A stretch of 64,000 bases of DNA from a bacterium (lineage in GTDB: Bacteria > Hinthialibacterota > Hinthialibacteria > Hinthialibacterales > Hinthialibacteraceae), in contig CAXXMV010000002.1 in the NCBI GenBank assembly GCA_963662285.2, positions 192,001 to 256,000 on the forward strand. The letters are read 5' to 3'. Below are positions 1 through 64,000 of the stretch, one piece after another (position 1 is the first letter of the stretch; every line of letters begins with the position of its first letter). The position numbers and the translations under genes were made by a program. The notes under the pieces were generated by a model. The model searched no databases and was not told where the DNA came from. It was given only the letters and a program-made list of their open reading frames with translations.

Positions 1-42
1 CAGGTCAGCCAATTGTTTCAGAATCGCCCTCATCTTATATTA

Positions 43-91
43 GGTGGCTTAATCAAGGGCTGACCGCTATGCGGTCTTGCCCTTGCCACCC
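43..91 (+). repeat. Palindromic intergenic repeat, family A (GGTGG..CAAGGGC-TGACCGC-nnt-GCGGTCT-TGCCCTTG-CCACCC)
   Basis: Nested inverted repeat; near-identical copies at 24798, 28608 and 31835. Confidence 0.9.
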
Positions 92-178
92 ATCAGCAGG
101 AATGATCGGCGTTGATATTTTTGCAACCTCTATATTGGAAAAGAATATTCAAATTAAACAGTATCTTAACTACCCGCT

Positions 179-1690
179 TCAGTCTGGCATACGGTGGAAT
201 AAATCCTTCAAACGAGGATATATCTCTTTGTAGCATTCGAAACGTTCATTGTACTGGCGGTTGAACTCGCTGTTTGGTTCATAGGTGCGTTCAATCTTTA
301 CCAGGTTCTGCGCTGCCTGCTGGATTGATGGATAAACGCCAACGGCTGAACCCGCTAAGATGGCGCATCCCAGGCAGCCAGCTTCGGAAACCTTGGGTAC
401 GGCGATGGGGATGCCCATGATATCGGTCTTGATTTGCATCCAATAGGGGGATTTGGCGCCGCCCCCGGTAGCGCGAAGCCGTTTGATTTCGCCGCCAGCG
501 TCCTTGAGTAGGTCGATGCACATTTTCATTTCGTAGGTGATGCCTTCTAAAATTGAGCGGGTGATTTCGCCCTTGGTGGTGTTGAGACGCATTCCCAAAA
601 AGGCTCCCTTGGTTTGGGTGTCGAAATGGGGAACACCGGAAGTGGTGAAATGTGGCAGCACCAGGAGATCGGTTGGTTTATCGAAAGCTTCGGAAGTCAA
701 TAGGTCGTAGACATCCCGGCCAGCTTCATCGGCGCGGCGTTTTTCGTCGGCCCCGAATGTATCGCGGTACCATTTGAAAAGGCTGCCTCCGGTGAAGTTA
801 TAAACTAATGCGATAAATAAGTCCGGGCAGGTGTGGTGGTAGCAGCAGATATTATTGGATAGCATTACATCGTTGATGATTAGTTCCGGTAAAGAGGGGC
901 AGATGCATTCTACGGTTCCAATGCCATAAGAGGCTTCATTGGAAGCGGTGGCGCCTGCGCCGATGCTTTGGCATGGTTGATCGTGCCCGCCAGTTACTAC
1001 CTTGACTCCCTTGGGAAGTCCTAAGTCTTGCGCGATGGCGTCGGGGATTTCGCCAACCAGGGTTCCGGATGGTTTCGGCGTGGGCATTATGGAGCGGTCA
1101 ATGCCGCAAAATTCCAGGAACTCATCGCACCAGTCTTCTTTACGGACGTCGAACAGCAGGGTGCGTCCGGCGAGGGTATAATCGGTGGTCGGCGCCTGAC
1201 CCAATTTATACATTACCAAATCTTCAAAACCTAGAAGAGTCTTGGTTTGTTTAAGGATTTCCGGTTTATTATCTTTCATCCACTGCAATTTCAGAGCGGT
1301 GAAGAGCGCTGCCAGAGGTTGGCCGGTCGTTTCAAAGATTTTTTTGGCGCCGAATTTATCCAACCATTGGGGGACGTATTGTTCGGTGCGGTTATCGAAA
1401 CTGACCAGGGCGTTGTGGATGATTTCGCCTTTATCATTTAGATAAGACATTGCTTCGCCCTGGGAGGAAACTGCTATAGCTTTGATGGGGTCGCTTTGAG
1501 TTTTTGATGCGACCTCGCCGATGCATGTCTTAATATCATCCCACACGCGGTTTCCATCCAGTTCCGCCCAACCGGGTTGTGGGGAATGCAGGGGGTATTC
1601 CCGGTAGGCCGAAGCCAGTATGGCGCCTTCTTCGTTAAATGCGACTGCTTTACATCCGGTTGTTCCAACGTCGATCCCAAGTAAACTCAC
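179..1690 (-). CDS. FGGY-family carbohydrate kinase (xylulokinase-like)
   Basis: GIDVGTTGCKA phosphate-1 motif, GGHDQ, TGGGAKS; GTG start at 1690 preceded by GGAGA. Confidence 0.9.
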   Translation of the reverse strand: MSLLGIDVGTTGCKAVAFNEEGAILASAYREYPLHSPQPGWAELDGNRVWDDIKTCIGEVASKTQSDPIKAIAVSSQGEAMSYLNDKGEIIHNALVSFDNRTEQYVPQWLDKFGAKKIFETTGQPLAALFTALKLQWMKDNKPEILKQTKTLLGFEDLVMYKLGQAPTTDYTLAGRTLLFDVRKEDWCDEFLEFCGIDRSIMPTPKPSGTLVGEIPDAIAQDLGLPKGVKVVTGGHDQPCQSIGAGATASNEASYGIGTVECICPSLPELIINDVMLSNNICCYHHTCPDLFIALVYNFTGGSLFKWYRDTFGADEKRRADEAGRDVYDLLTSEAFDKPTDLLVLPHFTTSGVPHFDTQTKGAFLGMRLNTTKGEITRSILEGITYEMKMCIDLLKDAGGEIKRLRATGGGAKSPYWMQIKTDIMGIPIAVPKVSEAGCLGCAILAGSAVGVYPSIQQAAQNLVKIERTYEPNSEFNRQYNERFECYKEIYPRLKDLFHRMPD

Positions 1691-1721
1691 GATGTGTTCT
1701 CCCAAAATTTCTTATTAATTC

Positions 1722-1870
1722 GGTGGGTCTTAAAACGCGATCCCACCCTATGGGGATGATGGGGTGGTTTTCAAGGGCAGAAAAGACACTGCCCTTGGCA
1801 CCCGGTTTAATAGATCAAGCGCCCGTAGGTTATTGATTCGGTGGGTCATAAAGCGCGACCCACCCTACGG
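1722..1870. repeat. BIME-like mosaic of two GTAG-type REPs (GGTGGGTC..GACCCACCCTAC) flanking a family-A' hairpin (1763-1803)
   Basis: Read directly; the same REP recurs at 31791-31820 and the A' hairpin at 29876, 30041 and 50654. Confidence 0.8.
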
Positions 1871-1875
1871 GGTTA

Positions 1876-3657
1876 TTAATCACGCCAATTCATTCTTGGC
1901 AGTATTTTTAAGATGCATACCGAAGAAATCACGCAAGTTCCCGCCAAGAAGGTTCCCAGAACTATATTTCCATATAGGAAAAAACCCAGTGAGAATAAGG
2001 CTGAGTAGACCGCCGTCATGCCAAGAAATACTGCCAGTATCGGGGCGGTGAAATTATCTTTTTGCGTGACGTCGCTGGTTTGCACGGCTTTGCTCCAACC
2101 TGGTCCCATCGGTTGAATCTTGTCGTAGAAAGATTGTAGAACCGATTTCTCTGTTGGTGGAGTGAGGAATGTTACTATTACCCATGTAACCGTCGTGACC
2201 GCTACGCCAATGATGAGCTCAAGCCATACTTCTAAATCGGCGAAATGAAAAACTCCTTCATGGAAAAACCTGAAATATAAGGCCACCATGAATGAAACCG
2301 TCATGGCGGATATTTCGCTCCAGGCGTTGATGCGCCACCAGAACCAGCGCAGCATGAAAATCAAACCGGTTCCAGCGCCGATTTGCAAGAGAATCTGGAA
2401 TGAATCCAGCGCCGTCTCCAGGAAGAAAGTAAATACACAGGCCAAAACCATTAGAGCGACGGTGACTATTCGAGCCACGGTTACATAATGTTGCGGCGCG
2501 GCGTCGGGGCAGATAAAACGTTTATAAAAATCATCTATTACATACGAGGCGCCCCAGTTTAAGTGGGTGCTTATAGTGGACATATATGCGGCGGCAAGTG
2601 ACGCCATGACCAGGCCCAGAAGCCCTGCGGGAAGTAAGGTCATCATGGCCGGATAACTGATATCATGTCCGATTAATGCAGCTGGAACATTCGGAAAGCG
2701 GGCCTGGATGGAGGCTAAATCCGGGAAGACGATCATGGAGCACAGGGCGACTAAAATCCAGGGCCAGGGTCTGATGGCGTAGTGGGCTACATTAAACCAT
2801 AGAGTCGCTAAAATAGAGTTCTTTTCATCTTTGGCGGCGAGCATTCTTTGCGCTACATAACCACCGCCGCCCGGCTCGGCGCCGGGATACCATACGCTCC
2901 ACCATTGAACCGCGAAAGGAATGATGAAAATTGGAACGGCTTCTTTCCATCCTTCAGAGCTGCTGAAGTCAGGTAGGATGCTTAGGTTGCCTGATACATT
3001 GGGATGTTGTAATAATCCTGATAATCCACCGACTTCCGGTAGTCCAAGGCAATAATAAGCGGCGCCGATTGATCCAGCCATGGCCATAATAAATAGAAAA
3101 ACATCAGTGATTACCACGCCCCAGAGACCAGCGGTGCAGGAATAGATGGCGGTTACGATTCCACAGGTCAGGATAGTGACGTATTTATCGAAGCCTAGAA
3201 CAATGCTGCTGATTTTTATGGCCGCCAAAGTAACGGTCGCCATGATAATGATATTGAAGAAAACGCCTAAATATATTGCCCGGAAACCCCGCAGAAATGC
3301 GGCAGGCTTGCCGGAATAACGCATTTCGTAAAAACCGATGTCGGTTAATGCCCCAGACCTACGCCATAATTTGGCGTAGAAAAAGACAGTTACCATACCG
3401 GTTAGCAGGAAAGCCCACCATACCCAGTTGCCGCTGACGCCATGTTCCCTGACGATGTTGGCGACCAGGTTGGGCGTGTCGGTGGCGAAAGTGGTGGCCA
3501 CCATAGAGGTTCCGATGAGCCACCAGGGTAGATTGCGGCCGGAAACGAAATACTCGTCAATTCCCTTTCCTGCTCTGCGGGCGTATAACACGCCAATCAG
3601 CAATACAAAAAGGAAATAAAATCCGATGATAAGAAAGTCGATAAAGTTCAGCTGCAT
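1876..3657 (-). CDS. Sodium:solute symporter (SSS/SLC5 family)
   Basis: EYFVSGRNLPWWLIGTSMVATTFA, YVAQRMLAAKDE, AAYMSTISTHLN; many TM helices. Confidence 0.92.
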   Translation of the reverse strand: MQLNFIDFLIIGFYFLFVLLIGVLYARRAGKGIDEYFVSGRNLPWWLIGTSMVATTFATDTPNLVANIVREHGVSGNWVWWAFLLTGMVTVFFYAKLWRRSGALTDIGFYEMRYSGKPAAFLRGFRAIYLGVFFNIIIMATVTLAAIKISSIVLGFDKYVTILTCGIVTAIYSCTAGLWGVVITDVFLFIMAMAGSIGAAYYCLGLPEVGGLSGLLQHPNVSGNLSILPDFSSSEGWKEAVPIFIIPFAVQWWSVWYPGAEPGGGGYVAQRMLAAKDEKNSILATLWFNVAHYAIRPWPWILVALCSMIVFPDLASIQARFPNVPAALIGHDISYPAMMTLLPAGLLGLVMASLAAAYMSTISTHLNWGASYVIDDFYKRFICPDAAPQHYVTVARIVTVALMVLACVFTFFLETALDSFQILLQIGAGTGLIFMLRWFWWRINAWSEISAMTVSFMVALYFRFFHEGVFHFADLEVWLELIIGVAVTTVTWVIVTFLTPPTEKSVLQSFYDKIQPMGPGWSKAVQTSDVTQKDNFTAPILAVFLGMTAVYSALFSLGFFLYGNIVLGTFLAGTCVISSVCILKILPRMNWRD

Positions 3658-3743
3658 ATTAGGTTCCTTAAATACTATATAAATTGGTCAACAACATTAT
3701 TCGGAATCTGTTAAGAAAAGTCAACGAGACAAAGAGATAAAAA

Positions 3744-3770
3744 AAAGAGCGGTTGAAATAACCGCTCTTT
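3744..3770 (-). terminator. Intrinsic terminator downstream of the pilin-like gene
   Basis: AAAGAGCGGTT-GAAAT-AACCGCTCTTT hairpin with an A-run on the left (U-tract on -). Confidence 0.8.
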
Positions 3771-3794
3771 GGAAAGTGTTCTATGTAGGAGAAC

Positions 3795-4361
3795 TTAGTT
3801 TGTTAGAACAATATCTCCAAAACTGTTAAGGCCATTGGATGTTTGATAGATATCAAACAGGTCTTTAGGAGCGTGTACTAAATCCGGTCCCATGCTCCAG
3901 ATATAGTAAATATTGCCTACATGGTGACCACTGGGTACTCCACCGACTAAACGCCCTTGCATGGCCCGGCTGTAGAGATTGGGGTCCTGGATTAACCGAA
4001 CCGGCGACACGGCGGGAAACCAATCTGCGTGATATGAGCCATGGCTCCATTCCAAGCTTCCTTGGACTCCGCCTTTGGCTTGCTGGAATGGATCCATAGG
4101 CGGCGCTGAACAATATGAAACCGGAGTAGTTATATATTTGTTCTGCCAGACAGGATGGCTGTTAACGTGCATGGGAAAATTTCCATTATCCATCTTGTAC
4201 ATCTCGTAAACATTCACCCACATCCTCATCTCGGCATTGCACTTAGCCATCTTGGCGCGCACTTGCGCGTTCAAAAAGTTAGGAACAGCGATTGCGGCAA
4301 GGATACCAATAATTGCTACAACGATGAGCAACTCAATTAAAGTAAATCCCCGTTTTTTCAT
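3795..4361 (-). CDS. Prepilin-type N-terminal cleavage/methylation domain protein (pseudopilin-like)
   Basis: KKRG|FTLIELLIVVAIIGILAAIAVPNF; C-terminal WSMGPD...SNGLNSFGDI; GGAGG RBS. Confidence 0.9.
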   Translation of the reverse strand: MKKRGFTLIELLIVVAIIGILAAIAVPNFLNAQVRAKMAKCNAEMRMWVNVYEMYKMDNGNFPMHVNSHPVWQNKYITTPVSYCSAPPMDPFQQAKGGVQGSLEWSHGSYHADWFPAVSPVRLIQDPNLYSRAMQGRLVGGVPSGHHVGNIYYIWSMGPDLVHAPKDLFDIYQTSNGLNSFGDIVLTN

Positions 4362-4522
4362 GCTTATACCTCCCAGTATAATACGGCTTTTGAAAACACA
4401 TTAGTATATAAAAGTTCATGTTTCAATTGTACGATCTAATCATAGTTATAAGTATTTATCAAGAGAACCATATTCAAAATTAAAAGTGAATAATTTTTAA
4501 CTTGGAAAGGATATTAAAATAA

Positions 4523-5026
4523 TTATGTTAGTGATTTTCCTGTAAATTCTTTTACGAGAGAAACATAATCACGGGAACGTCTTTCCTGGTTACCGGATAA
4601 ATCAAAGAGACCGTCTCCAGCTAAAACGCCTGTAAATCCTGTCATAACAGTTCCTTCACCCCAAAAAGTCCATAATTTAACCTTCTTTTCTTCTATAAGA
4701 GAACCAAGCATCAAAGATACTGTAAAAAATTCTAGTTGATCAGTAGGTCCAAGAAAAAAACTCCAGTTAGTTATCGTTTCAGAGTATGAATAATCAATTC
4801 TATTTATTTCGTTAAAGCTAATAATTCTCTCTGTGTTAAAAATCCAGAAGAACCGTTTCTGGAGGGATACGATTTTTTGCCGTTTGTCTATAACAATACG
4901 TTTTGAATAGGAAAACAAGCGAAATAATTGACCGAGAAAAGAAGTGCGTGAAATCAGTTGATTTCCTTCAATCCAGGTTTTAGGTTTAAAACTAAAAAAA
5001 TCAAAAGTTAAAGCGTAAAAACTCAT
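4523..5026 (-). CDS. Hypothetical protein (AT-rich)
   Basis: 167-aa ORF with no recognisable motif. Confidence 0.65.
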   Translation of the reverse strand: MSFYALTFDFFSFKPKTWIEGNQLISRTSFLGQLFRLFSYSKRIVIDKRQKIVSLQKRFFWIFNTERIISFNEINRIDYSYSETITNWSFFLGPTDQLEFFTVSLMLGSLIEEKKVKLWTFWGEGTVMTGFTGVLAGDGLFDLSGNQERRSRDYVSLVKEFTGKSLT

Positions 5027-5172
5027 GATTAATTACTTTTTGTAACTTATATGGAAAGTGTTTATGCAAATCACTCTAATTAAGAGTATGATTTGCATAA
5101 GGATATATTATATAATAGTATTATGTCGATGGGAAAAAGATTGTATCGAATTTTGCAGGATAAATCGGGTTG

Positions 5173-5529
5173 TTACCTTTTTCTTGAATTACTCTTCTTG
5201 GCAGTGCTTTTTTTTGGGGTAGCTTTACCAGGCGCTTTTGGCGCGAATAAGGTTTCTTCGGGTGGGCTAAGGAGAATTTTTTCTACATCTTCATGAAGAT
5301 TTGGGATGACATGGGCGGAAACCACTTCGCCAACCCTGCGGGCTGCGGCAGAGCCAGCTTCAACAGCTGCTTGGATATCAGCGACATCTCCGCGTAATTT
5401 TACTGTTACAAGACCCGGTTCAGTCAACTCTATCTGAGTAAGCACGGCGTAAGCAGACTTAACAGCTGCGTCAGCAGCTTCTATTGCGGCGACGAGACCT
5501 TGTGTTTCTATGAGACCAAGTGCTTTCAT
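5173..5529 (-). CDS. Bacterial microcompartment shell protein (BMC-H) with Lys-rich C-terminal tail
   Basis: [44 protein letters not shown]. Confidence 0.93.
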
Positions 5530-5692
5530 TTGTCATTCATCTCCAAAGATTAGAAAATACATCATAGGTCAAAAATCACCAGAACAAAAGTCAATGAGTT
5601 ATTACTTTCTTATTTCTTTTTTAATCGTATTGTGATAATCTAATTCTTGTATATACAATAATTAAAATATAAAACATGAGGGATGTCTTCTT

Positions 5693-6997
5693 ATGAACTC
5701 TGAACCAACAAAAAACAATCGTAGAACGTTTCTACAATCCATGGGCGCCGGATTTGGTGGATTATTAGCGCAAAATTATAGTTCTTATGCCGGAGTCGGG
5801 CCGAATGATAAAATAAACGTTGGCTTTATCGGCGTAGGCGGAATGGGCTCAGGCAGATTAAATGGCTTCATGAAACATGATGATGTCAATGTCGCCGGGA
5901 TTTGCGACGTTGATTCTGATCATGTAGATCGCGCCATAGGCGAAGTTGAAAAGAGGCGCGGTAAACGTCCCCAGGGTTACAAGGATTTTCGTAAGCTATT
6001 GGAACGCGATGACATAGACGCTGTTATGATAGCAACGCCGGATCATTGGCATGCTTTGACAACAATAAACGCCTGCCAGGCCGGTAAGGACGTCTTTGTA
6101 GAAAAGCCGCTCTGTCATTCCATTGCGGAAGGACGAGCGATGTTGGACGCGGCAACGGAAAACCGCAGAGTTACTCAATTAGGCACCCATATCCATAACG
6201 AGTACGATAACTACCGCCGGGTTGTCGAGATGGTGCAGTCGGGTAATTTGGGCAAGATTACCCGCGTCCATTGCTGGAAGACGTCAGATACTGGCGAAGG
6301 CATCGGCTACCCTCCCAATTCAACCGCCCCGAATAACCTGGATTATAATTTCTGGCAGGGACCAGCGCCCAAGAGACCGTATAATAAGAATCGTTCTCAT
6401 TTTACTTTCCGGTATTTTTGGGATTATTCAGGCGGAATTTTCATCGATTTCTGGTGCCATATCACAGATGTGGCATATTGGGCGCTTGATCTCCAGGCGC
6501 CGATCAGCGTATCCGCCGTCGGCGGCAGGCGCTTTCGCAAGGATAATACGGAAACGCCTGATTGTCTTGAAGTTCTGTATGAGTATCCCGGTTTGACCAT
6601 GAATTGGACTTTGAATCCAGTTGTTCCGGCATTTCAGCACATGGGCGGAATCGGCTGTATTTTCTACGGTACTGAAGCAACGCTGGTTACCAATTATTCA
6701 CAACGCGAAGTTTGGGTGAAAGGCAAAAAGGTCGATGATTTCCCCACCCCTGATCCTTGGATTCCAAACTCACCGGGTCATATCCGTGAATTTTTAGATT
6801 CTGTTCGTACCAGGGCAGTAACAACCTGTAATGTCGAGTACGCTTACCGCTTAACCAAAGCCGGATTGTTGGGCAATATCGCTTACCGTACTGGTGATAA
6901 ACTGGAATGGGATGATGAGCGGGAGAGAATATCCCGTAATGCTAAGGCCAATGAATTGATTAGCCGCAGATACAGATCGCCCTGGAAACTGGGATAA
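5693..6997 (+). CDS. Gfo/Idh/MocA oxidoreductase with Tat signal
   Basis: NRRTFL twin-arginine motif, GVGGMG, ATPDHWH, EKP. Confidence 0.92.
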   Translation: MNSEPTKNNRRTFLQSMGAGFGGLLAQNYSSYAGVGPNDKINVGFIGVGGMGSGRLNGFMKHDDVNVAGICDVDSDHVDRAIGEVEKRRGKRPQGYKDFRKLLERDDIDAVMIATPDHWHALTTINACQAGKDVFVEKPLCHSIAEGRAMLDAATENRRVTQLGTHIHNEYDNYRRVVEMVQSGNLGKITRVHCWKTSDTGEGIGYPPNSTAPNNLDYNFWQGPAPKRPYNKNRSHFTFRYFWDYSGGIFIDFWCHITDVAYWALDLQAPISVSAVGGRRFRKDNTETPDCLEVLYEYPGLTMNWTLNPVVPAFQHMGGIGCIFYGTEATLVTNYSQREVWVKGKKVDDFPTPDPWIPNSPGHIREFLDSVRTRAVTTCNVEYAYRLTKAGLLGNIAYRTGDKLEWDDERERISRNAKANELISRRYRSPWKLG

Positions 6998-7060
6998 GGC
7001 GGATGCTGTTTCCGAAGAATATGTAGAATGAATTGATATGCATCGAATTAGTTAATTCTG

Positions 7061-7090
7061 AAAAAGCCCGTTCTTACGGGCTTTTTTTTT
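7061..7090 (+). terminator. Bidirectional intrinsic terminator
   Basis: AAAAAGCCCGT-TCTT-ACGGGCTTTTTTTTT between convergent genes. Confidence 0.88.
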
Positions 7091-7170
7091 CGGATTAAAA
7101 TAAAAGAAATTGTACGATTAACTTAAAAACGGCAGTTAATACTGGTAATTTCTTTGCGAAGGTGGTCGCT

Positions 7171-7284
7171 ATCAACCCTCTCCCAATCTTGGGAGAGGAA
7201 TGTATATCTATAGTGTTTCTTCATAACTAAGTCTAAACAATATAACTGGTTATATCTACAAAATCCCTCTCCCCCATGCTTGGG
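7171..7284 (+). repeat. Dispersed ~120-bp element, family D (inverted copy at 54795-54933)
   Basis: ATCAACCCTCTCCCAATCTTGGGAGAGGAATGTATATC...AACTGGTTA...CTCCCCCA aligns with the reverse complement of 54795-54933. Confidence 0.85.
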
Positions 7285-7301
7285 ATTAAACAGAAAGATT
7301 T

Positions 7302-8126
7302 TTATTTTTCTTCTTCCTCAGGTGAAGGCATATATTTATTTATGAATTCAGCCAGTTCCTTCAGGTATTCCGTTTCGGATAGCATATATCCATCATTATG
7401 TCCGCCGGAGATTTGTAGGAACTGTTTTGGCGCTAAGGCTGCGTCAAATGTCTTTTGACCATGATGGAAAGGCGCTATCTCGTCATCCGGGCTATGGATC
7501 ACCAGCAAGGGCATGTTAATATGCTTGATTTTATCTAAAGCATTGTATTTATATTTGGTAATTAACCTTACCGGCAAAAAGGGGAATATTTCTTCGCCTA
7601 AATCCTGCACTGAATTAAAACCGCTTTCATAGATCAAGCCGGCTGCATTTACCTTCGTGGCCAGATCAGCCGCTATATTCGCTCCTAATGATCGACCAAA
7701 GATAAATAGAGGTAATGATGGTTCCGTATCTTTAAGCCACTGATAGGCGGCTTGGGCATCCTTATAGGTGCCCTGCTCTGTTAGCCAGCCGCTGCTTTTG
7801 CCGTATCCCCGGTAATCGAAGATAAAAACGTTTACGTTCAATGAGTTAAATTGGCGAAGACTTTCTGTTCGGTAGCTAATATTCCCACCGTTGCCATGAC
7901 AAAAGAGCAAACTGGCGATGGGATTTTTGCATGGGATATACCATCCATGCAAGCGTTTACCGTCTTCGGTTTCAAAAAAAACATCCTGGTATTCCAAGCC
8001 AGCCACTTCCGGAGTCGCCAAAAACTTGGCTCTGGGCATCCAGATATTGGATCGTTCAAACCATCTGCTTAAAAGGTATAGAAAAATACAAAACAAAAGT
8101 AGATAAATGGAATAGCGGATAATCAT
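7302..8126 (-). CDS. Alpha/beta hydrolase (Bem46/ABHD13-like)
   Basis: HGNGGN, DYRGYGKS, GRSLG nucleophile, HSPDDE, GGHND; N-terminal TM; ATG at 8126 with AAGGA RBS. Confidence 0.9.
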   Translation of the reverse strand: MIIRYSIYLLLFCIFLYLLSRWFERSNIWMPRAKFLATPEVAGLEYQDVFFETEDGKRLHGWYIPCKNPIASLLFCHGNGGNISYRTESLRQFNSLNVNVFIFDYRGYGKSSGWLTEQGTYKDAQAAYQWLKDTEPSLPLFIFGRSLGANIAADLATKVNAAGLIYESGFNSVQDLGEEIFPFLPVRLITKYKYNALDKIKHINMPLLVIHSPDDEIAPFHHGQKTFDAALAPKQFLQISGGHNDGYMLSETEYLKELAEFINKYMPSPEEEEK

Positions 8127-8261
8127 AGCTAAGTCCTTAAAAACATGGGAAATATTAAACACTAATAGCCGGAGCGGTACTTATAATACCACGAATTGAA
8201 TCTTATTGGAGTTATGGGAGTAGGGTTAGTCAGAAGAAGAGGCGATGGCGTTATGAAGAAT

Positions 8262-8348
8262 CGGAGGAGGAGGGATTCGAACCCTCGATACAGTTTCCCG
8301 TATGCCGGTTTAGCAAACCGGTACCTTCAGCCACTCGGTCACCCCTCC
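8262..8348 (-). tRNA. tRNA-Ser(GCT)
   Basis: GGAGGGG acceptor, CCGGT-TTGCTAA-ACCGG anticodon arm, long variable arm, GGTTCGAATCC; CCA not encoded. Confidence 0.95.
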
Positions 8349-8465
8349 AGCAAATATATTTTTAAGCAATTACATAAATTGACGTTTTTCCTTAATTTGA
8401 AACCAGTACCTTTAATCCAGAATCATTGTAACGCATTACTGAATTCTGCAAAGTGGTTCTGTTAA

Positions 8466-8553
8466 CGGTGGAGGTGGGATTCGAACCCACGGTACAGTTT
8501 CCCGCACGCCGGTTTTCAAGACCGGTGCCTTCAACCAACTCGGCCACCCCACC
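8466..8553 (-). tRNA. tRNA-Ser(TGA)
   Basis: GGTGGGG acceptor, CCGGT-CTTGAAA-ACCGG, long variable arm, GGTTCGAATCC; CCA not encoded. Confidence 0.95.
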
Positions 8554-8792
8554 TACAAATCTAATCAGAAGGATATTTATAGCAGCCTTTTTCACTTATT
8601 CAAGCAGGTTGATTTTATAAATCATGATTTTGATGAGAAAAAAGAATTAAAAATGAATAATCTATGAATTATTATTCTTTTTTGGCGTGAAAAAAGATTA
8701 TTTAAGGCGCTTATGTCTTTCGTAAATCCAAGTCTATTCAATTAGGTAGAAATACCCTTGATTAATTTTTCTTGGTGGGGGAGGAGTTTTTT

Positions 8793-9386
8793 TTATGTTT
8801 CATTGATTACATCGAAAAGTGTGTCCTGTCCTTTTTCTTTATCGACCCTTTCGACTTTTTCAATCTTTTTTTGTTCGTTCTTTAAGTCTTCTTCATAGCG
8901 TTTTTTTTCAAAATCTATCCAATACCCATCTGGAGTTAGTATTCTTAGGTTTTCATCATTATCTAATTTAATTTGATTATCTAGATCTAATAATGGAGTT
9001 TTGTTTTTTTTGCTTTTCCCGTCTGTGGTTATTAAATATTTGCATTTATTTATAATAGCTGTTGCTACGTGGATAGAATCCGCAAAAGAAACATTGTTGC
9101 TATTACAGATATCTTGCGCCTTAAATGCAATTAAAAAATCGAGTGGTATTCGCCGATAATATGATTGATCCAAATAGCTTCTTATTAAATCAATATCTTC
9201 TCTTTTAGGATCCGCTTGTAATTTATAATATTCAACATATGTAATCAGGGATGTAACGATATAATATTCAGACTTTCTTGCCAATTCCTCAAACAGCAAT
9301 ATTGAATCCTTCTCACCACTTTGATCAAGTAAATGTATAAATATGCATGTGTCCCAATAGATGCGGTCTCTAGGTTTCTTCACCAT
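8793..9386 (-). CDS. PIN-domain (VapC-like) ribonuclease
   Basis: YWDTCIF, TYVE, ADSIHVATA, TTD acidic tetrad; start overlaps the upstream gene. Confidence 0.85.
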   Translation of the reverse strand: MVKKPRDRIYWDTCIFIHLLDQSGEKDSILLFEELARKSEYYIVTSLITYVEYYKLQADPKREDIDLIRSYLDQSYYRRIPLDFLIAFKAQDICNSNNVSFADSIHVATAIINKCKYLITTDGKSKKNKTPLLDLDNQIKLDNDENLRILTPDGYWIDFEKKRYEEDLKNEQKKIEKVERVDKEKGQDTLFDVINET

Positions 9387-10170
9387 AGTTTAGTCTTTCT
9401 AAATATTCATTGGCGTCAATGCCGCCAGTAATATTTAAATGTTTTAACTGTTCGATTGTGGGTAGATTGTCATCTGTAGGTAAAATATCAATTTTCTTGA
9501 CATAAATAGACTGTAATTTATATGCATTATTATATTTGGCTTCGCCGGTAATGAAGACACGTTTTCCTAAGGCCATTTTGGCTTCTTCAAATTGTTGTGC
9601 GGGTATTGTGCATTTAACGGCCTCATCAGTTAATAAATCAAAGACCTTAAATTCATATTTGCCATGAACATCTGCAAAATCGAGCATCCCCTCAATCGTC
9701 GTCCAGGTTAGGTGTTGCTTCGTTATGCTCTTAGTTATCAAATCGGCGTTTGCGGCTACATGTTGCGTAGGTTTTATGGGAACATCTTCATTGGTAATCA
9801 ACTCAATATCCTCTATCCCATTATTTAAAGGTTTCACAAGTTCTTTTGCATAGCGAATAGTGTTTATATCAAAATATTCAGGCATATCTGCAACATCTTC
9901 AAGTCTTCTTATACCATTAACACTAGCGTTAATTATCTTGCTTCCAATATCTTGGTTAAATCGTTCGCCTGTGTCTAATGTAATTTCAAGTGGACTTTCC
10001 ATTTTCACATAAACAATCCTCCAATTTAGAAAATCGTTAGTATCGTTGATTTTTTCAGCGACTGAATTCAATACTTTTATTGCTTCATTTACTGTTTTCA
10101 TGAACGATTTCACAGAAAGATTATCTGCTTTTGCCGTCATTCTTATAGTTAATTCGTTATTTTTCAGCAT
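9370..10170 (-). CDS. Hypothetical protein, putative large antitoxin/partner of the PIN nuclease
   Basis: 266 aa, 17-nt overlap with the PIN gene, AT-rich; beta-rich C-terminal half and short acidic helical tail. Confidence 0.7.
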   Translation of the reverse strand: MLKNNELTIRMTAKADNLSVKSFMKTVNEAIKVLNSVAEKINDTNDFLNWRIVYVKMESPLEITLDTGERFNQDIGSKIINASVNGIRRLEDVADMPEYFDINTIRYAKELVKPLNNGIEDIELITNEDVPIKPTQHVAANADLITKSITKQHLTWTTIEGMLDFADVHGKYEFKVFDLLTDEAVKCTIPAQQFEEAKMALGKRVFITGEAKYNNAYKLQSIYVKKIDILPTDDNLPTIEQLKHLNITGGIDANEYLERLNYGEET

Positions 10171-10186
10171 TATTTCCTACATTCTG

Positions 10187-10217
10187 TCTATAGAAGTTCT
10201 TGTCAAATTCTATAGAA
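10187..10217 (-). promoter_or_regulatory. Putative operator/promoter of the PIN operon
   Basis: Palindrome TCTATAGA at 10187-10194 and 10209-10216 flanking a TTGACA (minus strand, 10201-10206). Confidence 0.5.
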
Positions 10218-10331
10218 AACCAAAATTCATTGTCTACATTCTAGTACATTTGTTCATCTTTGTATAGTAATTTCTTGCCGATTCTCGACTATGATTTTAT
10301 GGTGGTTTTCATTATAACTTCCTGGTTCGCG

Positions 10332-10366
10332 ATTCGAAAAGCCATAAAAGATGGGCTTTTGCGAAT
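10332..10366 (-). terminator. Hairpin/terminator after the Ig-domain protein gene
   Basis: ATTCGAAAAGCC-ATAAAAGATG-GGCTTTTGCGAAT imperfect stem. Confidence 0.55.
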
Positions 10367-10414
10367 ACTAAACATGATAATGAATGAAAAAAGTTTTTTA
10401 ACTTTTTGATTTAA

Positions 10415-12925
10415 TTACAAGTTTTCAAGGATTTTCCAGAGTCTAAGATTATCCATCAGGATAGATGAGTAAAAACCTGCTCCGCCATGTTGTAGTAAGA
10501 TAATTGGATCCAATGCGGAATTTAGCGTCGCCATGTTACCGCCAATAATCATTTGTCTGGTTGTCTGCTTAAAAGGCAGGTTGACGGCATTTTCAAATAT
10601 AACGAAAGTATGCTTGCCGTTGCCTATGGCGAAAGCCATATTGCCTCCTTCGCCAAAATCCCGGCCGGTAAATATTTCGGCGATAAAGTTTGTCGGGAGT
10701 TGTTCTGTGGCGTTGGGGATGGTCACGGCGGCGCTGGCGGCGGTTTCATCGGGATCAACGGATAGTTTCAGGACGCGATTGGAGTTATGGAGAGAAATGA
10801 ATTGGATGCTCCCATCAACGCCATTAATGTTGGTTTTTAAGTTGCTTAAATCACCGTTAAAATCGCCTACGGGATCAATTATGGTAGAAGCGGATTCGAT
10901 TTCACCACTTTCTAATTCATCAATGATTGTGATGGGAGATGCTTTAAGGTTATCGAATACCAGCATGATCTCCCTTGTGGCGCTGGCAAGGTTTGCTACC
11001 TGTAGAGCTACTTGAAACCTTGGACTCTGCGGCATGTAGAAAAGATTTAGCTTATTTCCCGTTCCAGGTGAAAAAGCTTTATCCATAGCAAGATGATAGG
11101 CTAGTTGACCATCGATGGGGTAATTTAACCCGATTAGCGCAAATGAAGGATTTCCCTCGCCCGGCAAGACAGACACAGATAAAAATAGGTTTTTGCTGTT
11201 TGTGGAAAATATATCTTTTGAAACCAGAAACGCCGCTTCTCCCGGTTGAGCATTAACTACGAGTGAATTGCCATCAAATAAATTTACCTGCGGCGCCGCC
11301 GAAATGGATACAGTAGCCGGTTTGAAGCCCGGAGGCGTCAATACATCGAAAGTATTCTGGATAGTCAGGTTTTTATCGAAATCTAATTGTAATATTGTCG
11401 GCATCGGCGTTGGCGTGTGGGTGGCCGTTGGCGTTGGCGTAAAAGTCGGTGTTGGGGTGACTGGCAGGGGCGTTGCCGTCGCTGTGTAAGTTGCAGTCGG
11501 GGTGGGAGTAGGCGTAAAATTCGGATTAGGAGTCGGTGTTCTGTTCGGGATGCCTGAATTGTGAACGCCGATGAAATCAATTTCAAAGACGTTAGGAATA
11601 AAGCCGGGGTCTATTCTAATTGTCTTTATGTACTTAGGGTTGGGAAACAAGTTTCCGAAATCAACAGCTTGGGTAATAAAATCGGACTTATCAGGATCTT
11701 TTAGGGTTTTTGGACCGGTAAAGGCGCCATCTTTGGTTATAAAAAAAATATCGATTGGATTGGCGGCGGCCATAAAACTGCGAATAACTAATTTATGCTG
11801 TGAAAAAGTATCAATATTTAGACTGGAATTGAGCAGGATAGGATCATTTCCAGTAATCACGCCTTTCAAAACGCCATCTTCGACTTTTAGATAATCAATA
11901 TCTTTTATCGATGTCCAATTTTCAAAATCCCCATCATTTTCAAAATCAAAAAGTGGAGACATCGCCGCATCAACATCAATGACCAGATTATCATAAACCT
12001 CGGTAAATGAGTCGCTCGCCGAAACAATAAGATTATAACTTTCCCGGTATTGCTCTAATTTCGGAGTGAATGAAAAACGCCCGCTGGCAGAGTCAAACGT
12101 ACTGTTGGGCGGAAGTTGATTAATGCTATAAGCTAGTGGATCATTGTCTTTATCGGTAGCAAACGCCAATAGATTAAACGTCTGTCCAACCTGCACAATC
12201 TGGTCATCAGACGGAATAAGTACTAATTCTGGAGGACGATTGTCATTTAAGACCTGAATTGTCCTTGAAACAGAAACAATTTCATGGCCATCAGAGACTT
12301 TGAAAAGAACCGGGTAATCGCCAGCCTGAGTATGATCCGGTTTGAAGAGAATCTCGCCGTTATCTTTATTAATGACCATATTCTCAAGTATTGGATCAAT
12401 GCTGAAAGTCAATACATTATCTTCATCCGGATCAATCGCGATTATATTTATCGTAACGGACTCGTTTTCTTTGACAATTAATGTCCCGGGAAAACTTAAA
12501 TAGATTTCAGGAATCCGGTTAAGGTCGAGAACCTTAATAATGGCGGTTTCAGTTAGTCTTTCTTTTCCATTACGCGCTGAAAAGTTGAGTTCATATTCAC
12601 CCGATTGAACATAATCGGGGATAAAATTATAAATTCCTGTTAATGGATCTAATACGGCATTATCTAAAGAAGGATTGACGGAATAGACATAACTGCCTGG
12701 AGAAGGATTATCGACAGTAAGCCGTAGAATTATTGGCTCATTTTCTGTAATGGTTATAGATTGGGGATCTATTCTGAGCGCCGGTTCAGAAAAAGGAATC
12801 AATATATTCAATAGCAACGGGTGGATGCTGGCCGCGTAAATTACTGGATTCACCAAGGTAAATCCGATAAGCAATAGGCAATAACGCCAAATCTTGATCC
12901 CCACGAAAATCCTCCATCTTATCAA
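10415..12925 (-). CDS. Secreted/surface protein with tandem Ig/cadherin-like repeats and Pro/Thr linker
   Basis: Three repeats (NRxP..D.D.D.L.YS..G.F.F.P...Q.G.Y); TPTPTPTAT linker; hydrophobic N-terminus; start uncertain. Confidence 0.8.
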   Translation of the reverse strand: MIRWRIFVGIKIWRYCLLLIGFTLVNPVIYAASIHPLLLNILIPFSEPALRIDPQSITITENEPIILRLTVDNPSPGSYVYSVNPSLDNAVLDPLTGIYNFIPDYVQSGEYELNFSARNGKERLTETAIIKVLDLNRIPEIYLSFPGTLIVKENESVTINIIAIDPDEDNVLTFSIDPILENMVINKDNGEILFKPDHTQAGDYPVLFKVSDGHEIVSVSRTIQVLNDNRPPELVLIPSDDQIVQVGQTFNLLAFATDKDNDPLAYSINQLPPNSTFDSASGRFSFTPKLEQYRESYNLIVSASDSFTEVYDNLVIDVDAAMSPLFDFENDGDFENWTSIKDIDYLKVEDGVLKGVITGNDPILLNSSLNIDTFSQHKLVIRSFMAAANPIDIFFITKDGAFTGPKTLKDPDKSDFITQAVDFGNLFPNPKYIKTIRIDPGFIPNVFEIDFIGVHNSGIPNRTPTPNPNFTPTPTPTATYTATATPLPVTPTPTFTPTPTATHTPTPMPTILQLDFDKNLTIQNTFDVLTPPGFKPATVSISAAPQVNLFDGNSLVVNAQPGEAAFLVSKDIFSTNSKNLFLSVSVLPGEGNPSFALIGLNYPIDGQLAYHLAMDKAFSPGTGNKLNLFYMPQSPRFQVALQVANLASATREIMLVFDNLKASPITIIDELESGEIESASTIIDPVGDFNGDLSNLKTNINGVDGSIQFISLHNSNRVLKLSVDPDETAASAAVTIPNATEQLPTNFIAEIFTGRDFGEGGNMAFAIGNGKHTFVIFENAVNLPFKQTTRQMIIGGNMATLNSALDPIILLQHGGAGFYSSILMDNLRLWKILENL
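11401..11540 (-). repeat. Low-complexity Pro/Thr linker coding repeat
   Basis: GGCGTT/GGCGTG-type hexamer repeats encoding TPTPT. Confidence 0.8.
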
Positions 12926-13230
12926 TTGATCTTTATTTCTTTTCCATTATAAAATCAGACAAGTTATATTACAGGATATTATGAATTATTATTAGAATAA
13001 TTATTCATCCACTATATGTTTATATAATAGTATCTTTAGTGAGGTTGAATTTTTACATAATAAACGACCGGCAATTTCTGTATATTTTCTCTACAAACTT
13101 TTTCTTGAAAAAAATGGGAGAAAACAGTTTGTTTCATTGAGAATCAGCTAGAGTTTTGCTAGCGTATGTTATATGTTTGTTTTTAATAGATGTTATTTTC
13201 TGTTGTCTCTTTGATATGGGAAAAATATTC

Positions 13231-13575
13231 ATGAAAAACAGTGTTTTAATTAAGGTTATTTCGAAATCTACTCAACTTACTCAACGCAATTGCGAGCAAG
13301 TTCTTTCAATTGCTATTGATATGATTACCAATGCGCTTTCTGAAGGGAAATCCATCAAAATACATGAGTTTGGTTCATTTTCACTTCGTAATCATGCAGT
13401 AGAAAAACCCAATAACAATGGTAATCCCTCTTCCCATCAAACGCCAAAAGAGGCCATTTTCAATCCCGGAAAATCTTTTCGGGATGCGGTTAAAAAAAAT
13501 CATTTTCATGAGAAAGATAGCAGAAATAAAAGTTTGCAGCATTTTCCAGCCAAAAAATCAAGCAAACTGCTGTAA
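13231..13575 (+). CDS. HU/IHF-family DNA-binding protein (divergent)
   Basis: ALSEGKSIKIHEFGSFSLR..NP....F.PGKSFRDAV; likely ATG at 13231. Confidence 0.8.
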   Translation: MKNSVLIKVISKSTQLTQRNCEQVLSIAIDMITNALSEGKSIKIHEFGSFSLRNHAVEKPNNNGNPSSHQTPKEAIFNPGKSFRDAVKKNHFHEKDSRNKSLQHFPAKKSSKLL

Positions 13576-14577
13576 CGCCCGTTCTCTCATGGCATCTTCA
13601 TGGTTGAATAACGGAATATGAAGACCGGCAATGGACTTATAACTTTTTTCTTCAAGAGCATGAAGCCAGTGGCATAAAGCCCAGTTTCTCAGAGCTGACA
13701 AACCTTCCCAAAATAAAATGCTTCCTAATGTAATTTGACTATACTGCGCATAGCTGGCGGTGAATTGATTGGCCAGGCTGCGGTCTTTTCCTAACTGCAA
13801 TGACAGGGCGGTATGAGCCACATCCCATCTTGGATCGCCAAATGCGGCATGTTCCCAATCGGTTATGGTTCTGATTTTACCATTTTTCATTAGGATATGA
13901 TCCAGGTCGAATTGACCATGCAATAAAACATTGGGCAAAGGTTCAATAGTGCTGAGTTCTCTTCGGCATGCATCAAAACAGCGTTGTAGTTCATCACTCA
14001 TATTTTTCGAAAGACGAATCATGAGTTCTCTAACTACCTGGTCGGTTTTTACCGTTGGAATAAGTGGATGCCGGGCAGTAACGGCATAGTGCAATCTGGC
14101 CAGTTCTTCAGCTAGTAAATTCACCGTTTCGCCCTGCATCTGGCGTAAACTGTCTTCTATTTCCCACCAGCGCTGACCATCGCCGGGATCATGCAACAGG
14201 TATGGTTTGCCGAAAGGTTTGTCTGATGTGGTGAATCCATAAGGAAACGGGGCGGGCGTCCCCGCCTGATAAGCATGAAGCATCGCGCTGTATTCACGCG
14301 CTGGTTTGATGCGGTCCGCCAGATTCCATAATGAGAAAAGCCCATAATGAAGACGCAGAACCAGACGAATTTCCGTATCGCGGGATTGTAGAAAAAATTC
14401 ATAATCGCGATGCGGATTAACGCGATGAACTCGTGGTTTAAGTGAGTGAATACTCAGAGATGCTTCGTTGGGGAAGGCGTTCCTGCATACAGACATGAGG
14501 GCGTCTTCCAACCAATCAAAAGTCCTGAATTTTTGCGGATTTTCCTGATTCACTTTATTGTTATGTTGTTTCATCAA
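13558..14577 (-). CDS. Phosphotransferase (APH/choline kinase-like) family protein
   Basis: LARLH, LLHGQFDLDHIL (HGD variant), TDWEHAAFGDPRWD. Confidence 0.8.
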   Translation of the reverse strand: MMKQHNNKVNQENPQKFRTFDWLEDALMSVCRNAFPNEASLSIHSLKPRVHRVNPHRDYEFFLQSRDTEIRLVLRLHYGLFSLWNLADRIKPAREYSAMLHAYQAGTPAPFPYGFTTSDKPFGKPYLLHDPGDGQRWWEIEDSLRQMQGETVNLLAEELARLHYAVTARHPLIPTVKTDQVVRELMIRLSKNMSDELQRCFDACRRELSTIEPLPNVLLHGQFDLDHILMKNGKIRTITDWEHAAFGDPRWDVAHTALSLQLGKDRSLANQFTASYAQYSQITLGSILFWEGLSALRNWALCHWLHALEEKSYKSIAGLHIPLFNHEDAMRERALQQFA

Positions 14578-14683
14578 ATTTTTATTATTGAGTAATCATA
14601 AGTTATTAACGGTCAGACAGCAATCATTTTTAATGCAAACTTCTCTAAACCATAGACCTTTTATCTATTTTGGTTTAGAGAAG

Positions 14684-15595
14684 TCAAACCAAAATATTCA
14701 AAGCTGCGGGCAGCATGTCAACCTTAAAATGCCGGCCTTCAAGTATTTCGCCATCAATCATGAAATAATCAATGTTATCTATCACAATTTCGAAATCTTT
14801 TATTTTATCAAAAACGGCTTTTGGATGCTCAAGATGCTTGCCTGTCGGTAAAGAAAGGAAAAGTTTTAGCAATTGCCAGGCGGAAATATCTTTTGTATAT
14901 AGCAGATCGAAATACTCATCATCAACCAGTGATTGCGGCGACAGGTGCATTTCATAACCGGTATATTGAGAATTGCATACTGCCAATACGGGAGATTGAA
15001 CGGTAATGCCGCCGGTTAGTTCGGAGCTTAATTGCATCATATAAGACTTCATCTTAAAAAGAAGTTTAAGGAACGCCCCGTGATAAGCATATTTACCTAA
15101 CCATGAAAATTGCGTATGACGTAGTTTACATGCGTTGGCGATCAATCCAAAACCGATCATGTTGTGAAAATAAACAGGATTCCCGGACTCTGAATCCAAA
15201 ATATGAACGCATCCGATGTCAACCGGATGAACTTTTCCATCAACAATGCGTTTTACCGCTTCCTGCCATGTTCTGATTCCAAAATCCCGCAAGAAGGAGT
15301 TTCCCGTTCCCATAGGAATAATACCAAGTTTTATATTAGCTGCGCAGCCGCTGAGCATCACGCCGTTAATCACCTCGAATGCTGTTCCATCTCCTCCAAC
15401 AGAACAAATGATCGATTTGCCGGATAATGACAGGTCTTTGGCGATTTCTATGGCATGGCGTGGATGGGTGGTCCAAATAAATTCGGATTTTGTATTATTG
15501 GAATCAAAAAAAGATTGGATTGAATCAACCTGGTTGTGAATTTTGCCTTGAGCGGCTTTAGGATTTGCTATGCAATAAATGGCCTGATTGGTCAT
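14684..15595 (-). CDS. Diacylglycerol/lipid kinase family (YegS/DAGK-like)
   Basis: ANPKAA, VGGDGT..EVING, PMGTGN, IDGE. Confidence 0.92.
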   Translation of the reverse strand: MTNQAIYCIANPKAAQGKIHNQVDSIQSFFDSNNTKSEFIWTTHPRHAIEIAKDLSLSGKSIICSVGGDGTAFEVINGVMLSGCAANIKLGIIPMGTGNSFLRDFGIRTWQEAVKRIVDGKVHPVDIGCVHILDSESGNPVYFHNMIGFGLIANACKLRHTQFSWLGKYAYHGAFLKLLFKMKSYMMQLSSELTGGITVQSPVLAVCNSQYTGYEMHLSPQSLVDDEYFDLLYTKDISAWQLLKLFLSLPTGKHLEHPKAVFDKIKDFEIVIDNIDYFMIDGEILEGRHFKVDMLPAALNILV

Positions 15596-15822
15596 GTTGA
15601 GTTCCTGATATATAAAATAATATCGTTAAAAAAATTTCACTCGGATCATGTGAGTACGGTTTCGGGTTTACCGAGGACAAAATCACTGGATAATATGATA
15701 TCTCATTTAGAGTGCTTTTCAAAATAACGTTTGGATTCGTGATTCGGAAAAACAGCGCTTTTAATAAGCATGCAGTTTTGTAAACCACTATAATGCGCCG
15801 AATATATCACAAGGCGGCTTGA

Positions 15823-16932
15823 ATGAACATTACAATAGTATCTCTATGGGCGCAAAAATTATTCCGTAAGGAAGAACCACAGCCATTTGGGGGCGCAGAA
15901 CTGCAATTGGTCCTGTTGGCCAGGGAGATGGTTAAATTACCCGGCGTTAATATCCGTTTCATCACTCGCGGCCAGGGATCATGGGAAAAATTTGAATCTG
16001 AAGGCATAGAAGTTCATAAACTGCCCTATCGCATAAATCGCTTTACCCGCAGTATGCTTGGTTTTTGGGATTGCCTTAACTCATGCAGCAAAATACCTTC
16101 GGATGTTTATATTCAGCGGGGGGGGGGATTTGAGACTGGTATTACCGGACATGCCGCTTATAAGACTAATAAACCCTTTTTGTTTATGACTTCAAGCACT
16201 TGGGATGTTGACGGGACGCATGAAAAAGAGCGTGGTTTTCTCTATGGCCGGGCCTATATGCATGGTTTTAACCGGGCTTCATCAATTATCACCCAGACTG
16301 ATCATCAGCACGATCTTTTGATGAAAAACTATAATCGGAGCAGTTTAGTCTTGCGTTCTGCTCATCCTATACCTTCAGTATTGCCTGAAAATAGAGAAGG
16401 CGTGCTCTGGGTCGGGCGCTGTGAACCATGTAAGAATCCAGGATTATTTCTGAACCTGGCTGAAAAGATGCCTGATGTTCCTTGCACCATGGTCTGTCCT
16501 CCAGCCAATCTGGAGGAAATGTTTGAAGAGATTAAAACTAAAGCCGCTTCTATAAACAATTTACGATTTCTGCCAGGAGTTTCTTTCGATGAAACGGAGC
16601 GCTTGTTCGCCAGCCATCGCATAATGGTGAATACCTCGACTCAGGAAGGCTATCCCAATACTTATGTGCAATCATTTAAGTGGGGCGCCCCGGTGGTAAC
16701 CGCCCTTTTCGATCCAGATAGTATAATCGAACGTAATGGTATGGGATTGCGCACCGGAGATGATGTGGAGGCGATGAAGCGGTCTGTGCTTGCGTTGTTG
16801 TCCGATAACGAGCGCTGGGACGCATATAGCCGGAATGCCAGGAATTTTGCGTGTGAACAACACGACGCCAGGAAAATTGCAGCGCAATTATATTCGCATT
16901 TACAAGAAATTATTGAAAGACGCCATCAATGA
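15823..16932 (+). CDS. Glycosyltransferase family 4
   Basis: GGAELQ, WVGR....KNP, TSTQEGYPNT. Confidence 0.9.
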   Translation: MNITIVSLWAQKLFRKEEPQPFGGAELQLVLLAREMVKLPGVNIRFITRGQGSWEKFESEGIEVHKLPYRINRFTRSMLGFWDCLNSCSKIPSDVYIQRGGGFETGITGHAAYKTNKPFLFMTSSTWDVDGTHEKERGFLYGRAYMHGFNRASSIITQTDHQHDLLMKNYNRSSLVLRSAHPIPSVLPENREGVLWVGRCEPCKNPGLFLNLAEKMPDVPCTMVCPPANLEEMFEEIKTKAASINNLRFLPGVSFDETERLFASHRIMVNTSTQEGYPNTYVQSFKWGAPVVTALFDPDSIIERNGMGLRTGDDVEAMKRSVLALLSDNERWDAYSRNARNFACEQHDARKIAAQLYSHLQEIIERRHQ

Positions 16933-18122
16933 CCATAGAGGATAGTGAAAGAATAAATCCAGAACGGCTTATGGAAGAAGCCCGCAACGCTGCGGCGCAA
17001 GGCTGCTTCGATCAAGTCGAACAATATTTAAGCCGGATTCTTGAAAAAGAAACCTATCACGTTGAAGCAAATTCGCATTTAGCCTGGATTTATTCTCAAC
17101 AGGGTAAGTATGGGCGGTCCTTAACTCATTATGTAAAGTTGTTAATCAGGCGTCCCTGGGTATTGCAGGCCTATCTGAGGACGGCGCAGAGCGGCTGGTT
17201 TCTATGGAGAAGCGTTTTAAGCAGGTTGGAAGAGCGCGTGCCCCTGATTGGCATTATGCGTCGTCTATGGCATGTGATTGTAAGTTACTACGTATTCTTT
17301 CTTGCCAGGAAAATAGAAACCGTGCAGAGGCGTTCGCCAACTATATCAACGTGGATGCGGCATCATAATATTATCTCAAAATATGCCGGGATTAATTCTT
17401 ATGAATATTATAAAGTGCAAGAGATTTCCTTTGCTATTGAATGCATCGAAGGCCAACCCAAAGTGATTTTAGATATGGGTTGCGGGTCATCCGGCTTCCC
17501 GTCATTCTTATCATTACAGGGACATTCGGTAAATACGATAGATTTGGATCATGAAGGTTTATTGGTTCAAAAAAAACTCGCTGATATATTGCCGGATTGT
17601 TGCTTGCATGCTGCAAAGGGAGATTTTTTGAATCTTCCATTTAAGGGGAAATCCTTTGATGCGATCAGTTTAATCTCGTCAATTGAGCATATTCCGGGGG
17701 ATGGGGATATCCAAACAGTAAAAAATTTGGCTGGATTAATGAAAGATAACGGGGATTTGATAATAACCGTTCCTGCCGGTCCATACTATTTTGAGCAATG
17801 GACGTCTCATCAAATCGGGCATATTTATGCGGAATCCGGTTCAAAAAATGACGCCAAAGGTTTTTTGAGAGTTTACGATCCGGCTGCTTTGTCTGAGCGC
17901 TTAATAAAACCGAGTGGATTGAGAGTTGCGCGGCTTTCGTATATTGGCGAAAAAACCCAATGGGGATGGTTGGGATTGGGAAGAAACTTTATAAATGATA
18001 AGGGCGTTATCCAGCCGAGTATATTTCTCGGTCCATTGAGCATGATTTTTTCAAAAGAAATTGAGCAAGACGAATTATCCGATGCTCATTGGTCTGTCGC
18101 CTGTATACACTTAAAAAAATAG
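16929..18122 (+). CDS. TPR-like N-terminus plus class I SAM-dependent methyltransferase
   Basis: LDMGCGSS motif I, DFLNLPF, FDAI, SIEH; 4-nt ATGA overlap with the GT4 gene. Confidence 0.82.
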   Translation: MTIEDSERINPERLMEEARNAAAQGCFDQVEQYLSRILEKETYHVEANSHLAWIYSQQGKYGRSLTHYVKLLIRRPWVLQAYLRTAQSGWFLWRSVLSRLEERVPLIGIMRRLWHVIVSYYVFFLARKIETVQRRSPTISTWMRHHNIISKYAGINSYEYYKVQEISFAIECIEGQPKVILDMGCGSSGFPSFLSLQGHSVNTIDLDHEGLLVQKKLADILPDCCLHAAKGDFLNLPFKGKSFDAISLISSIEHIPGDGDIQTVKNLAGLMKDNGDLIITVPAGPYYFEQWTSHQIGHIYAESGSKNDAKGFLRVYDPAALSERLIKPSGLRVARLSYIGEKTQWGWLGLGRNFINDKGVIQPSIFLGPLSMIFSKEIEQDELSDAHWSVACIHLKK

Positions 18123-18302
18123 AAACAAATTCAGCAGAATATTGAATAATTAATAAAATAAAAACGGCGCAAAATAGATGCGCCGTCTCCTCGCTCAACG
18201 TCCTAAACCCTAAATATTCCATAAAGGAAAAAGTAATATGAATATTATGGCGCCATTTTCTTATTTAATCAATTGAAAAGATAATAAATCAATCGAAAAG
18301 AA

Positions 18303-18773
18303 TTAATCTTTATTAAGATCATTAATGGCTTCCGTCATTTTTTGGCGAAACGTGATTAATTTATCCGCTAAATCGGGATTTGATAAAGCCATCATTTGAA
18401 CAGCTAGTATTCCCGCATTATAGGCGCCATCAATGGCCACTGTAGCCACGGGAATCCCTTTGGGCATTTGAACCGTAGCATAAAGCGAATCTGCTCCACC
18501 AAGGGCGGAACCGGATAGCGGTACGCCAATAACGGGTAAGCAGGTTAAGCCAGCAACGCAGCCTGCCAGGTGGGCGGCCATTCCGGCGCCGCAAATGAAT
18601 GCTTGAACTCCCCTTTTGGCGGCGCTATCTATATATTGCTTAACTAATTCTGGAGATCGATGGGCGGATAATATCCTTGTCTCGTAAGATACTCCAAATT
18701 CATTCAAAGCGTTTTCTGCTTGTTTCATTTTTTCTTGATCAGAGGCGCTTCCCATTATAATCGCAATAAACAT
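18303..18773 (-). CDS. purE: 5-(carboxyamino)imidazole ribonucleotide mutase
   Basis: IMGSASD, SAHRSP, AGMAAHLAG, PVIGVP, VQMPKGIPVATV. Confidence 0.96.
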   Translation of the reverse strand: MFIAIIMGSASDQEKMKQAENALNEFGVSYETRILSAHRSPELVKQYIDSAAKRGVQAFICGAGMAAHLAGCVAGLTCLPVIGVPLSGSALGGADSLYATVQMPKGIPVATVAIDGAYNAGILAVQMMALSNPDLADKLITFRQKMTEAINDLNKD

Positions 18774-18785
18774 ATTAATTATCCC

Positions 18786-19079
18786 TGTTAATAACTAGTG
18801 GATTGATTCGTCTTTTTACAATTCTATAGTATTATTTTTAAGTATAAAGCGATAAGAACTAATGCAAGACCAACATATCTTTAATTGTTTATTATATCAT
18901 TATTTCTAACATAAATAATGAATAACAAGGGACTTATATGATATGTTATTAATGCTTTCTTAATATATGCATAAATTAGTAATATAAAATAAAGAGAAAA
19001 AACTATAACAAATATTTGAAAAAAAAGTCAAGTAAGGGTTGTTAATAAATTGTGGATTCGCTGTGCGGAATCTGGAAAA
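18786..19079. promoter_or_regulatory. AT-rich region with degenerate tandem DnaA-box-like 9-mers
   Basis: TGTTAATAA-nn-AGTGGATTG at 18786; TGTTAATAA-nn-TGTGGATTC at 19040, followed by TGTGCGGAA and TCTGGAAAA. Confidence 0.4.
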
Positions 19080-19307
19080 GAAGAGGGTAAGAGCATGATT
19101 AAAGATAAAAAGTAAAATAATTAATTTAAAAAAACAGCAGATTTAACTACGCAAAGTTAATAGATTCAATATATAAGAGAATAATAGCATAAGGTATTAT
19201 AATATTATAAATTATGCTATTCATAGTTTGCATCTAAAAAACATGATAAAATTCATTCTTAATTCATAAAAAAGGAGTTTTCTTGTACTTTTGATAGACA
19301 GACCTTG

Positions 19308-19335
19308 TTGACATCGCCGTATCCCGCAATATAAT
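19308..19335 (+). promoter_or_regulatory. Sigma70 promoter of tRNA-Leu
   Basis: Perfect TTGACA (19308) -16 nt- TATAAT (19330). Confidence 0.85.
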
Positions 19336-19372
19336 TCTTGGTCTGGTTATTTTCCAAAAAGATAATCTAGTA

Positions 19373-19455
<83 letters not shown>

Positions 19456-19554
19456 CATAAATTCGGTTATAATGCACATGTTGTTATATGTTTTAGTATA
19501 ATTATTTAATAAGATTTGCACGTAAAAAAAACATTGTAGAAACGAGGTCAGTCC

Positions 19555-19650
19555 ATGCCTTGCGGGAAAAAACGTAAAAGAGCGAAGATAGCAACTCATA
19601 AACGCAAAAAGAAACGCAGATTGAATAGACATAAGAAGCGCAAACGTTAA
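19555..19650 (+). CDS. Small basic protein, AURKAIP1/COX24 (bS22/mS38-like ribosomal protein)
   Basis: MPCGKKRKRAKIATHKRKKKRRLNRHKKRKR*; GAGG RBS; absent from the ORF track (<60 aa). Confidence 0.85.
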   Translation: MPCGKKRKRAKIATHKRKKKRRLNRHKKRKR

Positions 19651-19771
19651 TTTTTGGGTATCTCCCGTATTCTCTTGATAAGTTCTTTGATATAGTATAC
19701 TAAGAACGTGTTAGTGTATGTTTTTTTAAGTTAGCTGATTTATAATCATCTATGTTAAAGGCGAGAATCCT

Positions 19772-20071
19772 ATGGAGATAACGGAAGTCAAAGTATATCC
19801 TGTTCGCAAGCCTGATGATAAACTTAAAGCTTTTGTTACGATGATATTAGATAATTGCTTTGTCATTCGTGATATGAAAGTTATTTATGGTAACACTGGG
19901 CTATTTGTAGCTATGCCTAGCCGCAAAAAAGCGGATGGAACGTATGCAGATATTGCGCATCCTCTCAATACGGATATGCGTAAGCGTATGGAGGATCTGG
20001 TTTTGGAGGAGTATAAGAGAGTTATGTCTGAAGAAGGAGACGCAGTAAAAAATAATCCTTACGACGAGTAA
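19772..20071 (+). CDS. spoVG: SpoVG family nucleic-acid-binding protein
   Basis: MEITEVKV..LKAF..GLFVAMPSRK..DIAHP. Confidence 0.95.
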   Translation: MEITEVKVYPVRKPDDKLKAFVTMILDNCFVIRDMKVIYGNTGLFVAMPSRKKADGTYADIAHPLNTDMRKRMEDLVLEEYKRVMSEEGDAVKNNPYDE

Positions 20072-20103
20072 TAATAATTGGACTATATTCCATAAAAGAT
20101 AAG

Positions 20104-20132
20104 AAAAGCGCAGGGTTCGCCCTGCGCTTTTT
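20104..20132. terminator. Bidirectional terminator between spoVG and murI
   Basis: AAAAGCGCAGGG-TTCG-CCCTGCGCTTTT. Confidence 0.9.
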
Positions 20133-21019
20133 CAATATGGTTCAAACCAGGTTATGGGATCCGTGCGTAATTTATCTCTGAATCGGTGGACTTCTTGAAC
20201 AATCGAGAAGAAATCTGATGGAGCTTCAACAAACGTGGAATCTAATTCTCCGAATATTCTCTGGTATAACCGCTTAAAACCTTCTATGTCATCTGAAGCA
20301 TAAAACAGGTCCTTAAGCAGTTTTGTTTGTGAAAGCAGGTTTTGTTTTGTTAAAGTATCTTCAACTTCTATAGCTGCTTCTTCAGCAGAGTTTACAAGTT
20401 TAACTTTATCTCCCATTACATTTTCTATAACGTGGTCGATCAAAGGGTAATGAGTGCAGCCTAATATCACGGCGTCTAAATTTTCTTCTACCAGCGGCGC
20501 AAGGTATCTCTTGGCGATATCCAGTGTAATGGAATCATTTTCCCAGCCTTCCTCTACCAGCGGAACAAATAAAGGGCAGGCCTGCGCGATAATATGAAGA
20601 GACTTATTCTTTTCTAAAAGACGTTTTTGATACGCGCCGCTTTGAATGGTGCTTTTCGTTCCAATAACTCCGATGCGAAGGGATTTGCTTTCCGAAATAG
20701 CCGCTCTTACTCCCGGTTCCACAACGCCAATTACCGGTCCATCGAATTGTTCCCTGATTTCAGGTAATGAAACAGATGAAACCGTATTACAGGCAACCAC
20801 AATCATTTTAACATTGTGGCTTTTTAGAAAACGGGTAATTTCAACGCTGTATCGTTTAACTGTTTCGGGAGATTTTGTTCCATAGGGAACTCTGGCGGTA
20901 TCTCCGAAATAGCACAGAGTTTCGTTTGACAAACGCTTTCTCAATGCCCGTGCCACAGTTAATCCCCCGATGCCTGAATCGAAGATGCCTATTGGTCTGT
21001 CGATGCGACTATTATTCAT
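20132..21019 (-). CDS. murI: Glutamate racemase
   Basis: FDSGIGGLTV, PYG, ACNT, LGCTHYP. Confidence 0.96.
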   Translation of the reverse strand: MNNSRIDRPIGIFDSGIGGLTVARALRKRLSNETLCYFGDTARVPYGTKSPETVKRYSVEITRFLKSHNVKMIVVACNTVSSVSLPEIREQFDGPVIGVVEPGVRAAISESKSLRIGVIGTKSTIQSGAYQKRLLEKNKSLHIIAQACPLFVPLVEEGWENDSITLDIAKRYLAPLVEENLDAVILGCTHYPLIDHVIENVMGDKVKLVNSAEEAAIEVEDTLTKQNLLSQTKLLKDLFYASDDIEGFKRLYQRIFGELDSTFVEAPSDFFSIVQEVHRFRDKLRTDPITWFEPY

Positions 21020-21095
21020 TATAATGATTCCACTCTAACAATATTCGAAAAATTTTATTATCATTCCTTTGTAGGAAAATTTTATTTTAATCATT

Positions 21096-21385
21096 ATATG
21101 CACAAGGCGGTCTGTGGATAAGATGTGGATGCCAATGGCAAAAGCATGTAATAAATTGTGAATTATTCGGATGAAACAGGCCGAAAATCGTGTGATATCA
21201 TAAAAAAGCCTTTGTTTTTGTCATAAAATGATAATAAATCAATATATACTAAATTATTGTAACCATAATATTATAGAATAATAACACTGTGGATAATATG
21301 AAAATGATGAAAACATATCTTAAGTATTCCCGGCACTTAAGCCTTAATTGCTGAGGTCTACATGTTGTGAGTATTGTGTGTATAA
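21096..21385. promoter_or_regulatory. DnaA-box cluster (oriC-like or DnaA titration site)
   Basis: Perfect TGTGGATAA at 21113 and 21288, TGTGTATAA at 21377, plus near matches at 21096, 21124, 21157 and 21366 in AT-rich DNA. Confidence 0.65.
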
Positions 21386-21586
21386 TACGCTATATATAGT
21401 TGTCTCATACACCTATTTTTCATAAGAGATTTTTTATTAAAAAAAAAGACGAATTTACCTGGTTTACAATTCAAATTCATGGTGAATAAGACGATTCCGT
21501 TATCGTAAATAAAATAAAAACAAAGAATTTCGATTGATTGGGAACATAAAATACCAATAATTCGACCAAATAAGAAGGATAAAAGA

Positions 21587-22177
21587 TTGAGTCCTCACGA
21601 TAAAAACCGCGAGGAAGAGCGCAAGTTGATTTCCCTTTGTCAGGAGGGAGATAAAATTGCGTTTGAAAGATTATATCGTCTTTATAGTAAAGATGTTTTT
21701 ACAATGGCTATCCGGATGGTAAATTCGGAAGATATTGCAGAGGAAGTAACCCAGGAAGTATTTATCTCGGTTTTTAAGGATATCAGGAAGTTTCAATTTC
21801 AGTCTGCTTTTACTACCTGGTTGTATAGCATCGTTTACAGAAGAGCAGCGGATCAATTTCGCAAAATACGCAAGCATAAAGATAATACAGTTTCATTTGT
21901 TCAGAATGATGAAAACTCTACGGTTATAGAAATCCGGGATGCCGGAGCATCTCCAGGCGATATAGCTATTGAAAAGGAGCGTATTCAGTATATAGAAAAG
22001 GCGATTGCTTCATTAAGCCCGAAGCAAAGATCTATTATGGTACTGCGATATAATCACAATTTGAGTTATGAAGAGATTGCTTTGGTATTAAAATGTAGAA
22101 TCGGGACGGTAAAATCCCGTTTGAATCGCGCCCATAAGACAATGGAAATCAAACTTGATCTTCTTAAGTTATTATAA
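21587..22177 (+). CDS. ECF RNA polymerase sigma factor (RpoE/SigW-like)
   Basis: GDKIAFERLY, AEEVTQEVF, FTTWLY, LSYEEIA..GTVKSRLNRA. Confidence 0.93.
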   Translation: MSPHDKNREEERKLISLCQEGDKIAFERLYRLYSKDVFTMAIRMVNSEDIAEEVTQEVFISVFKDIRKFQFQSAFTTWLYSIVYRRAADQFRKIRKHKDNTVSFVQNDENSTVIEIRDAGASPGDIAIEKERIQYIEKAIASLSPKQRSIMVLRYNHNLSYEEIALVLKCRIGTVKSRLNRAHKTMEIKLDLLKLL

Positions 22178-22222
22178 TATAGGTAGGCATAATCCGAAAC
22201 AAAGAAAAATACGGATAATCCG

Positions 22223-22741
22223 ATGAAAAAAAACGATTCTAAACAACCATTTTCCAGTGATTTATCCCGGGATATTCTTCGAAGGTATCTTGAAGGGGAA
22301 ACAACGGATACAGAAAATCAGCTTGTCCAGCGATATCTGGATGATACTACAAGTGGTCGTGAAGAATTAGATAATATTAACCAGTACCTTCATGATCTAA
22401 GAAAAATGCCCCGATTTTCACCTCCAGATCGCGTATGGGCGAAAATTCAAAGTAATATTGAGGATGTTTCTCCCTCTCAGGTATGGTTTCCCTGGGCGTA
22501 TTCATACTCATCATGGGGCTTCTTTTCGAAAGTTATCCCGGTTGTTTTGCTATTACTGGCGGTTTTGGGTATTGGCAATACGTTTTTGTCTGAACCAACC
22601 TATGATGTTATTTTAGTCGAAGAAGTAAATGGTTTTGGCCAGGAAGCGGAATCATATATTGCCTATCATGATCTTTCGGGCGATCCATTGCCCGTTCGTG
22701 AAAGCGTTGTGGCATTCTGTACTAATGGCAGGGTTGAATGA
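22223..22741 (+). CDS. Putative single-TM anti-sigma factor
   Basis: Follows the ECF sigma; ASD-like N-terminus (YLEGE), one TM helix. Confidence 0.75.
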   Translation: MKKNDSKQPFSSDLSRDILRRYLEGETTDTENQLVQRYLDDTTSGREELDNINQYLHDLRKMPRFSPPDRVWAKIQSNIEDVSPSQVWFPWAYSYSSWGFFSKVIPVVLLLLAVLGIGNTFLSEPTYDVILVEEVNGFGQEAESYIAYHDLSGDPLPVRESVVAFCTNGRVE

Positions 22742-23817
22742 TTTATCCTCGTTTTATAAAATTCTTTTGCATAGTTATCCTGGCCTCTGTAAATATGGCG
22801 TCTGCTAAAGAGGATAAACTATCTGTATTGCTCAGGCAATCAATAGAAGTGGCGCAAACCATCCCCTATGACGGCGTAATTGTATTTCGTTATAAAATCC
22901 ATGAGGGAGAAGTTACTTCGAAAATAAAGGCTCAGCGATATTCTTCTGAAGTCCAGCGAATGGAGATACTTGAGCCGGAGGTACTTAAAAAGCACATCAT
23001 TACAAGAATAAACGATGTTACCTGGATGAGTCCTGTTTCCAAAGAAGATATGATGAAACTTCCAGAGGAAATCCGATATTATCACTGGTATCTGATTTCA
23101 AGGGATATAACCGCCGCCATAAAACATGAAGAATTGGATCTATTTCTTAAAAATTATCAATTGGTTGAAGAAGATTCCTGCCAAGTGGCGCAACGCAAAG
23201 TAAAAACAATTTATATAACAGGGCTTTATCGCCATCGACCTTCTCTTCGCATCTGGATTGATTATAAAACAAAAATGCCGCTGAAATATGAGATATATGA
23301 TTCAGAAAAACAAGTAACAAAATCAGTTGAATTCGAGAGAATCGATTTTATAAAAGATAATGAAGAAGATATGATAAATACTGAGGGATTAGAAAAAATC
23401 ACTCCACCCAAACGTAATAATGACAATAATGTTGAAGAATTAGATTTTAAGCCGCTTTGTTTGGAAACGTTACCTCAAGGTTTTGAAGAACTAGCTAGTC
23501 ATTCCTGGAAGCATGAGCATGGAATTATTTATGAAACTCAATACAGAGATGGTTTTGCGAATTTCACAATTTACCAACGCAAGCAGACAGAAGAAGAGAG
23601 GGAAAATCAATTAAAAGAACCGAAAGAAGAACAGGATAAAGCAAAAAAAATAATTCGTTTTGGAAGAGAAATTTATTATAGAGACTTAAATGGAGTTAGA
23701 GTATCTGTGGTTGGTAGTGGAGTTCATGCAAAAGGTTTACGCTACCTGATATATCATGTGGCGCCAAATCTTTCCGACGAAAAATCCCAGCAAAAAAAGC
23801 CTCAAAAAGCCCAATAA
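22738..23817 (+). CDS. MucB/RseB-like periplasmic sigma regulator
   Basis: Signal peptide; VAQRKV, WIDYKTKMPLKYE, LPQGFE, YRDGFANFTIY; ATGA overlap. Confidence 0.72.
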   Translation: MIYPRFIKFFCIVILASVNMASAKEDKLSVLLRQSIEVAQTIPYDGVIVFRYKIHEGEVTSKIKAQRYSSEVQRMEILEPEVLKKHIITRINDVTWMSPVSKEDMMKLPEEIRYYHWYLISRDITAAIKHEELDLFLKNYQLVEEDSCQVAQRKVKTIYITGLYRHRPSLRIWIDYKTKMPLKYEIYDSEKQVTKSVEFERIDFIKDNEEDMINTEGLEKITPPKRNNDNNVEELDFKPLCLETLPQGFEELASHSWKHEHGIIYETQYRDGFANFTIYQRKQTEEERENQLKEPKEEQDKAKKIIRFGREIYYRDLNGVRVSVVGSGVHAKGLRYLIYHVAPNLSDEKSQQKKPQKAQ

Positions 23818-23872
23818 GACAAGCTCGTTTAACAGGTTTTTTTGAAGGTAAAACCTGATTTCAAAAACCTAT

Positions 23873-24691
23873 CTAACAAAACAACACTGTATAGACGAAC
23901 ATGGCAGGACCAATCCACAACATCGAATCCATCATATCCAAAAATCCGCCATGACCAGTATTTATTGTTCCTGAATCTTTAATGCCGGCATCGCGTTTCA
24001 TGGCAGACTCGCAAAGATCCCCAACCTGTCCCACCGCTGAGAGAACTATGGTTATGATGATGATATGGCCATACCTATGTGGTCCGTTCAACCAGAGAGT
24101 ATTCCCATTATAAATGCTATAAAAGTATGCGGTAATAAGTATGATAGCGGTTGTTAGAAAGGCGCCAGATATAGCGCCTTCCCAGGTTTTGTTGGGGCTG
24201 AGAACGGGAGCTAACTTATGCTTACCCACTGCTCTACCGCCATAATAGGCGCCTGTATCCGTCAAGCAAGCTACAGACAAAATGAAGAATAAAAACGCTG
24301 GTCCGTGGTCGATGCTGCGTAGATACACGAAACTGGAAAGAGGTAAAAGTAGATAAATCAGAAGCAATCCGTGAGTAGCGAATTCATAACGGCTGCCTTG
24401 GACGGTTTTGCTCATGGAAATCAGGCAACTGCCCCAGAAAAAAAGAAAAGTAATTACAAGTAGGGATGGGATGTTATGCCAAACAGTGAAAACAAGAAAG
24501 AGAATAGCCAACAGGTTTTGCCAGATGAGAAGAGACCTGCGTCGTGGGGCGCCGAAAAGATTATAAATCTCTTCATGAGCAAAATAGAATGCGGCTGACG
24601 CAATAACAGCTGCCAGCCAAACGCCATAAGACCAAAAAACGCAGATTAAAAATAATATCAGGGCGATAAACCCGGTGATCTCACGCCTCAA
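23873..24691 (-). CDS. cdsA: Phosphatidate cytidylyltransferase
   Basis: DTGAY, SPNKTWEG, GDLCESAMKR..IKDSG..GHGG.LD. Confidence 0.95.
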   Translation of the reverse strand: MRREITGFIALILFLICVFWSYGVWLAAVIASAAFYFAHEEIYNLFGAPRRRSLLIWQNLLAILFLVFTVWHNIPSLLVITFLFFWGSCLISMSKTVQGSRYEFATHGLLLIYLLLPLSSFVYLRSIDHGPAFLFFILSVACLTDTGAYYGGRAVGKHKLAPVLSPNKTWEGAISGAFLTTAIILITAYFYSIYNGNTLWLNGPHRYGHIIIITIVLSAVGQVGDLCESAMKRDAGIKDSGTINTGHGGFLDMMDSMLWIGPAMFVYTVLFC

Positions 24692-24758
24692 ATTACTAAC
24701 TCCTTATTATTGGTTTTGCAAATTCATCAGGCCGCTTGACGTATCGGGCGCCTATGAA

Positions 24759-24925
24759 GGGCAATGTCATGCAGTTAAGGAATGTCACCCTATAAATGGT
24801 GGCTTGATCAAGGGCTGACCGCAATGCGGTCTTGCCCTTGCCACCCATCTTGTTGTCCCCTCTCCCGCCGGGAGAGGGTTAGGGTGAGGGGGATGTACAA
24901 AACAACTTAACTTAATGACATTACC
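24759..24925. mobile_element. MITE-like element with ~20-bp TIRs and ATGAA target duplication, carrying family-A and family-C hairpins
   Basis: Left GGCAATGTCATGCAGTTAAG, right CTTAACTTAATGACATTACC; ATGAA at 24754-24758 and 24926-24930. Confidence 0.75.
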
Positions 24926-24991
24926 ATGAAAGGCGCCCCTAAATGGTAAAACCATCGATTTCTCGATAGATTATCCGGTACAACAATTATG

Positions 24992-25792
24992 TCAAATAGC
25001 CCCGTCAATATCAACGCCGCCGAATCTTCGTTGACGGTTTTGGAATTCACGTAGAGCTTCGAATAGGCTATCCCGCTTAAAATCAGGCCATAGAACGGGT
25101 GTAATCCATATTTCTGAATAAGCGATTTGCCATAATAAAAAATTGGAAACGCGCATCTCCCCGCTGGTTCTAATTAAGAGATCGGGATCAGGGGTATTGG
25201 CGGTATGGAGGTGCTGGGAAAAGATATCAGGAGTAATATTCTCAATATTGATTTTGCCGACCTGTACTTCTTGTACGATTGTTTTGACTGCATCTACTAT
25301 TTCAAGCCTTCCACCATAGGAGAGAGCCAGAGTTAATTGCATTTTATTACCGCCAGCCGTTGTTATGCGAGCATTTTCCAAAGTGCGTTGAACGGTTGAA
25401 GGCAGATCGCTTAAACGGCCAATGGCATTCAGTCGTATATCATTATCCGTCATCTCGCGAATTTCCCGTTTGAGAAAGTTGCATAAAAGAATCATCAGTG
25501 CATTTATTTCTGGGCCGGGGCGTTTCCAATTTTCGGCGGAAAATGCGTATAGGGTAAGATATGGGATTTCAAGGCTGCGGCAGACGCGGACAATCTCTTT
25601 AACAGATTTTATGCCGGAGCGGTGGCCTTCGATCCTGGGTCTATGCATTGAGCGCGCCCAACGGCCATTGCCATCCATAATAATGGCCACATGGCGGGGT
25701 AAGCGAGTCAGGTCTACTCCAGCCGATTGCGCCTGCTTTAACGTCTCTTCCTGATGGGGTGGACGATATACTGTATCTGTTGCCTGAGGCAC
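24992..25792 (-). CDS. uppS: Isoprenyl transferase (undecaprenyl diphosphate synthase)
   Basis: HVAIIMDGNGRWA, YAFSAENWKRP, DPDLLIRTSGE.RVSNFLLWQ. Confidence 0.96.
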   Translation of the reverse strand: MPQATDTVYRPPHQEETLKQAQSAGVDLTRLPRHVAIIMDGNGRWARSMHRPRIEGHRSGIKSVKEIVRVCRSLEIPYLTLYAFSAENWKRPGPEINALMILLCNFLKREIREMTDNDIRLNAIGRLSDLPSTVQRTLENARITTAGGNKMQLTLALSYGGRLEIVDAVKTIVQEVQVGKINIENITPDIFSQHLHTANTPDPDLLIRTSGEMRVSNFLLWQIAYSEIWITPVLWPDFKRDSLFEALREFQNRQRRFGGVDIDGAI

Positions 25793-25913
25793 TTAAATCT
25801 CCCAATCACTTGATCCCTGGTGGGATAGATTGAAAATGTCTGTTGTTATAATAAAACCTACTCGATAAACAATAAGGATGTAGGCTGAAAGTTTAATACT
25901 AAAGAGCTATACT

Positions 25914-26912
25914 TTGAATATGCAGAATACCAGCAGTCTTGAATACAATCAACGCACAATCCCTGTACAACCGCGTTTCTGCGCTATTGTCGGGCCAACC
26001 GCTTCAGGCAAAACTGATCTGGCTATTGCATTGGCGAAATATCTGGGTAGCGAGATTTTATGCGTTGATGCGATTCAAGTCTATCGAGGATTAAATATCG
26101 GATCAGCTAAACCCGGCATCGAAGAACGCAATGGCATTGTTCATCATGGACTTGATCTGGTTTCTCCATTGGAACAATTCAGCGCTTCCCGCTTTGAATC
26201 TTATGCAGAAAAAAAAATTAAAGAAGCGGTTGAAAAGGATAAAATGCTTGTTTTATGCGGGGGAACAGGTCTATATTACCGCGCTTTGCTGGAGGGATTT
26301 TTCGAAGCGCCTGACCCGGAACCTGAATTGCGGGCGGAGTTATACCGTAGAGCGGAAAAAGGCGGCCTGGATGCTTTGTATACCGAGTTAGAATCGCGTG
26401 ATTTTGAAACCGCACAGAAAATTCATCCTAATGATGCACGGCGTATAATCAGGGCTTTGGAAATAATAATGCAAACCGGAGTCAGCGTGACCGAATTGCG
26501 CCGCAGCCAAAAGCGAAAACCCTGGTTTGATCAAACCGTCTTTATTGGCATCCAGCGCGAGCGGGAAGATTTAGTAGAGCGGATTCAGCGTAGGACAGAC
26601 TGGATGTATGAAAATGGATTGGTCGAAGAGACGCGCTGGTTGCTGGAGATAGGATGTGGACCAAATAATACGGCCATGCAGGCGTTGGGTTATAAAGAAT
26701 GTTATGAATATTTATTAGGTAAATATAGTCTGCAAGAGACAGTTGAAATTACCGCCCGTGAAACCGGCCGGTATGCCAGGAGGCAAATGACATGGTTCCG
26801 GCGGCAGTGTCCTACGAAGTGGGTTAATGTAAATAATGCAATAGATTTGCGCCAAATCGTGGAAGAATCCTTGCAACTTTGGCGGAACAGTGATAACAAT
26901 ATACTATTGTAA
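25914..26912 (+). CDS. miaA: tRNA dimethylallyltransferase
   Basis: GPTASGKT, IGSAKP, GGTGLY, RIIRALE, QALGYKE, YARRQMTWF. Confidence 0.96.
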   Translation: MNMQNTSSLEYNQRTIPVQPRFCAIVGPTASGKTDLAIALAKYLGSEILCVDAIQVYRGLNIGSAKPGIEERNGIVHHGLDLVSPLEQFSASRFESYAEKKIKEAVEKDKMLVLCGGTGLYYRALLEGFFEAPDPEPELRAELYRRAEKGGLDALYTELESRDFETAQKIHPNDARRIIRALEIIMQTGVSVTELRRSQKRKPWFDQTVFIGIQREREDLVERIQRRTDWMYENGLVEETRWLLEIGCGPNNTAMQALGYKECYEYLLGKYSLQETVEITARETGRYARRQMTWFRRQCPTKWVNVNNAIDLRQIVEESLQLWRNSDNNILL

Positions 26913-26994
26913 ATGTTGTATATTTGTATTATCATCTTTGATATAACTGAATTGCCCTAGAATCCAAGGGAAATGCTCCGGAGGGAGATGCTTA

Positions 26995-27312
26995 ATGGTT
27001 GTCAAAAGTGTAATGAATATCCAAGATAGCTTTCTCAATCAAGCAAGACGTGAGAAAGTTTCGCTCAATGTTCACCTCGTCGATGGTTCCGACCTGCATG
27101 GGAAGATATCTGCGTTCGACAATTTTACGATTATTCTTCTCAACGATGAGCGGGAAGAGCAGTATTTGATCTACAAGCATTCAATTGCTACTGTTATGCC
27201 CGCTGCCAAGACGCGCGTCCGTTGGAATCAAATGGAGCGTGTTGAGGGAGGCGGACATAGTAGTGGTCATGTAAGCAGCAGCCGCGGAATGCACCGCGAA
27301 GATGGAGATTAA
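26995..27312 (+). CDS. hfq: RNA chaperone Hfq
   Basis: NIQDSFLN, G.ISAFDNF, IYKHSIAT; miaA-hfq-hflX synteny. Confidence 0.95.
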   Translation: MVVKSVMNIQDSFLNQARREKVSLNVHLVDGSDLHGKISAFDNFTIILLNDEREEQYLIYKHSIATVMPAAKTRVRWNQMERVEGGGHSSGHVSSSRGMHREDGD

Positions 27313-27382
27313 TTTTCTCCGATTAGAATGAAAACATATAAGAACTATCCTCTCTTTGTAGTCTTAATGAGGGGATAGTTTC

Positions 27383-28573
27383 TTGTGTTTATCCTGGGAG
27401 TCACAAAATAATTTGACGCATTCTACGAGTATTAAGAAAGAAAAAGCATTACTTGTTGTTGCTAATTCTGGTAATATCCTTCCCCATTTTGTTGAATACC
27501 AAGTAGAAGAACTGCGTAAATTGGCGCGCACGGCTGGCGCCGATATCTCTGATGTATGCACCCAAAATCTAAAGTCGATTAATTCCGCTACGTATATTGG
27601 CAAGGGGAAAATTGAAGAGATCAAGCAGATGATTTATGAAAAGGAATTTGATATAATTCTTTTTAATCATGACCTTTCTCCTGTTCAGCAGCGAAATCTG
27701 GAACGTTCATTTAAAATACGCACTATAGACCGCACGGAATTAATTCTGGATATTTTCTCGCAACACGCCCAAACAAAAGACGGCCAGATCCAGGTTGAAT
27801 TAGCTCAATTGCGATATCTGCGTCCACGTCTTACCGGCAGGGGAATTGAACTTTCCCGTTTAGGCGGGGGGATTGGAACGCGGGGACCGGGCGAAACCAA
27901 ACTGGAAGTGGATCGCCGTAAAATTGATAACCGAATCTCCCGTTTGCGTAAGGATTGGTTGAAGATACGAAAATCGAGAAGGCTGCAAAGGAAATCCCGG
28001 CAACGTCAAAACATTGATACTACAGTATTAATAGGATATACCAATGCCGGTAAATCCACTCTGTTGAATCGTTTAACTACGGCCAAGGTGCTGGCCAGGG
28101 ATCAGCTTTTCTCCACGGTAGATACGACTACGCGGCGTTTAGTTCTTCCTGATGGCGCAACGCTTCTTGTATCGGATACGGTTGGATTTATATCAGATTT
28201 GCCTGCCCCGCTGCTGGCGGCTTTTAGAGCCACTTTGGAGGTGGTTGAAGAAGCCACCTTGCTATTGCATGTGGTTGACGCCAGTTCTCCTATTATGGAA
28301 GAGCAGATCCATGCGGTTAATGAAATATTAGCAAGTTTAGAGTGCTCTCAAAAACCGGTTCTGACTATCTTTAACAAGCTGGATCAAATTGAAGATGACC
28401 TCGAATTGAAAGACATGGAGCGCTGTTTGGAGCCTAGCGTAAGGTGTTCGGCGCTCCATGATATCGACTTAATCGAAGTTAAAGACAAAATTGCTATGTT
28501 ATTGAAACAGACTAAAGAAACTATTCAAAATGCTCCTGTGGAAGAAGATATTTTTTTCCAGAGGTTTGATTAA
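27383..28573 (+). CDS. hflX: GTPase HflX
   Basis: GIGTRGPGETKLE, GYTNAGKS, SDTVGF, NKLD; TTG start uncertain. Confidence 0.95.
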   Translation: MCLSWESQNNLTHSTSIKKEKALLVVANSGNILPHFVEYQVEELRKLARTAGADISDVCTQNLKSINSATYIGKGKIEEIKQMIYEKEFDIILFNHDLSPVQQRNLERSFKIRTIDRTELILDIFSQHAQTKDGQIQVELAQLRYLRPRLTGRGIELSRLGGGIGTRGPGETKLEVDRRKIDNRISRLRKDWLKIRKSRRLQRKSRQRQNIDTTVLIGYTNAGKSTLLNRLTTAKVLARDQLFSTVDTTTRRLVLPDGATLLVSDTVGFISDLPAPLLAAFRATLEVVEEATLLLHVVDASSPIMEEQIHAVNEILASLECSQKPVLTIFNKLDQIEDDLELKDMERCLEPSVRCSALHDIDLIEVKDKIAMLLKQTKETIQNAPVEEDIFFQRFD

Positions 28574-28607
28574 TAAAAGTGAATTGTATTAATCCTTGCC
28601 TTAATTA

Positions 28608-28656
28608 GGTGGTTTGATCAAGGGCTGACCGCATTGCGGTCTTACCCTTGCCACCC
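28608..28656 (+). repeat. Family A palindromic repeat
   Basis: Near-identical to 43-91; lies between convergent genes. Confidence 0.9.
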
Positions 28657-28671
28657 GATTTGCCGCCTATC

Positions 28672-29796
28672 TCACGATTTCAATTTATCTGGATTTAATC
28701 CTTCTAATTCCGGTAAGATGAATAATCCATCTTTGCGGATCAAAACGTCATCAAAATAGATTTCTCCACCGCCATATTCCGGTCGTTGAATAAGAACCAG
28801 GTCCCAGTGCAAAGCTGATTTGTTGCCGTTTGAGGCGTCGTCGTAACAGCATCCCAGCGCCATGTGCAGCGATCCGGCGATTTTTTCGTCGAACAGCGTG
28901 TCATTCATCGGTTCGAGGATATATGGATTGTAGCCCAGCGCGAATTCTCCAAAATAAGAGGCGCCATCGTCGGAATTAATGACTTGTCGCAATTTTTCGG
29001 TATTGGCGCCGGAATCCATGTCGATAACCTGGCCGTCTTTGATGGTTAATTGAGCGTAATTATATTGAACACCCTCATGAACGGACGAGGCGTTGAAGCG
29101 TATGGTTCCATTAACAGATTTACGCACGGGCGCGGTGAAGCATTCGCCGTCGGGAATATTCATCTCGCCGGAACATGGGATTGCCGGAATATCTTTTATG
29201 GAAAAATGCAAATCGGTTCCCGGCGACGCGATGTGAACTTTATCCGTCTTATTCATCAGCTCTTTTAATGGTTGTACAGCATCGTCCATTTTTTTATAAT
29301 CCAGGCAGCAAACATCATAATAAAAGCGCTGAAATGACTCGGAGGATTGCTTGGCTAATTGGCACATAGAGGGGTTGGGATAGCGTAAGACGCACCATCT
29401 AGTGTTTTTCACCCGTTCTTCGATGTGCACCGGGCCGACAATGTATTTGTCGTACAATTCCAGTTGTTTTTTAGGGATATCGGATAATTCAAAGATATTG
29501 TCGCTGCCCCTGATTCCGATGAAGACCTGTGCTTGTTTCATTTCCAGCAAGAGAAATTCGCCTAACCTCTGGAAAGTTTGTTCGCTGCTTTCCATCAATA
29601 AACGGCGTGATGACTTATCGTCCTCAAAATATACATAAGGAACGCCGCCTGCTTTAATGGTTTCCGTCATCACTGCTTCAACCAAATCACGCGTATCAAA
29701 GCCTTTGCCATGAATAAATACCAAGTCTCCTTCAGAGACTTTTGTAGAGAAATTGACGATAGTATGGGCTAGTTTTTGGATTTGTTGATAAAACAT
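28672..29796 (-). CDS. Aminopeptidase, peptidase family M29 (AmpS/aminopeptidase T-like)
   Basis: NIPDGECFTAP, GEFALG, LFDEKIAGSLHMALG, SALHWD. Confidence 0.92.
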   Translation of the reverse strand: MFYQQIQKLAHTIVNFSTKVSEGDLVFIHGKGFDTRDLVEAVMTETIKAGGVPYVYFEDDKSSRRLLMESSEQTFQRLGEFLLLEMKQAQVFIGIRGSDNIFELSDIPKKQLELYDKYIVGPVHIEERVKNTRWCVLRYPNPSMCQLAKQSSESFQRFYYDVCCLDYKKMDDAVQPLKELMNKTDKVHIASPGTDLHFSIKDIPAIPCSGEMNIPDGECFTAPVRKSVNGTIRFNASSVHEGVQYNYAQLTIKDGQVIDMDSGANTEKLRQVINSDDGASYFGEFALGYNPYILEPMNDTLFDEKIAGSLHMALGCCYDDASNGNKSALHWDLVLIQRPEYGGGEIYFDDVLIRKDGLFILPELEGLNPDKLKS

Positions 29797-29875
29797 GAGG
29801 GCTCCTTTAAATTCATTGATAAGAACTATTCTATAAGTGGTGGGTCTGGATATCTATGTTGGTGGTGTCTTGGGC

Positions 29876-30201
29876 GGGTGGCAAGGGAAGTGTATTTTCT
29901 GCCCTTGATTGAGTTCACCTCATTTATTTCTATAGTTTTTATCAACAATCCACATTGAAAGGAAAATCGAATTCAATTTTTTGTGCTTATAATTGGATTA
30001 TAAAGAATCAAGATTCATTTTGTTTTTCCAAGGTTTCCAGTCAAGGGCAGAAAGGACGCTGCCCTTGGCACCCTTATTGATCTATTCATAGCAATGAATT
30101 ATGACAAAACTTTTGGGTAAAGATCAGCACGGAGGGGGATGGAGAAGCGTAATTTATTGTATTCCAGGGAGGCTTGGGCGCCCCACAAGAAGCGCCCCTA
30201 C
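29876..30201. repeat. Repeat cluster: inverted pair of A' hairpins (29876-29909 minus, 30041-30073 plus) and a GGGCG..CGCCCCTAC REP (30176-30201)
   Basis: TCAAGGGCAGAAA..GCCCTTG(G)CACCC motif read in both orientations. Confidence 0.75.
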
Positions 30202-30294
30202 TGATTTGGATTATGTGGATAAAACTTAAATCAATGGTGGATTAAACAGGTAGTAATTTATTCTTAACATGGATTATGGTACAATCCTATTACT

Positions 30295-30744
30295 ATGAAT
30301 GATGAATCTAAAAGAATAAAAGAAATGCTGCAAGCGCTTTCGTCTAAAGGAAAGGGTCCGGGTGGTGTTCAAACTCTTATTATGATGCTTGGCCAGGTTG
30401 ACCGGGATACGGAAAAAAACATTCTTGACGCGTTGGATAAGCAAAATCCATCTTTGGCCAGCGAACTACGTAAAAAATATTTTACTTTTGAAGATATTAT
30501 GCATATGGAGGATAGTGTACTATTGCGTGCGTTATCGGATGTGCATCGAACCACCTTGGCTTTGGCGCTAAAAGGAACGTCTTTCGAAATACAGGATAAG
30601 GTGTTTCATAATCTATCCAAAAGAGCGGCGGAAATGGTCAAAGATGAGATGGAGGTTATGGGTCCGAAACCCAAAACTCTGGTTGAAGAGGCGCAACGTG
30701 AAGTAACCAAAGAAATTCGCCGTTGGAAAGACGTTATTCTTTAA
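30295..30744 (+). CDS. Stand-alone FliG C-terminal domain protein
   Basis: GG linker, YFTFED (MFxF motif), LALALKG, NLSKRAAEM, GP..VEEAQ; lacks the N and M domains. Confidence 0.82.
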   Translation: MNDESKRIKEMLQALSSKGKGPGGVQTLIMMLGQVDRDTEKNILDALDKQNPSLASELRKKYFTFEDIMHMEDSVLLRALSDVHRTTLALALKGTSFEIQDKVFHNLSKRAAEMVKDEMEVMGPKPKTLVEEAQREVTKEIRRWKDVIL

Positions 30745-30757
30745 AGGAGAAATCAAC

Positions 30758-31777
30758 GTGGAGTCAGTATTAAAATCAATCGCAAAATCATCCAATTTAG
30801 AAAGAGTTTTATTTTCACCTGCGCTGAAGAAGTTATATTTCAATATGGCGATAGCTGCCGGGGGAGCAACCCAGTTTAAGCATGTTGACAGCGCCAGAAA
30901 TGGTCTTTCGTTTGCCGCGGACAAAGCGGATGACAAGAAGAGTACGCTTCTCTTCTGTTCAGCCCATGAATTGATGAGTGGATATGATTTGATGATTCAA
31001 ATCGCTGCTCAAATGCTGCCGGTAGTTGTGCTGGGCTTGCGCAGCGGCATTCCCGATACTGGTGAAGAAAACTGGTCGTATCTGCATTTACGTGAAACCG
31101 GGTGGATTCAGTTTCATACCCATACTCTGCAGGAAACCTATGATCACCTGGCAATGGCCTATCATGCGTTTGCTGTGCAAAAGATGCGTTTACCTATTCT
31201 GATTCTACATTCCAGCCTTAATCATGATTGTCTGGGTGAATTTACTCCACGGGATGACTTGGATATGGGGAATCCTTTGACGGGTCTTCAAAGCTCACGG
31301 GTGGGTAAGACAATGAGTTTTGAAGAAGCTTTTGCCAAGATGAAACATAAATCAGAGAAAGAAACCCTCCGTGGAAAATATATGCCATTGGTCGGCAATC
31401 TGCGTGAATTATATAAAGAACTAGATTATAAATTGCCGGAAGAAGGTTTCCCGTTTAAGGGCGCAATTACTGATAAAGAATCGGCAATAATTTCTATGAT
31501 TCCAACCGAGTCGCCTAGTGATGCGGATCGTATTTGCCGGATGCTCTGTTATCGTCCCTTTTCGGTGAGCAGTATGGCAAATTCGCTTAAAAACAAGAGA
31601 AAGATTGTGGTAGTTGAACCGCAACCTTCACCTGGTTCTGTTCCTGTTTTTCATGCGGAAATCATGGCGCAGTTAGGGAGTGAATATAACGGAGAAATTA
31701 TTTCTGTTGCATATCCCCCTCATGTTGCGAGCCTTACGACGGATCAATTGGATGAATTGGAGAGGAAGTTGGTTTGA
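30758..31777 (+). CDS. Degenerate 2-oxoacid:ferredoxin oxidoreductase alpha-subunit-like protein
   Basis: LPVVV..RETGWIQ...QETYD...AY...RLPIL and YRPF...KIVVVE resemble PorA; YPITP absent. Confidence 0.6.
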   Translation: MESVLKSIAKSSNLERVLFSPALKKLYFNMAIAAGGATQFKHVDSARNGLSFAADKADDKKSTLLFCSAHELMSGYDLMIQIAAQMLPVVVLGLRSGIPDTGEENWSYLHLRETGWIQFHTHTLQETYDHLAMAYHAFAVQKMRLPILILHSSLNHDCLGEFTPRDDLDMGNPLTGLQSSRVGKTMSFEEAFAKMKHKSEKETLRGKYMPLVGNLRELYKELDYKLPEEGFPFKGAITDKESAIISMIPTESPSDADRICRMLCYRPFSVSSMANSLKNKRKIVVVEPQPSPGSVPVFHAEIMAQLGSEYNGEIISVAYPPHVASLTTDQLDELERKLV

Positions 31778-31790
31778 ATTGGTGGATTTT

Positions 31791-31874
31791 GGTGGGTCGG
31801 TGAAGCTGACCCACCCTACGCCTGAAGTGATCGCATCAAGGGCTGACCGCATTGCGGTCTTGCCCTTGCCACCC
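31791..31874 (+). repeat. GTAG-type REP plus family A repeat
   Basis: GGTGGGTC-GGTGAAGCT-GACCCACCCTAC followed by ATCAAGGGCTGACCGC..CCACCC. Confidence 0.85.
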
Positions 31875-31922
31875 AGACTCTACAGATGAAATCGAGGATT
31901 TTTACTTCGACTATAAAAAACG

Positions 31923-32005
31923 TAGCCGGGGAGGGATTCGAACCCTCAAGCCGTTGTCGGCAAGGGATTTTAAGTCCCTCGTGTATACCGTTCCACCACC
32001 CGGCC
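31923..32005 (-). tRNA. tRNA-Leu(TAA)
   Basis: GGCCGGG acceptor, AGGGA-CTTAAAA-TCCCT, variable arm, GGTTCGAATCC. Confidence 0.95.
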
Positions 32006-32048
32006 TCGAAATACCATTATAAATCAAACTTTAAAAGGCTGAATGGTT

Positions 32049-33674
32049 TCAGTCAAAAATAGTGAAAAGAGACTCAATTTCTTCCGACGGTTTATAGTCA
32101 TGAACGCGACTTAAGACGGAAGATTTAGCAATATTATACAAAACCTTGGCCTGAACCAGATTGGAGCGGTTAAGAGCCAAGTCAATCTGCAAATCCTGCA
32201 AATCGCGGAAAGTGATGTTGCCAAAGTCGCGGAAGTCTATTAGACCGGTGTCAAGGTTGAACTGAGATTGGGTTACGTTGCGCTGGATAATTTCGATGCG
32301 TTGAAGTTGCAGCATCAACTCACGTAAATTCCGGTAGGTGGATTGAACAAGTTGCCGTTCGGTATCCCATAATCTGATTTTTGATTGTTCAAGATTTTCT
32401 TCAAGAGCACGCACTCGTGCGCGAGTCGCTCCACCGTCGCCAAAAGCCCAAGAGAAAATAAGCGCAGCGCCCAAATTCCGGTCGCTTTCGTCATTCTGAT
32501 TGGCAAAGGTTGATAAAACTAAATCCGGTTGTTGACCCAATCGAGCGACGCGGAGGGAATTTTCGGATCTTTTGATCGAAAGGCGCAAGTTTTTCAGGTC
32601 TAAATTGGTTGATGTGACAAGATTGATATATTCATTACTGGCAAGAGGGAGGGGTTTTACCTCTAACTTATCAGTTAAAATCAACTCAGTTTCAAGAGGA
32701 ATCCCCAGAAAGATATTTAAGCTTTCCATGGAATTTCTGAGGCTTCCTTCGAGTTCAATAAGCGAAGCTTGATTATTAAGCACGTCGGTTTGAGCTTGAC
32801 CGACGTCTTTTTGAGCTGCTTTTTCGAACTCATATTGCGTTTCAATAATGAAAGAAACTCGGAGAGATTGAAGCAGGCGTTCTTTTTGAATATCAAGTCT
32901 TTCCTGTAATTGCTGGATGTTCCAATAGCGGTTTATAACAGTCTCTTCAGCGCTTTTTTCCTGGGCGAATAAACTGTAATCGGATTGAATGGCGGCAATT
33001 TTGGAGTTCTCAATTTGGGTTTGAATTTCCTTGCGTGATCTGGAATTAATGGGGTAGCTATAATTTATGTTCAGCTTATATCTGTCTTCGAAATGGTTGC
33101 CTTCAGGATTGTTCGGGCCGCTGTCAAAGGCGCCCTCGGAATAGTGTTGAAAGTCCATCTCTGGTTGAATATCAAGCCTTGAGCCATTCTTGAATGTTTG
33201 AGTATAACTGGGACCAATATTAAACAGAGTATTGTTTTCGTATTCCTTCTTCGTGTCGGTTATTAATCCTTTTTCAGGATCAATACGGAAGGAGCCGGAG
33301 GCGCGTCGACTTATGGTTTCGTCCAATCGAGAATCAAGGCTGTATTTGGAGCGATAATTACTTTCGGTAAGATCAAGGTTGGCCAGGCTGCTTTGTAGAG
33401 CATGTTTATCAATTTGTATATCGGGATTTTGCTTCATTGCGATATCAATGGCGTCTTGAATCGTAATGGTCATTTGCTTGCCTTTGGTTCGGAACTCTTC
33501 ATTTTGGAGTATAGATTCGGCAACGGTGATATCTTCGATTCTCATTCTCGCGGCGGATGCTTTTAATGTAACCGGAGATGGCGCAACAATCTCCTGAGCA
33601 AAAATGGGAGCGGCAATAATAGTAAATAGAAAAATAGATAGACCTTTGGAATAACGTTGTACATTCACACTCAC
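32049..33674 (-). CDS. TolC-like outer membrane efflux protein
   Basis: Signal peptide; ITIQDAIDIAMKQNPDI; two helical/beta repeats; last gene of the RND operon. Confidence 0.85.
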   Translation of the reverse strand: MSVNVQRYSKGLSIFLFTIIAAPIFAQEIVAPSPVTLKASAARMRIEDITVAESILQNEEFRTKGKQMTITIQDAIDIAMKQNPDIQIDKHALQSSLANLDLTESNYRSKYSLDSRLDETISRRASGSFRIDPEKGLITDTKKEYENNTLFNIGPSYTQTFKNGSRLDIQPEMDFQHYSEGAFDSGPNNPEGNHFEDRYKLNINYSYPINSRSRKEIQTQIENSKIAAIQSDYSLFAQEKSAEETVINRYWNIQQLQERLDIQKERLLQSLRVSFIIETQYEFEKAAQKDVGQAQTDVLNNQASLIELEGSLRNSMESLNIFLGIPLETELILTDKLEVKPLPLASNEYINLVTSTNLDLKNLRLSIKRSENSLRVARLGQQPDLVLSTFANQNDESDRNLGAALIFSWAFGDGGATRARVRALEENLEQSKIRLWDTERQLVQSTYRNLRELMLQLQRIEIIQRNVTQSQFNLDTGLIDFRDFGNITFRDLQDLQIDLALNRSNLVQAKVLYNIAKSSVLSRVHDYKPSEEIESLFTIFD

Positions 33675-33712
33675 ATACCTTCTTTCTTTAATCTGGAGAG
33701 AGATTCTAAAAT

Positions 33713-36700
33713 TTATACGGAAATATATGGATCCCTTGTGTGGTAAAGATACGCATCTTCCAGCGTGGCTTCAATGTTAATAGCTTCTGGAGCGGGCTTA
33801 TCGTCAGAAACGATGCGTAAGCAAATGCCATCGGCGGTGTGAGTTTGGCCGCCGACAGAATAAAGTTTCCTGTAACGATGCCATGCAGACTCATCTTCCA
33901 CTATAAGTTCCCAAACCTTGTCATGAATAGATTCAACCAGTTCCTCCGGGTTCCCGGAGAAGAATAATTTACCTTCATCCATTAAAGCCAGACGCCGGCA
34001 ACTATGAGCTACATCTTCAACAATATGAGTTGATAAAATAACAACTCTATCCTGGCTCAATTGGACAAGTAAATTACGGAAGCGCAGACGCTCCATAGGA
34101 TCGAGGCCTACGGTTGGTTCATCAACAATTAATACCTTTGGGGGGAAGACGAATATTTGAGCTAAACCTATGCGGCGCATCATGCCGCCAGAGAAATTAT
34201 TAACGGAGACATCTTTTTGTTCAGATAAATTGACCATTTCGAGAGCGTTTAATATAGCGGCGCGACGTTCTTTTTTGATCTTCATTCCTTTGAGAAGGGC
34301 GAAATAGTCTAAATATTGATAGGCGGTCATGTGGCTATAGACGCCGAAGTTTTGCGGAAGATAGCCAATAAGTTTCTGCGCTTTACGTGATTCGGTTTTC
34401 ATGTCATACCCGCAAATGGATAAAAAGCCGCGAGTCGGTTGATCTATACCTGCGATCAAACGAAGAAGCGTAGTCTTCCCTGCTCCATTTGGACCTAATA
34501 GGCCGAATAAACCGCTTTCGATTTTTAAGGAAATCATATCCAATGCTTTATGCCGAGCGCGCGTAATCACTCTTCTGCTTGATCCGGCAAAAGGCGCCGG
34601 GACAATACCGGTAGCAGGAGAAAGGTTGGGGAGGAAACCGCCGTGTAGCAAAGTTCTGGAAAAACTGGATAATCTTTCAATCCGGCTAACCGGATAAATT
34701 CGGGTTAGGTGATCCAGTTCTACAATAAGAGGCTCTTCCCGTGGCGGCGTTAAGCGATAGGCAGTAAGCGATTGCCGGACGTTAAGGCGTTTTTTGCGGC
34801 TCCAAAAGATGAATATCCATCGCCAGCTGAAAACAAATTTAAAAGCTCTCTTAAACAATCTGCTGATATCTTCAACGATAAAATAGAAACCGGGTACGAT
34901 AACAAGGGTTAATACGGTTGAGCTGGCAAGACCGCCAATGACGCATCGAGCGAATGGAATCCAATCATTGTCTTGTCCTTTCCATTCTATGGCCATGGGT
35001 AGAAGGCCGAGGATGGTTGTTGCCACCGTCATTAAAATGGGGCGGAGACGGTAGTGTCCTGCAACCATAATAGCGCGTTCGCGGGGGTAATTTTTTTCCG
35101 TTCGTAGATAACCGGAGAAATGGACGAGTAATATAGCGCTATTGGGAAGGATGCCAACCAGGAAAACATAGCCCATCGCCGCCATTTCGTTGAAAGGGGT
35201 GTTTGTGAGAATAAACATCCAGCCTATGCCAAAGATAGCTAAAGGAATGGATAAAAAGATGACGAAAGGAAGGCTGAACGATTCGAAAAGAGAAGCGATG
35301 CACATGAAAATTAAGATGCCGGACATCCAGGCAATCATTTTAAATTGTTCAAAGACTTCATTCAGCCGTTGAGATCGTCCACCCAATGTCATGCGATAAC
35401 CTGCCGGGATAGGATATATATCTATTAATCCTATAACGGCTTCCTCAATTTCAGTGAAATTACTGTTGGGAGCGGTTTCAAATCTAATATGGCCAATGCG
35501 TTCGCGGTTTTCACGTCTCATAGACCCCATGCCGCGTTTAATTTCCATGACGCCTAATTCTTTTAAGGTTACAGTGGAACCCATTGAAGGAGAATAGATG
35601 GGGATATCGCTTAATTCCTCGAATTTCATGCCTCCCAAGTCTTCCATATCTTTTTCAAGGTCTTCAGTTTTTTCGATCAAATTAAAAATTATATCAATTT
35701 CCTTGTCGCCTTTTTTCATTTGGATGCTGGCGTAATCGCCCCGGCGCTGAGATAGCTGAATGGATTGAGCAATTAATCTAGGGGTGATTTGCAACAAAGC
35801 AGCTGCATCACGATCAAGCTTAAAATGCGCTTCCAGTGGTCCGGGTTCATTTTCGCTGAATACATCGCGTATACCGGGAATCTGGTTCATAACGGCGGCG
35901 AAATTTTCGGCGATTTCGTTAATTTGATTATATTCCGGGCCGCGAATTTCAATGGAGCCGCCTTGTCCGGAATCGACGACAGGCATTTGATTCTCACCTC
36001 TGGTGCGGGTAGGCGTGAAAGTGACTTCGGCAACAGAGAAATTTTCAAATAAAGGCCGAAGTTCTTCCTTTATGGTTTCGGATTCACGTTCTCGTTCATC
36101 AAGGTCTTTCAGGCGTATGCTAATGTGGGCGGAATCGTCTTGCACCCAGGAGTGAATGTTTTTGGCTTCGGGAACTTTATCTAGCAGAATATCTTCAACT
36201 TGATTTATGACTTCGAGCGTATGATCCTGCTTGGTTCCATTGGGGAGATAAACCCAGACATGGAACCAGCTGCGATCTTCAGGTTCCGCTAAGACATCCC
36301 GGCTTATGTTGCCTAATGTGTAGTAGTAGGTATAAAGGATAAACAGAACGATGGCAAGAAGAAATCTGACGCGGTGCCGAAGGCAGCTCTTAAGAATGGA
36401 ACCGTAATATTTACGAGTCCATTTCATGGTAGGTATTGGAATGCGTTGGAGAAATTTCTTCAAACGATCCGGTGAAGGGGGTGGATCAATTTTATGAGAG
36501 TTGAGTGGAGCATTTGCTTCAAGATTTGAAAGATTTTTATTAAGCGGAGCGGTCCGGGCGCGTTTTTTATCCAGGATCATCATCAAGCGCGAGGTTAGCA
36601 TGGGAACCAAAGTAAGAGCGACAAGCATTGATATGACCATGGGATAGATAATCGCAAGAGCCGCTTCTGTAAACATCAAACGGATAAAACCTTCTACAAA

Positions 36701-38050
36701 GACAATGGGGAGAAAAACAACGACATTGGTCAAGGTAAGAGCAAAAACAGCTTTGCCAACTTCGTTGCAACCTAATACAGCTGACTGGATGCCATTTTTC
36801 CCCCGTTCATGATGTCTAAATACGTTTTCAAGAACTACGATAGAGGTGTCTATCAAACAACCAACGCCAACCGCCAGTCCGACCAAGGTAAACATATTGA
36901 TCGACATGCCGGTGAAGTACATGCCGTTGAAGGTAGCTATAATACAAATAGGAATAACCAGACATACAATCAGCGACATGCGCACATTACGTATAAAGAG
37001 ATATAGCACCAACATGGAAAGCGCAATACCCATAAATGCAAGCCGTGCGAGAGTGGATAACATATCCAGGATGGGAGTGGCGGCATCTGAAGTTACCGCT
37101 AATTCGTAACCATCCGGGAGCGTTTGGTTAATCAAGTCGATAACCTTGAGAGTTTTACGTGATAAGTCGACCGGATTGATCAAGGCTTCTTTTTGCAGAT
37201 TTATGCCTAAGGCAGGTTTACCGTCGACTCGGCGAAGCCAGCGCCGGGCATGGAAAGTATCTTTAACTTCTCCCAGGTGGCGGACGGCGATGCCGCCGTT
37301 GTTTTTCACCACGACATCTTCAATTTCAGAGGTATCGCCGAATTGTCCATCCAGCCGGACGAATAGATCTTTGCCTTGTTCTTCAATATCGCCGAGGAAA
37401 ACCGGTTCATTGGCGAAAGTCTGGACTCTATTTCTAACCTGCCAAATGGGAGTCCCGAATTCCTGCAATCTGTCCTGGAGAACGGTGATATCTATCGAGC
37501 GTCTTTTACCTCCCCAAATTTCGGCAGTGGCGATGCCGTCTATATCTTCGAGTTGTTGGCGAATCTTGTCTGCGTTTATTGCTTCCAGGTAGGGATCAGA
37601 TCTGGGACCTTTCAATACCAGATCCATGAAATCACTATTAAAATGCGAAGTTTCGAAAGGAAAAGCATTCATATATATAGAACGTTTAGGGAATGTTTTT
37701 TGAAAACGATCCAAGCGTTCCTGCAAATCGACAATACGGTATTTGACGTTTGCGCCAAATTCGAATTCGATACGGAAGAATGCTCCATGTCGAAAGGTAT
37801 AAGTATAAATATTCTTAACATCTTGGAGTTGAGCGATTTCCCCTTCGACAGGGATGATGATTTTTCGTTCTAATTCTTCCGCACTCATATGTTCCATTAT
37901 GCGGCAAAACGCTCCGCCGCCAGGAACCGTGATATCCGGCAGGATCTGCATGGGAAGTTTGAAATAAGAGACGAAACCGAGAATAACGATCGCGGAAAAA
38001 AACATGATCGTGGTAATAGGTCGATGAACGGCGATACTGGATAGTTTCAT
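33713..38050 (-). CDS. RND (AcrB-like) permease fused to a C-terminal ABC ATPase domain
   Basis: IAVHRPIT, IDTSIVVLENVFRH, RLRPILMT, GGLASSTVLTL; then GPNGAGKTT, FSGGM, LIVDEP, STH; single frame; likely ATG at 38050. Confidence 0.9.
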   Translation of the reverse strand: MKLSSIAVHRPITTIMFFSAIVILGFVSYFKLPMQILPDITVPGGGAFCRIMEHMSAEELERKIIIPVEGEIAQLQDVKNIYTYTFRHGAFFRIEFEFGANVKYRIVDLQERLDRFQKTFPKRSIYMNAFPFETSHFNSDFMDLVLKGPRSDPYLEAINADKIRQQLEDIDGIATAEIWGGKRRSIDITVLQDRLQEFGTPIWQVRNRVQTFANEPVFLGDIEEQGKDLFVRLDGQFGDTSEIEDVVVKNNGGIAVRHLGEVKDTFHARRWLRRVDGKPALGINLQKEALINPVDLSRKTLKVIDLINQTLPDGYELAVTSDAATPILDMLSTLARLAFMGIALSMLVLYLFIRNVRMSLIVCLVIPICIIATFNGMYFTGMSINMFTLVGLAVGVGCLIDTSIVVLENVFRHHERGKNGIQSAVLGCNEVGKAVFALTLTNVVVFLPIVFVEGFIRLMFTEAALAIIYPMVISMLVALTLVPMLTSRLMMILDKKRARTAPLNKNLSNLEANAPLNSHKIDPPPSPDRLKKFLQRIPIPTMKWTRKYYGSILKSCLRHRVRFLLAIVLFILYTYYYTLGNISRDVLAEPEDRSWFHVWVYLPNGTKQDHTLEVINQVEDILLDKVPEAKNIHSWVQDDSAHISIRLKDLDERERESETIKEELRPLFENFSVAEVTFTPTRTRGENQMPVVDSGQGGSIEIRGPEYNQINEIAENFAAVMNQIPGIRDVFSENEPGPLEAHFKLDRDAAALLQITPRLIAQSIQLSQRRGDYASIQMKKGDKEIDIIFNLIEKTEDLEKDMEDLGGMKFEELSDIPIYSPSMGSTVTLKELGVMEIKRGMGSMRRENRERIGHIRFETAPNSNFTEIEEAVIGLIDIYPIPAGYRMTLGGRSQRLNEVFEQFKMIAWMSGILIFMCIASLFESFSLPFVIFLSIPLAIFGIGWMFILTNTPFNEMAAMGYVFLVGILPNSAILLVHFSGYLRTEKNYPRERAIMVAGHYRLRPILMTVATTILGLLPMAIEWKGQDNDWIPFARCVIGGLASSTVLTLVIVPGFYFIVEDISRLFKRAFKFVFSWRWIFIFWSRKKRLNVRQSLTAYRLTPPREEPLIVELDHLTRIYPVSRIERLSSFSRTLLHGGFLPNLSPATGIVPAPFAGSSRRVITRARHKALDMISLKIESGLFGLLGPNGAGKTTLLRLIAGIDQPTRGFLSICGYDMKTESRKAQKLIGYLPQNFGVYSHMTAYQYLDYFALLKGMKIKKERRAAILNALEMVNLSEQKDVSVNNFSGGMMRRIGLAQIFVFPPKVLIVDEPTVGLDPMERLRFRNLLVQLSQDRVVILSTHIVEDVAHSCRRLALMDEGKLFFSGNPEELVESIHDKVWELIVEDESAWHRYRKLYSVGGQTHTADGICLRIVSDDKPAPEAINIEATLEDAYLYHTRDPYISV

Positions 38051-38091
38051 TGTAATTAATCTGCGTCTGACGACAGCCTCGCTAAGTTCTA

Positions 38092-40833
38092 TTAATGTCT
38101 CCAAAAGTGTCGATGATTATTTCTTCTGGTATTTGCGCGAAGAGCGGTGGTATCATCGCCTTCGATCAAAATTCTTCTTTCGGAGTGCATTCTGGATTTT
38201 TTTATTTTATCAAGATGAGGAACCTGTAATATCCAATTTTCGGGATCGACAACAGCAAAGATGGGTCGGTGAGGAGATGTAAGGTCCAAGGTTTTTTCTT
38301 CTCCGGCGTCCAACCATATATTCCGGGTTATATAATCCATCTCTGTTTCTACATAAATAGGTACGGCCATACGGCCAGAGCCATGGTTTTTGACGCGGAC
38401 TAAAGTTTTGTAAGTGATAACGCCGGTTCTATCGTCGGTGATTAATTTCGCTTCGGTATAAGTTATTTCGTATTCCGGCAAGGCATTTCCCAAAACCCAT
38501 TCATCAATATACCACCCCAGGTCATCTCCATAGAACTCTTCTAACAAAGGACGCAGCTCGTCAACGGGTATCTCCTGGAAGCGATAGCGACGGAACATCT
38601 CGCGCAGAAACGCCCACCAAGGTTTATCTCCCATAATATGATGCAGCATACGGAATAAAGCTTCACCACGAATACGTTCCAGTTCGGGGTGAGTTCCCAT
38701 TTTATGCAGAGATAAAAGAGATTCGCTTTTGGCGACGGAGAGCGGGAGATTGCGATTACTTCCAACATCGTATTTTAATTCTCTGCGGCGTTGCCAGGAA
38801 TTTCGTTCAAGTAATTTTGAGGCGTAACTTGATAAATAATCATTGACCCAAAAAGCCATTTCTCCGGTTGGGTGTATGGAGTGGTCGAAATATGCGCTGA
38901 TAAGGTTGCGATAAAAATTGTCGTGAATTTCACGTAATGTTTGGGGGAGCAATTGATAAAAGGGTATCAAACGCGGGTTGTGGTCGAATCTTTCCATCAA
39001 CCACATTTCTTCACTTATATAGCACATTTGATTTTCCGACACCAGGAACATACCGGGCATTTGAGCGTAGTACGTCTGTGGATTGGCTAAAGGTTTCGCC
39101 CAGGGAATTCTTAATTTATTGCGTTGAGAATATTCGGTCCGCCAAGTGTAAGGCGTTTCGACCAAGGTTAACTGGTTGAAGGGGATGCGGCCCAATTTAT
39201 CATTAACAAATTCGTGTTGATCCTTAACTTCTTCCATATATATCTGAGCTTTATATTTGTGCATGGGGAAATGGTAGAAGCGAACGTTATATCCAAAAGA
39301 ATCACTTTCCAGTAATTGGTAGTTACCCCAATACATCTGTAATCGGTTAACGGGATATAAGGTTGACCAATGCTCGGTGCGGGCCTGGCCGTCTTCTTGG
39401 GAGTCGATCAAATCACCAGCGAAAGCGCCTTGCTGGCCTGGTTCCAGATGAAGCGTGATTTCTGACTCGAACAGGTCGTCATCAACCTTGACCCAGCGTT
39501 CATTTTCCGCTTGGAATTTGCGCCATGGAACAGGATACCATTTATTATGCATGGCGGTGTATTGTGGATGAAACTCCACCGGGGCGCCATGATAATTAAC
39601 CGATAATCTATATTCTTGATGCGGGATTAAAGATTCGCTGAAGTTAAATCGGACGCGGTTTTGTTGACGTGCGAAAGAACATTCTTGATTATCAAGTGCA
39701 GCTTCATCAACAGTGTATCTTGGATCAAGTTCAACGCCTAAATATCTGGTGGATTCTTTCGGGGTGAAGATTAAATCCGACTGGATATCCAAGCGGCTGT
39801 ATGTTTCGTTAGGTTTCAAGTCGAATTCATATTTTTGAAGGTCTACAGAAATAGCGGGAAACTTGACTCTTACCACGTTTTCTTCATGGCCATGTCCGTT
39901 TTTGATAAGAAAGTCTTTATAACTATATGTCGCCCAAATTACGCTGGTAGCGGATACAAGCAAAGTAAGCGTAAGAAATAAACGATATCCCCAACCCAAA
40001 TGGCGATCAAAGCGTAGATTGGTTATTGCTCGCATTATTAATGAGACGCTAAATAGACTGTTGCGTTTTCGATTTACAATCCACCTTTGAGGTTCCTGTC
40101 TTCTCAAATATAAGGGAGCAAAGGAAAGGATGGTCAAGCTTAATAAAGCATGCATAAATAATTGCACCCAATATTTTTCAAAAGAAAGACGTACTCCAAT
40201 AGTGGAAGATGAATTGGCGAGGTATCTAATGACGTCGGGGATATTGATTAAAATTCCTTCATGTACGCCCAGTTGATAAACGAATGCTCCAATAAGGCCG
40301 CCAATGATCAAGGCGGCGAAGTCATGTTTGAAAAAAGAGCGCATGGTTATCGCTAAAGCTGCTACTGGCACTATGACCGGAAGAACAAGAAGGATAAAAG
40401 CAACCCAGAAAGGCCGCCAGATAATCATACCATGCCCATATAGATATTGCCATAAGCCAAAGGAAAAAATACCTATTAAACTAAGAGGAACCATGACGAT
40501 AAGGACGCCGAGCAAGCGTCCACACATGAGAGAGGTGACGCCTACCGGCAGGGGGAACAAAATCTTATCCATACGGCTATGGCGTAGGCGACCACAGATA
40601 TCAAGCGCCAGAGCGCAGGCGCCAAGTCCGAGAATGGCTATCATCAACCAGAAACTCGGGTGTTGAAAGCTAAAAGCGGAATGAAGGAAAAATCCATCCT
40701 GCGCTCGTATAAGATAGTCTCGACGAGCGAACAGAGATATCCCTGCAACAAGTCCTAATAGCAGCCAGAAACGCCATCCACGACAGCTCATGCGAGCTTC
40801 GTTTAAGGCGATCAGTATGGTTTTGCGCAACAT
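38092..40833 (-). CDS. ABC-2-type permease fused to an M1 aminopeptidase-like extracytoplasmic domain lacking HExxH
   Basis: About 7 N-terminal TMs (IALNEARM, GRLLG); beta-sandwich; QLTLVETP; RGEALFRML..IMG; WYIDEWV...LP; VDPEN. Confidence 0.78.
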   Translation of the reverse strand: MLRKTILIALNEARMSCRGWRFWLLLGLVAGISLFARRDYLIRAQDGFFLHSAFSFQHPSFWLMIAILGLGACALALDICGRLRHSRMDKILFPLPVGVTSLMCGRLLGVLIVMVPLSLIGIFSFGLWQYLYGHGMIIWRPFWVAFILLVLPVIVPVAALAITMRSFFKHDFAALIIGGLIGAFVYQLGVHEGILINIPDVIRYLANSSSTIGVRLSFEKYWVQLFMHALLSLTILSFAPLYLRRQEPQRWIVNRKRNSLFSVSLIMRAITNLRFDRHLGWGYRLFLTLTLLVSATSVIWATYSYKDFLIKNGHGHEENVVRVKFPAISVDLQKYEFDLKPNETYSRLDIQSDLIFTPKESTRYLGVELDPRYTVDEAALDNQECSFARQQNRVRFNFSESLIPHQEYRLSVNYHGAPVEFHPQYTAMHNKWYPVPWRKFQAENERWVKVDDDLFESEITLHLEPGQQGAFAGDLIDSQEDGQARTEHWSTLYPVNRLQMYWGNYQLLESDSFGYNVRFYHFPMHKYKAQIYMEEVKDQHEFVNDKLGRIPFNQLTLVETPYTWRTEYSQRNKLRIPWAKPLANPQTYYAQMPGMFLVSENQMCYISEEMWLMERFDHNPRLIPFYQLLPQTLREIHDNFYRNLISAYFDHSIHPTGEMAFWVNDYLSSYASKLLERNSWQRRRELKYDVGSNRNLPLSVAKSESLLSLHKMGTHPELERIRGEALFRMLHHIMGDKPWWAFLREMFRRYRFQEIPVDELRPLLEEFYGDDLGWYIDEWVLGNALPEYEITYTEAKLITDDRTGVITYKTLVRVKNHGSGRMAVPIYVETEMDYITRNIWLDAGEEKTLDLTSPHRPIFAVVDPENWILQVPHLDKIKKSRMHSERRILIEGDDTTALRANTRRNNHRHFWRH

Positions 40834-40872
40834 CCTAATTTATTCCTTTCGCTTAACCTTTGGATGGTGGAA

Positions 40873-43800
40873 TCAGGCTTCCTGATGTTCCACTTCAACG
40901 CTTTGCGTCCCAAATAGCGAAAATAGTTTGTATATAATCTGTACTGCATCTTCAAATAGGCTGTAAACAACAGGGATGATAAGTAATGTCAAGATGGTGG
41001 AGGACAACAATCCACCGATAACCGCTATGGCCATCGGGGCCCGGATTTCGGCGCCTTCTCCGAAGCCCATAGCCAGAGGTAAAAGAGCCAGAACCGTAGT
41101 TAATGTTGTCATGAGGATGGGACGCAAACGACGGCATCCGGCCCGGACAATGGCGTCAAACATTTCCTCGCCTTCGTCCCGGCGGAGATAATTAATGTAG
41201 TCGACAAGCACAATTGCGTTGTTGACGACGATGCCGGCCAGCATAATGATGCCAATGTATCCCATCAAATTTAAGGTTTGCCCGGTTAGATAAAAAGCCC
41301 AGATTACGCCCACTGCGGCGAGAGGCAGTGAAAACATGATAACGAATGGATGGAGAAGAGATTCAAATAACGACGCCATAACCATATATACAAGAACCAG
41401 TGCGAGAACCAGTGCGAAGGCGAGTCTTTCAAAAGATTCACGTCTACGCTGCTCTTCTCCACCGAAATTTATATAATAATTGCTTGGTGGTTGAATGTTT
41501 CCAATACTCTCTTGAACCGCTCCAACCGCATCGCTCAGTTTTTGACCTTCAGCCACGTCCGCCAGGACTCGAGCGATACGTTCCTGCTCCCGGTGTAGTA
41601 TTTCCCGTGGTCCGGGTTGAATATCCACATCGACCAGGTTGCCCAGAGTAACGGCTTGGCCATTTCCTGTCGGAATTAGAGTGTTGAGCAGTTCGGGCAG
41701 GTTCATTTCTCCATCACCCAGTTGAACGCGGATGGCTTTAGTTTGATCAACGTCCTGCAGGTTGGTGGCTACCATCCCGCGTAATTGGTTGGAGACAAGT
41801 GTTATTAACTGTTGTTGATCAAGATCGTATTCATTCATAAGAATACGGTCCGGGATAAGGTGCACTTCTGGATTCCCATCGAGGATAGTGGTTCGAATAT
41901 TGGCCAATTCGGCCAAAGTATCCATTTGGGCTTTTACATCTTTAGTAAGGTTGGTTAAGGTTTCTAAACTACGTCCTTTAATTTCAACGACGATAGCGGC
42001 TTTTTCGCCTCCGATTAATGTAGCAAGGGAAGTTTGAGACATAAGAAAGGTCAGTTCCAACTTATGTATTTGCTTTGCTCGCGGCTCTAAATATTCTATT
42101 ACCTGTGGTACGGATAGCGAGGAGCCATTTTTGAGTGAAACGAGCATTTCCGCCGTATGCGAACCTTCAGGTTCTTCATCAATGGCGCCGGTGTCGTTGG
42201 GCTTGGGGCCAATGCGGGTGAAAATATGATCGATGTGCTGTCCCAAATCTTGTGAAAGCCAACCTTCGATGCTTTTCGCGGCTTGTTCTGTTGTTTCCAG
42301 CTTGGAACCGGGCGGCAAGCGTAATTTAACAATGAATTGTGATTCGGCGGCTTGTGGAATAAATTCCTGTTTGATTTCTTGAAGCAAGGGATAAACAGAC
42401 AAACAAGCCAGTGAGATAAATAAACAAGTAATAAAGCGGTGTCGCAACGAGAAGGCTAAAAAGGAAGCGTAGATTCCGCCTTGCGTGTCGGAACGCGCCT
42501 GGGGAACTTTTTTCAAGTAACGGGAGCATAATGCAGGGATCATAATTAATGCAACAACTAATGATGTAAGCAAAGAGAAGACAACGGTTAAGGCTTGTTC
42601 CTTAAATAATTGCGCTGTAACGCCGCCCATATAGGCAATAGGGACGAAAACAACTACGGTAGTAAGGGTTGCGGCGGCGATGGCCGAAGCAACTTCTCCG
42701 GCGCCAATCATGGCGGCATCAGAAGGAGAGTCGCCTAGTTGCCGACGGCGAAAGATGTTTTCGATAACAACAATGGCATTATCCACTAACATGCCTGCCC
42801 CTAAGGCCAGGCCGCCCAAAGTCATGATATTGAGTGAAAGATCCATAAAATACATCAGGTTGAAAGTTGCTAAAATGGATACTGGAATAGCTAAAGCAAC
42901 AATGATGGTTGAGCGGATATTTCTTAAAAAAATCAAAAGAATTAATGATGCTAATCCAATGCCCTGAAAAGCAGTGTTCTTGACCTCTGATATTGAGCGG
43001 TTGATGAACAGCGATTGGTCATAAGCGACTTCCAGAGTTAAATCTTTGGGAATTATGCTGGTTTCCTGTCTTAGTCCAAATCCCCCTGCCATGCCTCTAT
43101 TACTGACAGGCTGGAGTTTATCTTGATCTTTGCCAAGAAAGTCACGGACAGATTTAACGACGTCAACCGTGTTTCCGCCAGCTTCTTTGTATAAAGCGAT
43201 GCCAACGCCGGGATTATTATCCATCCGTACCATATCTACCGGTTCTTCAAAACTCCACTTTGCTTCGCCCACATCGGTAAGATAAATGGGAACGCCGCCG
43301 GAATAACCAACGACGCATTGGGCGACCTGTTCGATATCTTCGATTTCGCCTATAGCCCTGATCATATAGCGCTGATTACCCTCTTCAACATATCCGCCGG
43401 AAGCGCTGACATTGGCTTGATCCAAGGCCTGTGAAATAGCTGGTATGGAAAGACCATAAAAATGGAGCAATTCGGGATCGAGCATACAATGGATTTCGGG
43501 GATTAATCCTCCGGTAACTTCGGCGCGGGCTACTCCCTTAATTCGTTCCAGGGCCGGGCCGATGGTACGTTCGCAGAGATAACGCAATTCTTCTAAATTA
43601 CGTTTTCCATATAATCCCAATGTCATAATGGGTAATGCGTTTGGATCGTAGCGATAAGCCGTTATTTCTTCGATTTCATCAATACGGCTGCCCTGGGTAT
43701 TCTTCTTAACTTCGAGCATGGCGAAGTTCATATCGGTTCCCCAGTTAAAATCGACGATTATGGCGCCTGAATCGGCGCGGGAAACGCTGGATACTTTATC

Positions 43801-44133
43801 GACGCCCGAGATAGTCTTTAATCGTCCTTCTAGAGGCTCAATGACGATTCTTTCTATTTCCTGGGGCGCCAAACCGGGAGCGTCGGCCATTACGGTTATT
43901 CTGGGGGCCCTTAGATCGGGGAATAAGTTGGTCGGTAATTTGCTGAGTGATATCCAACCCAGCATAATAATGCCTACAAAAAACATGCTGACCGTTACAG
44001 GGTATTTTACTGCGAATGCCGCGGCGCCCATTCCTCTACGAAGAAGGCCGCCATCTTCAATAGAACCATCTTGCGGTTGGCCAGCAACTTCTGAAGTTGC
44101 TTGATTTAAATTTTCTTTTTCACGATTATCCAT
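40873..44133 (-). CDS. RND (AcrB/SwrC-like) permease
   Basis: GMLVDNAIVVIENIFRR, GIVVNNAIVLVD, RLRPILMT, PMAIAVIGGL. Confidence 0.93.
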   Translation of the reverse strand: MDNREKENLNQATSEVAGQPQDGSIEDGGLLRRGMGAAAFAVKYPVTVSMFFVGIIMLGWISLSKLPTNLFPDLRAPRITVMADAPGLAPQEIERIVIEPLEGRLKTISGVDKVSSVSRADSGAIIVDFNWGTDMNFAMLEVKKNTQGSRIDEIEEITAYRYDPNALPIMTLGLYGKRNLEELRYLCERTIGPALERIKGVARAEVTGGLIPEIHCMLDPELLHFYGLSIPAISQALDQANVSASGGYVEEGNQRYMIRAIGEIEDIEQVAQCVVGYSGGVPIYLTDVGEAKWSFEEPVDMVRMDNNPGVGIALYKEAGGNTVDVVKSVRDFLGKDQDKLQPVSNRGMAGGFGLRQETSIIPKDLTLEVAYDQSLFINRSISEVKNTAFQGIGLASLILLIFLRNIRSTIIVALAIPVSILATFNLMYFMDLSLNIMTLGGLALGAGMLVDNAIVVIENIFRRRQLGDSPSDAAMIGAGEVASAIAAATLTTVVVFVPIAYMGGVTAQLFKEQALTVVFSLLTSLVVALIMIPALCSRYLKKVPQARSDTQGGIYASFLAFSLRHRFITCLFISLACLSVYPLLQEIKQEFIPQAAESQFIVKLRLPPGSKLETTEQAAKSIEGWLSQDLGQHIDHIFTRIGPKPNDTGAIDEEPEGSHTAEMLVSLKNGSSLSVPQVIEYLEPRAKQIHKLELTFLMSQTSLATLIGGEKAAIVVEIKGRSLETLTNLTKDVKAQMDTLAELANIRTTILDGNPEVHLIPDRILMNEYDLDQQQLITLVSNQLRGMVATNLQDVDQTKAIRVQLGDGEMNLPELLNTLIPTGNGQAVTLGNLVDVDIQPGPREILHREQERIARVLADVAEGQKLSDAVGAVQESIGNIQPPSNYYINFGGEEQRRRESFERLAFALVLALVLVYMVMASLFESLLHPFVIMFSLPLAAVGVIWAFYLTGQTLNLMGYIGIIMLAGIVVNNAIVLVDYINYLRRDEGEEMFDAIVRAGCRRLRPILMTTLTTVLALLPLAMGFGEGAEIRAPMAIAVIGGLLSSTILTLLIIPVVYSLFEDAVQIIYKLFSLFGTQSVEVEHQEA

Positions 44134-44196
44134 CAGAGATCCTTCTGTTTAGACTATACAAAATTGAACAAATCCATATCAGGAACACCATTAAAC

Positions 44197-45042
44197 CTAT
44201 GTAAACCACTTGGACGTTTGCCGTAATTGGCGGAAAAGATAATCTAATACAAATCCAGCCAATACCAGAACAAATATTCTGTTAAAAATTATGGAAAATA
44301 AGGGTGAATTTCTTGAAATTACGCCCGGGGGAAGAATCGGATTGGCGAACAGTTCGATAGGGCCGATAGAGCGCAACCAGAAAAAATGGACGCCCAAAAT
44401 AAGCAGTGATACTAATCCGGTAGCAATTCCATGTTTGCAAAAGGTTGATACTAATATTGTTATGGAACCAACAGCAAAAGATGTTGTGGTTAACAGTAGA
44501 ATTATGGTCCATCGCCCTTCGGTATATGCGCTGAAGTAGCTGAAAAACAATATTACCAGAACGCTAAAAATTAGTTGCCAAAGGGTTACTGTAACAAGTT
44601 GAAGAACAATCAATGCGCCGCGACGAATTGGTTGGCTCCAAAGAATTTCCAGTGTTCCATCATCCCTTTCACGGGGTAATATGTTCATGCATAGTAAAAC
44701 CATAACTAGCGAGAAATAGATGTAGCAATAATATAAGAGCTCATGCATATTCTGGCCATGGTTTTGGGTTACTACCCAGCCAAAAAAAGCTAATGCTCCA
44801 ATTAGCGCAAGAAAGGATTCGATGCGTAGAAAAAGCCGGGAAGTAAAAAGAAATAATTTGAACCAATAAGAAATCTCTCTGAAACTCCATTTTACGGCGT
44901 GGAAAAAAGTTGCTATGATCCAATATATATTCTGGCCTAGTACGATAAAGAGTGAAAGAAAACCTTTCCACGCACGTTTAATAAGACCTGGCGGCATGCT
45001 GGCGGAAGCAGGAAGTTTTTCTAAATTATCCAATGAATCCAT
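44197..45042 (-). CDS. ABC-2-type permease
   Basis: About 6 TMs, ERDDGTLEILWSQPIRR motif. Confidence 0.8.
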   Translation of the reverse strand: MDSLDNLEKLPASASMPPGLIKRAWKGFLSLFIVLGQNIYWIIATFFHAVKWSFREISYWFKLFLFTSRLFLRIESFLALIGALAFFGWVVTQNHGQNMHELLYYCYIYFSLVMVLLCMNILPRERDDGTLEILWSQPIRRGALIVLQLVTVTLWQLIFSVLVILFFSYFSAYTEGRWTIILLLTTTSFAVGSITILVSTFCKHGIATGLVSLLILGVHFFWLRSIGPIELFANPILPPGVISRNSPLFSIIFNRIFVLVLAGFVLDYLFRQLRQTSKWFT

Positions 45043-45053
45043 GGTTCATTTCC

Positions 45054-45932
45054 CTATGCAGCTTGTGAATCGGTGTTTAGAAATCGGATATATGCATCTT
45101 CCAGATTAGGCGCCACATTGTGCGCGTTCTCTTTAGGAGGCGTTGGCGAAATAATGCGGAAGCAAATGCCTTTTATGTCTTCACGGATAGAGACCAGATT
45201 CTTACTGCCGGTGAAGGTCTCTACGTCATCTGCATCGCCATAAAATTCCCAGGTTTGTTCATTTGCGGCTCTCACGAATTCAGAAGGAGAGCCATGAAAG
45301 TGGATGCGACCATCCAGCAGCAACGCTAATTTACTGCATGTTTCTTCGATGTCTTTAACAATGTGGGTAGAAAGAATGACAATTCTATTCTGTCCCAATT
45401 CAAACAGTAAATTTCTGAAATGGATGCGTTCTTCAGGGTCAAGTCCTGCGGTTGGCTCATCGACCACGATTAGTTTAGGATCGTTTATCAGAGCTTGAGC
45501 GATGCCGATGCGTCGCAGCATCCCGCCGGAGAAAGTTTTCAGGCGTTTATGAGCTACTTCGGTAAGACGTACAGCAGCCAACAATTCATCGATATTGCGA
45601 CGCAGATTGCGACCATACATGCCGCGTAGACCGCCGAGATAATTGAGGAATTCTCTAGCAGTCAATTCTGGAAAGTAGCCGAAAAATTGTGGTAAATATC
45701 CTAGCAAGGGACGAATTTTACTTGCTTGTTTACGGCTATCGAAACCATCGATTAGAATTGTTCCAGAAGTCGGTTCTAACAGCTGGGTTAAAATTTCCAT
45801 CAAAGTTGTTTTTCCGGCGCCGTTTGGACCCAGCAATCCGAAAAGACCATCTTTTATATGGAGGTCGATTTCCTTCAGGGCTTGATGTCCGTCGGGATAT
45901 ATTTTAGAAAGATCTTTACAAATCACTTCCAT
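45054..45932 (-). CDS. ABC transporter ATP-binding protein
   Basis: GPNGAGKTT, GYLPQ, FSGGM, IVVDEPTAGLDP, STH, NLEDAY. Confidence 0.95.
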   Translation of the reverse strand: MEVICKDLSKIYPDGHQALKEIDLHIKDGLFGLLGPNGAGKTTLMEILTQLLEPTSGTILIDGFDSRKQASKIRPLLGYLPQFFGYFPELTAREFLNYLGGLRGMYGRNLRRNIDELLAAVRLTEVAHKRLKTFSGGMLRRIGIAQALINDPKLIVVDEPTAGLDPEERIHFRNLLFELGQNRIVILSTHIVKDIEETCSKLALLLDGRIHFHGSPSEFVRAANEQTWEFYGDADDVETFTGSKNLVSIREDIKGICFRIISPTPPKENAHNVAPNLEDAYIRFLNTDSQAA

Positions 45933-45986
45933 AATGGGTGATCTCCGAAATAGGCGCAGAGAAAGCGGTATTACGAAATTTTAAAA

Positions 45987-46006
45987 GCCGCGTTTGAAGA
46001 CGCGGC
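45987..46006 (-). terminator. Intra-operon hairpin after the adaptor gene
   Basis: GCCGCGT-CTTCAA-ACGCGGC followed by TTTT on the minus strand. Confidence 0.6.
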
Positions 46007-46033
46007 GAATATTTATCATAAGCAGCATGGCTA

Positions 46034-47566
46034 TTATTTTGCGTCGGATTCAGTGGTTGTTTTTGTGGAATCATCTCCACTAAGGAATTCCTCATCGCGA
46101 ATAGTGATATTGATGTCAACATCATCGGTTAGCGTTTCATATCCTAATACTACAAGAAGATCGCCTTCTTGCAGACCGTCGATAATTTCAATTTTTTCAC
46201 GATTCTCTATACCGACGGTAACCACTCTCTCCTCGGCAATAAGATCAGGTTCTTCTTTTTTAACTGGTTCTTCCTCTTCATCAAACAGTTCTTCGTCAGT
46301 TGCATCAGAGATATCATCAGTAGCGGCTGCAATTTTAGGGGAAATATCTTCGGCGGCGGATGCTGTTTTTTCAAAACCTTTATTCGAAGCTAAAGGAATT
46401 TTTTCGTTTGAAGGTTGATCATCGTTTGTTTGGGGCAATTGCAATTCTTCGGTTGCGCTTTTAACTTCTTCTTCGATGGGTTTTTCCTTTGCAACAAAGA
46501 CAACCTGGCGGTTGTTGCGTAGAAGCACCAATTCCCGTGGGATGCTTATGGAATCTAATCTCTCTTCGGTAATTATCCTTGCTTTGGCGAACATACCCGG
46601 CCGTAATTCGTGGGCGGGATTATCTACCAGAACATTGACGGTATAGGTTCGGGTGGTTGAGTTGAGCGCGGTGGAGATATCAGCGATTTTGCCGATATAA
46701 ACCATAGCGGATTTGGTATAGACTTCGAGTTCTACCTGTTGTCCAATTTCCACTTCGACAAGATCTTTGGCTGGCACATCAAGCGCCACATAGACCTTGT
46801 CGATATTTGCCAATCGGCAGAGAACGGTGCCTTGAGCAATGGTTTGACCATTAAATAATGTCAAATCAGTCTCTTCGGTGGATCGTTGGGCTATGGAGAC
46901 ATTTTGCCGGGCTGGCAGAAGAACGCCGCTATATGGGATTACAATGGGAACTTTTTCTTGATCCTGCTTGATTCTTTGTAATTCCATTTGTCTGGAACGA
47001 ATCGTTTTCAAGGTAGACTCAAAAGCATTTTTTCTTTGTATTCTGGCAAGAATCGCTTGATCATACTCATATTTGGAGATAGCGCCGCGTTCGAACATCG
47101 CTTGCTTAAATGCTTCATCTTTATAAGCTTGCGCCAAGTTAGCGCTGGCTGGATTGATCTCTGCTTTGGCTGATTCAAGTTGCAATTCAGATATTTCAAT
47201 ATTCCGGTTTAATTCACGCGCATCCATTCTGGCCAGGATTTCGTCTTTTTTAACTTCGTCGCCTTCCAGCCATTTCTGCGTATAGTAAATACGGCCAGAC
47301 ATTTCAGGTTTGATTTCCAGTTCTTTAATAGGGACGACAGTTCCTCTGGCCTGGAGATAGGCAAACATTCTGCCGCGGGTAACGCGTTCTACGGTTACAG
47401 GTATTTTGAATTTGGGTTTTTGAGGTTTACCAAAATTTCCACCGGGTTTTCCTTGTGAAAGTTTACTGCCCTGCCCCGCTTTGTTGGATTTTCCCCCGAA
47501 ATATCCGCAACCAGTGATTAAAGCGATTCCAAGCGTAAGAATTAAAAAACTGCGCACCATTTTCAT
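46034..47566 (-). CDS. RND periplasmic adaptor (membrane fusion) lipoprotein
   Basis: LITGC lipobox; IKPEMSGRI..EGDEVKK lipoyl half; coiled hairpin; LRPGMFAKA; IEIIDGLQEGD. Confidence 0.9.
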   Translation of the reverse strand: MKMVRSFLILTLGIALITGCGYFGGKSNKAGQGSKLSQGKPGGNFGKPQKPKFKIPVTVERVTRGRMFAYLQARGTVVPIKELEIKPEMSGRIYYTQKWLEGDEVKKDEILARMDARELNRNIEISELQLESAKAEINPASANLAQAYKDEAFKQAMFERGAISKYEYDQAILARIQRKNAFESTLKTIRSRQMELQRIKQDQEKVPIVIPYSGVLLPARQNVSIAQRSTEETDLTLFNGQTIAQGTVLCRLANIDKVYVALDVPAKDLVEVEIGQQVELEVYTKSAMVYIGKIADISTALNSTTRTYTVNVLVDNPAHELRPGMFAKARIITEERLDSISIPRELVLLRNNRQVVFVAKEKPIEEEVKSATEELQLPQTNDDQPSNEKIPLASNKGFEKTASAAEDISPKIAAATDDISDATDEELFDEEEEPVKKEEPDLIAEERVVTVGIENREKIEIIDGLQEGDLLVVLGYETLTDDVDINITIRDEEFLSGDDSTKTTTESDAK

Positions 47567-48196
47567 AATGATCGATTCCTGTATTGATTTATTGATTAAT
47601 TAACTTCTTGTAATTATATTGCTTATGATAGTTCAAAGATAATGAAGATTCAGTGTTCCCTACTTAACTTTATTTTTGAATAAACGTTTGACATCTCTTT
47701 TTACTACGCAAATTTACCTATAAAGGTTTAAAAAAAGTTTTACGATAAACGAAATAGAATATTTCAAATAGTACAAAAACGACAAATTCATCGTTCAAAT
47801 TTGACCAATAAATACAAAATCACAATATTATTTATTTATCATATAATTAATAGCCAGTGGCTATCAGTCCGCTTTATCCGCTGGCGGCTTTGTGAGCGGA
47901 ACAAATAGGAGGAATTAATTTAATAAGTATAGGTCTCGTATTTAAGAAGATATGTTCCTTTTAAAATAATTTTATCATAGGAGAATTATCAAGATGAATT
48001 TATTAAAATATGATGGTAATTCTCATATTTATCTGCATAAATCTTTAGACTTGATAACGGCCAAAATATTCTTTTCATCTATAAATCTATTCAATTATTT
48101 TTTTAATCTATTCTATTGTAGCGAGGCGCTGAATATGAGAAACTGGTAATAGGGTTAATTATTCTTGATTATAAAATAAGTCTATTTGTAAAATGA

Positions 48197-49501
48197 TCAA
48201 AATTTAGACCTGATTTTCATAAGTCTTGGGAAGGCTAGTTTTTTCAATCTGTCAGGGATGAGAGTTTCTGCATTATTAAATAATTCTATCGCTAGTTTTT
48301 TGTCGTGTTCCAGGGTAAGAAGGGCGTCTTTGATGATGGGCGCCGCCGGGAAGCCAAAAAACCAGCCGCCATACAACTCAAGGATTTCATCAACAGTTGG
48401 CTGCGGCGACCATGATAACATCGACCAGGCGAAACGGGCAATTTCATCTGTCGAGGATGTTGAATAACCCAAGGCGCCATAAGTCAGTGGGGCGTGATCA
48501 AAAAAACGCCGGGCTAATGTTGTTATAGAATTATTTTTCTCAGAAAGATGATTCATGCTAATTAACTGCATGGTTAATGGCATTTCCCGTTTAATCATTT
48601 CGAATGGGCCGCTACTTGGTCCATAAACAATTGTTTTTACATTGTTGTTATTTGTAGAGCATAATTCATAAAAAATCTCATCTAATTCATCTTCCTGAAA
48701 ACCATCTATTCCTAACCATAATTCAGCTAAATTTGGATTATTAGCAATAGATTTAGTGAATCCAGCGAATTTATCTAAATAAACTTTTGGTGAATGGATA
48801 TCCGCTGGTTTGGATTTGAACCATGAAATAGCTGGATTTTCAGGGAAAGAATAGCCGGTTTTATGGTCTATGCCAATTAATAACGATTGTTGATGTTTTT
48901 TTATCAGGTTTATATCATGTTGAGTTAAACAATCCGCATTAAAACCACAGGTGTTATTGCCCCATAATGCATGGTTGGTAATTAATTCGCTGGGTATATT
49001 ATTCTGATTATCAGGCTCACTATTTGTAAATTTAGAGAAATAACACCCGCGTATCGGGATCAGAGGCTTAAAATTCTGGTTTACTGGATTCAGCTGAAGA
49101 CTATTGTCGCCAAACTGCATGAAGCGCAGTAGTATTCCCACGCCGTTAAACAACGATTTTTCCGAACCGCAAACAATTAAGACCTTAAAAATACCATCAT
49201 CTTGCAGGGTTCTTATATTTATATGTTCTGCATAATCGGGGTAGGGCAGCAATTTAAGGGGTAGTTCGATTTTGCTTTGAGTTTCGTTAAAGAGCGTTTC
49301 TAATGTTTCTATCTGGATTTGGAGCGTGTTGTCATCTTTTCTTGATGACGAATCTCTTTGAATAATTTCGCAGGGACAGTCTATACGTAGGCGGATTTCA
49401 GATTGGAGTAATTGAGCAGCGGTAGTATATTCTGATGGGGCGGCGTCTGGAACGAGGATTTCTATTACGTCATCAGTGGAGTTAAGATTAATCATGGTCA
49501 A
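48197..49501 (-). CDS. Hypothetical protein, possibly a degenerate glycoside-hydrolase-like fold
   Basis: AAQLLQSEI, GSEKSLFNGVGILLR, IRG pattern reminiscent of GH20/GH67 N-domains; weak. Confidence 0.55.
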   Translation of the reverse strand: MTMINLNSTDDVIEILVPDAAPSEYTTAAQLLQSEIRLRIDCPCEIIQRDSSSRKDDNTLQIQIETLETLFNETQSKIELPLKLLPYPDYAEHINIRTLQDDGIFKVLIVCGSEKSLFNGVGILLRFMQFGDNSLQLNPVNQNFKPLIPIRGCYFSKFTNSEPDNQNNIPSELITNHALWGNNTCGFNADCLTQHDINLIKKHQQSLLIGIDHKTGYSFPENPAISWFKSKPADIHSPKVYLDKFAGFTKSIANNPNLAELWLGIDGFQEDELDEIFYELCSTNNNNVKTIVYGPSSGPFEMIKREMPLTMQLISMNHLSEKNNSITTLARRFFDHAPLTYGALGYSTSSTDEIARFAWSMLSWSPQPTVDEILELYGGWFFGFPAAPIIKDALLTLEHDKKLAIELFNNAETLIPDRLKKLAFPRLMKIRSKF

Positions 49502-49576
49502 CTCTTTATGATTCTTTCATGTAATTTAATGCTAGATTACTATATCATTGATGTCATATCAAAAAAGGAAAAGACT

Positions 49577-50584
49577 ATGTTGAAATATATACAATATATT
49601 TATCTTCCAATATTCATGTCAATTATGATCTTGCAAAGCGGCTGCGGGCCGGTTAACCAAAACCCGGAGATTACCTTCAGCCATATTTTAAGCGATCAAT
49701 CTGAATGGCATGCCGGGGCGCTGCGTTGGAAAGAACTGGTTGAACAAAAACTGAGCGATAAGATTAAAATCCGCCTGGTTACAACCGCTGCATTATCAAA
49801 GAATAACCAACGAACCGAGCTGGAGATGGTGCAGGCCGGGACTCTGAGCGGTTCCTGGGAATCAAGCATCCTTTTAACTTTGGTTGATCCGCAATGGACG
49901 GTCTGGTCGCTGCCCTGGTTGTTTGATTCGTATGACGAAGCCGAACGCGTTTGCGAAAGCGAGCTGGGCGAAGAGATGCTTAAGACGCTGGAAAAGAAAG
50001 GCATAGTTGGACTTGGTTACGGGTTTAATGGATTCCGGCGGCTTACCAACTCAAAACGGCCCATTACTTCTGTGGAGGATATGAAAAACCTGAAGATACG
50101 GGTTCCATCTATTCAAATGTATATCTCGCTGTTCCGGCTATGGGGCGCTGATCCCAGCTCGATGAACTTCGGCGACTTGATTGTTGCGCTGCGTGAAGGC
50201 GGGATGGATGGGCAGGAGAATCCTCTTCATGTCATCGAATCGCGGGGACTCTATGAATTGCAGGAACATTTGACCCTATGGGAATATTCGTTTGACCCCA
50301 TAGTTTTTTGTATGAGCAAGCGGGTGTGGGACCGGTTACCGGTGGAGAAGCAAAACATATTACGCGATGCCGCGAAAGAGGCCTGCCGGTATCAGAGGAA
50401 AACAGTTGTCGAAAATGAGAAGGTTCACTTGGAAACCTTGCGGGAAAAGGGTATGAAAATCACAGTTCCCTCCCCCGCTGCAATTAATGAATTTAAGGAT
50501 ATTTCCAAATCTATGTATAGTGAATATGAACAGGTTATCGGGAAAGATATATTGGATCGGTTTGTTGAACAAACTAATCGGTAA
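49577..50584 (+). CDS. dctP: TRAP transporter substrate-binding protein (lipoprotein)
   Basis: NGFRRLTN, LKIRVP, DGQENP; lipobox-like LQSGC; likely ATG at 49577. Confidence 0.92.
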   Translation: MLKYIQYIYLPIFMSIMILQSGCGPVNQNPEITFSHILSDQSEWHAGALRWKELVEQKLSDKIKIRLVTTAALSKNNQRTELEMVQAGTLSGSWESSILLTLVDPQWTVWSLPWLFDSYDEAERVCESELGEEMLKTLEKKGIVGLGYGFNGFRRLTNSKRPITSVEDMKNLKIRVPSIQMYISLFRLWGADPSSMNFGDLIVALREGGMDGQENPLHVIESRGLYELQEHLTLWEYSFDPIVFCMSKRVWDRLPVEKQNILRDAAKEACRYQRKTVVENEKVHLETLREKGMKITVPSPAAINEFKDISKSMYSEYEQVIGKDILDRFVEQTNR

Positions 50585-50653
50585 TATGCAAAAGATGTAG
50601 AATTGGTTTTATCTTCTACGTTGATTGTAGATAAAATATATAGAGATTAATAA

Positions 50654-50697
50654 GGTGGATCCAATCAAGGGCAGAAAGGACACTGCCCTTGCCACCC
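50654..50697 (+). repeat. Family A' palindromic repeat
   Basis: TCAAGGGCAGAAAGGACACTGCCCTTGCCACCC. Confidence 0.85.
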
Positions 50698-50715
50698 GTT
50701 TTGGTGGGATAATAG

Positions 50716-51174
50716 ATGAAGAAAATCCATTATTTGTTTGAAGAGCGATTTTTGATAGTTATTTTGATCATTCAGGCGCTTTTGGTTTGCGCCGGGGTGT
50801 TATCGCGGTTTGTTTTTAGCTGGTCGCTCTCTTTTACTGAAGAGATCACCCGGTATTCACTGATCTGGTTGGCATGCCTGGGGCTTTCGGCTGGATGCGC
50901 TCGAGATGAAATGATAGGTTTCAAGTGGCCGGGCCGGAAAAACAGGCTTAAGGCGGTCGTTTTTTTGTGGATTAGCCGCGTCGCCGCCGGGCTATTTGTC
51001 TTGGCGTTACTTGGTTCTTCTATTCAGATGATTAAGTTGCAGTGGAATTATAACCAGCTGACCAGCGTCATGGGTTGGCCGATTGTATGGGTAAGCGTCG
51101 CATTGCCAGTTGCTGCGGTTTTGGTGTTATTACGGCTGATTCCAAAATTTCAGGCGCCAGCTGATGATTATTAG
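50716..51174 (+). CDS. dctQ: TRAP transporter small permease
   Basis: 4 TMs; VLSRF..FTEEITRYSLIW. Confidence 0.85.
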   Translation: MKKIHYLFEERFLIVILIIQALLVCAGVLSRFVFSWSLSFTEEITRYSLIWLACLGLSAGCARDEMIGFKWPGRKNRLKAVVFLWISRVAAGLFVLALLGSSIQMIKLQWNYNQLTSVMGWPIVWVSVALPVAAVLVLLRLIPKFQAPADDY

Positions 51175-51180
51175 GAAGGT

Positions 51181-51693
51181 TTATAATTCTTTGGTATTTC
51201 CAAAAGACCGTATTATGCTGCGTCCGTCTTTCATGAATAAATAGAGCGTCCGGGGAATATTATTACCGCAATCTTCTGAGGTAATTTTCAAATTTAACTG
51301 TTTAAGAATATTTCTGGCGACATCATAATTGCGTTCTCCGATTTTAAAACAGTCTTTTTTATTGTCTGAAACGCAAGCGCCGGCGAGTTTGACTTGCAAC
51401 CGACTTTTTTCTGCGCCTAACTTGATTAGTTTTTGATAGAGAAAGGGGATGCCATCCTCAACGCTCATGGCTGGTTTGGCTAAATTAATTTCCTTTTCAG
51501 AAGAGGGTAATTTACAATGAATCATGCCGCCAATGCGCGATACTGGATCATAAAGAGAAAGCCCAAGACATGAACCTAGAGAATAAGTAACAATGATTTC
51601 TTTGGGATTAGCGCTGATTTGCATTTCTCCGATACCGATGGTTCGGATGAAATTCTTTTTTTCAAAGAGATGCAGAGACAATTTTTTCATCAA
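51181..51693 (-). CDS. cheD: Chemoreceptor glutamine deamidase CheD
   Basis: TYSLGSCLG, GGMIH..LP, KLAGA, IGERN, EDCG...R. Confidence 0.88.
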   Translation of the reverse strand: MMKKLSLHLFEKKNFIRTIGIGEMQISANPKEIIVTYSLGSCLGLSLYDPVSRIGGMIHCKLPSSEKEINLAKPAMSVEDGIPFLYQKLIKLGAEKSRLQVKLAGACVSDNKKDCFKIGERNYDVARNILKQLNLKITSEDCGNNIPRTLYLFMKDGRSIIRSFGNTKEL

Positions 51694-51826
51694 GAATACC
51701 TGTAAAACCTTTGTAATAGAGGCGTTTGGCGGTTAAGGCTTATTTAATGCATTATCATTATACCCGCTGTGCGATAAAAAACACGCATGCTAAGACCAAT
51801 GGGGAAGAATATGGAGAATATTTTCT

Positions 51827-53047
51827 ATGCGCCAGTTATTTAGATTAAATTATTTATTTTGTTGCTTAATTATAACCAGCTTGGTTTACGCAAATGATGA
51901 TGCAACCTATTGGAAAAGGCATGTCATAGACCATACATCCCAAGGCGCTGACGGCGTCAAGTTGGCGGACGCCAATGGCGACGGGCTGTTGGATATAGCC
52001 ACTGGTTGGGAAGAAGGCGGCGTGATCCGGGTGTATTTTAATCCGGGGCCGGAGAAAGCCCGTCAGCCATGGCCTAAAATTACGGTTGGCAACATCGCCT
52101 CTCCAGAAGATGCGGTTCTGGTTGATCTCAATGATGATGGACAAAAGGATGTGGTGAGTTGCTGCGAGGGCAATGTTTGTCAGGTCAATATCCACTGGGC
52201 GCCAGCTTGCCCTGTCGAATATGGCATCGAGACTACATGGAAAACAACGCCGATCCCCGTTACTCAGGGCATGGCGCAGTGGATGTTTTGCGTTCCAATG
52301 CAGGTTGACGGCAAGTATGGCGTTGATCTGGTTTTGGGTTCTAAAAACAAAAATGCTCAAGTCGGGTGGTTGGAAGCGCCCGCTGATCCTTCAAAAGTAG
52401 ACCAATGGAAATGGCATCCAATTATTGACGCCGGTTGGATTATGTCCATTATCGATATTGATATGGATAAGGACGGTGATAAGGATTTACTGGTTTCTGA
52501 CCGAAAGGGAGATGCGAGGGGCTGTTACTGGTTAGAAAACCCTGGAGTAGACAAAATAAATGATAAATGGATTCGACATTCCATTAGCGCCAGTGATAAA
52601 GAATTTCTGTTTCTTGATATATCTGATTTAAATGGCGATAACTGGCTGGATGTATTGGTAGCCGTAAAGCCTTCTGAATTTTTAATCTATTACGCGCAGA
52701 ATCCCGGTTTAACCAAATGGGAGAAGTCGGTTGTAGCGTTCCCTGATAATACAGGCCGGGGGAAAGCGGTGCGCGCCGGACGAATAAACCAAGATAGTAA
52801 TGTGGATATAGTAGTCTCCTGCGAAGGCGCTGAGGATGGAAAGCAGGGCGTCTTCTGGATGGAGGGCATGGGTAATGGCGCAGAGCCAAAATGGCGCTAT
52901 CATCCCATTAGCGGCCCTGAAGGAATTAAGTTCGACCTGATAGAATTAATCGACCTGGATGGCGACGGCGATCTTGATGTTCTTACCTGTGAGGAGCGGG
53001 ATAATCTGGGCGTTATCTGGTACGAGAATCAAATATCTGTTAAGTAA
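51827..53047 (+). CDS. Secreted FG-GAP/VCBS repeat (beta-propeller) protein
   Basis: Repeated DxNxDGxxD Ca-binding motifs, W.ENP; signal peptide. Confidence 0.85.
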   Translation: MRQLFRLNYLFCCLIITSLVYANDDATYWKRHVIDHTSQGADGVKLADANGDGLLDIATGWEEGGVIRVYFNPGPEKARQPWPKITVGNIASPEDAVLVDLNDDGQKDVVSCCEGNVCQVNIHWAPACPVEYGIETTWKTTPIPVTQGMAQWMFCVPMQVDGKYGVDLVLGSKNKNAQVGWLEAPADPSKVDQWKWHPIIDAGWIMSIIDIDMDKDGDKDLLVSDRKGDARGCYWLENPGVDKINDKWIRHSISASDKEFLFLDISDLNGDNWLDVLVAVKPSEFLIYYAQNPGLTKWEKSVVAFPDNTGRGKAVRAGRINQDSNVDIVVSCEGAEDGKQGVFWMEGMGNGAEPKWRYHPISGPEGIKFDLIELIDLDGDGDLDVLTCEERDNLGVIWYENQISVK

Positions 53048-53078
53048 CTATTTTAATGTGATTAAGGAGAGAAAAGTC

Positions 53079-54032
53079 ATGTCTAGATTCATGGGTTTAT
53101 TGTGTTTACTATTGATTGCCTTTTGCGGCGTGGTTTACGCCCAGGATGCAGCGGTTGAAACTGCTGTTGACGCTGCTGCTGATGTAGTAAAAGAGGTTGT
53201 GGTAAGATCTATTCCCTCTTATCATACTATTCCTCTGTGGCCGGATAAAGTTCCAGGCAAATTAGAATCGGATGAAAAAGAATGGCCTACTTTGACTCTT
53301 TATCTTCTTCCTGAGGGAGTTGGAAACGGTTCGGCGGTGGTAATTTGTCCCGGCGGCGGCTATGGTCATCTGGCTATGGATCATGAAGGTCATCAGGTTG
53401 GGAGGTGGCTCAACAGCATTGGTGTTGCAGGCATTATTCTTCAATACCGTCATGCTCCAGATTATCATCATCCCATCCCCATGCAGGATGCTTTACGCGC
53501 GATGCGTACGGTTCGGCATCGCTCTGCTGAATGGAAGATTGATCCTAAGAAAATTGGAATAATTGGTTTCTCGGCTGGCGGACACCTGGCTTCGACGGTT
53601 GGAACTCATTTCGATGAAGGTGATAAAAACAGCGAAGACCCGATTGAAACAGTCAGTTCACGGCCTGATTTTATGATTCTGGGTTATCCGGTTATTACTT
53701 TCGGAAATGATTATCACCACGGCGGTTCTATGAGGAATTTAATCGGCGAGAATCCTGATCCATCGTTGATTGAGTATTATTCCAACCATTTGCAAATATC
53801 GCCTTATACGCCTCCGACATTCCTGGTGCATAGCAGCGACGATAAAGTTGTTCCAGTTGAAAATAGTCTTATGTTCTTTAAGGAACTTAGCCGGCTTTCG
53901 GTTCCCGCGGAGATGCATATTTACCAGTATGGCGGTCATGGATTCGGTCTTGGCCCCAAGGACCCTGTTTTGAACAGCTGGACCAAGCGCTGTGAAGACT
54001 GGATGCGTTATCTCGGTTTCTTGAATAAATAG
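53079..54032 (+). CDS. Secreted alpha/beta hydrolase (BD-FAE/acetylxylan esterase-like)
   Basis: CPGGGY, GFSAGG, DDKVV, HGFG; ATG at 53079 with AAGGAG RBS. Confidence 0.9.
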   Translation: MSRFMGLLCLLLIAFCGVVYAQDAAVETAVDAAADVVKEVVVRSIPSYHTIPLWPDKVPGKLESDEKEWPTLTLYLLPEGVGNGSAVVICPGGGYGHLAMDHEGHQVGRWLNSIGVAGIILQYRHAPDYHHPIPMQDALRAMRTVRHRSAEWKIDPKKIGIIGFSAGGHLASTVGTHFDEGDKNSEDPIETVSSRPDFMILGYPVITFGNDYHHGGSMRNLIGENPDPSLIEYYSNHLQISPYTPPTFLVHSSDDKVVPVENSLMFFKELSRLSVPAEMHIYQYGGHGFGLGPKDPVLNSWTKRCEDWMRYLGFLNK

Positions 54033-54047
54033 ATTTGTTTCCCGATA

Positions 54048-54741
54048 ATGAAAAAACAACTGTTAATCACTACATCCATAATTGTACTACTCGGCGCCGC
54101 GGTTATTTTCAGCGGCGCCGGAGATAATTATACGGCGAAGGCAATGCGGGGCTGGACGGTTCAAGTGAATAACCAGCTATTGAATGCTGAAAAAGATTTA
54201 GGCGAAAAGGTCCTGGATTTGCTGGACGCCAAGCTGCTGGATATCAACCGCGTTATCCCTAATAAAGCATTGGAGCAATTGCATAAAGTTCAGATATGGA
54301 TTGATGTTGATGACGAAAATTATCCATGCGCCGTCTATCATCCTTCTGCCAAGTGGCTTTCTGAACATGGCATGGATCCGAGGAAGGCCCGGTCGGTTCA
54401 TATATCCAACGCAGCTAATTTTCTGAAATGGACTATCGAGCAACCGTCAATGGTTTTGCATGAACTGGCGCACGCCTATCATCATCAGGTTTTAGGCTAT
54501 GATAATCCGGTAATAAAGCAGGCTTTCAAAAAGGCGGTGGACGGGGGCGCCTATGAATCAGTTATGCGCTATAACGGCGAGATGCAACGCGCCCTACGCC
54601 CTCAACAATGATCAGGAGTATTTCGCAGAATTGAGCGAAGCCTTTTTTGGTGTTAATGACTTTTACCCGTTTGTAAAAGCGGAAGTCATGCAGCATGATC
54701 CTGATATGTATAAAGCCTTGCAGGAATTGTGGGGCGCGTGA
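54048..54741 (+). pseudogene. Secreted zinc metallopeptidase (HELAH...EYFAE) with a +1 frameshift
   Basis: HExxH in one frame, YALNNDQEYFAELSEAFF in the next; removing one C at 54592-54594 restores a 230-aa ORF. Confidence 0.8.
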
Positions 54742-54794
54742 TGCCTTCCTGCTGCATTTTAACGCCATTGCGTATTCTAAGGTTTTGATAACAA

Positions 54795-54933
54795 CCCCCT
54801 CTTGAATTCTCCCCCAACTTGGGGGAGAGAGATTTTGGGATTTAACCAGTTGTATTGTTTTGGCTTAGATATACCAAATACTGTGGATATACATTCCTCT
54901 CCCAAGATTGGGAGAGGTTAGGAGAGGGTTGAT
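54795..54933 (-). repeat. Family D element (inverted copy of 7171-7284)
   Basis: Direct alignment by eye; contains a CTCTCCCAAGATTGGGAGAG hairpin. Confidence 0.85.
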
Positions 54934-55014
54934 ACTTGCAATTTTCTCATAAGAATAACCAATAATACAGAGTTTACCTTTTCGGTAAGATACTTATTAG
55001 AATAACGAGGATTA

Positions 55015-56244
55015 ATGATGGCTTTTTCTTTTTCTGCGGTTGAAAATGGCGGCGTTACGACGCCTAAAGGTTTTAAGGCGGCTGGCGTAGCGGCGGGCAT
55101 CAAGTCTAAAGGAGCGTTGGACCTGGGATTTTTAATCTCGCAAGTACGTTGTCCGGTGGCAGGGGTTTTTACCACTAACCAACTTAAAGGCGCATCGTTG
55201 TTAGTTACCAGAGAGCATCTGGCGGATGGTTATGGTCAGGTGGTGATCGTCAATAGCGGCAATGCCAATGCCTGCACAGGCGAGCGGGGGCTGCTCGACG
55301 CCCGTGAAATTGCGCGTTATCTGGGACGGAAATTGGGAATTCCCGCGCAGGATGTTCTGCCCAGTTCGACGGGCGTCATTGGAGTCTTTCTTCCACTGCC
55401 AATTATCCGGGATGCGATTGACAAAGCGATTCCCCTGTTTGATGAAAATAGCGGGGCGGATATGTCCCGCGCCATTATGACCACTGATACAGTTCCAAAA
55501 ACTGCGGCCTACAAGGTTGTGGTGGATAACCGGTTATTCTCCATTGGCGGGACGGCTAAAGGCGCTGGCATGATTATGCCTAATATGGCGACCATGCTTT
55601 CCTATATTACGACCGATGTGCGCATCTCTCCAGAGAATCTCCAGATTTTTCTCAATAACGCGGTGGCCAAAAGTTATAACCGGTTGACCATTGACGGCGA
55701 CACCAGCTGCGACGACACCGTTCTGCTAATGGCCAATGGATTGTCGGATAGCACCGAAATTGCTCCTGGATGCGGCGAAGTTGCGGAAGCGTTTCAGGAA
55801 GCGCTTAATAAACTCTGCCTGGATTTGACGCTTCAGCTGGCGCGTGATGGTGAAGGCGTTACTAAAGTTGCGTATATCCGGGTGCGGGGGACGCGACGTG
55901 AGGAAGATGCATTGACGGCGGCGCGGTCAATCGCCAATTCGCCTTTGGTTAAAACCGCGATTCATGGCTGCGACCCGAATTGGGGACGAATTCTTACGGC
56001 TGCCGGGTATAGCGGAGTTGAATTTGATCCTGGCATAGTCGATTTATGGATCGGTAATGTTCAGGTTATGCAAAGTGGACGGCCTGCGAATTTTGAAGAA
56101 GAGGATGCCTACAATGTCATGAGAGGAACTGAATACGACATCGTAATCGACCTGCATCAAGGTGATTACGATGATTTTTATATCACCACCGATTTTTCAA
56201 AAGAGTATATCGATATCAATGCGGACTACCGGCATAGAACTTGA
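55015..56244 (+). CDS. argJ: Ornithine acetyltransferase / N-acetylglutamate synthase
   Basis: NSGNANACTG, STGVIG, IMTTDT, KGAGMIMPNMATML, DGEG, DPNWGR. Confidence 0.96.
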   Translation: MMAFSFSAVENGGVTTPKGFKAAGVAAGIKSKGALDLGFLISQVRCPVAGVFTTNQLKGASLLVTREHLADGYGQVVIVNSGNANACTGERGLLDAREIARYLGRKLGIPAQDVLPSSTGVIGVFLPLPIIRDAIDKAIPLFDENSGADMSRAIMTTDTVPKTAAYKVVVDNRLFSIGGTAKGAGMIMPNMATMLSYITTDVRISPENLQIFLNNAVAKSYNRLTIDGDTSCDDTVLLMANGLSDSTEIAPGCGEVAEAFQEALNKLCLDLTLQLARDGEGVTKVAYIRVRGTRREEDALTAARSIANSPLVKTAIHGCDPNWGRILTAAGYSGVEFDPGIVDLWIGNVQVMQSGRPANFEEEDAYNVMRGTEYDIVIDLHQGDYDDFYITTDFSKEYIDINADYRHRT

Positions 56245-56383
56245 TGTGCAGACATCCGCATTTGGGTTTGGAGGTGTTAGTATATATCTATGTAGTTAAT
56301 AGACGTTAATAATAGTCAACAGATTTTTCGAAGCATTATTTTTGGTGCGGGGGAAATAATAAATCGCTTTGTGGAGGTATATA

Positions 56384-57490
56384 GTGAGTCTTTTTTCTAG
56401 TAGTAAATCAGATAATGAATCATTAAAAGAGAGTGTTCTTGCAGCATTAAAGACAGTAGATGATCCGGATTTGCACCGTGATTTGGTGTCGTTGGGTATG
56501 ATAAAAGACCTTAAGGTTGAGGGCGGCAAAGTTTCTTTTGCTATCGAATTGACCACTCCATCCTGTCCGATGAAAGAAATCATGAGGAGTGAATGCCAAG
56601 AGGCTGTTTCCAAGATTGAAGGCGTTAAGGATATTGAAATTGCCCTAACCGCCAATACCGCAGCTTTTCAAGCCGCGACAAAACCCGAACAACAGATGAT
56701 TCCGGGCGTAAAAAATATTATTGCTGTTTCCAGCGGTAAAGGCGGCGTTGGAAAATCCACGGTGGCGTCAAATTTGGCCATTGCCTTAAAGCAGACTGGC
56801 TCCAAAGTCGGTCTGATGGATGCTGATGCTTATGGACCCAATATACCTATGATGATGGGAGTTGCTTCAGAACCAGAGTCTGATGGTAAACAGATTTTTC
56901 CGCCCGAAGCTTATGGCATCAAAGTCATGTCGGTTGGTCTGGTTGCCAAGGGTGATACTCCAATTATCTGGCGTGGACCAATGCTGCACAGCGTGGTTCA
57001 GCAGTTTCTTTTCCAGGTCGCCTGGGGAGAACTTGATTACCTGGTGGTGGATATGCCTCCAGGCACGGGCGATGTTCAGTTGAGTTTGGCTCAACAAACT
57101 CCTATTGCCGGAGTTGTGATGGTAACCATGCCCCAGGAAGTTGCTCAGTCGGATGTCCGCCGGGCTATCCAGATGTTCCGGAAAGTTGGTGTTTCCGTAA
57201 TTGGCATTATCGAAAATATGTCATATTTCCTTTGCCCGGATAACGATAAGAAATATGAGATTTTTGGTTCAGGCGGTGGAGAGAAAATATCCAAGGAATA
57301 TGATATTCCACTTCTGGGCAAACTGGCTATCGATCCCCGCATCGCTAAAGGTGGAGATATTGGCAAACCAATTGTTTTATCAGATCCGGGAAGCCCTGCG
57401 GCAGAGGAGTTTGTTAAACTCGCTGGTTCAATCGCGCAGAAAGTCAGTATTGCCAATAAATTAAGAAAACCGCTTCCGATTGTTGGCTAG
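56384..57490 (+). CDS. mrp: Mrp/NBP35 (ApbC) Fe-S cluster carrier ATPase
   Basis: DUF59-like N-domain (DPDL..LTTPSCP), SGKGGVGKS, WRGPM, DMPPGTGD, ENMS..CP; GTG at 56384 with GGAGG. Confidence 0.93.
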   Translation: MSLFSSSKSDNESLKESVLAALKTVDDPDLHRDLVSLGMIKDLKVEGGKVSFAIELTTPSCPMKEIMRSECQEAVSKIEGVKDIEIALTANTAAFQAATKPEQQMIPGVKNIIAVSSGKGGVGKSTVASNLAIALKQTGSKVGLMDADAYGPNIPMMMGVASEPESDGKQIFPPEAYGIKVMSVGLVAKGDTPIIWRGPMLHSVVQQFLFQVAWGELDYLVVDMPPGTGDVQLSLAQQTPIAGVVMVTMPQEVAQSDVRRAIQMFRKVGVSVIGIIENMSYFLCPDNDKKYEIFGSGGGEKISKEYDIPLLGKLAIDPRIAKGGDIGKPIVLSDPGSPAAEEFVKLAGSIAQKVSIANKLRKPLPIVG

Positions 57491-57600
57491 TACTGTGTCC
57501 AACACATAATATCGGGTAACAAAATCCCTCTCCCTCAGGGAGAGGGTTGGGGTGAGGGGTAAATTCTAACAACTCTCTCCAAAATGAATTGGTCACACTA
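57491..57600. mobile_element. 110-bp MITE-like element flanked by CTAG
   Basis: CTAG|TACTGTGTCCAA ... TTGGTCACACTA|CTAG; internal CCCTCTCCC..GGGAGAGGG hairpin. Confidence 0.65.
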
Positions 57601-57654
57601 CTAGAGTGGATTGCTTTATTAACGAAATTGTTCAGCGGTAGTCCAGGAGATTAA

Positions 57655-58077
57655 TTGATGTCGGTTGAACTAACGCGGCGAACTCATTTCGCCGCTTCTC
57701 ATAGATTGCATAGCCCATATCTAAGCGATGAGGAGAATCGTGCTGTTTATGGGAAATGCAATAATCCGAATGGCCATGGGCATAATTATTATTTGGAAGT
57801 TACGGTTGAAGGAGAACCTGATCCCAAGACAGGGATGATTATCAATCTGTATGAACTGGATAAAATTATTGATCAGGAATTGATTAATCAAGTTGATCAC
57901 ATGAATTTGAATCATGACGCGCCCTTTATCAAAGATATAATTCCAACAGTTGAAAATTTAGTAGTCGCTTTTTGGGATTTCCTGGAATCCCGTTTGTCGC
58001 AGGTAAAGTTGAAAAAATTACGCTTATGGGAATCAGATAATAACTCTGCTACCTATTATGGTTCAAAAAATGAGTAA
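57655..58077 (+). CDS. 6-pyruvoyl-tetrahydropterin synthase family (COG0720), CX5HGH motif
   Basis: [33 protein letters not shown]. Confidence 0.9.
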
Positions 58078-58717
58078 AATAATAAATCCCGCAAACCATG
58101 ATGATGACTTGGATTATCCTGAAAGTATTCAAGAAAATATTCCTTCTTCCGGGATCGATCCAATTCAAACGTTAACCCGTGAACTGCTTGTCAATATTGG
58201 CGTTGATCCAGACCGGGAAGGGCTGGTGAAAACTCCCGAAAGAGTTGCGCGAGCCATACGCTTTCTGACGCGCGGTTACGACCAGGATGTTGAAGGTATA
58301 ATTAACGGCGCCATTTTTGAAGAAGAATGCGATGAAATGGTGGTGGTCGCCAATATCGATTTCTTTAGCCTGTGCGAGCATCACATGCTTCCCTTTTTTG
58401 GAAAAGCCCATGTGGGTTATATCCCCAAAGGCAAAGTTATAGGCTTGTCCAAGCTGCCGCGCATAGTTGAAATATTCAGTCGGCGTTTGCAATTGCAGGA
58501 ACGGATGACAATGCAGATTGCGCAAGTAATTGAAGACGCAATTAATCCGATGGGAGTAGCCGTCGTTACTGAGGCGCAACATCTTTGCATGATGATGCGC
58601 GGAGTAGAAAAGGTTAACAGCAACACGGTAACCAGTTCGATGCGGGGCGTATTTAGAAAAAACCGGGGAACCCGTGAAGAATTTATGGAATTCATCCACC
58701 GGGGCACGTCGAGATAA
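58070..58717 (+). CDS. folE: GTP cyclohydrolase I
   Basis: [37 protein letters not shown]. Confidence 0.96.
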
Positions 58718-58728
58718 AACAAGTCTTT

Positions 58729-60120
58729 TTATTTATTGGATGCTTCAGGATTCCGGGCGATCACTACTACGGATAAACCAAATGGAGTCTTAAAAAATCT
58801 TTCCATTCGTACTAATGGATGGAGCAAGGTAAAGAAGCGTAGTTGAAATTTAGGAAGCACTTTTCGCCGTAAGATGCGGCTGTTAAGAAACCAGCCCGGC
58901 ACGCCCCACATATTGAAGAAGAACGTCTCTTCCACTTCAAATCCTGCGTCTTTGATTTGCTGCAGTAATGCTTTTTTAGAATAACGCCGGTAATGATCAA
59001 GTCCCTTATCCAGGCTGCCATAAAGCGCCTTGAGTGAAGGAACCAGCAATATCAGTCTTCCTCCGGGGATCAGCAGCGATTTCATGTTTTGCAACGCCTG
59101 GTCATCATCTTCAATATGTTCGAGAACATTCAAGCATACTACGGTATCAAGATTGTATGATTTCAATTCATCGGATGGTTCTTTGGAGGCATCGAATTGA
59201 TGAATGCGCATACGGTCATTTTCAACAAATCTCTGTCGCATTGTATGCAGATGGTTTTTAGCGTAATCGGTAGCTACCACTATCTCGTTTCCCAAAAGAA
59301 AACGGGTGAAATTGCCTGCCCCCGAACCAATTTCTAAAATTCGTTTACCGATCAGATGAGCAACTCTTTGATGGAATATTTCATAATACTTATTGACGGA
59401 GGATAATCGGAATAATGTCTCTTCACCGATATCCATGGTGGTTAACCGGCATCGAATCAACCAGTAAATCAAGGCGAAGGTATCAGTCCATTTAAGCTTT
59501 TTGCCATCTTCATAAGTACGCCCGGCATACGAAACGGGGACTTCGTATACGCGCAGTTTCTTACGCAAAACTCTACCCGTAACTTCAGCTTCAAAACCAA
59601 ATCTATCAGCATTTAATTTGATGGATTTCAAAATATCAGCATCAAACATTTTGTAGCAGGTAGTCATATCGGAAAGAATGGTATTAAAAAGAATATTACA
59701 TAAGCCAGTAACGAGTTTGTTGCCTAAATAGTGAGTAAGATGAAAAACCCGGTGAGAACCGAGAAAACGGGTGCCAAATACCACATCCGCTTTATCAGAT
59801 TCAAATAGTTCAAGCATTCTGCCATATTCTTCGGGGTAATACTCAAGGTCGGCGTCCTGGATGACAACCACATCACCGCTGACATGCGGCAAGGCGGAAC
59901 GAATCGCCGCGCCTTTCCCCTCATTTTCTGTTTTATGAATAACTTGAACATCGGGAAGATTTTTATTTTCAATATCCCGCAGAATATCTCCGGTTCCATC
60001 AGTTGAACCATCGTTAACAATGATGAGTTCTTTATCGAAAGGAGTCCCCTGCACTCGTCGAATAATCTCGTCAATAGTGTTAAATTCGTTGTATACCGGG
60101 ATGATAATAGAAAGCCGCAT
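58729..60120 (-). CDS. GT2 (DPM1-like) glycosyltransferase fused to a class I SAM methyltransferase
   Basis: IIPVYNE, NDGSTDG, QDADLEY; LEIGSGAG, NVLEHI, HYRRY. Confidence 0.9.
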   Translation of the reverse strand: MRLSIIIPVYNEFNTIDEIIRRVQGTPFDKELIIVNDGSTDGTGDILRDIENKNLPDVQVIHKTENEGKGAAIRSALPHVSGDVVVIQDADLEYYPEEYGRMLELFESDKADVVFGTRFLGSHRVFHLTHYLGNKLVTGLCNILFNTILSDMTTCYKMFDADILKSIKLNADRFGFEAEVTGRVLRKKLRVYEVPVSYAGRTYEDGKKLKWTDTFALIYWLIRCRLTTMDIGEETLFRLSSVNKYYEIFHQRVAHLIGKRILEIGSGAGNFTRFLLGNEIVVATDYAKNHLHTMRQRFVENDRMRIHQFDASKEPSDELKSYNLDTVVCLNVLEHIEDDDQALQNMKSLLIPGGRLILLVPSLKALYGSLDKGLDHYRRYSKKALLQQIKDAGFEVEETFFFNMWGVPGWFLNSRILRRKVLPKFQLRFFTLLHPLVRMERFFKTPFGLSVVVIARNPEASNK

Positions 60121-60249
60121 AGTAGTTAACGCTGTTATTTTTTTAGATAATTTCTTCGATATGCAATCTTAAATGATTTCTCTTTTTTACGAAATTGTTC
60201 TTAATCAAGAAACTATGTAATAGAATGTAAGAACTAAAAACTGTTTTTC

Positions 60250-60618
60250 CTAGATGATGCGAATGATCAGTGGATATCGATAACTAATTCCGTCATTGGC
60301 CTGAATAGACGCGTATATTGTACAAAAAGCCCAGAATATGAACAATAACATTAGCAAAGGCAATCCGATAATGAAAAGCAGTAACAGGCCGCAAAAGATA
60401 CTGTATATTGATACGCTTAATTGAAAATTAACCGCCTCTTTCCCTTGTTCATCTATAAACGATGAATCATGCCTTTTCAGGAGCCATAATATCAAGGGTG
60501 CAATTACATGTCCAAAAGGCGGGAGGATAAAAATAGCAAATCCCGCTAAATGGCAAAAGGTCGCCCAGTTGCTTTCTTCTCTAGTAATCTCTGAAGGAAT
60601 TCCTAAATCATTATTCAT
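60250..60618 (-). CDS. DUF4870 family membrane protein
   Basis: WATFCHL, PLILWL, QGKEAVNFQ, YRYP; ATG at 60618 with AAGGAG. Confidence 0.85.
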   Translation of the reverse strand: MNNDLGIPSEITREESNWATFCHLAGFAIFILPPFGHVIAPLILWLLKRHDSSFIDEQGKEAVNFQLSVSIYSIFCGLLLLFIIGLPLLMLLFIFWAFCTIYASIQANDGISYRYPLIIRII

Positions 60619-60795
60619 TCCATTCTCCTTGATGAATGGCATTATACTGTGTTTTTATTGCGCTGTACTGGGTTACGGCGATATGTTGAGAAAATTTTGG
60701 CCGGTTAGATTTTCTTTACTATATTCTATTATTGATATACGCTGAAAAGCATAATTCAATTTCGAAAAAAAGCTAAAAAATATAATAAAAAAATA

Positions 60796-62400
60796 ATGGA
60801 TATTTCTCTTTCTCCTGAACAATCGTTGTTAAAAATACATTCTGAAAGCAAAGCGGATCAATCTGCGTTGTATTATCTCAACGCGAACTACTCCAGCCTG
60901 TTATTATGCTCAACATTCGGCAAGGAACATCTTCCGAAGCGTTATTGGCGCAATTATTGTTCTGATACAGAGATTATTTTCAGTATAAAACATGCCCGAA
61001 AAGCTTTTATTCTAGAAGGAAGTTCTATTACAGGCGGGCAGGAAGAGGTTATCGCGGTTCCAATACTCAGCGGCGATAATGTGTTTGGCTTGATTGTTCA
61101 CTCTTATGTGGGGCAATCGCCTGATGATCTTCAGTCTCTCATGAATGTAGTTAATGATTTCTCTAGTGATTTATTCTCTGGTTTAATCGAATTCCTGGTC
61201 GCTGAACAATCCCGTCCCCTTCCCGCGCTGCTTCATATCGCCGGCGAAATATCATCTTCACTTGATTTGGATCGCGTTTTGCTAAATGTAGTTGAACAGG
61301 GAACCGTCTTATTCCGGGCCAAGATGAGTTCGTTGATGTTAGTCAATCAAAAACGGAGAGAATTAGAGATGGTTACCGCTTATGGTTGCAGTCTGGATTA
61401 TCTGGATAAGCCGAATCTTCCTCTGGACGGAGCGATTCTGGGAACCGTAGTCCGTGAAAATCGCATTTTGCAGATAATAGATGTTTTTGATGAACCTTTG
61501 TATCTTCACAAAGAGCAGGCCAGAAACGAAGGCGTATGTTCTCTTCTGGCGGCGCCTATTTCATTTAAGAATCAAGTCCTGGGCGTTCTCAATATTTATT
61601 CAGCCACTCAACGCCGCTGGCAGCGTTCGGAGATGGAGTTGCTTCAGACCTTCGCGGATCATGCCGCTATTGCCATCACTAATGTCAGGGTGCATGAGCA
61701 AAATATGGATATGGAAGAGCGCTTGCAGGAATCGGCCAAACGGGCGACTCTGGGCGAACTGGCCGCCGGTTTGGCTCATGAAATCCGTAATCCACTGGCG
61801 GTTATTAATATGCTGATTCATTCATGGAAATCATCACCGCCAGTTGAGGAGGATTTCCAACAGGATGTTGATGTTATCGCGCAGAAAATCAGCGACTTAA
61901 ACTCTTTGGTAGGCGATTTGCTAAGCCTTGCCAAGACTCGTCCCCTGGAGCGGCGGCAGATCAACATCGAAGAACTGATTGATCGCGTCCTCCGTTTATT
62001 GAAGCATAGGATCAACAAACAGCGCGTCACAATCAGTAAAAAAATATTGACAGAGAATACTTCCATTCCGATTGACCGTGAGCGAATTGAACAGGCAATG
62101 CTTAATTTATTATTAAATGCTTTGGATGTGGTGCCTGAAGAGGGCGTCATACGTATGATATTATATAAGGATGACGGCATGCTGGCTCTAGATATTGAGG
62201 ATTGCGGGCCGGGGATTCCTGCTGATATCGTTAAGGATATCTTCAAGGCATTTCGTTCCAATAAACCGGAAGGCGTGGGATTGGGGCTGCCTATGACGCT
62301 ACGTATTGTTGAAGAACACCAGGGCGCCTTACGGGTTACGAAAAATGGTCCAAGCGGCGCCACATTTACTATGACCTTGCCATACTCCACTGCCGGTTAG
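60796..62400 (+). CDS. GAF-domain sensor histidine kinase (cytoplasmic)
   Basis: ATG GAT ATT TCT read on the + strand at 60796 (ORF track strand is wrong); GAF domain; AHEIRNPL, NLLLNA, DCGPGI, GVGLGL. Confidence 0.93.
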   Translation: MDISLSPEQSLLKIHSESKADQSALYYLNANYSSLLLCSTFGKEHLPKRYWRNYCSDTEIIFSIKHARKAFILEGSSITGGQEEVIAVPILSGDNVFGLIVHSYVGQSPDDLQSLMNVVNDFSSDLFSGLIEFLVAEQSRPLPALLHIAGEISSSLDLDRVLLNVVEQGTVLFRAKMSSLMLVNQKRRELEMVTAYGCSLDYLDKPNLPLDGAILGTVVRENRILQIIDVFDEPLYLHKEQARNEGVCSLLAAPISFKNQVLGVLNIYSATQRRWQRSEMELLQTFADHAAIAITNVRVHEQNMDMEERLQESAKRATLGELAAGLAHEIRNPLAVINMLIHSWKSSPPVEEDFQQDVDVIAQKISDLNSLVGDLLSLAKTRPLERRQINIEELIDRVLRLLKHRINKQRVTISKKILTENTSIPIDRERIEQAMLNLLLNALDVVPEEGVIRMILYKDDGMLALDIEDCGPGIPADIVKDIFKAFRSNKPEGVGLGLPMTLRIVEEHQGALRVTKNGPSGATFTMTLPYSTAG

Positions 62401-62526
62401 GGTGGTTAAAAACAGTTTGTAACTTTTCCGCGTTTGTTCATAGAATTTCAATCGTTGCTGTAATCCTTGCATGGATCAATGAGTTCTTTATAATTCGTTT
62501 AATTCCGTCGTTCAATTCGAGCTGAG

Positions 62527-63219
62527 GTGTCATTTATGCTTTTATCGGTGATCATGCCAGTATTTAATGAAGAAACAACAATAGAGAAAATTATTGATCA
62601 AGTTCTTCGTGAACCTACTGATAAAGAATTAATCATTGTTGATGATTGTTCCCAAGATGGAACAAGGGAAATTCTGGGGAAGATCAAAAATGATAAAATA
62701 AAGATAATCCTACATGATACTAACCAAGGAAAAGGGGCGGCAATTCGAACCGCCATCTCTCATATTTCTGGTGATATCGCCATCGTCCAGGATGCTGATT
62801 TGGAATACAATCCGCAGGAATATTCCCGGTTGATAAAACCCATTCTGGAAGATAAAGCGGATGTTGTTTACGGTTCGCGTTTCAGGGGTGCGGAGCAAAG
62901 AGTTCTTTTCTTCTGGCATTATCTGGCGAATAAAATGCTTACCCTTGTCTCTAATATGCTGACAAACCTCAATTTGTCTGATATGGAAACATGCTATAAA
63001 GCCTTTCGGTCTACTATTATTAAACAAATGGATATTCAGTCTAATCGATTTGGCGTGGAACCTGAATTAACCGCGAAGATTGCCAGATTAGGCTGTAGAG
63101 TATATGAAGTGCCTATTTCCTATTATGGCCGTGATTATTCAGAAGGCAAAAAAATCACTTGGAAAGATGGTTTCTCCGCTATTTGGTGTATCATAAAATA
63201 TAATCTTTTTGATAGATAA
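62527..63219 (+). CDS. GT2 (DPM1-like polyprenol-phosphate glycosyltransferase)
   Basis: MPVFNE, DDCSQDG, QDADLEY, DMETCYK, EGKKITW. Confidence 0.92.
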   Translation: MSFMLLSVIMPVFNEETTIEKIIDQVLREPTDKELIIVDDCSQDGTREILGKIKNDKIKIILHDTNQGKGAAIRTAISHISGDIAIVQDADLEYNPQEYSRLIKPILEDKADVVYGSRFRGAEQRVLFFWHYLANKMLTLVSNMLTNLNLSDMETCYKAFRSTIIKQMDIQSNRFGVEPELTAKIARLGCRVYEVPISYYGRDYSEGKKITWKDGFSAIWCIIKYNLFDR

Positions 63220-63274
63220 ATCGAGAACTTTACACTTTCCAGCCATGTCGGGTAATCAGGTACCCTATCCCTTT

Positions 63275-63370
63275 GGAATATGCATTAAGTTAACCATATT
63301 GTCCCCTCTCCCGCCAGGAGAGGGTTAGGGTGAGGGGGATTTTTAAGGACTTGAGTTCATGACATTTCCC
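63275..63370. mobile_element. Second, shorter copy of the 24759 MITE family
   Basis: Ends GGAATATGCATTAAGTTAA and CTTGAGTTCATGACATTTCCC; internal GTCCCCTCTCCCGCC.GGAGAGGGTTAGGGTGAGGGGGAT nearly identical to 24856-24894. Confidence 0.65.
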
Positions 63371-63447
63371 ACGGGCTAGAAACTAGGACGAAAAGTGTTC
63401 GATGTAGTGTATATAAACCACTCTAACAAAGCCGCCGGATGATCTTA

Positions 63448-64000
63448 ATGTCCAAACGTCTGCTATATATACTTCTTTTCGCATTATTGGTTCGATTACT
63501 TTGGATATTCCTTATCCCTTTTTTAGGAGATTTGTACCCATTCGTTGATGCGGATGGCTATATAAAATCTGCGAAATATATCCGCAACGGAGTGTTTCTG
63601 GATAGTGGAGATCATATTAAACGTATGCCTCTCTATCCGTCCCTGCTCTCCTTGTTCAGTTTTTTGCCAAGCGCAGCACAACTTTTATCCATACGTATCT
63701 GGCATTGCGTATTAGACCTATGCACTATATGTTGCGTCTTTCTCTTTATGCGGCGTTGCTTCAATGAACGCGCAGCTATTTTATCAGCGCTGCTTTATGC
63801 GATTTATCCTCTTGCGCTCTATCGCTTACCCCTGATGAATACGGAATTGATCCAAGGCGCCGCTTTAGCCTTTTGGCTGTTAGGAGCGGCCAGGATGCTC
63901 AGGAGCCGCAACATCATTGATGCAATCTATCTATCCTTAATATCGGCCATATTGGTTTTTATCAGTCCGGCTCTGCAATTGATACCGGTTTTCTTTACCT
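63448..64000 (+). CDS. GT-C fold membrane glycosyltransferase (ArnT/PMT-like), truncated by the window end
   Basis: Own translation: MSKRLLYILLFALLVRL..DADGY...A..RMPLYP..AILSALLYAIYP..LMNTE; not in the ORF track. Confidence 0.8.
   Translation, partial: MSKRLLYILLFALLVRLLWIFLIPFLGDLYPFVDADGYIKSAKYIRNGVFLDSGDHIKRMPLYPSLLSLFSFLPSAAQLLSIRIWHCVLDLCTICCVFLFMRRCFNERAAILSALLYAIYPLALYRLPLMNTELIQGAALAFWLLGAARMLRSRNIIDAIYLSLISAILVFISPALQLIPVFFT

What the first reader, a model, noticed from the sequence alone, without database searches (positions are those of the whole stretch)
32049..47566. Seven-gene hybrid RND-ABC export machine
Seen: a co-directional, tightly spaced operon in the order adaptor lipoprotein, ABC ATPase, ABC-2 permease, RND, permease plus M1-like domain, RND plus ABC ATPase, TolC. 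Known: RND pumps (AcrAB-TolC) are proton-driven and ABC-2 exporters are ATP-driven; they are normally separate systems. Inference: the gene set gives exactly two NBDs and two ABC TMDs (a heterodimeric ABC transporter) and two different RND protomers (a heterotrimer, as in MdtBC). One NBD is covalently attached to an RND protomer. This suggests a single supercomplex in which the ABC module loads or energises an RND-TolC conduit, perhaps for a peptide, lipoprotein or polymer. I know of no characterised system with this architecture.
Basis: partly seen in the sequence, partly recalled or inferred. Interest (0 to 1): 0.9.

Follow-up and report, generated by a model that had tools for sequence, protein, structure and literature searches.

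The report
RND pump fused to ABC transporter
A seven-gene operon encodes an envelope-spanning efflux machine in which a proton-type RND pump is covalently joined to the ATPase of an ABC transporter, a widely conserved but apparently unstudied design that mixes two energy sources normally found in separate pumps.

Summary
Seven co-directional minus-strand genes at 32049-47566 encode a lipoprotein adaptor, an ABC ATPase, an ABC-2 permease, an RND pump, a permease fused to an M1-aminopeptidase-like domain, an RND pump fused to a second ABC ATPase, and a TolC-like channel.

The RND-ATPase fusion is real. All 120 best database relatives carry both domains, and their source names cover at least eight phylum-level groups.

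All seven components recur in two different gene orders:
- Type A is the window's order. It is complete in 15 of 20 loci fetched from relatives.
- Type B is complete in 4 Bacteroidota genome loci and 5 metagenome loci.

Trees separate RND1 from RND2 and NBD1 from NBD2 across phyla.

New details:
- The M1-like domain has the M1 fold but no HExxH zinc motif, and it is predicted to be periplasmic.
- Both ATPases keep all catalytic motifs.
- Both RNDs keep the D407, R971 and T978 equivalents but lack D408 and K940, as do stand-alone paralogues.

Physical assembly, RND stoichiometry, substrate and energy coupling remain untested inference. Six full-text searches found no description. I rate it a new variant of tripartite efflux, of high interest.

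The parts
46034..47566 (-). Periplasmic adaptor (MFP) lipoprotein, 510 aa, with an acidic low-complexity insert near the C-terminus
   Evidence: HlyD_D23 77.9 bits. TIGR01730 RND_mfp 145.4 bits, above the 94.9 cut-off. Signal peptide plus lipobox LITGC read from the translation.
45054..45932 (-). NBD1, a free-standing ABC ATPase of 292 aa (DrrA/GldA/NodI-like, the ABC-2 class)
   Evidence: ABC_tran 108.4 bits. The best NCBIfam models are GldA and DrrA, both below their cut-offs. Walker A, Q-loop, FSGGM signature, Walker B DE and H-loop are all intact. It is 45% identical to NBD2.
44197..45042 (-). TMD1, an ABC-2 permease of 281 aa
   Evidence: ABC2_membrane_2 35.3 bits, above the 27.2 cut-off. 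Seven hydrophobic segments. Homologous to the small membrane protein that follows the fusion gene in type B loci: hhalign probability 96.1%, E 3.4e-9.
40873..44133 (-). RND1, a stand-alone RND permease of 1086 aa
   Evidence: ACR_tran 768.6 bits. The best solved relative is MdtB, 9lyq_B, E 1.7e-101. Residues at AcrB positions 407/408/940/971/978 are D/N/N/R/T.
39889..40833 (-). TMD2, residues 1-315 of the 913-aa protein: a divergent ABC-2-like membrane domain with a seventh helix
   Evidence: AF2 helices and hydropathy. The only recurring Pfam families among 21 orthologues are ABC-2 ones, all below their cut-offs. JGI names an orthologue as a NosY-type permease.
38095..39888 (-). M1-aminopeptidase-like pseudo-peptidase domain, residues 316-913, predicted to be periplasmic
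   Evidence: Foldseek E about 1e-19 to M1 aminopeptidases. hhalign to E. coli PepN: probability 64%, E 6.4e-5. HExxH is absent in 32 of 32 orthologues; M592-P-G...E600-N601 is conserved where GAMEN lies in M1 enzymes.
34871..38050 (-). RND2, the RND permease part of the fusion protein (residues 19-1078; the ORF as called starts at TTG 38104)
   Evidence: ACR_tran 551.8 bits at residues 22-1077. It is 32% identical to RND1 over residues 19-516. Relay-position residues are D/T/N/R/T.
34724..34870 (-). Conserved linker between RND2 TM12 and NBD2 (residues 1079-1127), with the motif SWRWxFxFW...LTAYR
   Evidence: Invariant S, R, W, F, W, R, T and Y columns in 13 of 13 orthologues. The structure was not resolved: the AF2 model of the tail had pLDDT 58.
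33716..34723 (-). NBD2, an ABC ATPase fused to RND2 (residues 1128-1463), with a ~45-aa insert between the first two strands
   Evidence: ABC_tran 95.0 bits. All catalytic motifs are intact in 13 of 13 fused NBDs.
32049..33674 (-). Outer-membrane factor (TolC-like), 541 aa
   Evidence: OEP 89.6 bits in two stretches. TIGR01844 63.9 bits, below its cut-off. An N-terminal hydrophobic signal segment is present.

Best explanation
The operon encodes one conserved seven-component export system spanning the cell envelope. SHOWN: it contains two RND paralogues (RND1 and RND2), one lipoprotein adaptor, one TolC-like channel, and the parts of one ABC-2-class transporter. Those parts are two catalytically intact ATPases (NBD1 free, NBD2 covalently fused to the cytoplasmic C-terminus of RND2) and two different permeases (TMD1 and TMD2). 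TMD2 carries a large domain, predicted periplasmic, with an M1-aminopeptidase fold that has lost its zinc motif. INFERRED: NBD1/NBD2 and TMD1/TMD2 form a heterodimeric ABC-2 exporter that is held beside the RND pump by the NBD2 tether. ATP hydrolysis moves a substrate out of the cytoplasm or inner membrane. The catalytically dead M1-like domain binds the substrate in the periplasm; a peptide-like molecule with a free N-terminus is my guess. It then passes the substrate to the RND porter domains, and the RND pump uses proton-motive force to expel it through the adaptor and channel. This would be a hard-wired two-step relay. The RND pair may form an MdtB2C-like heterotrimer holding one copy of RND2, which would supply one NBD2 per ABC dimer.
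For: The fusion is real and ancient. All 120 best relatives of the NBD region in the 804-2561 aa length class carry PF00873 plus PF00005, and their source names cover Hinthialibacter, Omnitrophota, Aminicenantes, KSB1, Chlorobi, Zixibacteria, Calditrichaeota and Latescibacterota. ESM Atlas clusters of 64-143 members carry both domains in 100% of members. In the window's relatives, full-length fusion matches occur in 17 of 19 genomes of the same family and 4 of 6 genomes of the same order; the other 2 are cut by contig ends. The gene set travels together. 15 of 20 fetched loci have all seven genes in the window's order; 3 of the other 5 are cut by contig ends. A second order (NBD1, TMD-M1like, OMF, MFP, RND1, RND2-NBD2, small TMD) is complete in 4 Bacteroidota genome loci and 5 metagenome loci. 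Its small TMD is homologous to the window's TMD1 (hhalign probability 96%, E 3.4e-9). Keeping the set while the order is shuffled argues for functional dependence. Trees give an RND2 clade (support 0.98), an RND1 clade (1.0) and an NBD1/NBD2 split (0.98) across phyla. ATPase motifs are intact in 24 of 24 NBDs. The RND D407, R971 and T978 equivalents are kept in 26 of 26 sequences, which fits retained proton coupling. The M1 fold lacks HExxH. Seven helices and arginine-rich loops put that domain in the periplasm. There is one adaptor gene and one OMF gene for both modules. HAE-1 heterotrimers exist (MdtBC; passages read in PMC8277102).
Against: Nothing here shows physical assembly, stoichiometry, substrate or energy use. 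TMD2 matches ABC-2 Pfam models only below their cut-offs, and its profile does not significantly match TMD1. One genome has a lone second copy of the fusion gene without the partner genes nearby (L123), so the fusion protein may work in other contexts. Gene adjacency is contradictory about which NBD pairs with which TMD: the window has NBD1-TMD1 and TMD2-NBD2, while type B has NBD1-TMD2 and NBD2-TMD1. The system is sporadic in Bacteroidota (2 of 301 sampled genomes, with only two candidates scored per genome), so it is accessory there. Peptide binding by the M1-like domain is a guess. It rests on a 64%-probability alignment of the GAMEN region.
Confidence: 0.5

Rival explanations
1. Two separate pumps share parts. 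An ABC-2 transporter and an RND pump each use the same adaptor and TolC-like channel independently, for different substrates or conditions. The fusion would then only ensure co-expression, co-localisation or matched amounts.
For: The operon has one MFP gene and one OMF gene. Tripartite pumps driven by ABC or by RND transporters both exist and can share TolC (passages read in PMC8277102). E. coli YbhFSR is an ABC-2-type efflux system (abstracts seen in the listing). Both energy modules look intact.
Against: A covalent fusion kept in a monophyletic clade across phyla, and retention of all seven parts through a complete gene-order change, are more than co-expression needs. If fused RND2 sits in a trimer, NBD2 cannot move away from it, so the ABC unit must work right beside the RND.
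Confidence: 0.2
2. ATP-powered or ATP-gated RND. The NBD dimer acts on the RND itself, directly or through the ABC-2 TMDs as a mechanical coupler. ATP hydrolysis would then drive or license the RND transport cycle in place of, or in addition to, protons.
For: The NBD is attached to the RND, not to an ABC permease. Both RNDs lack the D408 and K940 equivalents of the AcrB proton-relay triad in 26 of 26 sequences, and single substitutions at these sites change AcrB (passages read in PMC8277102). The linker is strongly conserved.
Against: The same D-[N/S]-N pattern occurs in stand-alone RND paralogues of the same genome that have no NBD (L014, L017), so it is a subfamily trait and not a consequence of the fusion. 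The D407, R971 and T978 equivalents are invariant. RNDs have no known coupling helix for an NBD. Two dedicated ABC-2 TMDs are always co-inherited, which gives the NBDs their usual partners.
Confidence: 0.15
3. An envelope-building or envelope-stress machine rather than a drug pump. The ABC-2 module would extract a lipid, lipopeptide, lipoprotein or misfolded envelope polypeptide (as Lol, Lpt or NosDFY-type systems do). The RND and OMF would then deliver it to, or across, the outer membrane.
For: ECF sigma factors lie next to the system in 3 loci: L027, which also has two Spy/CpxP-like LTXXQ proteins, L032 and L123. JGI names an orthologue of TMD2 as a NosY-type permease, and relatives' weak Pfam matches are to ABC2_membrane_2; that this is the NosY/GldF family, whose members work with periplasmic partners, is recalled. 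A non-catalytic peptidase fold suits binding of a polypeptide end.
Against: No biosynthetic or cargo gene is conserved next to the operon; the window's flanks are unrelated. The ECF link is seen in only a few loci and not in the window itself. Both RNDs are closest to HAE-1/MdtB-type drug pumps.
Confidence: 0.12
4. Artefact: the RND-NBD fusion is an assembly or frameshift error that joins two neighbouring genes.
For: The genome is a draft of 8 contigs. One relative (G028, locus L125) shows RND2 and NBD pieces in separate frames.
Against: The frame is open for 1463 codons. More than 100 independent proteins of 1400-1590 aa from many studies have the same architecture. 21 related genomes carry a full-length match, with no stop in 18 of them and a single stop in 3. 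The linker is conserved.
Confidence: 0.01

Closest known systems
MdtABC-TolC (E. coli; MuxABC-OpmB in Pseudomonas): RND pump with two different RND subunits
   Same: Two RND paralogues sit in one operon with a single adaptor. RND1's best solved relative is MdtB. HAE-1 heterotrimers such as MdtBC are documented (PMC8277102, passages read).
   Different: MdtABC has no ABC genes, no NBD fusion and no M1-like protein. MdtB and MdtC keep D407, D408 and K940, whereas both RNDs here have D-[N/S/T]...N. RND1 and RND2 form their own clades apart from MdtB and MdtC. Heterotrimer formation was not tested here.
MacAB-TolC: ABC-driven tripartite efflux pump
   Same: An ABC ATPase works with an adaptor and a TolC-type channel, and the permease has a large periplasmic domain.
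   Different: MacB has the FtsX/MacB fold with its NBD fused to its own permease (PMC8277102, passage read). Here the permeases are ABC-2 class, no FtsX or MacB_PCD family was hit, and the NBD is fused to an RND.
YbhGFSR (E. coli): ABC-2-type efflux system encoded with an adaptor-like protein
   Same: It has two different ABC-2 permeases (YbhS and YbhR) plus two NBDs (abstract of PMC13739795 seen in the listing). That an MFP-like gene, ybhG, lies in the operon is recalled.
   Different: Its two NBDs are fused to each other in YbhF, not to an RND. It has no RND, no OMF gene and no peptidase-like domain.
NosDFY and GldAFG: ABC-2 complexes of the NosY/GldF permease family that act through a periplasmic partner (recalled, not checked in a paper here)
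   Same: Relatives of TMD2 give their weak Pfam matches to ABC2_membrane_2. JGI names an orthologue as a 'multi-copper enzyme maturation permease'. NBD1's best NCBIfam model is GldA. A large periplasmic module is coupled to the permease.
   Different: All scores are below the family cut-offs. The periplasmic module here is an M1 fold fused to the permease. RND, MFP and OMF are part of the set.
M1 zinc aminopeptidases (PepN, ERAP1, IRAP, puromycin-sensitive aminopeptidase)
   Same: The beta-sandwich plus thermolysin-like fold matches over about 590 columns, E about 1e-19. A conserved MPG...EN motif lies where GAMEN does, and the RGExLFRMLHHxxGD stretch aligns to PepN's KGAEVIRMIHTLLGE.
   Different: There is no HExxH-18-E zinc site (0 of 32 orthologues; 1 of 44 in the wider set). 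By the alignment and my recollection of PepN's catalytic Tyr, that Tyr is not conserved. The domain is anchored to an ABC-2 membrane domain and predicted periplasmic. It is therefore not a member as an enzyme.

Membership tests
RND superfamily, HAE-1-like (AcrB/MdtB type) | ACR_tran domain covering the whole length | tested here: met
   PF00873 scores 768.6 bits for RND1 and 551.8 bits for RND2, covering about 1020 of 1021 model positions.
RND superfamily, HAE-1-like (AcrB/MdtB type) | Proton-relay residues D407, D408, K940, R971 and T978 (AcrB numbering; PMC8277102) | tested here: not met
   D407, R971 and T978 are present, but D408 is N/S/T and K940 is N in 13 of 13 RND1 and 13 of 13 RND2 sequences. 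Two stand-alone paralogues in the same genome have the same pattern, so this is a divergent subfamily.
MdtBC-type heterotrimeric RND | Two RND paralogues co-encoded with one adaptor | tested here: met
   RND1 and RND2 are 32% identical and each forms a clade across phyla. There is a single MFP gene.
MdtBC-type heterotrimeric RND | Assembly into a mixed trimer of fixed stoichiometry | not testable with these tools
   The complex exceeds the size limit of complex prediction, and no experimental data exist.
ABC ATPase (ABC-2 / DrrA-GldA class) | Walker A, Q-loop, signature, Walker B Asp-Glu and H-loop | tested here: met
   GPNGAGK[TS], YLPQ, [FYL]SGGM, [IV]VDEPT and STH[IV] occur in 24 of 24 NBD1 and NBD2 sequences. 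ABC_tran scores 108.4 and 95.0 bits.
ABC-2 permease | Match to an ABC2_membrane Pfam model above its cut-off | tested here: met
   For TMD1: ABC2_membrane_2 scores 35.3 bits against a cut-off of 27.2.
ABC-2 permease | The same test applied to TMD2 (N-terminus of the 913-aa protein) | tested here: inconclusive
   The window's TMD2 gives E 0.09. Among 21 orthologues, ABC2_membrane_3 hits 6, _2 hits 4, _5 hits 4 and _4 hits 2 at E <= 0.1 (best 2.2e-5), all below their cut-offs. There is no PDB sequence hit. hhalign against TMD1 is not significant.
M1 aminopeptidase | M1 fold (N-terminal beta domain plus thermolysin-like catalytic domain) | tested here: met
   Foldseek gives 192 PDB hits at E <= 0.001; the top hits are PSA, ERAP1/2, IRAP and PepN at about 1e-19. 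The model has pLDDT 84.
M1 aminopeptidase | HExxH-x18-E zinc-binding motif | tested here: not met
   HExxH is absent in 32 of 32 close relatives and 43 of 44 wider relatives. PepN's HEYFH aligns to H637-D-N-F-Y641, with H present in only 22 of 32.
RND-type periplasmic adaptor (MFP) | TIGR01730 / HlyD_D23 match above the cut-off | tested here: met
   TIGR01730 scores 145.4 bits against 94.9; HlyD_D23 scores 77.9 bits against 30.
Outer membrane factor (TolC/OEP) | Two OEP repeats | tested here: met
   PF02321 scores 89.6 bits in two stretches. The TolC and NodT NCBIfam models score below their cut-offs.
MacB-type (FtsX-fold) tripartite ABC pump | FtsX/MacB permease fold and MacB periplasmic core domain | tested here: not met
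   No FtsX or MacB_PCD family appears among the Pfam hits of any of the seven proteins.

The most novel reading that the evidence does not exclude
This is a genuinely hybrid-energised transporter. ATP hydrolysis by the NBD1/NBD2 pair, transmitted through the covalent tether and the conserved Trp-rich linker, drives or gates the conformational cycle of an RND pump whose classical D408/K940 proton relay is incomplete. That would make it the first primary-active, or dual ATP plus proton-motive-force, RND system. Its dead M1 peptidase domain would act as a periplasmic receptor that grips the free N-terminus of a peptide or polypeptide cargo.
Probability: 0.15. Interest if true: 0.95.

Novelty: new variant of a known kind. 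Interest (0 to 1): 0.8.

Why it matters
Tripartite efflux pumps are taught as either proton-driven (RND, MFS) or ATP-driven (ABC). Here one polypeptide joins the two classes. It is kept by selection together with a fixed set of six partners in lineages from Bacteroidota to several candidate phyla. If the modules cooperate, this is a natural, hard-wired version of the proposed two-step efflux route: inner-membrane transporter to periplasm, then RND to the outside. It would offer a direct handle on how RND pumps acquire periplasmic substrates and on how the two energy sources can be combined. It also adds a large family of membrane-anchored M1 pseudo-peptidases with no known role. At least one cultured carrier exists (Labilibacter sediminis CG51, locus L027), so the questions can be tested.

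Tried and rejected
Loss of proton coupling as a signature of the fusion. Both RNDs lack the D408 and K940 equivalents. Stand-alone paralogues L014 and L017 in the same genome show the same pattern, so I dropped this as evidence.

Complex prediction on TMD1 + TMD2(1-315) + NBD2(1120-1463). The verdict was 'no answer': score 0.33 against a control at 0.47. It is evidence neither way.

AF2 of the fusion tail (residues 900-1463, alignment A6). The model had pLDDT 58 and pTM 0.31, too poor to say anything about the linker.

Promoter and terminator scan. It found 31 promoter-like sites against 34.9 expected and 19 terminator-like sites against 17.1 expected. That gives no information on operon boundaries.

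The look-up of sequencing runs. No RNA holder was listed. The two DNA holders come from one sample of one study and are probably the source sample.

The search for related loci in genome contigs with the fusion alignment A2. The patterns chosen were universal NBD motifs, so 74 of the 80 loci were generic ABC ATPases. The useful ones were L025-L028, L032 and L049.

Searches for TMD relatives. Profile searches of TMD1 and TMD2 against PDB sequences gave nothing, and hhalign of TMD1 against TMD2 was not significant.

G028 (locus L125) as an 'unfused ancestor'. The locus is GC-rich and full of frame breaks, so I cannot tell a split gene from sequencing errors.

Bacteroidota prevalence. The figure of 2 of 301 is a lower bound, because only two candidates per genome were scored.

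Literature. Searches found no paper on an RND-ABC fusion or on the permease/M1 architecture. The Hinthialibacterota paper PMC9324843 has no occurrence of RND, efflux, TolC, ABC-2 or aminopeptidase (find mode). Subscription journals and TCDB could not be searched.

Rows dropped:
- Alignment A3 took 44 mostly full-length proteins: 6 and 38 from the top of the list. Fragments were left out.
- The RND tree unintentionally included four non-RND ORFs. Three are TMD-M1-like proteins and one is unknown (L028_20627). They acted as an outgroup, and the tree was midpoint-rooted.
- The NBD tree lacks NBD1 of L120, lost to my length filter, and NBD1 of L049, cut by the contig end.
- A6 used 12 of the 19 relatives' fusion genes. 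The other 7 were mis-registered on the RND internal repeat by my script.

Full report
**What is there.** The window carries seven co-directional minus-strand ORFs that fill 32049-47566 exactly. The gaps between them are 101, 11, 63, 39, -13 and 38 nt.

Domain scans identify them in order:
- A periplasmic adaptor: HlyD_D23 77.9 bits, and TIGR01730 145.4 bits against a cut-off of 94.9. It has a lipobox LITGC.
- An ABC ATPase, NBD1: ABC_tran 108.4 bits. Its nearest NCBIfam models are GldA and DrrA.
- An ABC-2 permease, TMD1: ABC2_membrane_2 35.3 bits against a cut-off of 27.2.
- An RND permease, RND1: ACR_tran 768.6 bits.
- A 913-aa protein with no family hit.
- A 1463-aa protein with ACR_tran at residues 22-1077 (551.8 bits) and ABC_tran at residues 1189-1331 (95.0 bits).
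- An OEP/TolC-type channel: 89.6 bits in two stretches.

The fusion ORF probably starts at M19 (ATG at 38050). Relatives align only from about residue 18 and the closest homologue is 1445 aa. That removes the apparent 13-nt overlap. Flanking genes are unrelated: a TRAP transporter, CheD, a FliG_C-only protein, an M29 peptidase, HflX and MiaA.

**The 913-aa protein.** Its close relatives (33 proteins including itself) are almost all unnamed.
- An AF2 model built on 32 of them has pLDDT 84 and pTM 0.79.
- It shows about seven membrane helices (residues 1-312), then a beta-sandwich, a helical domain and a second beta-sandwich.
- Foldseek against the PDB returns M1 aminopeptidases (puromycin-sensitive aminopeptidase, ERAP1/2, IRAP, PepN) at E about 1e-19 over about 590 columns and 10-14% identity.
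- In a Pfam scan of ten wider relatives, three reach Peptidase_M1 above its cut-off, two carry Golvesin_C and four have no hit; the ABC2_membrane_2 matches of two of them are below the cut-off.
- The zinc motif is gone. HExxH is absent in 32 of 32 close relatives and 43 of 44 wider relatives.
- A profile alignment to E. coli PepN (probability 64%) places HEYFH on H637-D-N-F-Y641, and H is present there in only 22 of 32 sequences.
- A motif M592-P-G...E600-N601 is invariant or nearly so at the position where GAMEN lies in M1 enzymes.
- Seven hydrophobic segments, an Arg/Lys-rich N-terminus and an Arg/Lys-rich loop between helices 6 and 7 place the M1-like domain in the periplasm. This is inference from hydropathy.
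- The membrane part on its own reaches only sub-threshold ABC-2 models. Among 21 orthologues, ABC2_membrane_3 hits 6, _2 hits 4, _5 hits 4 and _4 hits 2 at E <= 0.1, and no other family recurs.

I read this protein as a divergent ABC-2 permease fused to a periplasmic M1 pseudo-peptidase.

**The fusion is real and widespread.** I searched the NBD region among proteins of 804-2561 aa. All 120 listed hits carried both PF00873 and PF00005, and most were 1400-1590 aa. Source names included Candidatus Hinthialibacter (72% identity), Omnitrophota, Aminicenantes, KSB1, Chlorobi, Zixibacteria, Calditrichaeota and Latescibacterota. The ESM Atlas holds several clusters of 64-143 members in which 100% carry both domains.

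In the window's own lineage, which is probably Hinthialibacterota judging only from the names of the best hits, full-length fusion matches occur as follows:
- Same family: 17 of 19 genomes.
- Same order: 4 of 6 genomes, and the other 2 are cut by contig ends.
- Other families of the class: none of 9 genomes shows an intact fusion. One of them, G028, has a frame-broken locus.

The 50-residue linker is conserved (SWRWxFxFW...LTAYR).

**The gene set is conserved in two orders.**
- Type A is the window's order. Of 20 loci fetched from relatives, 15 have all seven genes in this order. Three are cut by contig ends, one is a lone second copy of the fusion gene, and one is the frame-broken G028 locus.
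- Type B reads NBD1, TMD-M1like(-Golvesin_C, 1113-1168 aa), OMF, MFP, RND1, RND2-NBD2 (1572-1637 aa), small membrane protein. It occurs in Bacteroidales MAGs and in the cultured Labilibacter sediminis (complete in 4 genome loci), and partly in a Pseudomonadales MAG whose locus is cut by the contig start and shows no OMF. It is also complete in 5 metagenome loci retrieved with a Zixibacteria fusion protein, and 5 more of those loci are cut by contig ends.
- The small membrane protein of type B is homologous to the window's TMD1: hhalign probability 96.1%, E 3.4e-9, 189 columns. The same seven components therefore survive a complete reshuffling of gene order.
- FastTree gives an RND2 clade (n=13, support 0.98), an RND1 clade (n=13, support 1.0) and an NBD1/NBD2 split (0.98) across these phyla. 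The duplication and the fusion therefore predate the spread.
- In a sample of 301 Bacteroidota genomes only 2 had the fusion. This is a lower bound.
- Type B fusion proteins carry two extra hydrophobic segments after TM12 and four inside the NBD insert. These are even numbers, so the NBD stays cytoplasmic. This is by hydropathy only.

**Energy modules.** All 24 NBD1 and NBD2 sequences examined keep Walker A, Q-loop, signature, Walker B Asp-Glu and H-loop. Neither ATP site is degenerate.

At the AcrB relay positions 407/408/940/971/978 (defined in PMC8277102, passages read), all 13 RND1 and 13 RND2 sequences read D-[N/S/T]-N-R-T. D407, R971 and T978 are kept; D408 and K940 are not. Two stand-alone RND paralogues of the same genome have the same pattern, so this does not show loss of proton coupling.

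**Interpretation.** The shown facts are the inventory (2 NBD, 2 TMD, 2 RND, 1 MFP, 1 OMF), the covalent tether, the co-inheritance and the dead peptidase fold.

The most economical model is a single machine. A heterodimeric ABC-2 exporter is held next to an RND pump, which may be an MdtB2C-like heterotrimer containing one RND2. The exporter hands a substrate, via the periplasmic M1-like domain, to the RND-adaptor-channel conduit.

The rivals are:
- two pumps sharing an adaptor and a channel;
- an ATP-driven or ATP-gated RND;
- an envelope-stress or envelope-assembly exporter.

The last rival is hinted at by ECF sigma factors next to three loci, and by two Spy/CpxP-like LTXXQ proteins upstream in Labilibacter. 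None of these can be separated by sequence alone. The single docking job gave no verdict, the AF2 model of the tail was poor, and no RNA data were found.

**Comparison and novelty.** The system shares the two-RND, one-adaptor layout with MdtABC. It shares the ABC + adaptor + TolC idea with MacAB, and the ABC-2 heterodimer with YbhFSR. It differs from all three by the RND-NBD fusion and the permease-pseudo-peptidase.

Annotation pipelines already label such proteins; JGI, for example, uses 'multidrug efflux pump subunit AcrB/ABC-type multidrug transport system ATPase subunit'. Six full-text searches and the large 2021 review of tripartite pumps (find mode only) gave no description of the architecture.

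I rate it a new variant of a known kind (tripartite efflux), real and conserved, with an untested mechanism of high interest.

Noticed in passing
window 21587-23817 (+): An ECF sigma factor (196 aa), an unassigned 172-aa ORF and a MucB/RseB-like protein (359 aa) sit together, like a sigma-E/RseA/RseB envelope-stress module. It lies about 8 kb from the efflux operon. No link between them was tested.
   Followed up: no
L027 767-2948 (Labilibacter sediminis): Directly upstream of the type B operon lie an ECF sigma factor and two LTXXQ (Spy/CpxP-like) periplasmic proteins. An ECF sigma homologue is also near the operon in L032.
   Followed up: partly
L123 7156-13935 (G020:C97): This is a lone second copy of the RND-NBD fusion gene, without ABC-2, MFP or OMF genes nearby. 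It is preceded by an ECF sigma factor, a single-pass protein with a Cys-rich N-terminus (anti-sigma-like) and a secreted 390-aa protein of no known family. The same genome also has the full operon (L122).
   Followed up: partly
L027 13139-17869 and other type B fusion proteins: Type B fusion proteins have about two extra hydrophobic helices after RND TM12 and about four more inside an insert between the first two strands of the NBD. That would be an ATPase domain with its own membrane anchor. This rests on hydropathy only.
   Followed up: no
L125 (G028:C12:160000-179999): A genome from another family of the same class has the same gene kinds in the same order, but RND2 (1144-aa frame), the NBD and the M1-like gene are split over several frames. 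This could be sequencing errors, pseudogenes or a truly unfused form.
   Followed up: partly
window 30295-30744 (+): A 149-aa ORF consists only of a FliG C-terminal domain (108.4 bits). It sits next to a 339-aa ORF with a weak POR_N match. This is an odd stand-alone fragment of a flagellar switch protein.
   Followed up: no
window 48197-49501 (-): A 434-aa ORF lies on the same strand 630 nt upstream of the adaptor gene and has no Pfam hit. I did not examine whether it belongs to the operon or is conserved there.
   Followed up: no
type B TMD-M1like proteins, e.g. L027 3988-7353: The Bacteroidota-type permease/pseudo-peptidase ends in a Golvesin_C domain (57.6-68.1 bits). The window's protein lacks it.
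   Followed up: no

Follow-up and report, generated by a model that had tools for sequence, protein, structure and literature searches.

A widely conserved fusion of an RND permease and an ABC ATPase within a seven-part bacterial gene cassette

The locus and its fusion gene

The window, by which we mean the whole stretch of 64,000 nucleotides that was analysed, carries on its minus strand genes for an outer-membrane factor, a periplasmic adaptor, two RND permeases, two ABC-2-type permeases and a free ABC ATPase, a second ATPase domain being joined to one of the RND permeases:

32049..33674, minus strand: outer-membrane factor (OMF), TolC-like, 541 aa
33713..38104, minus strand: RND2::NBD-b fusion gene (P0001), 1463 codons from a TTG at 38104, stop at 33713-33715
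38092..40833, minus strand: bTMD (P0002), 913 aa, 7 ABC-2-type hydrophobic segments, then a predicted M1-fold domain of ~600 aa
40873..44133, minus strand: RND1 (P0003), the unfused partner RND, 1086 aa, DN and VNN motifs
44197..45042, minus strand: sTMD, small ABC-2 permease, 281 aa, Pfam ABC2_membrane_2, _3 and _4
45054..45932, minus strand: NBD-a, free ABC ATPase, 292 aa, 45% identity to NBD-b
46034..47566, minus strand: periplasmic adaptor (MFP), HlyD/CusB type, 510 aa

The first-pass annotation of this DNA had described one uninterrupted frame joining an RND permease to a nucleotide-binding domain (NBD), and a single open frame is indeed found at 33713..38104. The end coordinate that it gave, 38050, is that of an ATG at codon 19 of the TTG frame. 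This ATG is the probable start of P0001, with a product of 1445 aa, because homologues begin there, their residue 1 aligning to query residue 19; residue numbers are counted here from the TTG. The Pfam profile ACR_tran (PF00873) matches residues 22-1077 over profile positions 2-1020 of 1021 (E 3.7e-165), and a hydropathy scan of this part reveals 12 hydrophobic transmembrane segments in the pattern 1+5 and 1+5; a full-length profile match and twelve segments in two repeats, the layout of RND permeases with their large periplasmic loops, place it in the RND superfamily. The profile ABC_tran (PF00005) matches residues 1189-1331 (E 7.8e-27), and this match, together with six motifs and the catalytic E in Walker B, identifies NBD-b as an ABC ATPase. 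The features of the fusion are as follows:

34874..38041, minus strand: complete RND permease, residues 22-1077 (PF00873 and hydropathy scan)
36833..36859, minus strand: TM4 motif CLIDTSIVV, residues 416-424; D419 is equivalent to AcrB D407, T420 to D408
35129..35155, minus strand: TM10 motif GILPNSAIL, residues 984-992; N988 is equivalent to AcrB K940
35027..35050, minus strand: TM11 motif RLRPILMT, residues 1019-1026; R1021 is equivalent to R971, T1026 to T978
34745..34873, minus strand: linker, residues 1078-1120, short and basic, holding the aromatic hydrophobic stretch FKFVFSWRWIFIFW at 34802-34843
33716..34744, minus strand: NBD-b, ABC nucleotide-binding domain, residues 1121-1463
34694-34732, minus strand: first beta strand of NBD-b
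about 34547-34693, minus strand: variable insertion of about 49 aa after the first beta strand
34469-34495, minus strand: Walker A GPNGAGKTT, residues 1204-1212
34352-34363, minus strand: Q-loop
34181-34195, minus strand: signature FSGGM, residues 1304-1308
34118-34132, minus strand: Walker B LIVDE, residues 1325-1329
34097-34108, minus strand: D-loop
34025-34033, minus strand: H-switch STH, residues 1358-1360

All motifs quoted in the first-pass annotation are present in P0001, once each, and its description of an intact NBD holds: every catalytic motif is there, and NBD-b looks catalytically complete.

Reality and spread of the fusion

It is extremely improbable that the fusion is an artefact, whether through misassembly or because an overlooked stop or frameshift had run two neighbouring genes together. 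In one class-level relative (genome G028, locus L013), RND2 does end at a stop and the pieces of the downstream NBD lie in at least three reading frames. However, more than 20 independent genome assemblies show the same open frame, as do 113 long database proteins, and the linker is conserved at the protein level, strongly so in 16 order-level orthologues, including its SWRW..FW and TAYR motifs. At the junction, which the first-pass annotation wanted checked for an assembly error, one Logan contig from each of two runs spans 33600-38200, and with it the whole gene, and shows 0 differences and 0 gaps; both runs come from one sample that is possibly the window's own source. P0001 is a genuine, widely conserved RND-ABC ATPase fusion and not an assembly artefact.

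Of the 19 further genomes of the family, 17 have full-length uninterrupted matches. The six genomes from two other families of the order yield four full-length matches, one match divided between two contigs and one truncated where its contig ends. At least 113 database proteins, spread over several phyla, have the fused architecture, and PF00873 and PF00005 are found together in all 120 proteins among the matches listed. The source names of the listed fused proteins include Hinthialibacter, Omnitrophota, Aminicenantes, KSB1, Zixiibacteriota, Calditrichaeota, Chlorobi and Latescibacterota; the carriers belong to many uncultured phyla and to some Bacteroidota, and one of them, Carboxylicivirga sp. 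M1479 (L034), is a cultured isolate. No free NBD-b orthologue with full coverage on a long contig was found among the 120 shorter proteins listed. In an RND tree built with FastTree only and left unrooted, all 46 fused rows and 4 truncated rows fall outside a clade of 121 rows, all unfused (support 100). Judging from sequence, the fusion of the RND2 paralogue to an ATPase of the ABC-2 class is anciently fixed. A literature search on RND-ABC ATPase fusions found no paper.

Proton-relay residues in fused and unfused RND proteins

AcrB requires the relay triad D407, D408 and K940, of which D408 is the titrating residue, and the AcrB-type relay also counts R971 and T978 (excerpt of PMC8277102). 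A HMMER alignment to the solved MdtB (9lyq_B) sets 'idts' of P0001 on 'vdda' and 'lpns' on 'kkna', and therefore D407 is kept while D408 is replaced by T and K940 by N. These assignments, and the retention of R971, agree with the first-pass annotation; T978 is kept as well. Its reading of the partner RND1 (40873-44133) as LVDNAIVV and GIVVNNAIV is likewise correct. P0001 thus lacks the full relay set of AcrB-type HAE-1 pumps (D408 being T and K940 being N). It scores 155.5 bits on the NCBIfam AcrB equivalog, whose cut-off is 2150, and on the best model, NF033617 RND_permease_2, P0001 (463.8 bits) and P0003 (652 bits) both stay below the cut-off of 1250.

From these changes it had been inferred that the relay was eroded in the fused protomer and that proton coupling might have been exchanged for ATP coupling. 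Neither step is borne out by the comparison of fused and unfused proteins. The unfused RND1 has N for both D408 and K940, so that the same two charged residues are gone, as they are in 78 of the 125 rows without a complete NBD tail, which read DN with VNN; D[S/T/F/C/G/Y] with VNN also occurs among these rows, and two of them (P0200 and P0205) have the DT variant. The fused proteins comprise 69 with DN and VNN and 6 with DS and VNN, so that 75/113 carry the ordinary VNN form, like unfused relatives, and relay loss does not correlate with fusion. Throughout the 171 proteins surveyed, N at 408 always accompanies N at 940, except in two rows that have D or DND there, and D at 408 is paired with K, S, T, R, H or A, never with N.

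The residues that remain hardly vary in the 113 fused proteins: D407 and N at 940 are invariant (113/113 each), R971 is kept in 111 (2 have K) and T978 in 112, and this near-invariance argues for constraint rather than erosion. In the window's clade of 36 type-A fused proteins (the gene orders are described below), P987, N988, R1021 and T1026 are invariant (36/36) and S989 nearly so. The P-N-S triplet of TM10 is seen in this fused clade only (0/125 rows without the NBD tail), position 408 varies within it (N, S, T, A, K) and its basal members still have DN. The replacement of D408 and K940 by N is the norm for the RND subfamily of P0001 and RND1, being found in RND1 itself and in the majority of unfused relatives; on the same evidence, the D-T and P-N-S readings are lineage-specific retuning in a subfamily already without D408 and K940, not decay.

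We consider it unlikely that the fused protomer gave up ion coupling and that ATP hydrolysis in its NBD drives its cycle directly. Two members of a triad that AcrB needs, including its titrating D408 (excerpt of PMC8277102), are missing, P-N-S is confined to the fused clade, position 408 is variable there, and a short and conserved linker would suit ATP coupling. These points are outweighed by the loss of the same residues in unfused proteins, the retention of D407, N940, R971 and T978, the ordinary VNN form of most fused proteins and the DN of the basal members. Furthermore, at loci with enough flank the fusion never occurs without a pair of ABC-2 permeases and a second NBD, and an RND trimer would be mismatched with an NBD dimer unless further partners exist. 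The main outcome is therefore negative, the 'eroded relay' being no evidence of ATP coupling. The survey also shows a large RND subfamily working without the AcrB D408-K940 pair, and the ion coupling of single-aspartate RND pumps becomes directly testable.

Two gene orders of one cassette

The cassette is a fixed seven-part gene set in two gene orders. Type A, MFP-NBDa-sTMD-RND1-bTMD-RND2::NBDb-OMF, is found at 6/6 loci (the window and L014-L018). Type B reads NBDa-bTMD-OMF-MFP-RND1-RND2::NBDb-sTMD; its five upstream genes are present at 16/16 loci with enough upstream DNA, and sTMD lies directly downstream at 21 of the 22 loci for which downstream DNA is available. Wherever the flank is long enough, a pair of ABC-2 permeases and a further NBD are encoded, and RND1 and RND2 share a single MFP gene in all cassettes examined. 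The type B fused proteins have extra membrane helices between TM12 and the NBD and inside the N-terminal part of the NBD.

The two ATPase domains

The six motifs of NBD-b listed above, from Walker A to the H-switch, are each at least 90% conserved in 138 sequences, and its C-terminal domain is common to NBD-a. The NBD-a proteins of both gene orders cluster together (18 rows, SH-aLRT 96), separate from all NBD-b; the pair of free and fused NBDs therefore predates the split between types A and B, with both copies kept since. A subclade of NBD-b (P0043, P0044, P0045 and P0053) has a degenerate signature, SEGM or SAGM, an asymmetry of the kind known from heterodimeric ABC ATPases.

Among solved structures, the NBDs of ABCA1, ABCA3, ABCA4 and ABCA7 come closest to NBD-b (E about 1e-53 to 1e-56). 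The nearest NCBIfam models, DrrA (173.6 bits, cut-off 312.45), GldA (167.1, cut-off 402.6) and NodI (144.1, cut-off 521), are all matched below their curated cut-offs, and NBD-b by its sequence resembles this class without being a named member of it. These nearest relatives, ABCA, DrrA, GldA and NodI, are NBDs that partner ABC-2-type membrane domains.

A probable composite exporter and its possible workings

RND and ABC pumps are usually presented as alternative energisers of tripartite efflux; here they stand in one conserved operon and are covalently joined. We regard it as reasonably likely that the cassette encodes a composite envelope exporter, made of adaptor, OMF and two each of RND paralogues, ABC-2 permeases and NBDs, with the conserved fusion within it. 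The ABC-2 permeases and the second NBD, present at every well-flanked locus, are natural partners for the fused ATPase, which most likely, as far as gene content suggests, powers these permeases together with the free NBD and would tether the ABC module to the RND pump. NBD-b would dimerise with NBD-a, and the pair would power both ABC-2 permeases, which might shift substrate out of the cytoplasm or the inner leaflet, or else drive the M1-like domain in the periplasm mechanically. The trimer of RND1 and RND2, which may be a heterotrimer like MdtB2C and contain one fused protomer, would stay driven by the ion gradient via D419, N988, R1021 and T1026 and expel the substrate through the adaptor and the outer-membrane duct, and the covalent link would keep the ABC module near the RND pump and in a set ratio to it. 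Were the ABC module to feed or prime that pump, the cassette would offer a natural example of hard-wired two-step export, a process otherwise inferred, to our knowledge, solely from the genetic cooperation of separate pumps. The pairing of permeases and NBDs differs between the two gene orders, which counts against this explanation, as does the invariant P-N-S triplet of the fused clade, for which it gives no account.

The linker from TM12 to the NBD, being short and strongly conserved, could equally be a fixed mechanical joint with the membrane domain of the RND part. NBD-b could in this manner have a dual role, serving the ABC-2 module and also gating or synchronising the RND2 cycle through the linker, so that ATP binding or hydrolysis would time substrate acceptance by a pump that is still ion-driven. 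We hold this to be rather doubtful. The linker is kept across the 16 order-level orthologues, the fusion persists with no split form among the 120 shorter matches listed, the clade-specific P987 and S989 adjoin a relay position, and the extra helices of type B lie at the connection; tethering alone, however, accounts for the retention of the fusion, and the structural model of the tail has low confidence at just this connection. A bolder proposal, to which we give little credence, has hydrolysis at NBD-b passing via the SWRW..FW/TAYR linker to TM12 and TM10, so that one ATP-driven or ATP-gated protomer, with P-N-S as its signature, would work beside ion-driven partners; if true, one rotor would have two energy sources.

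Comparison with known systems

A close parallel for the RND part is MdtABC-TolC of E. coli and Salmonella, an MdtB2C heterotrimer, which likewise has two RND paralogues and a single adaptor in one operon, and MdtB is the best solved-structure match of P0001 (9lyq_B, E 2.1e-65). HAE-1 pumps are rarely heterotrimers, 'such as MdtBC' (excerpt of PMC8277102). The cassette shares with MdtB2C the co-encoding of two RND paralogues with one adaptor, a joint trimer being putative. In contrast, MdtB and MdtC have no ATPase domain, the mdt operon has no ABC genes, and MdtB keeps D-D and K ('vvddaivv', 'kkna') whereas RND1 and RND2 have N at K940 and lack D408. AcrB, a HAE-1 proton/drug antiporter, is of the same fold family (PF00873, 12 TM), and P0001 keeps its D407, R971 and T978 equivalents; P0001 differs in T and N for D408 and K940 and in its C-terminal ABC ATPase.

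MacAB-TolC likewise places an ATPase in an export system with adaptor and outer-membrane factor. MacB, however, has an FtsX-like membrane part with its own periplasmic domain, while here the NBD sits on an RND permease and the ABC-2 permeases are separate; no FtsX or MacB_PCD Pfam match was found in P0001, P0002 or sTMD. The ABC-2 (type V) systems NosF/NosY, GldA/GldF and DrrA/DrrB resemble the ABC module, NBD-b matching DrrA, GldA and NodI models and sTMD matching ABC2_membrane families. We know of none among them with an NBD fused to an RND permease or lying within an operon for RND, adaptor and outer-membrane factor.

The large permease and its M1-fold domain

The domain that follows the membrane part of bTMD is predicted to have the M1 aminopeptidase fold. 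Its model (pLDDT 82.8) gives Foldseek matches led by puromycin-sensitive aminopeptidase, ERAP1, IRAP and PepN (E about 1e-20, ~590 columns; E 1.2e-20 to PDB 8sw0), and a Pfam search found no match at E <=0.01. The domain has no HExxH...E zinc site; across 36 sequences the equivalent positions vary and no histidine is conserved at the place of the zinc motif, located according to what we take to be the M1 consensus. The stretch lying 19-23 residues ahead of the WxN[D/x]Y segment is LISAY, without histidine. In carrying an M1-fold domain behind an ABC-2-type membrane part, bTMD is built like the fusions of an ABC-2 permease to an M1 aminopeptidase, from which it differs in lacking the zinc site. 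The bTMD family obtained by word search is small, with 36 proteins, and one homologue, P0286, is named in one source as the permease of a 'multi-copper enzyme maturation' ABC system.

The fusion gene and its domains

RND2::NBD-b, which joins an RND permease (RND2) to the nucleotide-binding domain (NBD) of an ABC ATPase, lies on the minus strand, where its longest frame runs from a TTG at 38104 to a stop at 33713-33715 and comprises 1463 codons. The protein is probably 1445 amino acids long, because its homologues align from codon 19 on, corresponding to an ATG at 38050; residues are numbered here from the TTG, and subtracting 18 gives the ATG numbering. The TTG-initiated frame (additional stretch 38050-38104) shares 13 bases with the end of the gene before it. 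The ATG start leaves a gap of 41 bases to that gene, with no obvious Shine-Dalgarno sequence there.

The RND part matches the Pfam model ACR_tran over its full length (residues 22-1077, E 3.7e-165) and shows the expected 12 membrane segments by hydropathy, while the ATPase part matches ABC_tran (residues 1189-1331, E 7.8e-27). Each of the motifs quoted for this protein in the first-pass annotation was recovered once, at the place reported. Scanning 31000-49000 for sigma-70 promoters and terminators gave 37 and 19 sites, respectively, versus 37.5 and 19.3 in shuffled sequence.

Occurrence of the fusion

In a search of 40 related genomes, 17 of the 19 that share the window's family had an uninterrupted full-length match to RND2::NBD-b. 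Six genomes from two further families of the order yielded four full-length matches, one split across two contigs and one truncated where its contig ends. Among the matches listed for nine class-level and six more distant genomes there was no full-length fusion; 673 further matches lay beyond that list. When the linker plus NBD was used to query a protein collection restricted to long proteins, at least 120 matches were obtained; all those listed carry both PF00873 and PF00005, the sources named for them come from several candidate phyla, and the best named relative among them belongs to Candidatus Hinthialibacter (73% identity over linker plus NBD). The fusion is therefore real, as initially proposed, and the chance that it is an artefact is very small, since an uninterrupted frame recurs in these family genomes and database proteins. 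Logan contigs from two runs cover 33600-38200 with 0 differences and add little to this case, because the two runs share a single sample, possibly the source itself. The runs listed as carrying RND2::NBD-b are these two DNA runs, with no RNA sequencing run among them.

A seven-gene cassette

RND2::NBD-b is the sixth of seven co-directional genes extending over 32049-47566:

Gene 1: HlyD-type adaptor (MFP)
Gene 2: NBD-a, free ABC ATPase, 45% identical to the fused NBD-b
Gene 3: sTMD, small ABC-2 permease
Gene 4: RND1, unfused RND
Gene 5: 38092-40833, bTMD, large ABC-2 permease, 913 aa
Gene 6: 33713-38104, minus strand, RND2::NBD-b
Gene 7: TolC-like outer-membrane factor (OMF)

Wherever a locus had sufficient flanking sequence, iterative searches labelled all seven parts. 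The arrangement seen in the window (type A) is that of its taxonomic order and is kept in 6/6 loci. A second order (type B), NBDa-bTMD-OMF-MFP-RND1-RND2::NBDb-sTMD, is found in Zixiibacteriota, Bacteroidales and Krumholzibacteria; its five upstream genes are present in all 16 loci, sTMD directly follows the fusion in 21 of 22, and the labels were upheld by Pfam in three loci. The sole exception is a Zixiibacteriota MAG (L022), which has no sTMD open reading frame of at least 150 aa downstream of 15289. The sTMD and bTMD proteins match each other in searches and represent two ABC-2 permease paralogues. A related-locus search seeded with the type B fusion alignment, for which generic NBD patterns were chosen, returned plain ABC ATPases in 77 of 80 loci; only L048-L050 were full length.

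Relay residues in fused and unfused RND proteins

The AcrB proton relay consists of D407, D408 and K940 with R971 and T978, whose substitution abolishes efflux according to the review PMC8277102. A HMMER alignment to solved MdtB places T420 on D408 and N988 on K940, and shows that D419 (D407), R1021 (R971) and T1026 (T978) are kept, so that the residues had been read correctly at first. Their interpretation as a relay eroded specifically in the fused RND was not supported. The same positions were tabulated in the 113 fused proteins that reach 1050 aa or more among the listed linker-plus-NBD matches.

Residues at AcrB relay positions in 113 fused proteins
Position: residues (number of proteins)
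D407: D 113
D408: N 83, S 23, T 4, A 2, K 1
939-941 (TM10 triplet): VNN 75, PNS 37, PNP 1
K940: N 113
R971: R 111, K 2
T978: T 112, M 1

Two thirds of the fused proteins thus display the 'DN ... VNN' form also seen in the unfused partner RND1. For comparison, the RND part was scored against 1.84 billion representatives and 171 proteins of at least 950 aa were tabulated, shorter fragments being dropped (148 from the RND-part list and 23 extra fused proteins); 125 of these rows lack a complete NBD tail. DN with VNN occurs in 78 of the 125, the other VNN rows carrying DS (8), DF (4), DT (2), DC (2), DG (2) or DY (1). DD is found in 21 of the 125, and none of these has N at position 940, the residue there being K, S, T, R, H or A. 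Across the RND relatives (P0125-P0269), N at 408 goes with N at 940, with two exceptions (D; DND triplet). The paired loss of D408 and K940 is thus a feature of the whole RND subfamily rather than of the fusion, because most rows without an NBD tail are DN with VNN and DD rows never have N940. The suggested correlation between relay loss and fusion was not borne out, the same DN/VNN form being present in both sets.

The motifs of the window protein were also looked for in unfused RNDs: DT is present in two (P0200, P0205), and P-N-S in none of the 125 rows that lack a complete NBD tail. P-N-S defines a single clade in the tree, with 13 fused rows and support 100; its basal members are still DN, and D-S/T/A is confined to the 7-row subclade holding the window. 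Across 36 proteins of the window's clade, no variation is seen at D419, P987, N988, R1021 or T1026, and hardly any at S989. This invariance points to constraint rather than erosion, with only position 420 relaxed. Direct drive of RND2 by ATP in place of protons, as the first-pass annotation had suggested, is accordingly set against a conserved polar core, and we regard it as quite improbable. The fused-versus-unfused relay table, the pairing of N408 with N940 versus D408 with K940, and the conserved, clade-specific P-N-S triplet are contributed here.

Origin of the fusion

In a FastTree phylogeny of the RND part, 46 fused and four short rows all fall outside a 121-row unfused clade (support 100). 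This topology, for which no root was inferred, is compatible with a single origin. The four short rows (P0131, P0137, P0138 and P0206), which are nested among fused proteins, were considered as true unfused forms and ruled out, all having linker-like tails past TM12; P0131 is marked 'partial' by NCBI.

In the NBD tree, the NBD-a sequences of both gene orders cluster together (SH-aLRT 96) to the exclusion of every NBD-b, which argues that the free and fused domains are old paralogues, both retained. No free, full-coverage NBD-b orthologue on a long contig was found among the shorter proteins listed.

In a class-level relative with the same operon (L013, G028:C12, about 15500-16700), a stop closes RND2, and the NBD after it is scattered across three or more reading frames, its Walker A fragment being followed by one with signature, Walker B and H-switch and then by a C-terminal fragment. 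Either the fusion is decaying or split there, or the GC-rich assembly contains indel errors. Between this broken NBD and the OMF gene (about 16680-16800) lies a short tandem repeat run, whose translation is KIKIKI... or LNLNLN... according to the strand and frame chosen.

The ATPase domain and its linker

The catalytic motifs of NBD-b are all at least 90% conserved among 138 sequences. Its closest solved relatives are the NBDs of ABCA transporters, and its closest NCBIfam models are DrrA, GldA and NodI, all under their cut-offs. One fused subclade (P0043, P0044, P0045 and P0053) has a degenerate signature, SEGM/SAGM instead of SGGM, and three of its four members (P0044, P0045 and P0053) a D-loop DLD instead of GLD, with Walker A, Walker B and H-switch retained, a pattern suggestive of a heterodimer in which one ATP site is non-canonical.

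TM12 is followed by a basic stretch, which includes the conserved aromatic helix SWRW..FW, then by the motif TAYR and the first beta strand (..DHLTRIY), which a variable insertion of about 49 aa separates from the Walker A region. Type B proteins, as seen in P0080, carry two extra membrane helices after TM12 and about four more inside the insertion. When the tail (TM12, linker and NBD) was modelled with AlphaFold from a 16-row alignment, the mean pLDDT was 65.9 and the pTM 0.50, with 36-65 in the linker and 30-45 in the insertion; only the NBD core is confident, and the placement of the NBD relative to the membrane domain is too weak to read. A complex prediction of bTMD 1-310, sTMD and NBD-b 1105-1463 scored 0.35, versus 0.58 for a control in which an unrelated protein replaced bTMD, and is given no weight in either direction. 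That NBD-b gates RND2 is in our view unlikely.

The M1-like domain of bTMD

The large permease bTMD (P0002) begins with seven hydrophobic segments; the AlphaFold model of the roughly 600 residues after them (pLDDT 82.8) matches M1 aminopeptidases of the PDB (Foldseek E ~1e-20, ~590 columns). The HExxH motif is absent, no histidine being conserved at that place in 36 homologues, and the distal glutamate ligand is also missing; the domain is thus predicted to be an M1 fold without the zinc site. It should lie on the periplasmic side, because the loop ahead of the seventh segment is very basic and the positive-inside rule would apply. A word search retrieved only these 36 homologues, all hypothetical or unnamed.

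A proposed tethered ABC module

The fusion, the fixed seven-part set, the two NBD paralogues, the two ABC-2 permease paralogues and the conserved RND polar core form the observed base for a proposed mechanism. NBD-a and NBD-b would dimerise as the ATPase of an ABC-2 module whose membrane part is sTMD and bTMD, RND1 and RND2 would form an ion-driven trimer, perhaps 2:1 like MdtB2C, and the fusion would tether the module to the pump. A substrate from the ABC module, or from its periplasmic M1-like domain, would enter the RND porter and leave through the adaptor/outer-membrane duct. A 2:1 trimer would provide one NBD-b per pump and so resolve the mismatch between trimer and dimer. We consider this explanation as a whole reasonably likely.

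MdtABC has two RND paralogues, as here, but no ATPase, and AcrB shares the fold of RND2 with a different relay. MacAB-TolC is an ATP-driven tripartite pump with an FtsX-type membrane domain, which has no counterpart in this system. Also among the closest known are the ABC-2 systems NosFY, GldAFG, DrrAB and their like and, for bTMD, permease::M1 fusion proteins. No description of an RND-NBD fusion was found in the literature covered, with few subscription journals among it, and the main text of the Hinthialibacterota paper (PMC9324843) never mentions RND, efflux or AcrB. The NBD-a/NBD-b tree and the predicted fold of the dead M1 domain are a further contribution.

A complete type B cassette, with a fusion protein of 1577 aa, is carried by a cultured Bacteroidota isolate, Carboxylicivirga sp. 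M1479 (L034, NZ_VKDE01000017.1), a possible experimental host.
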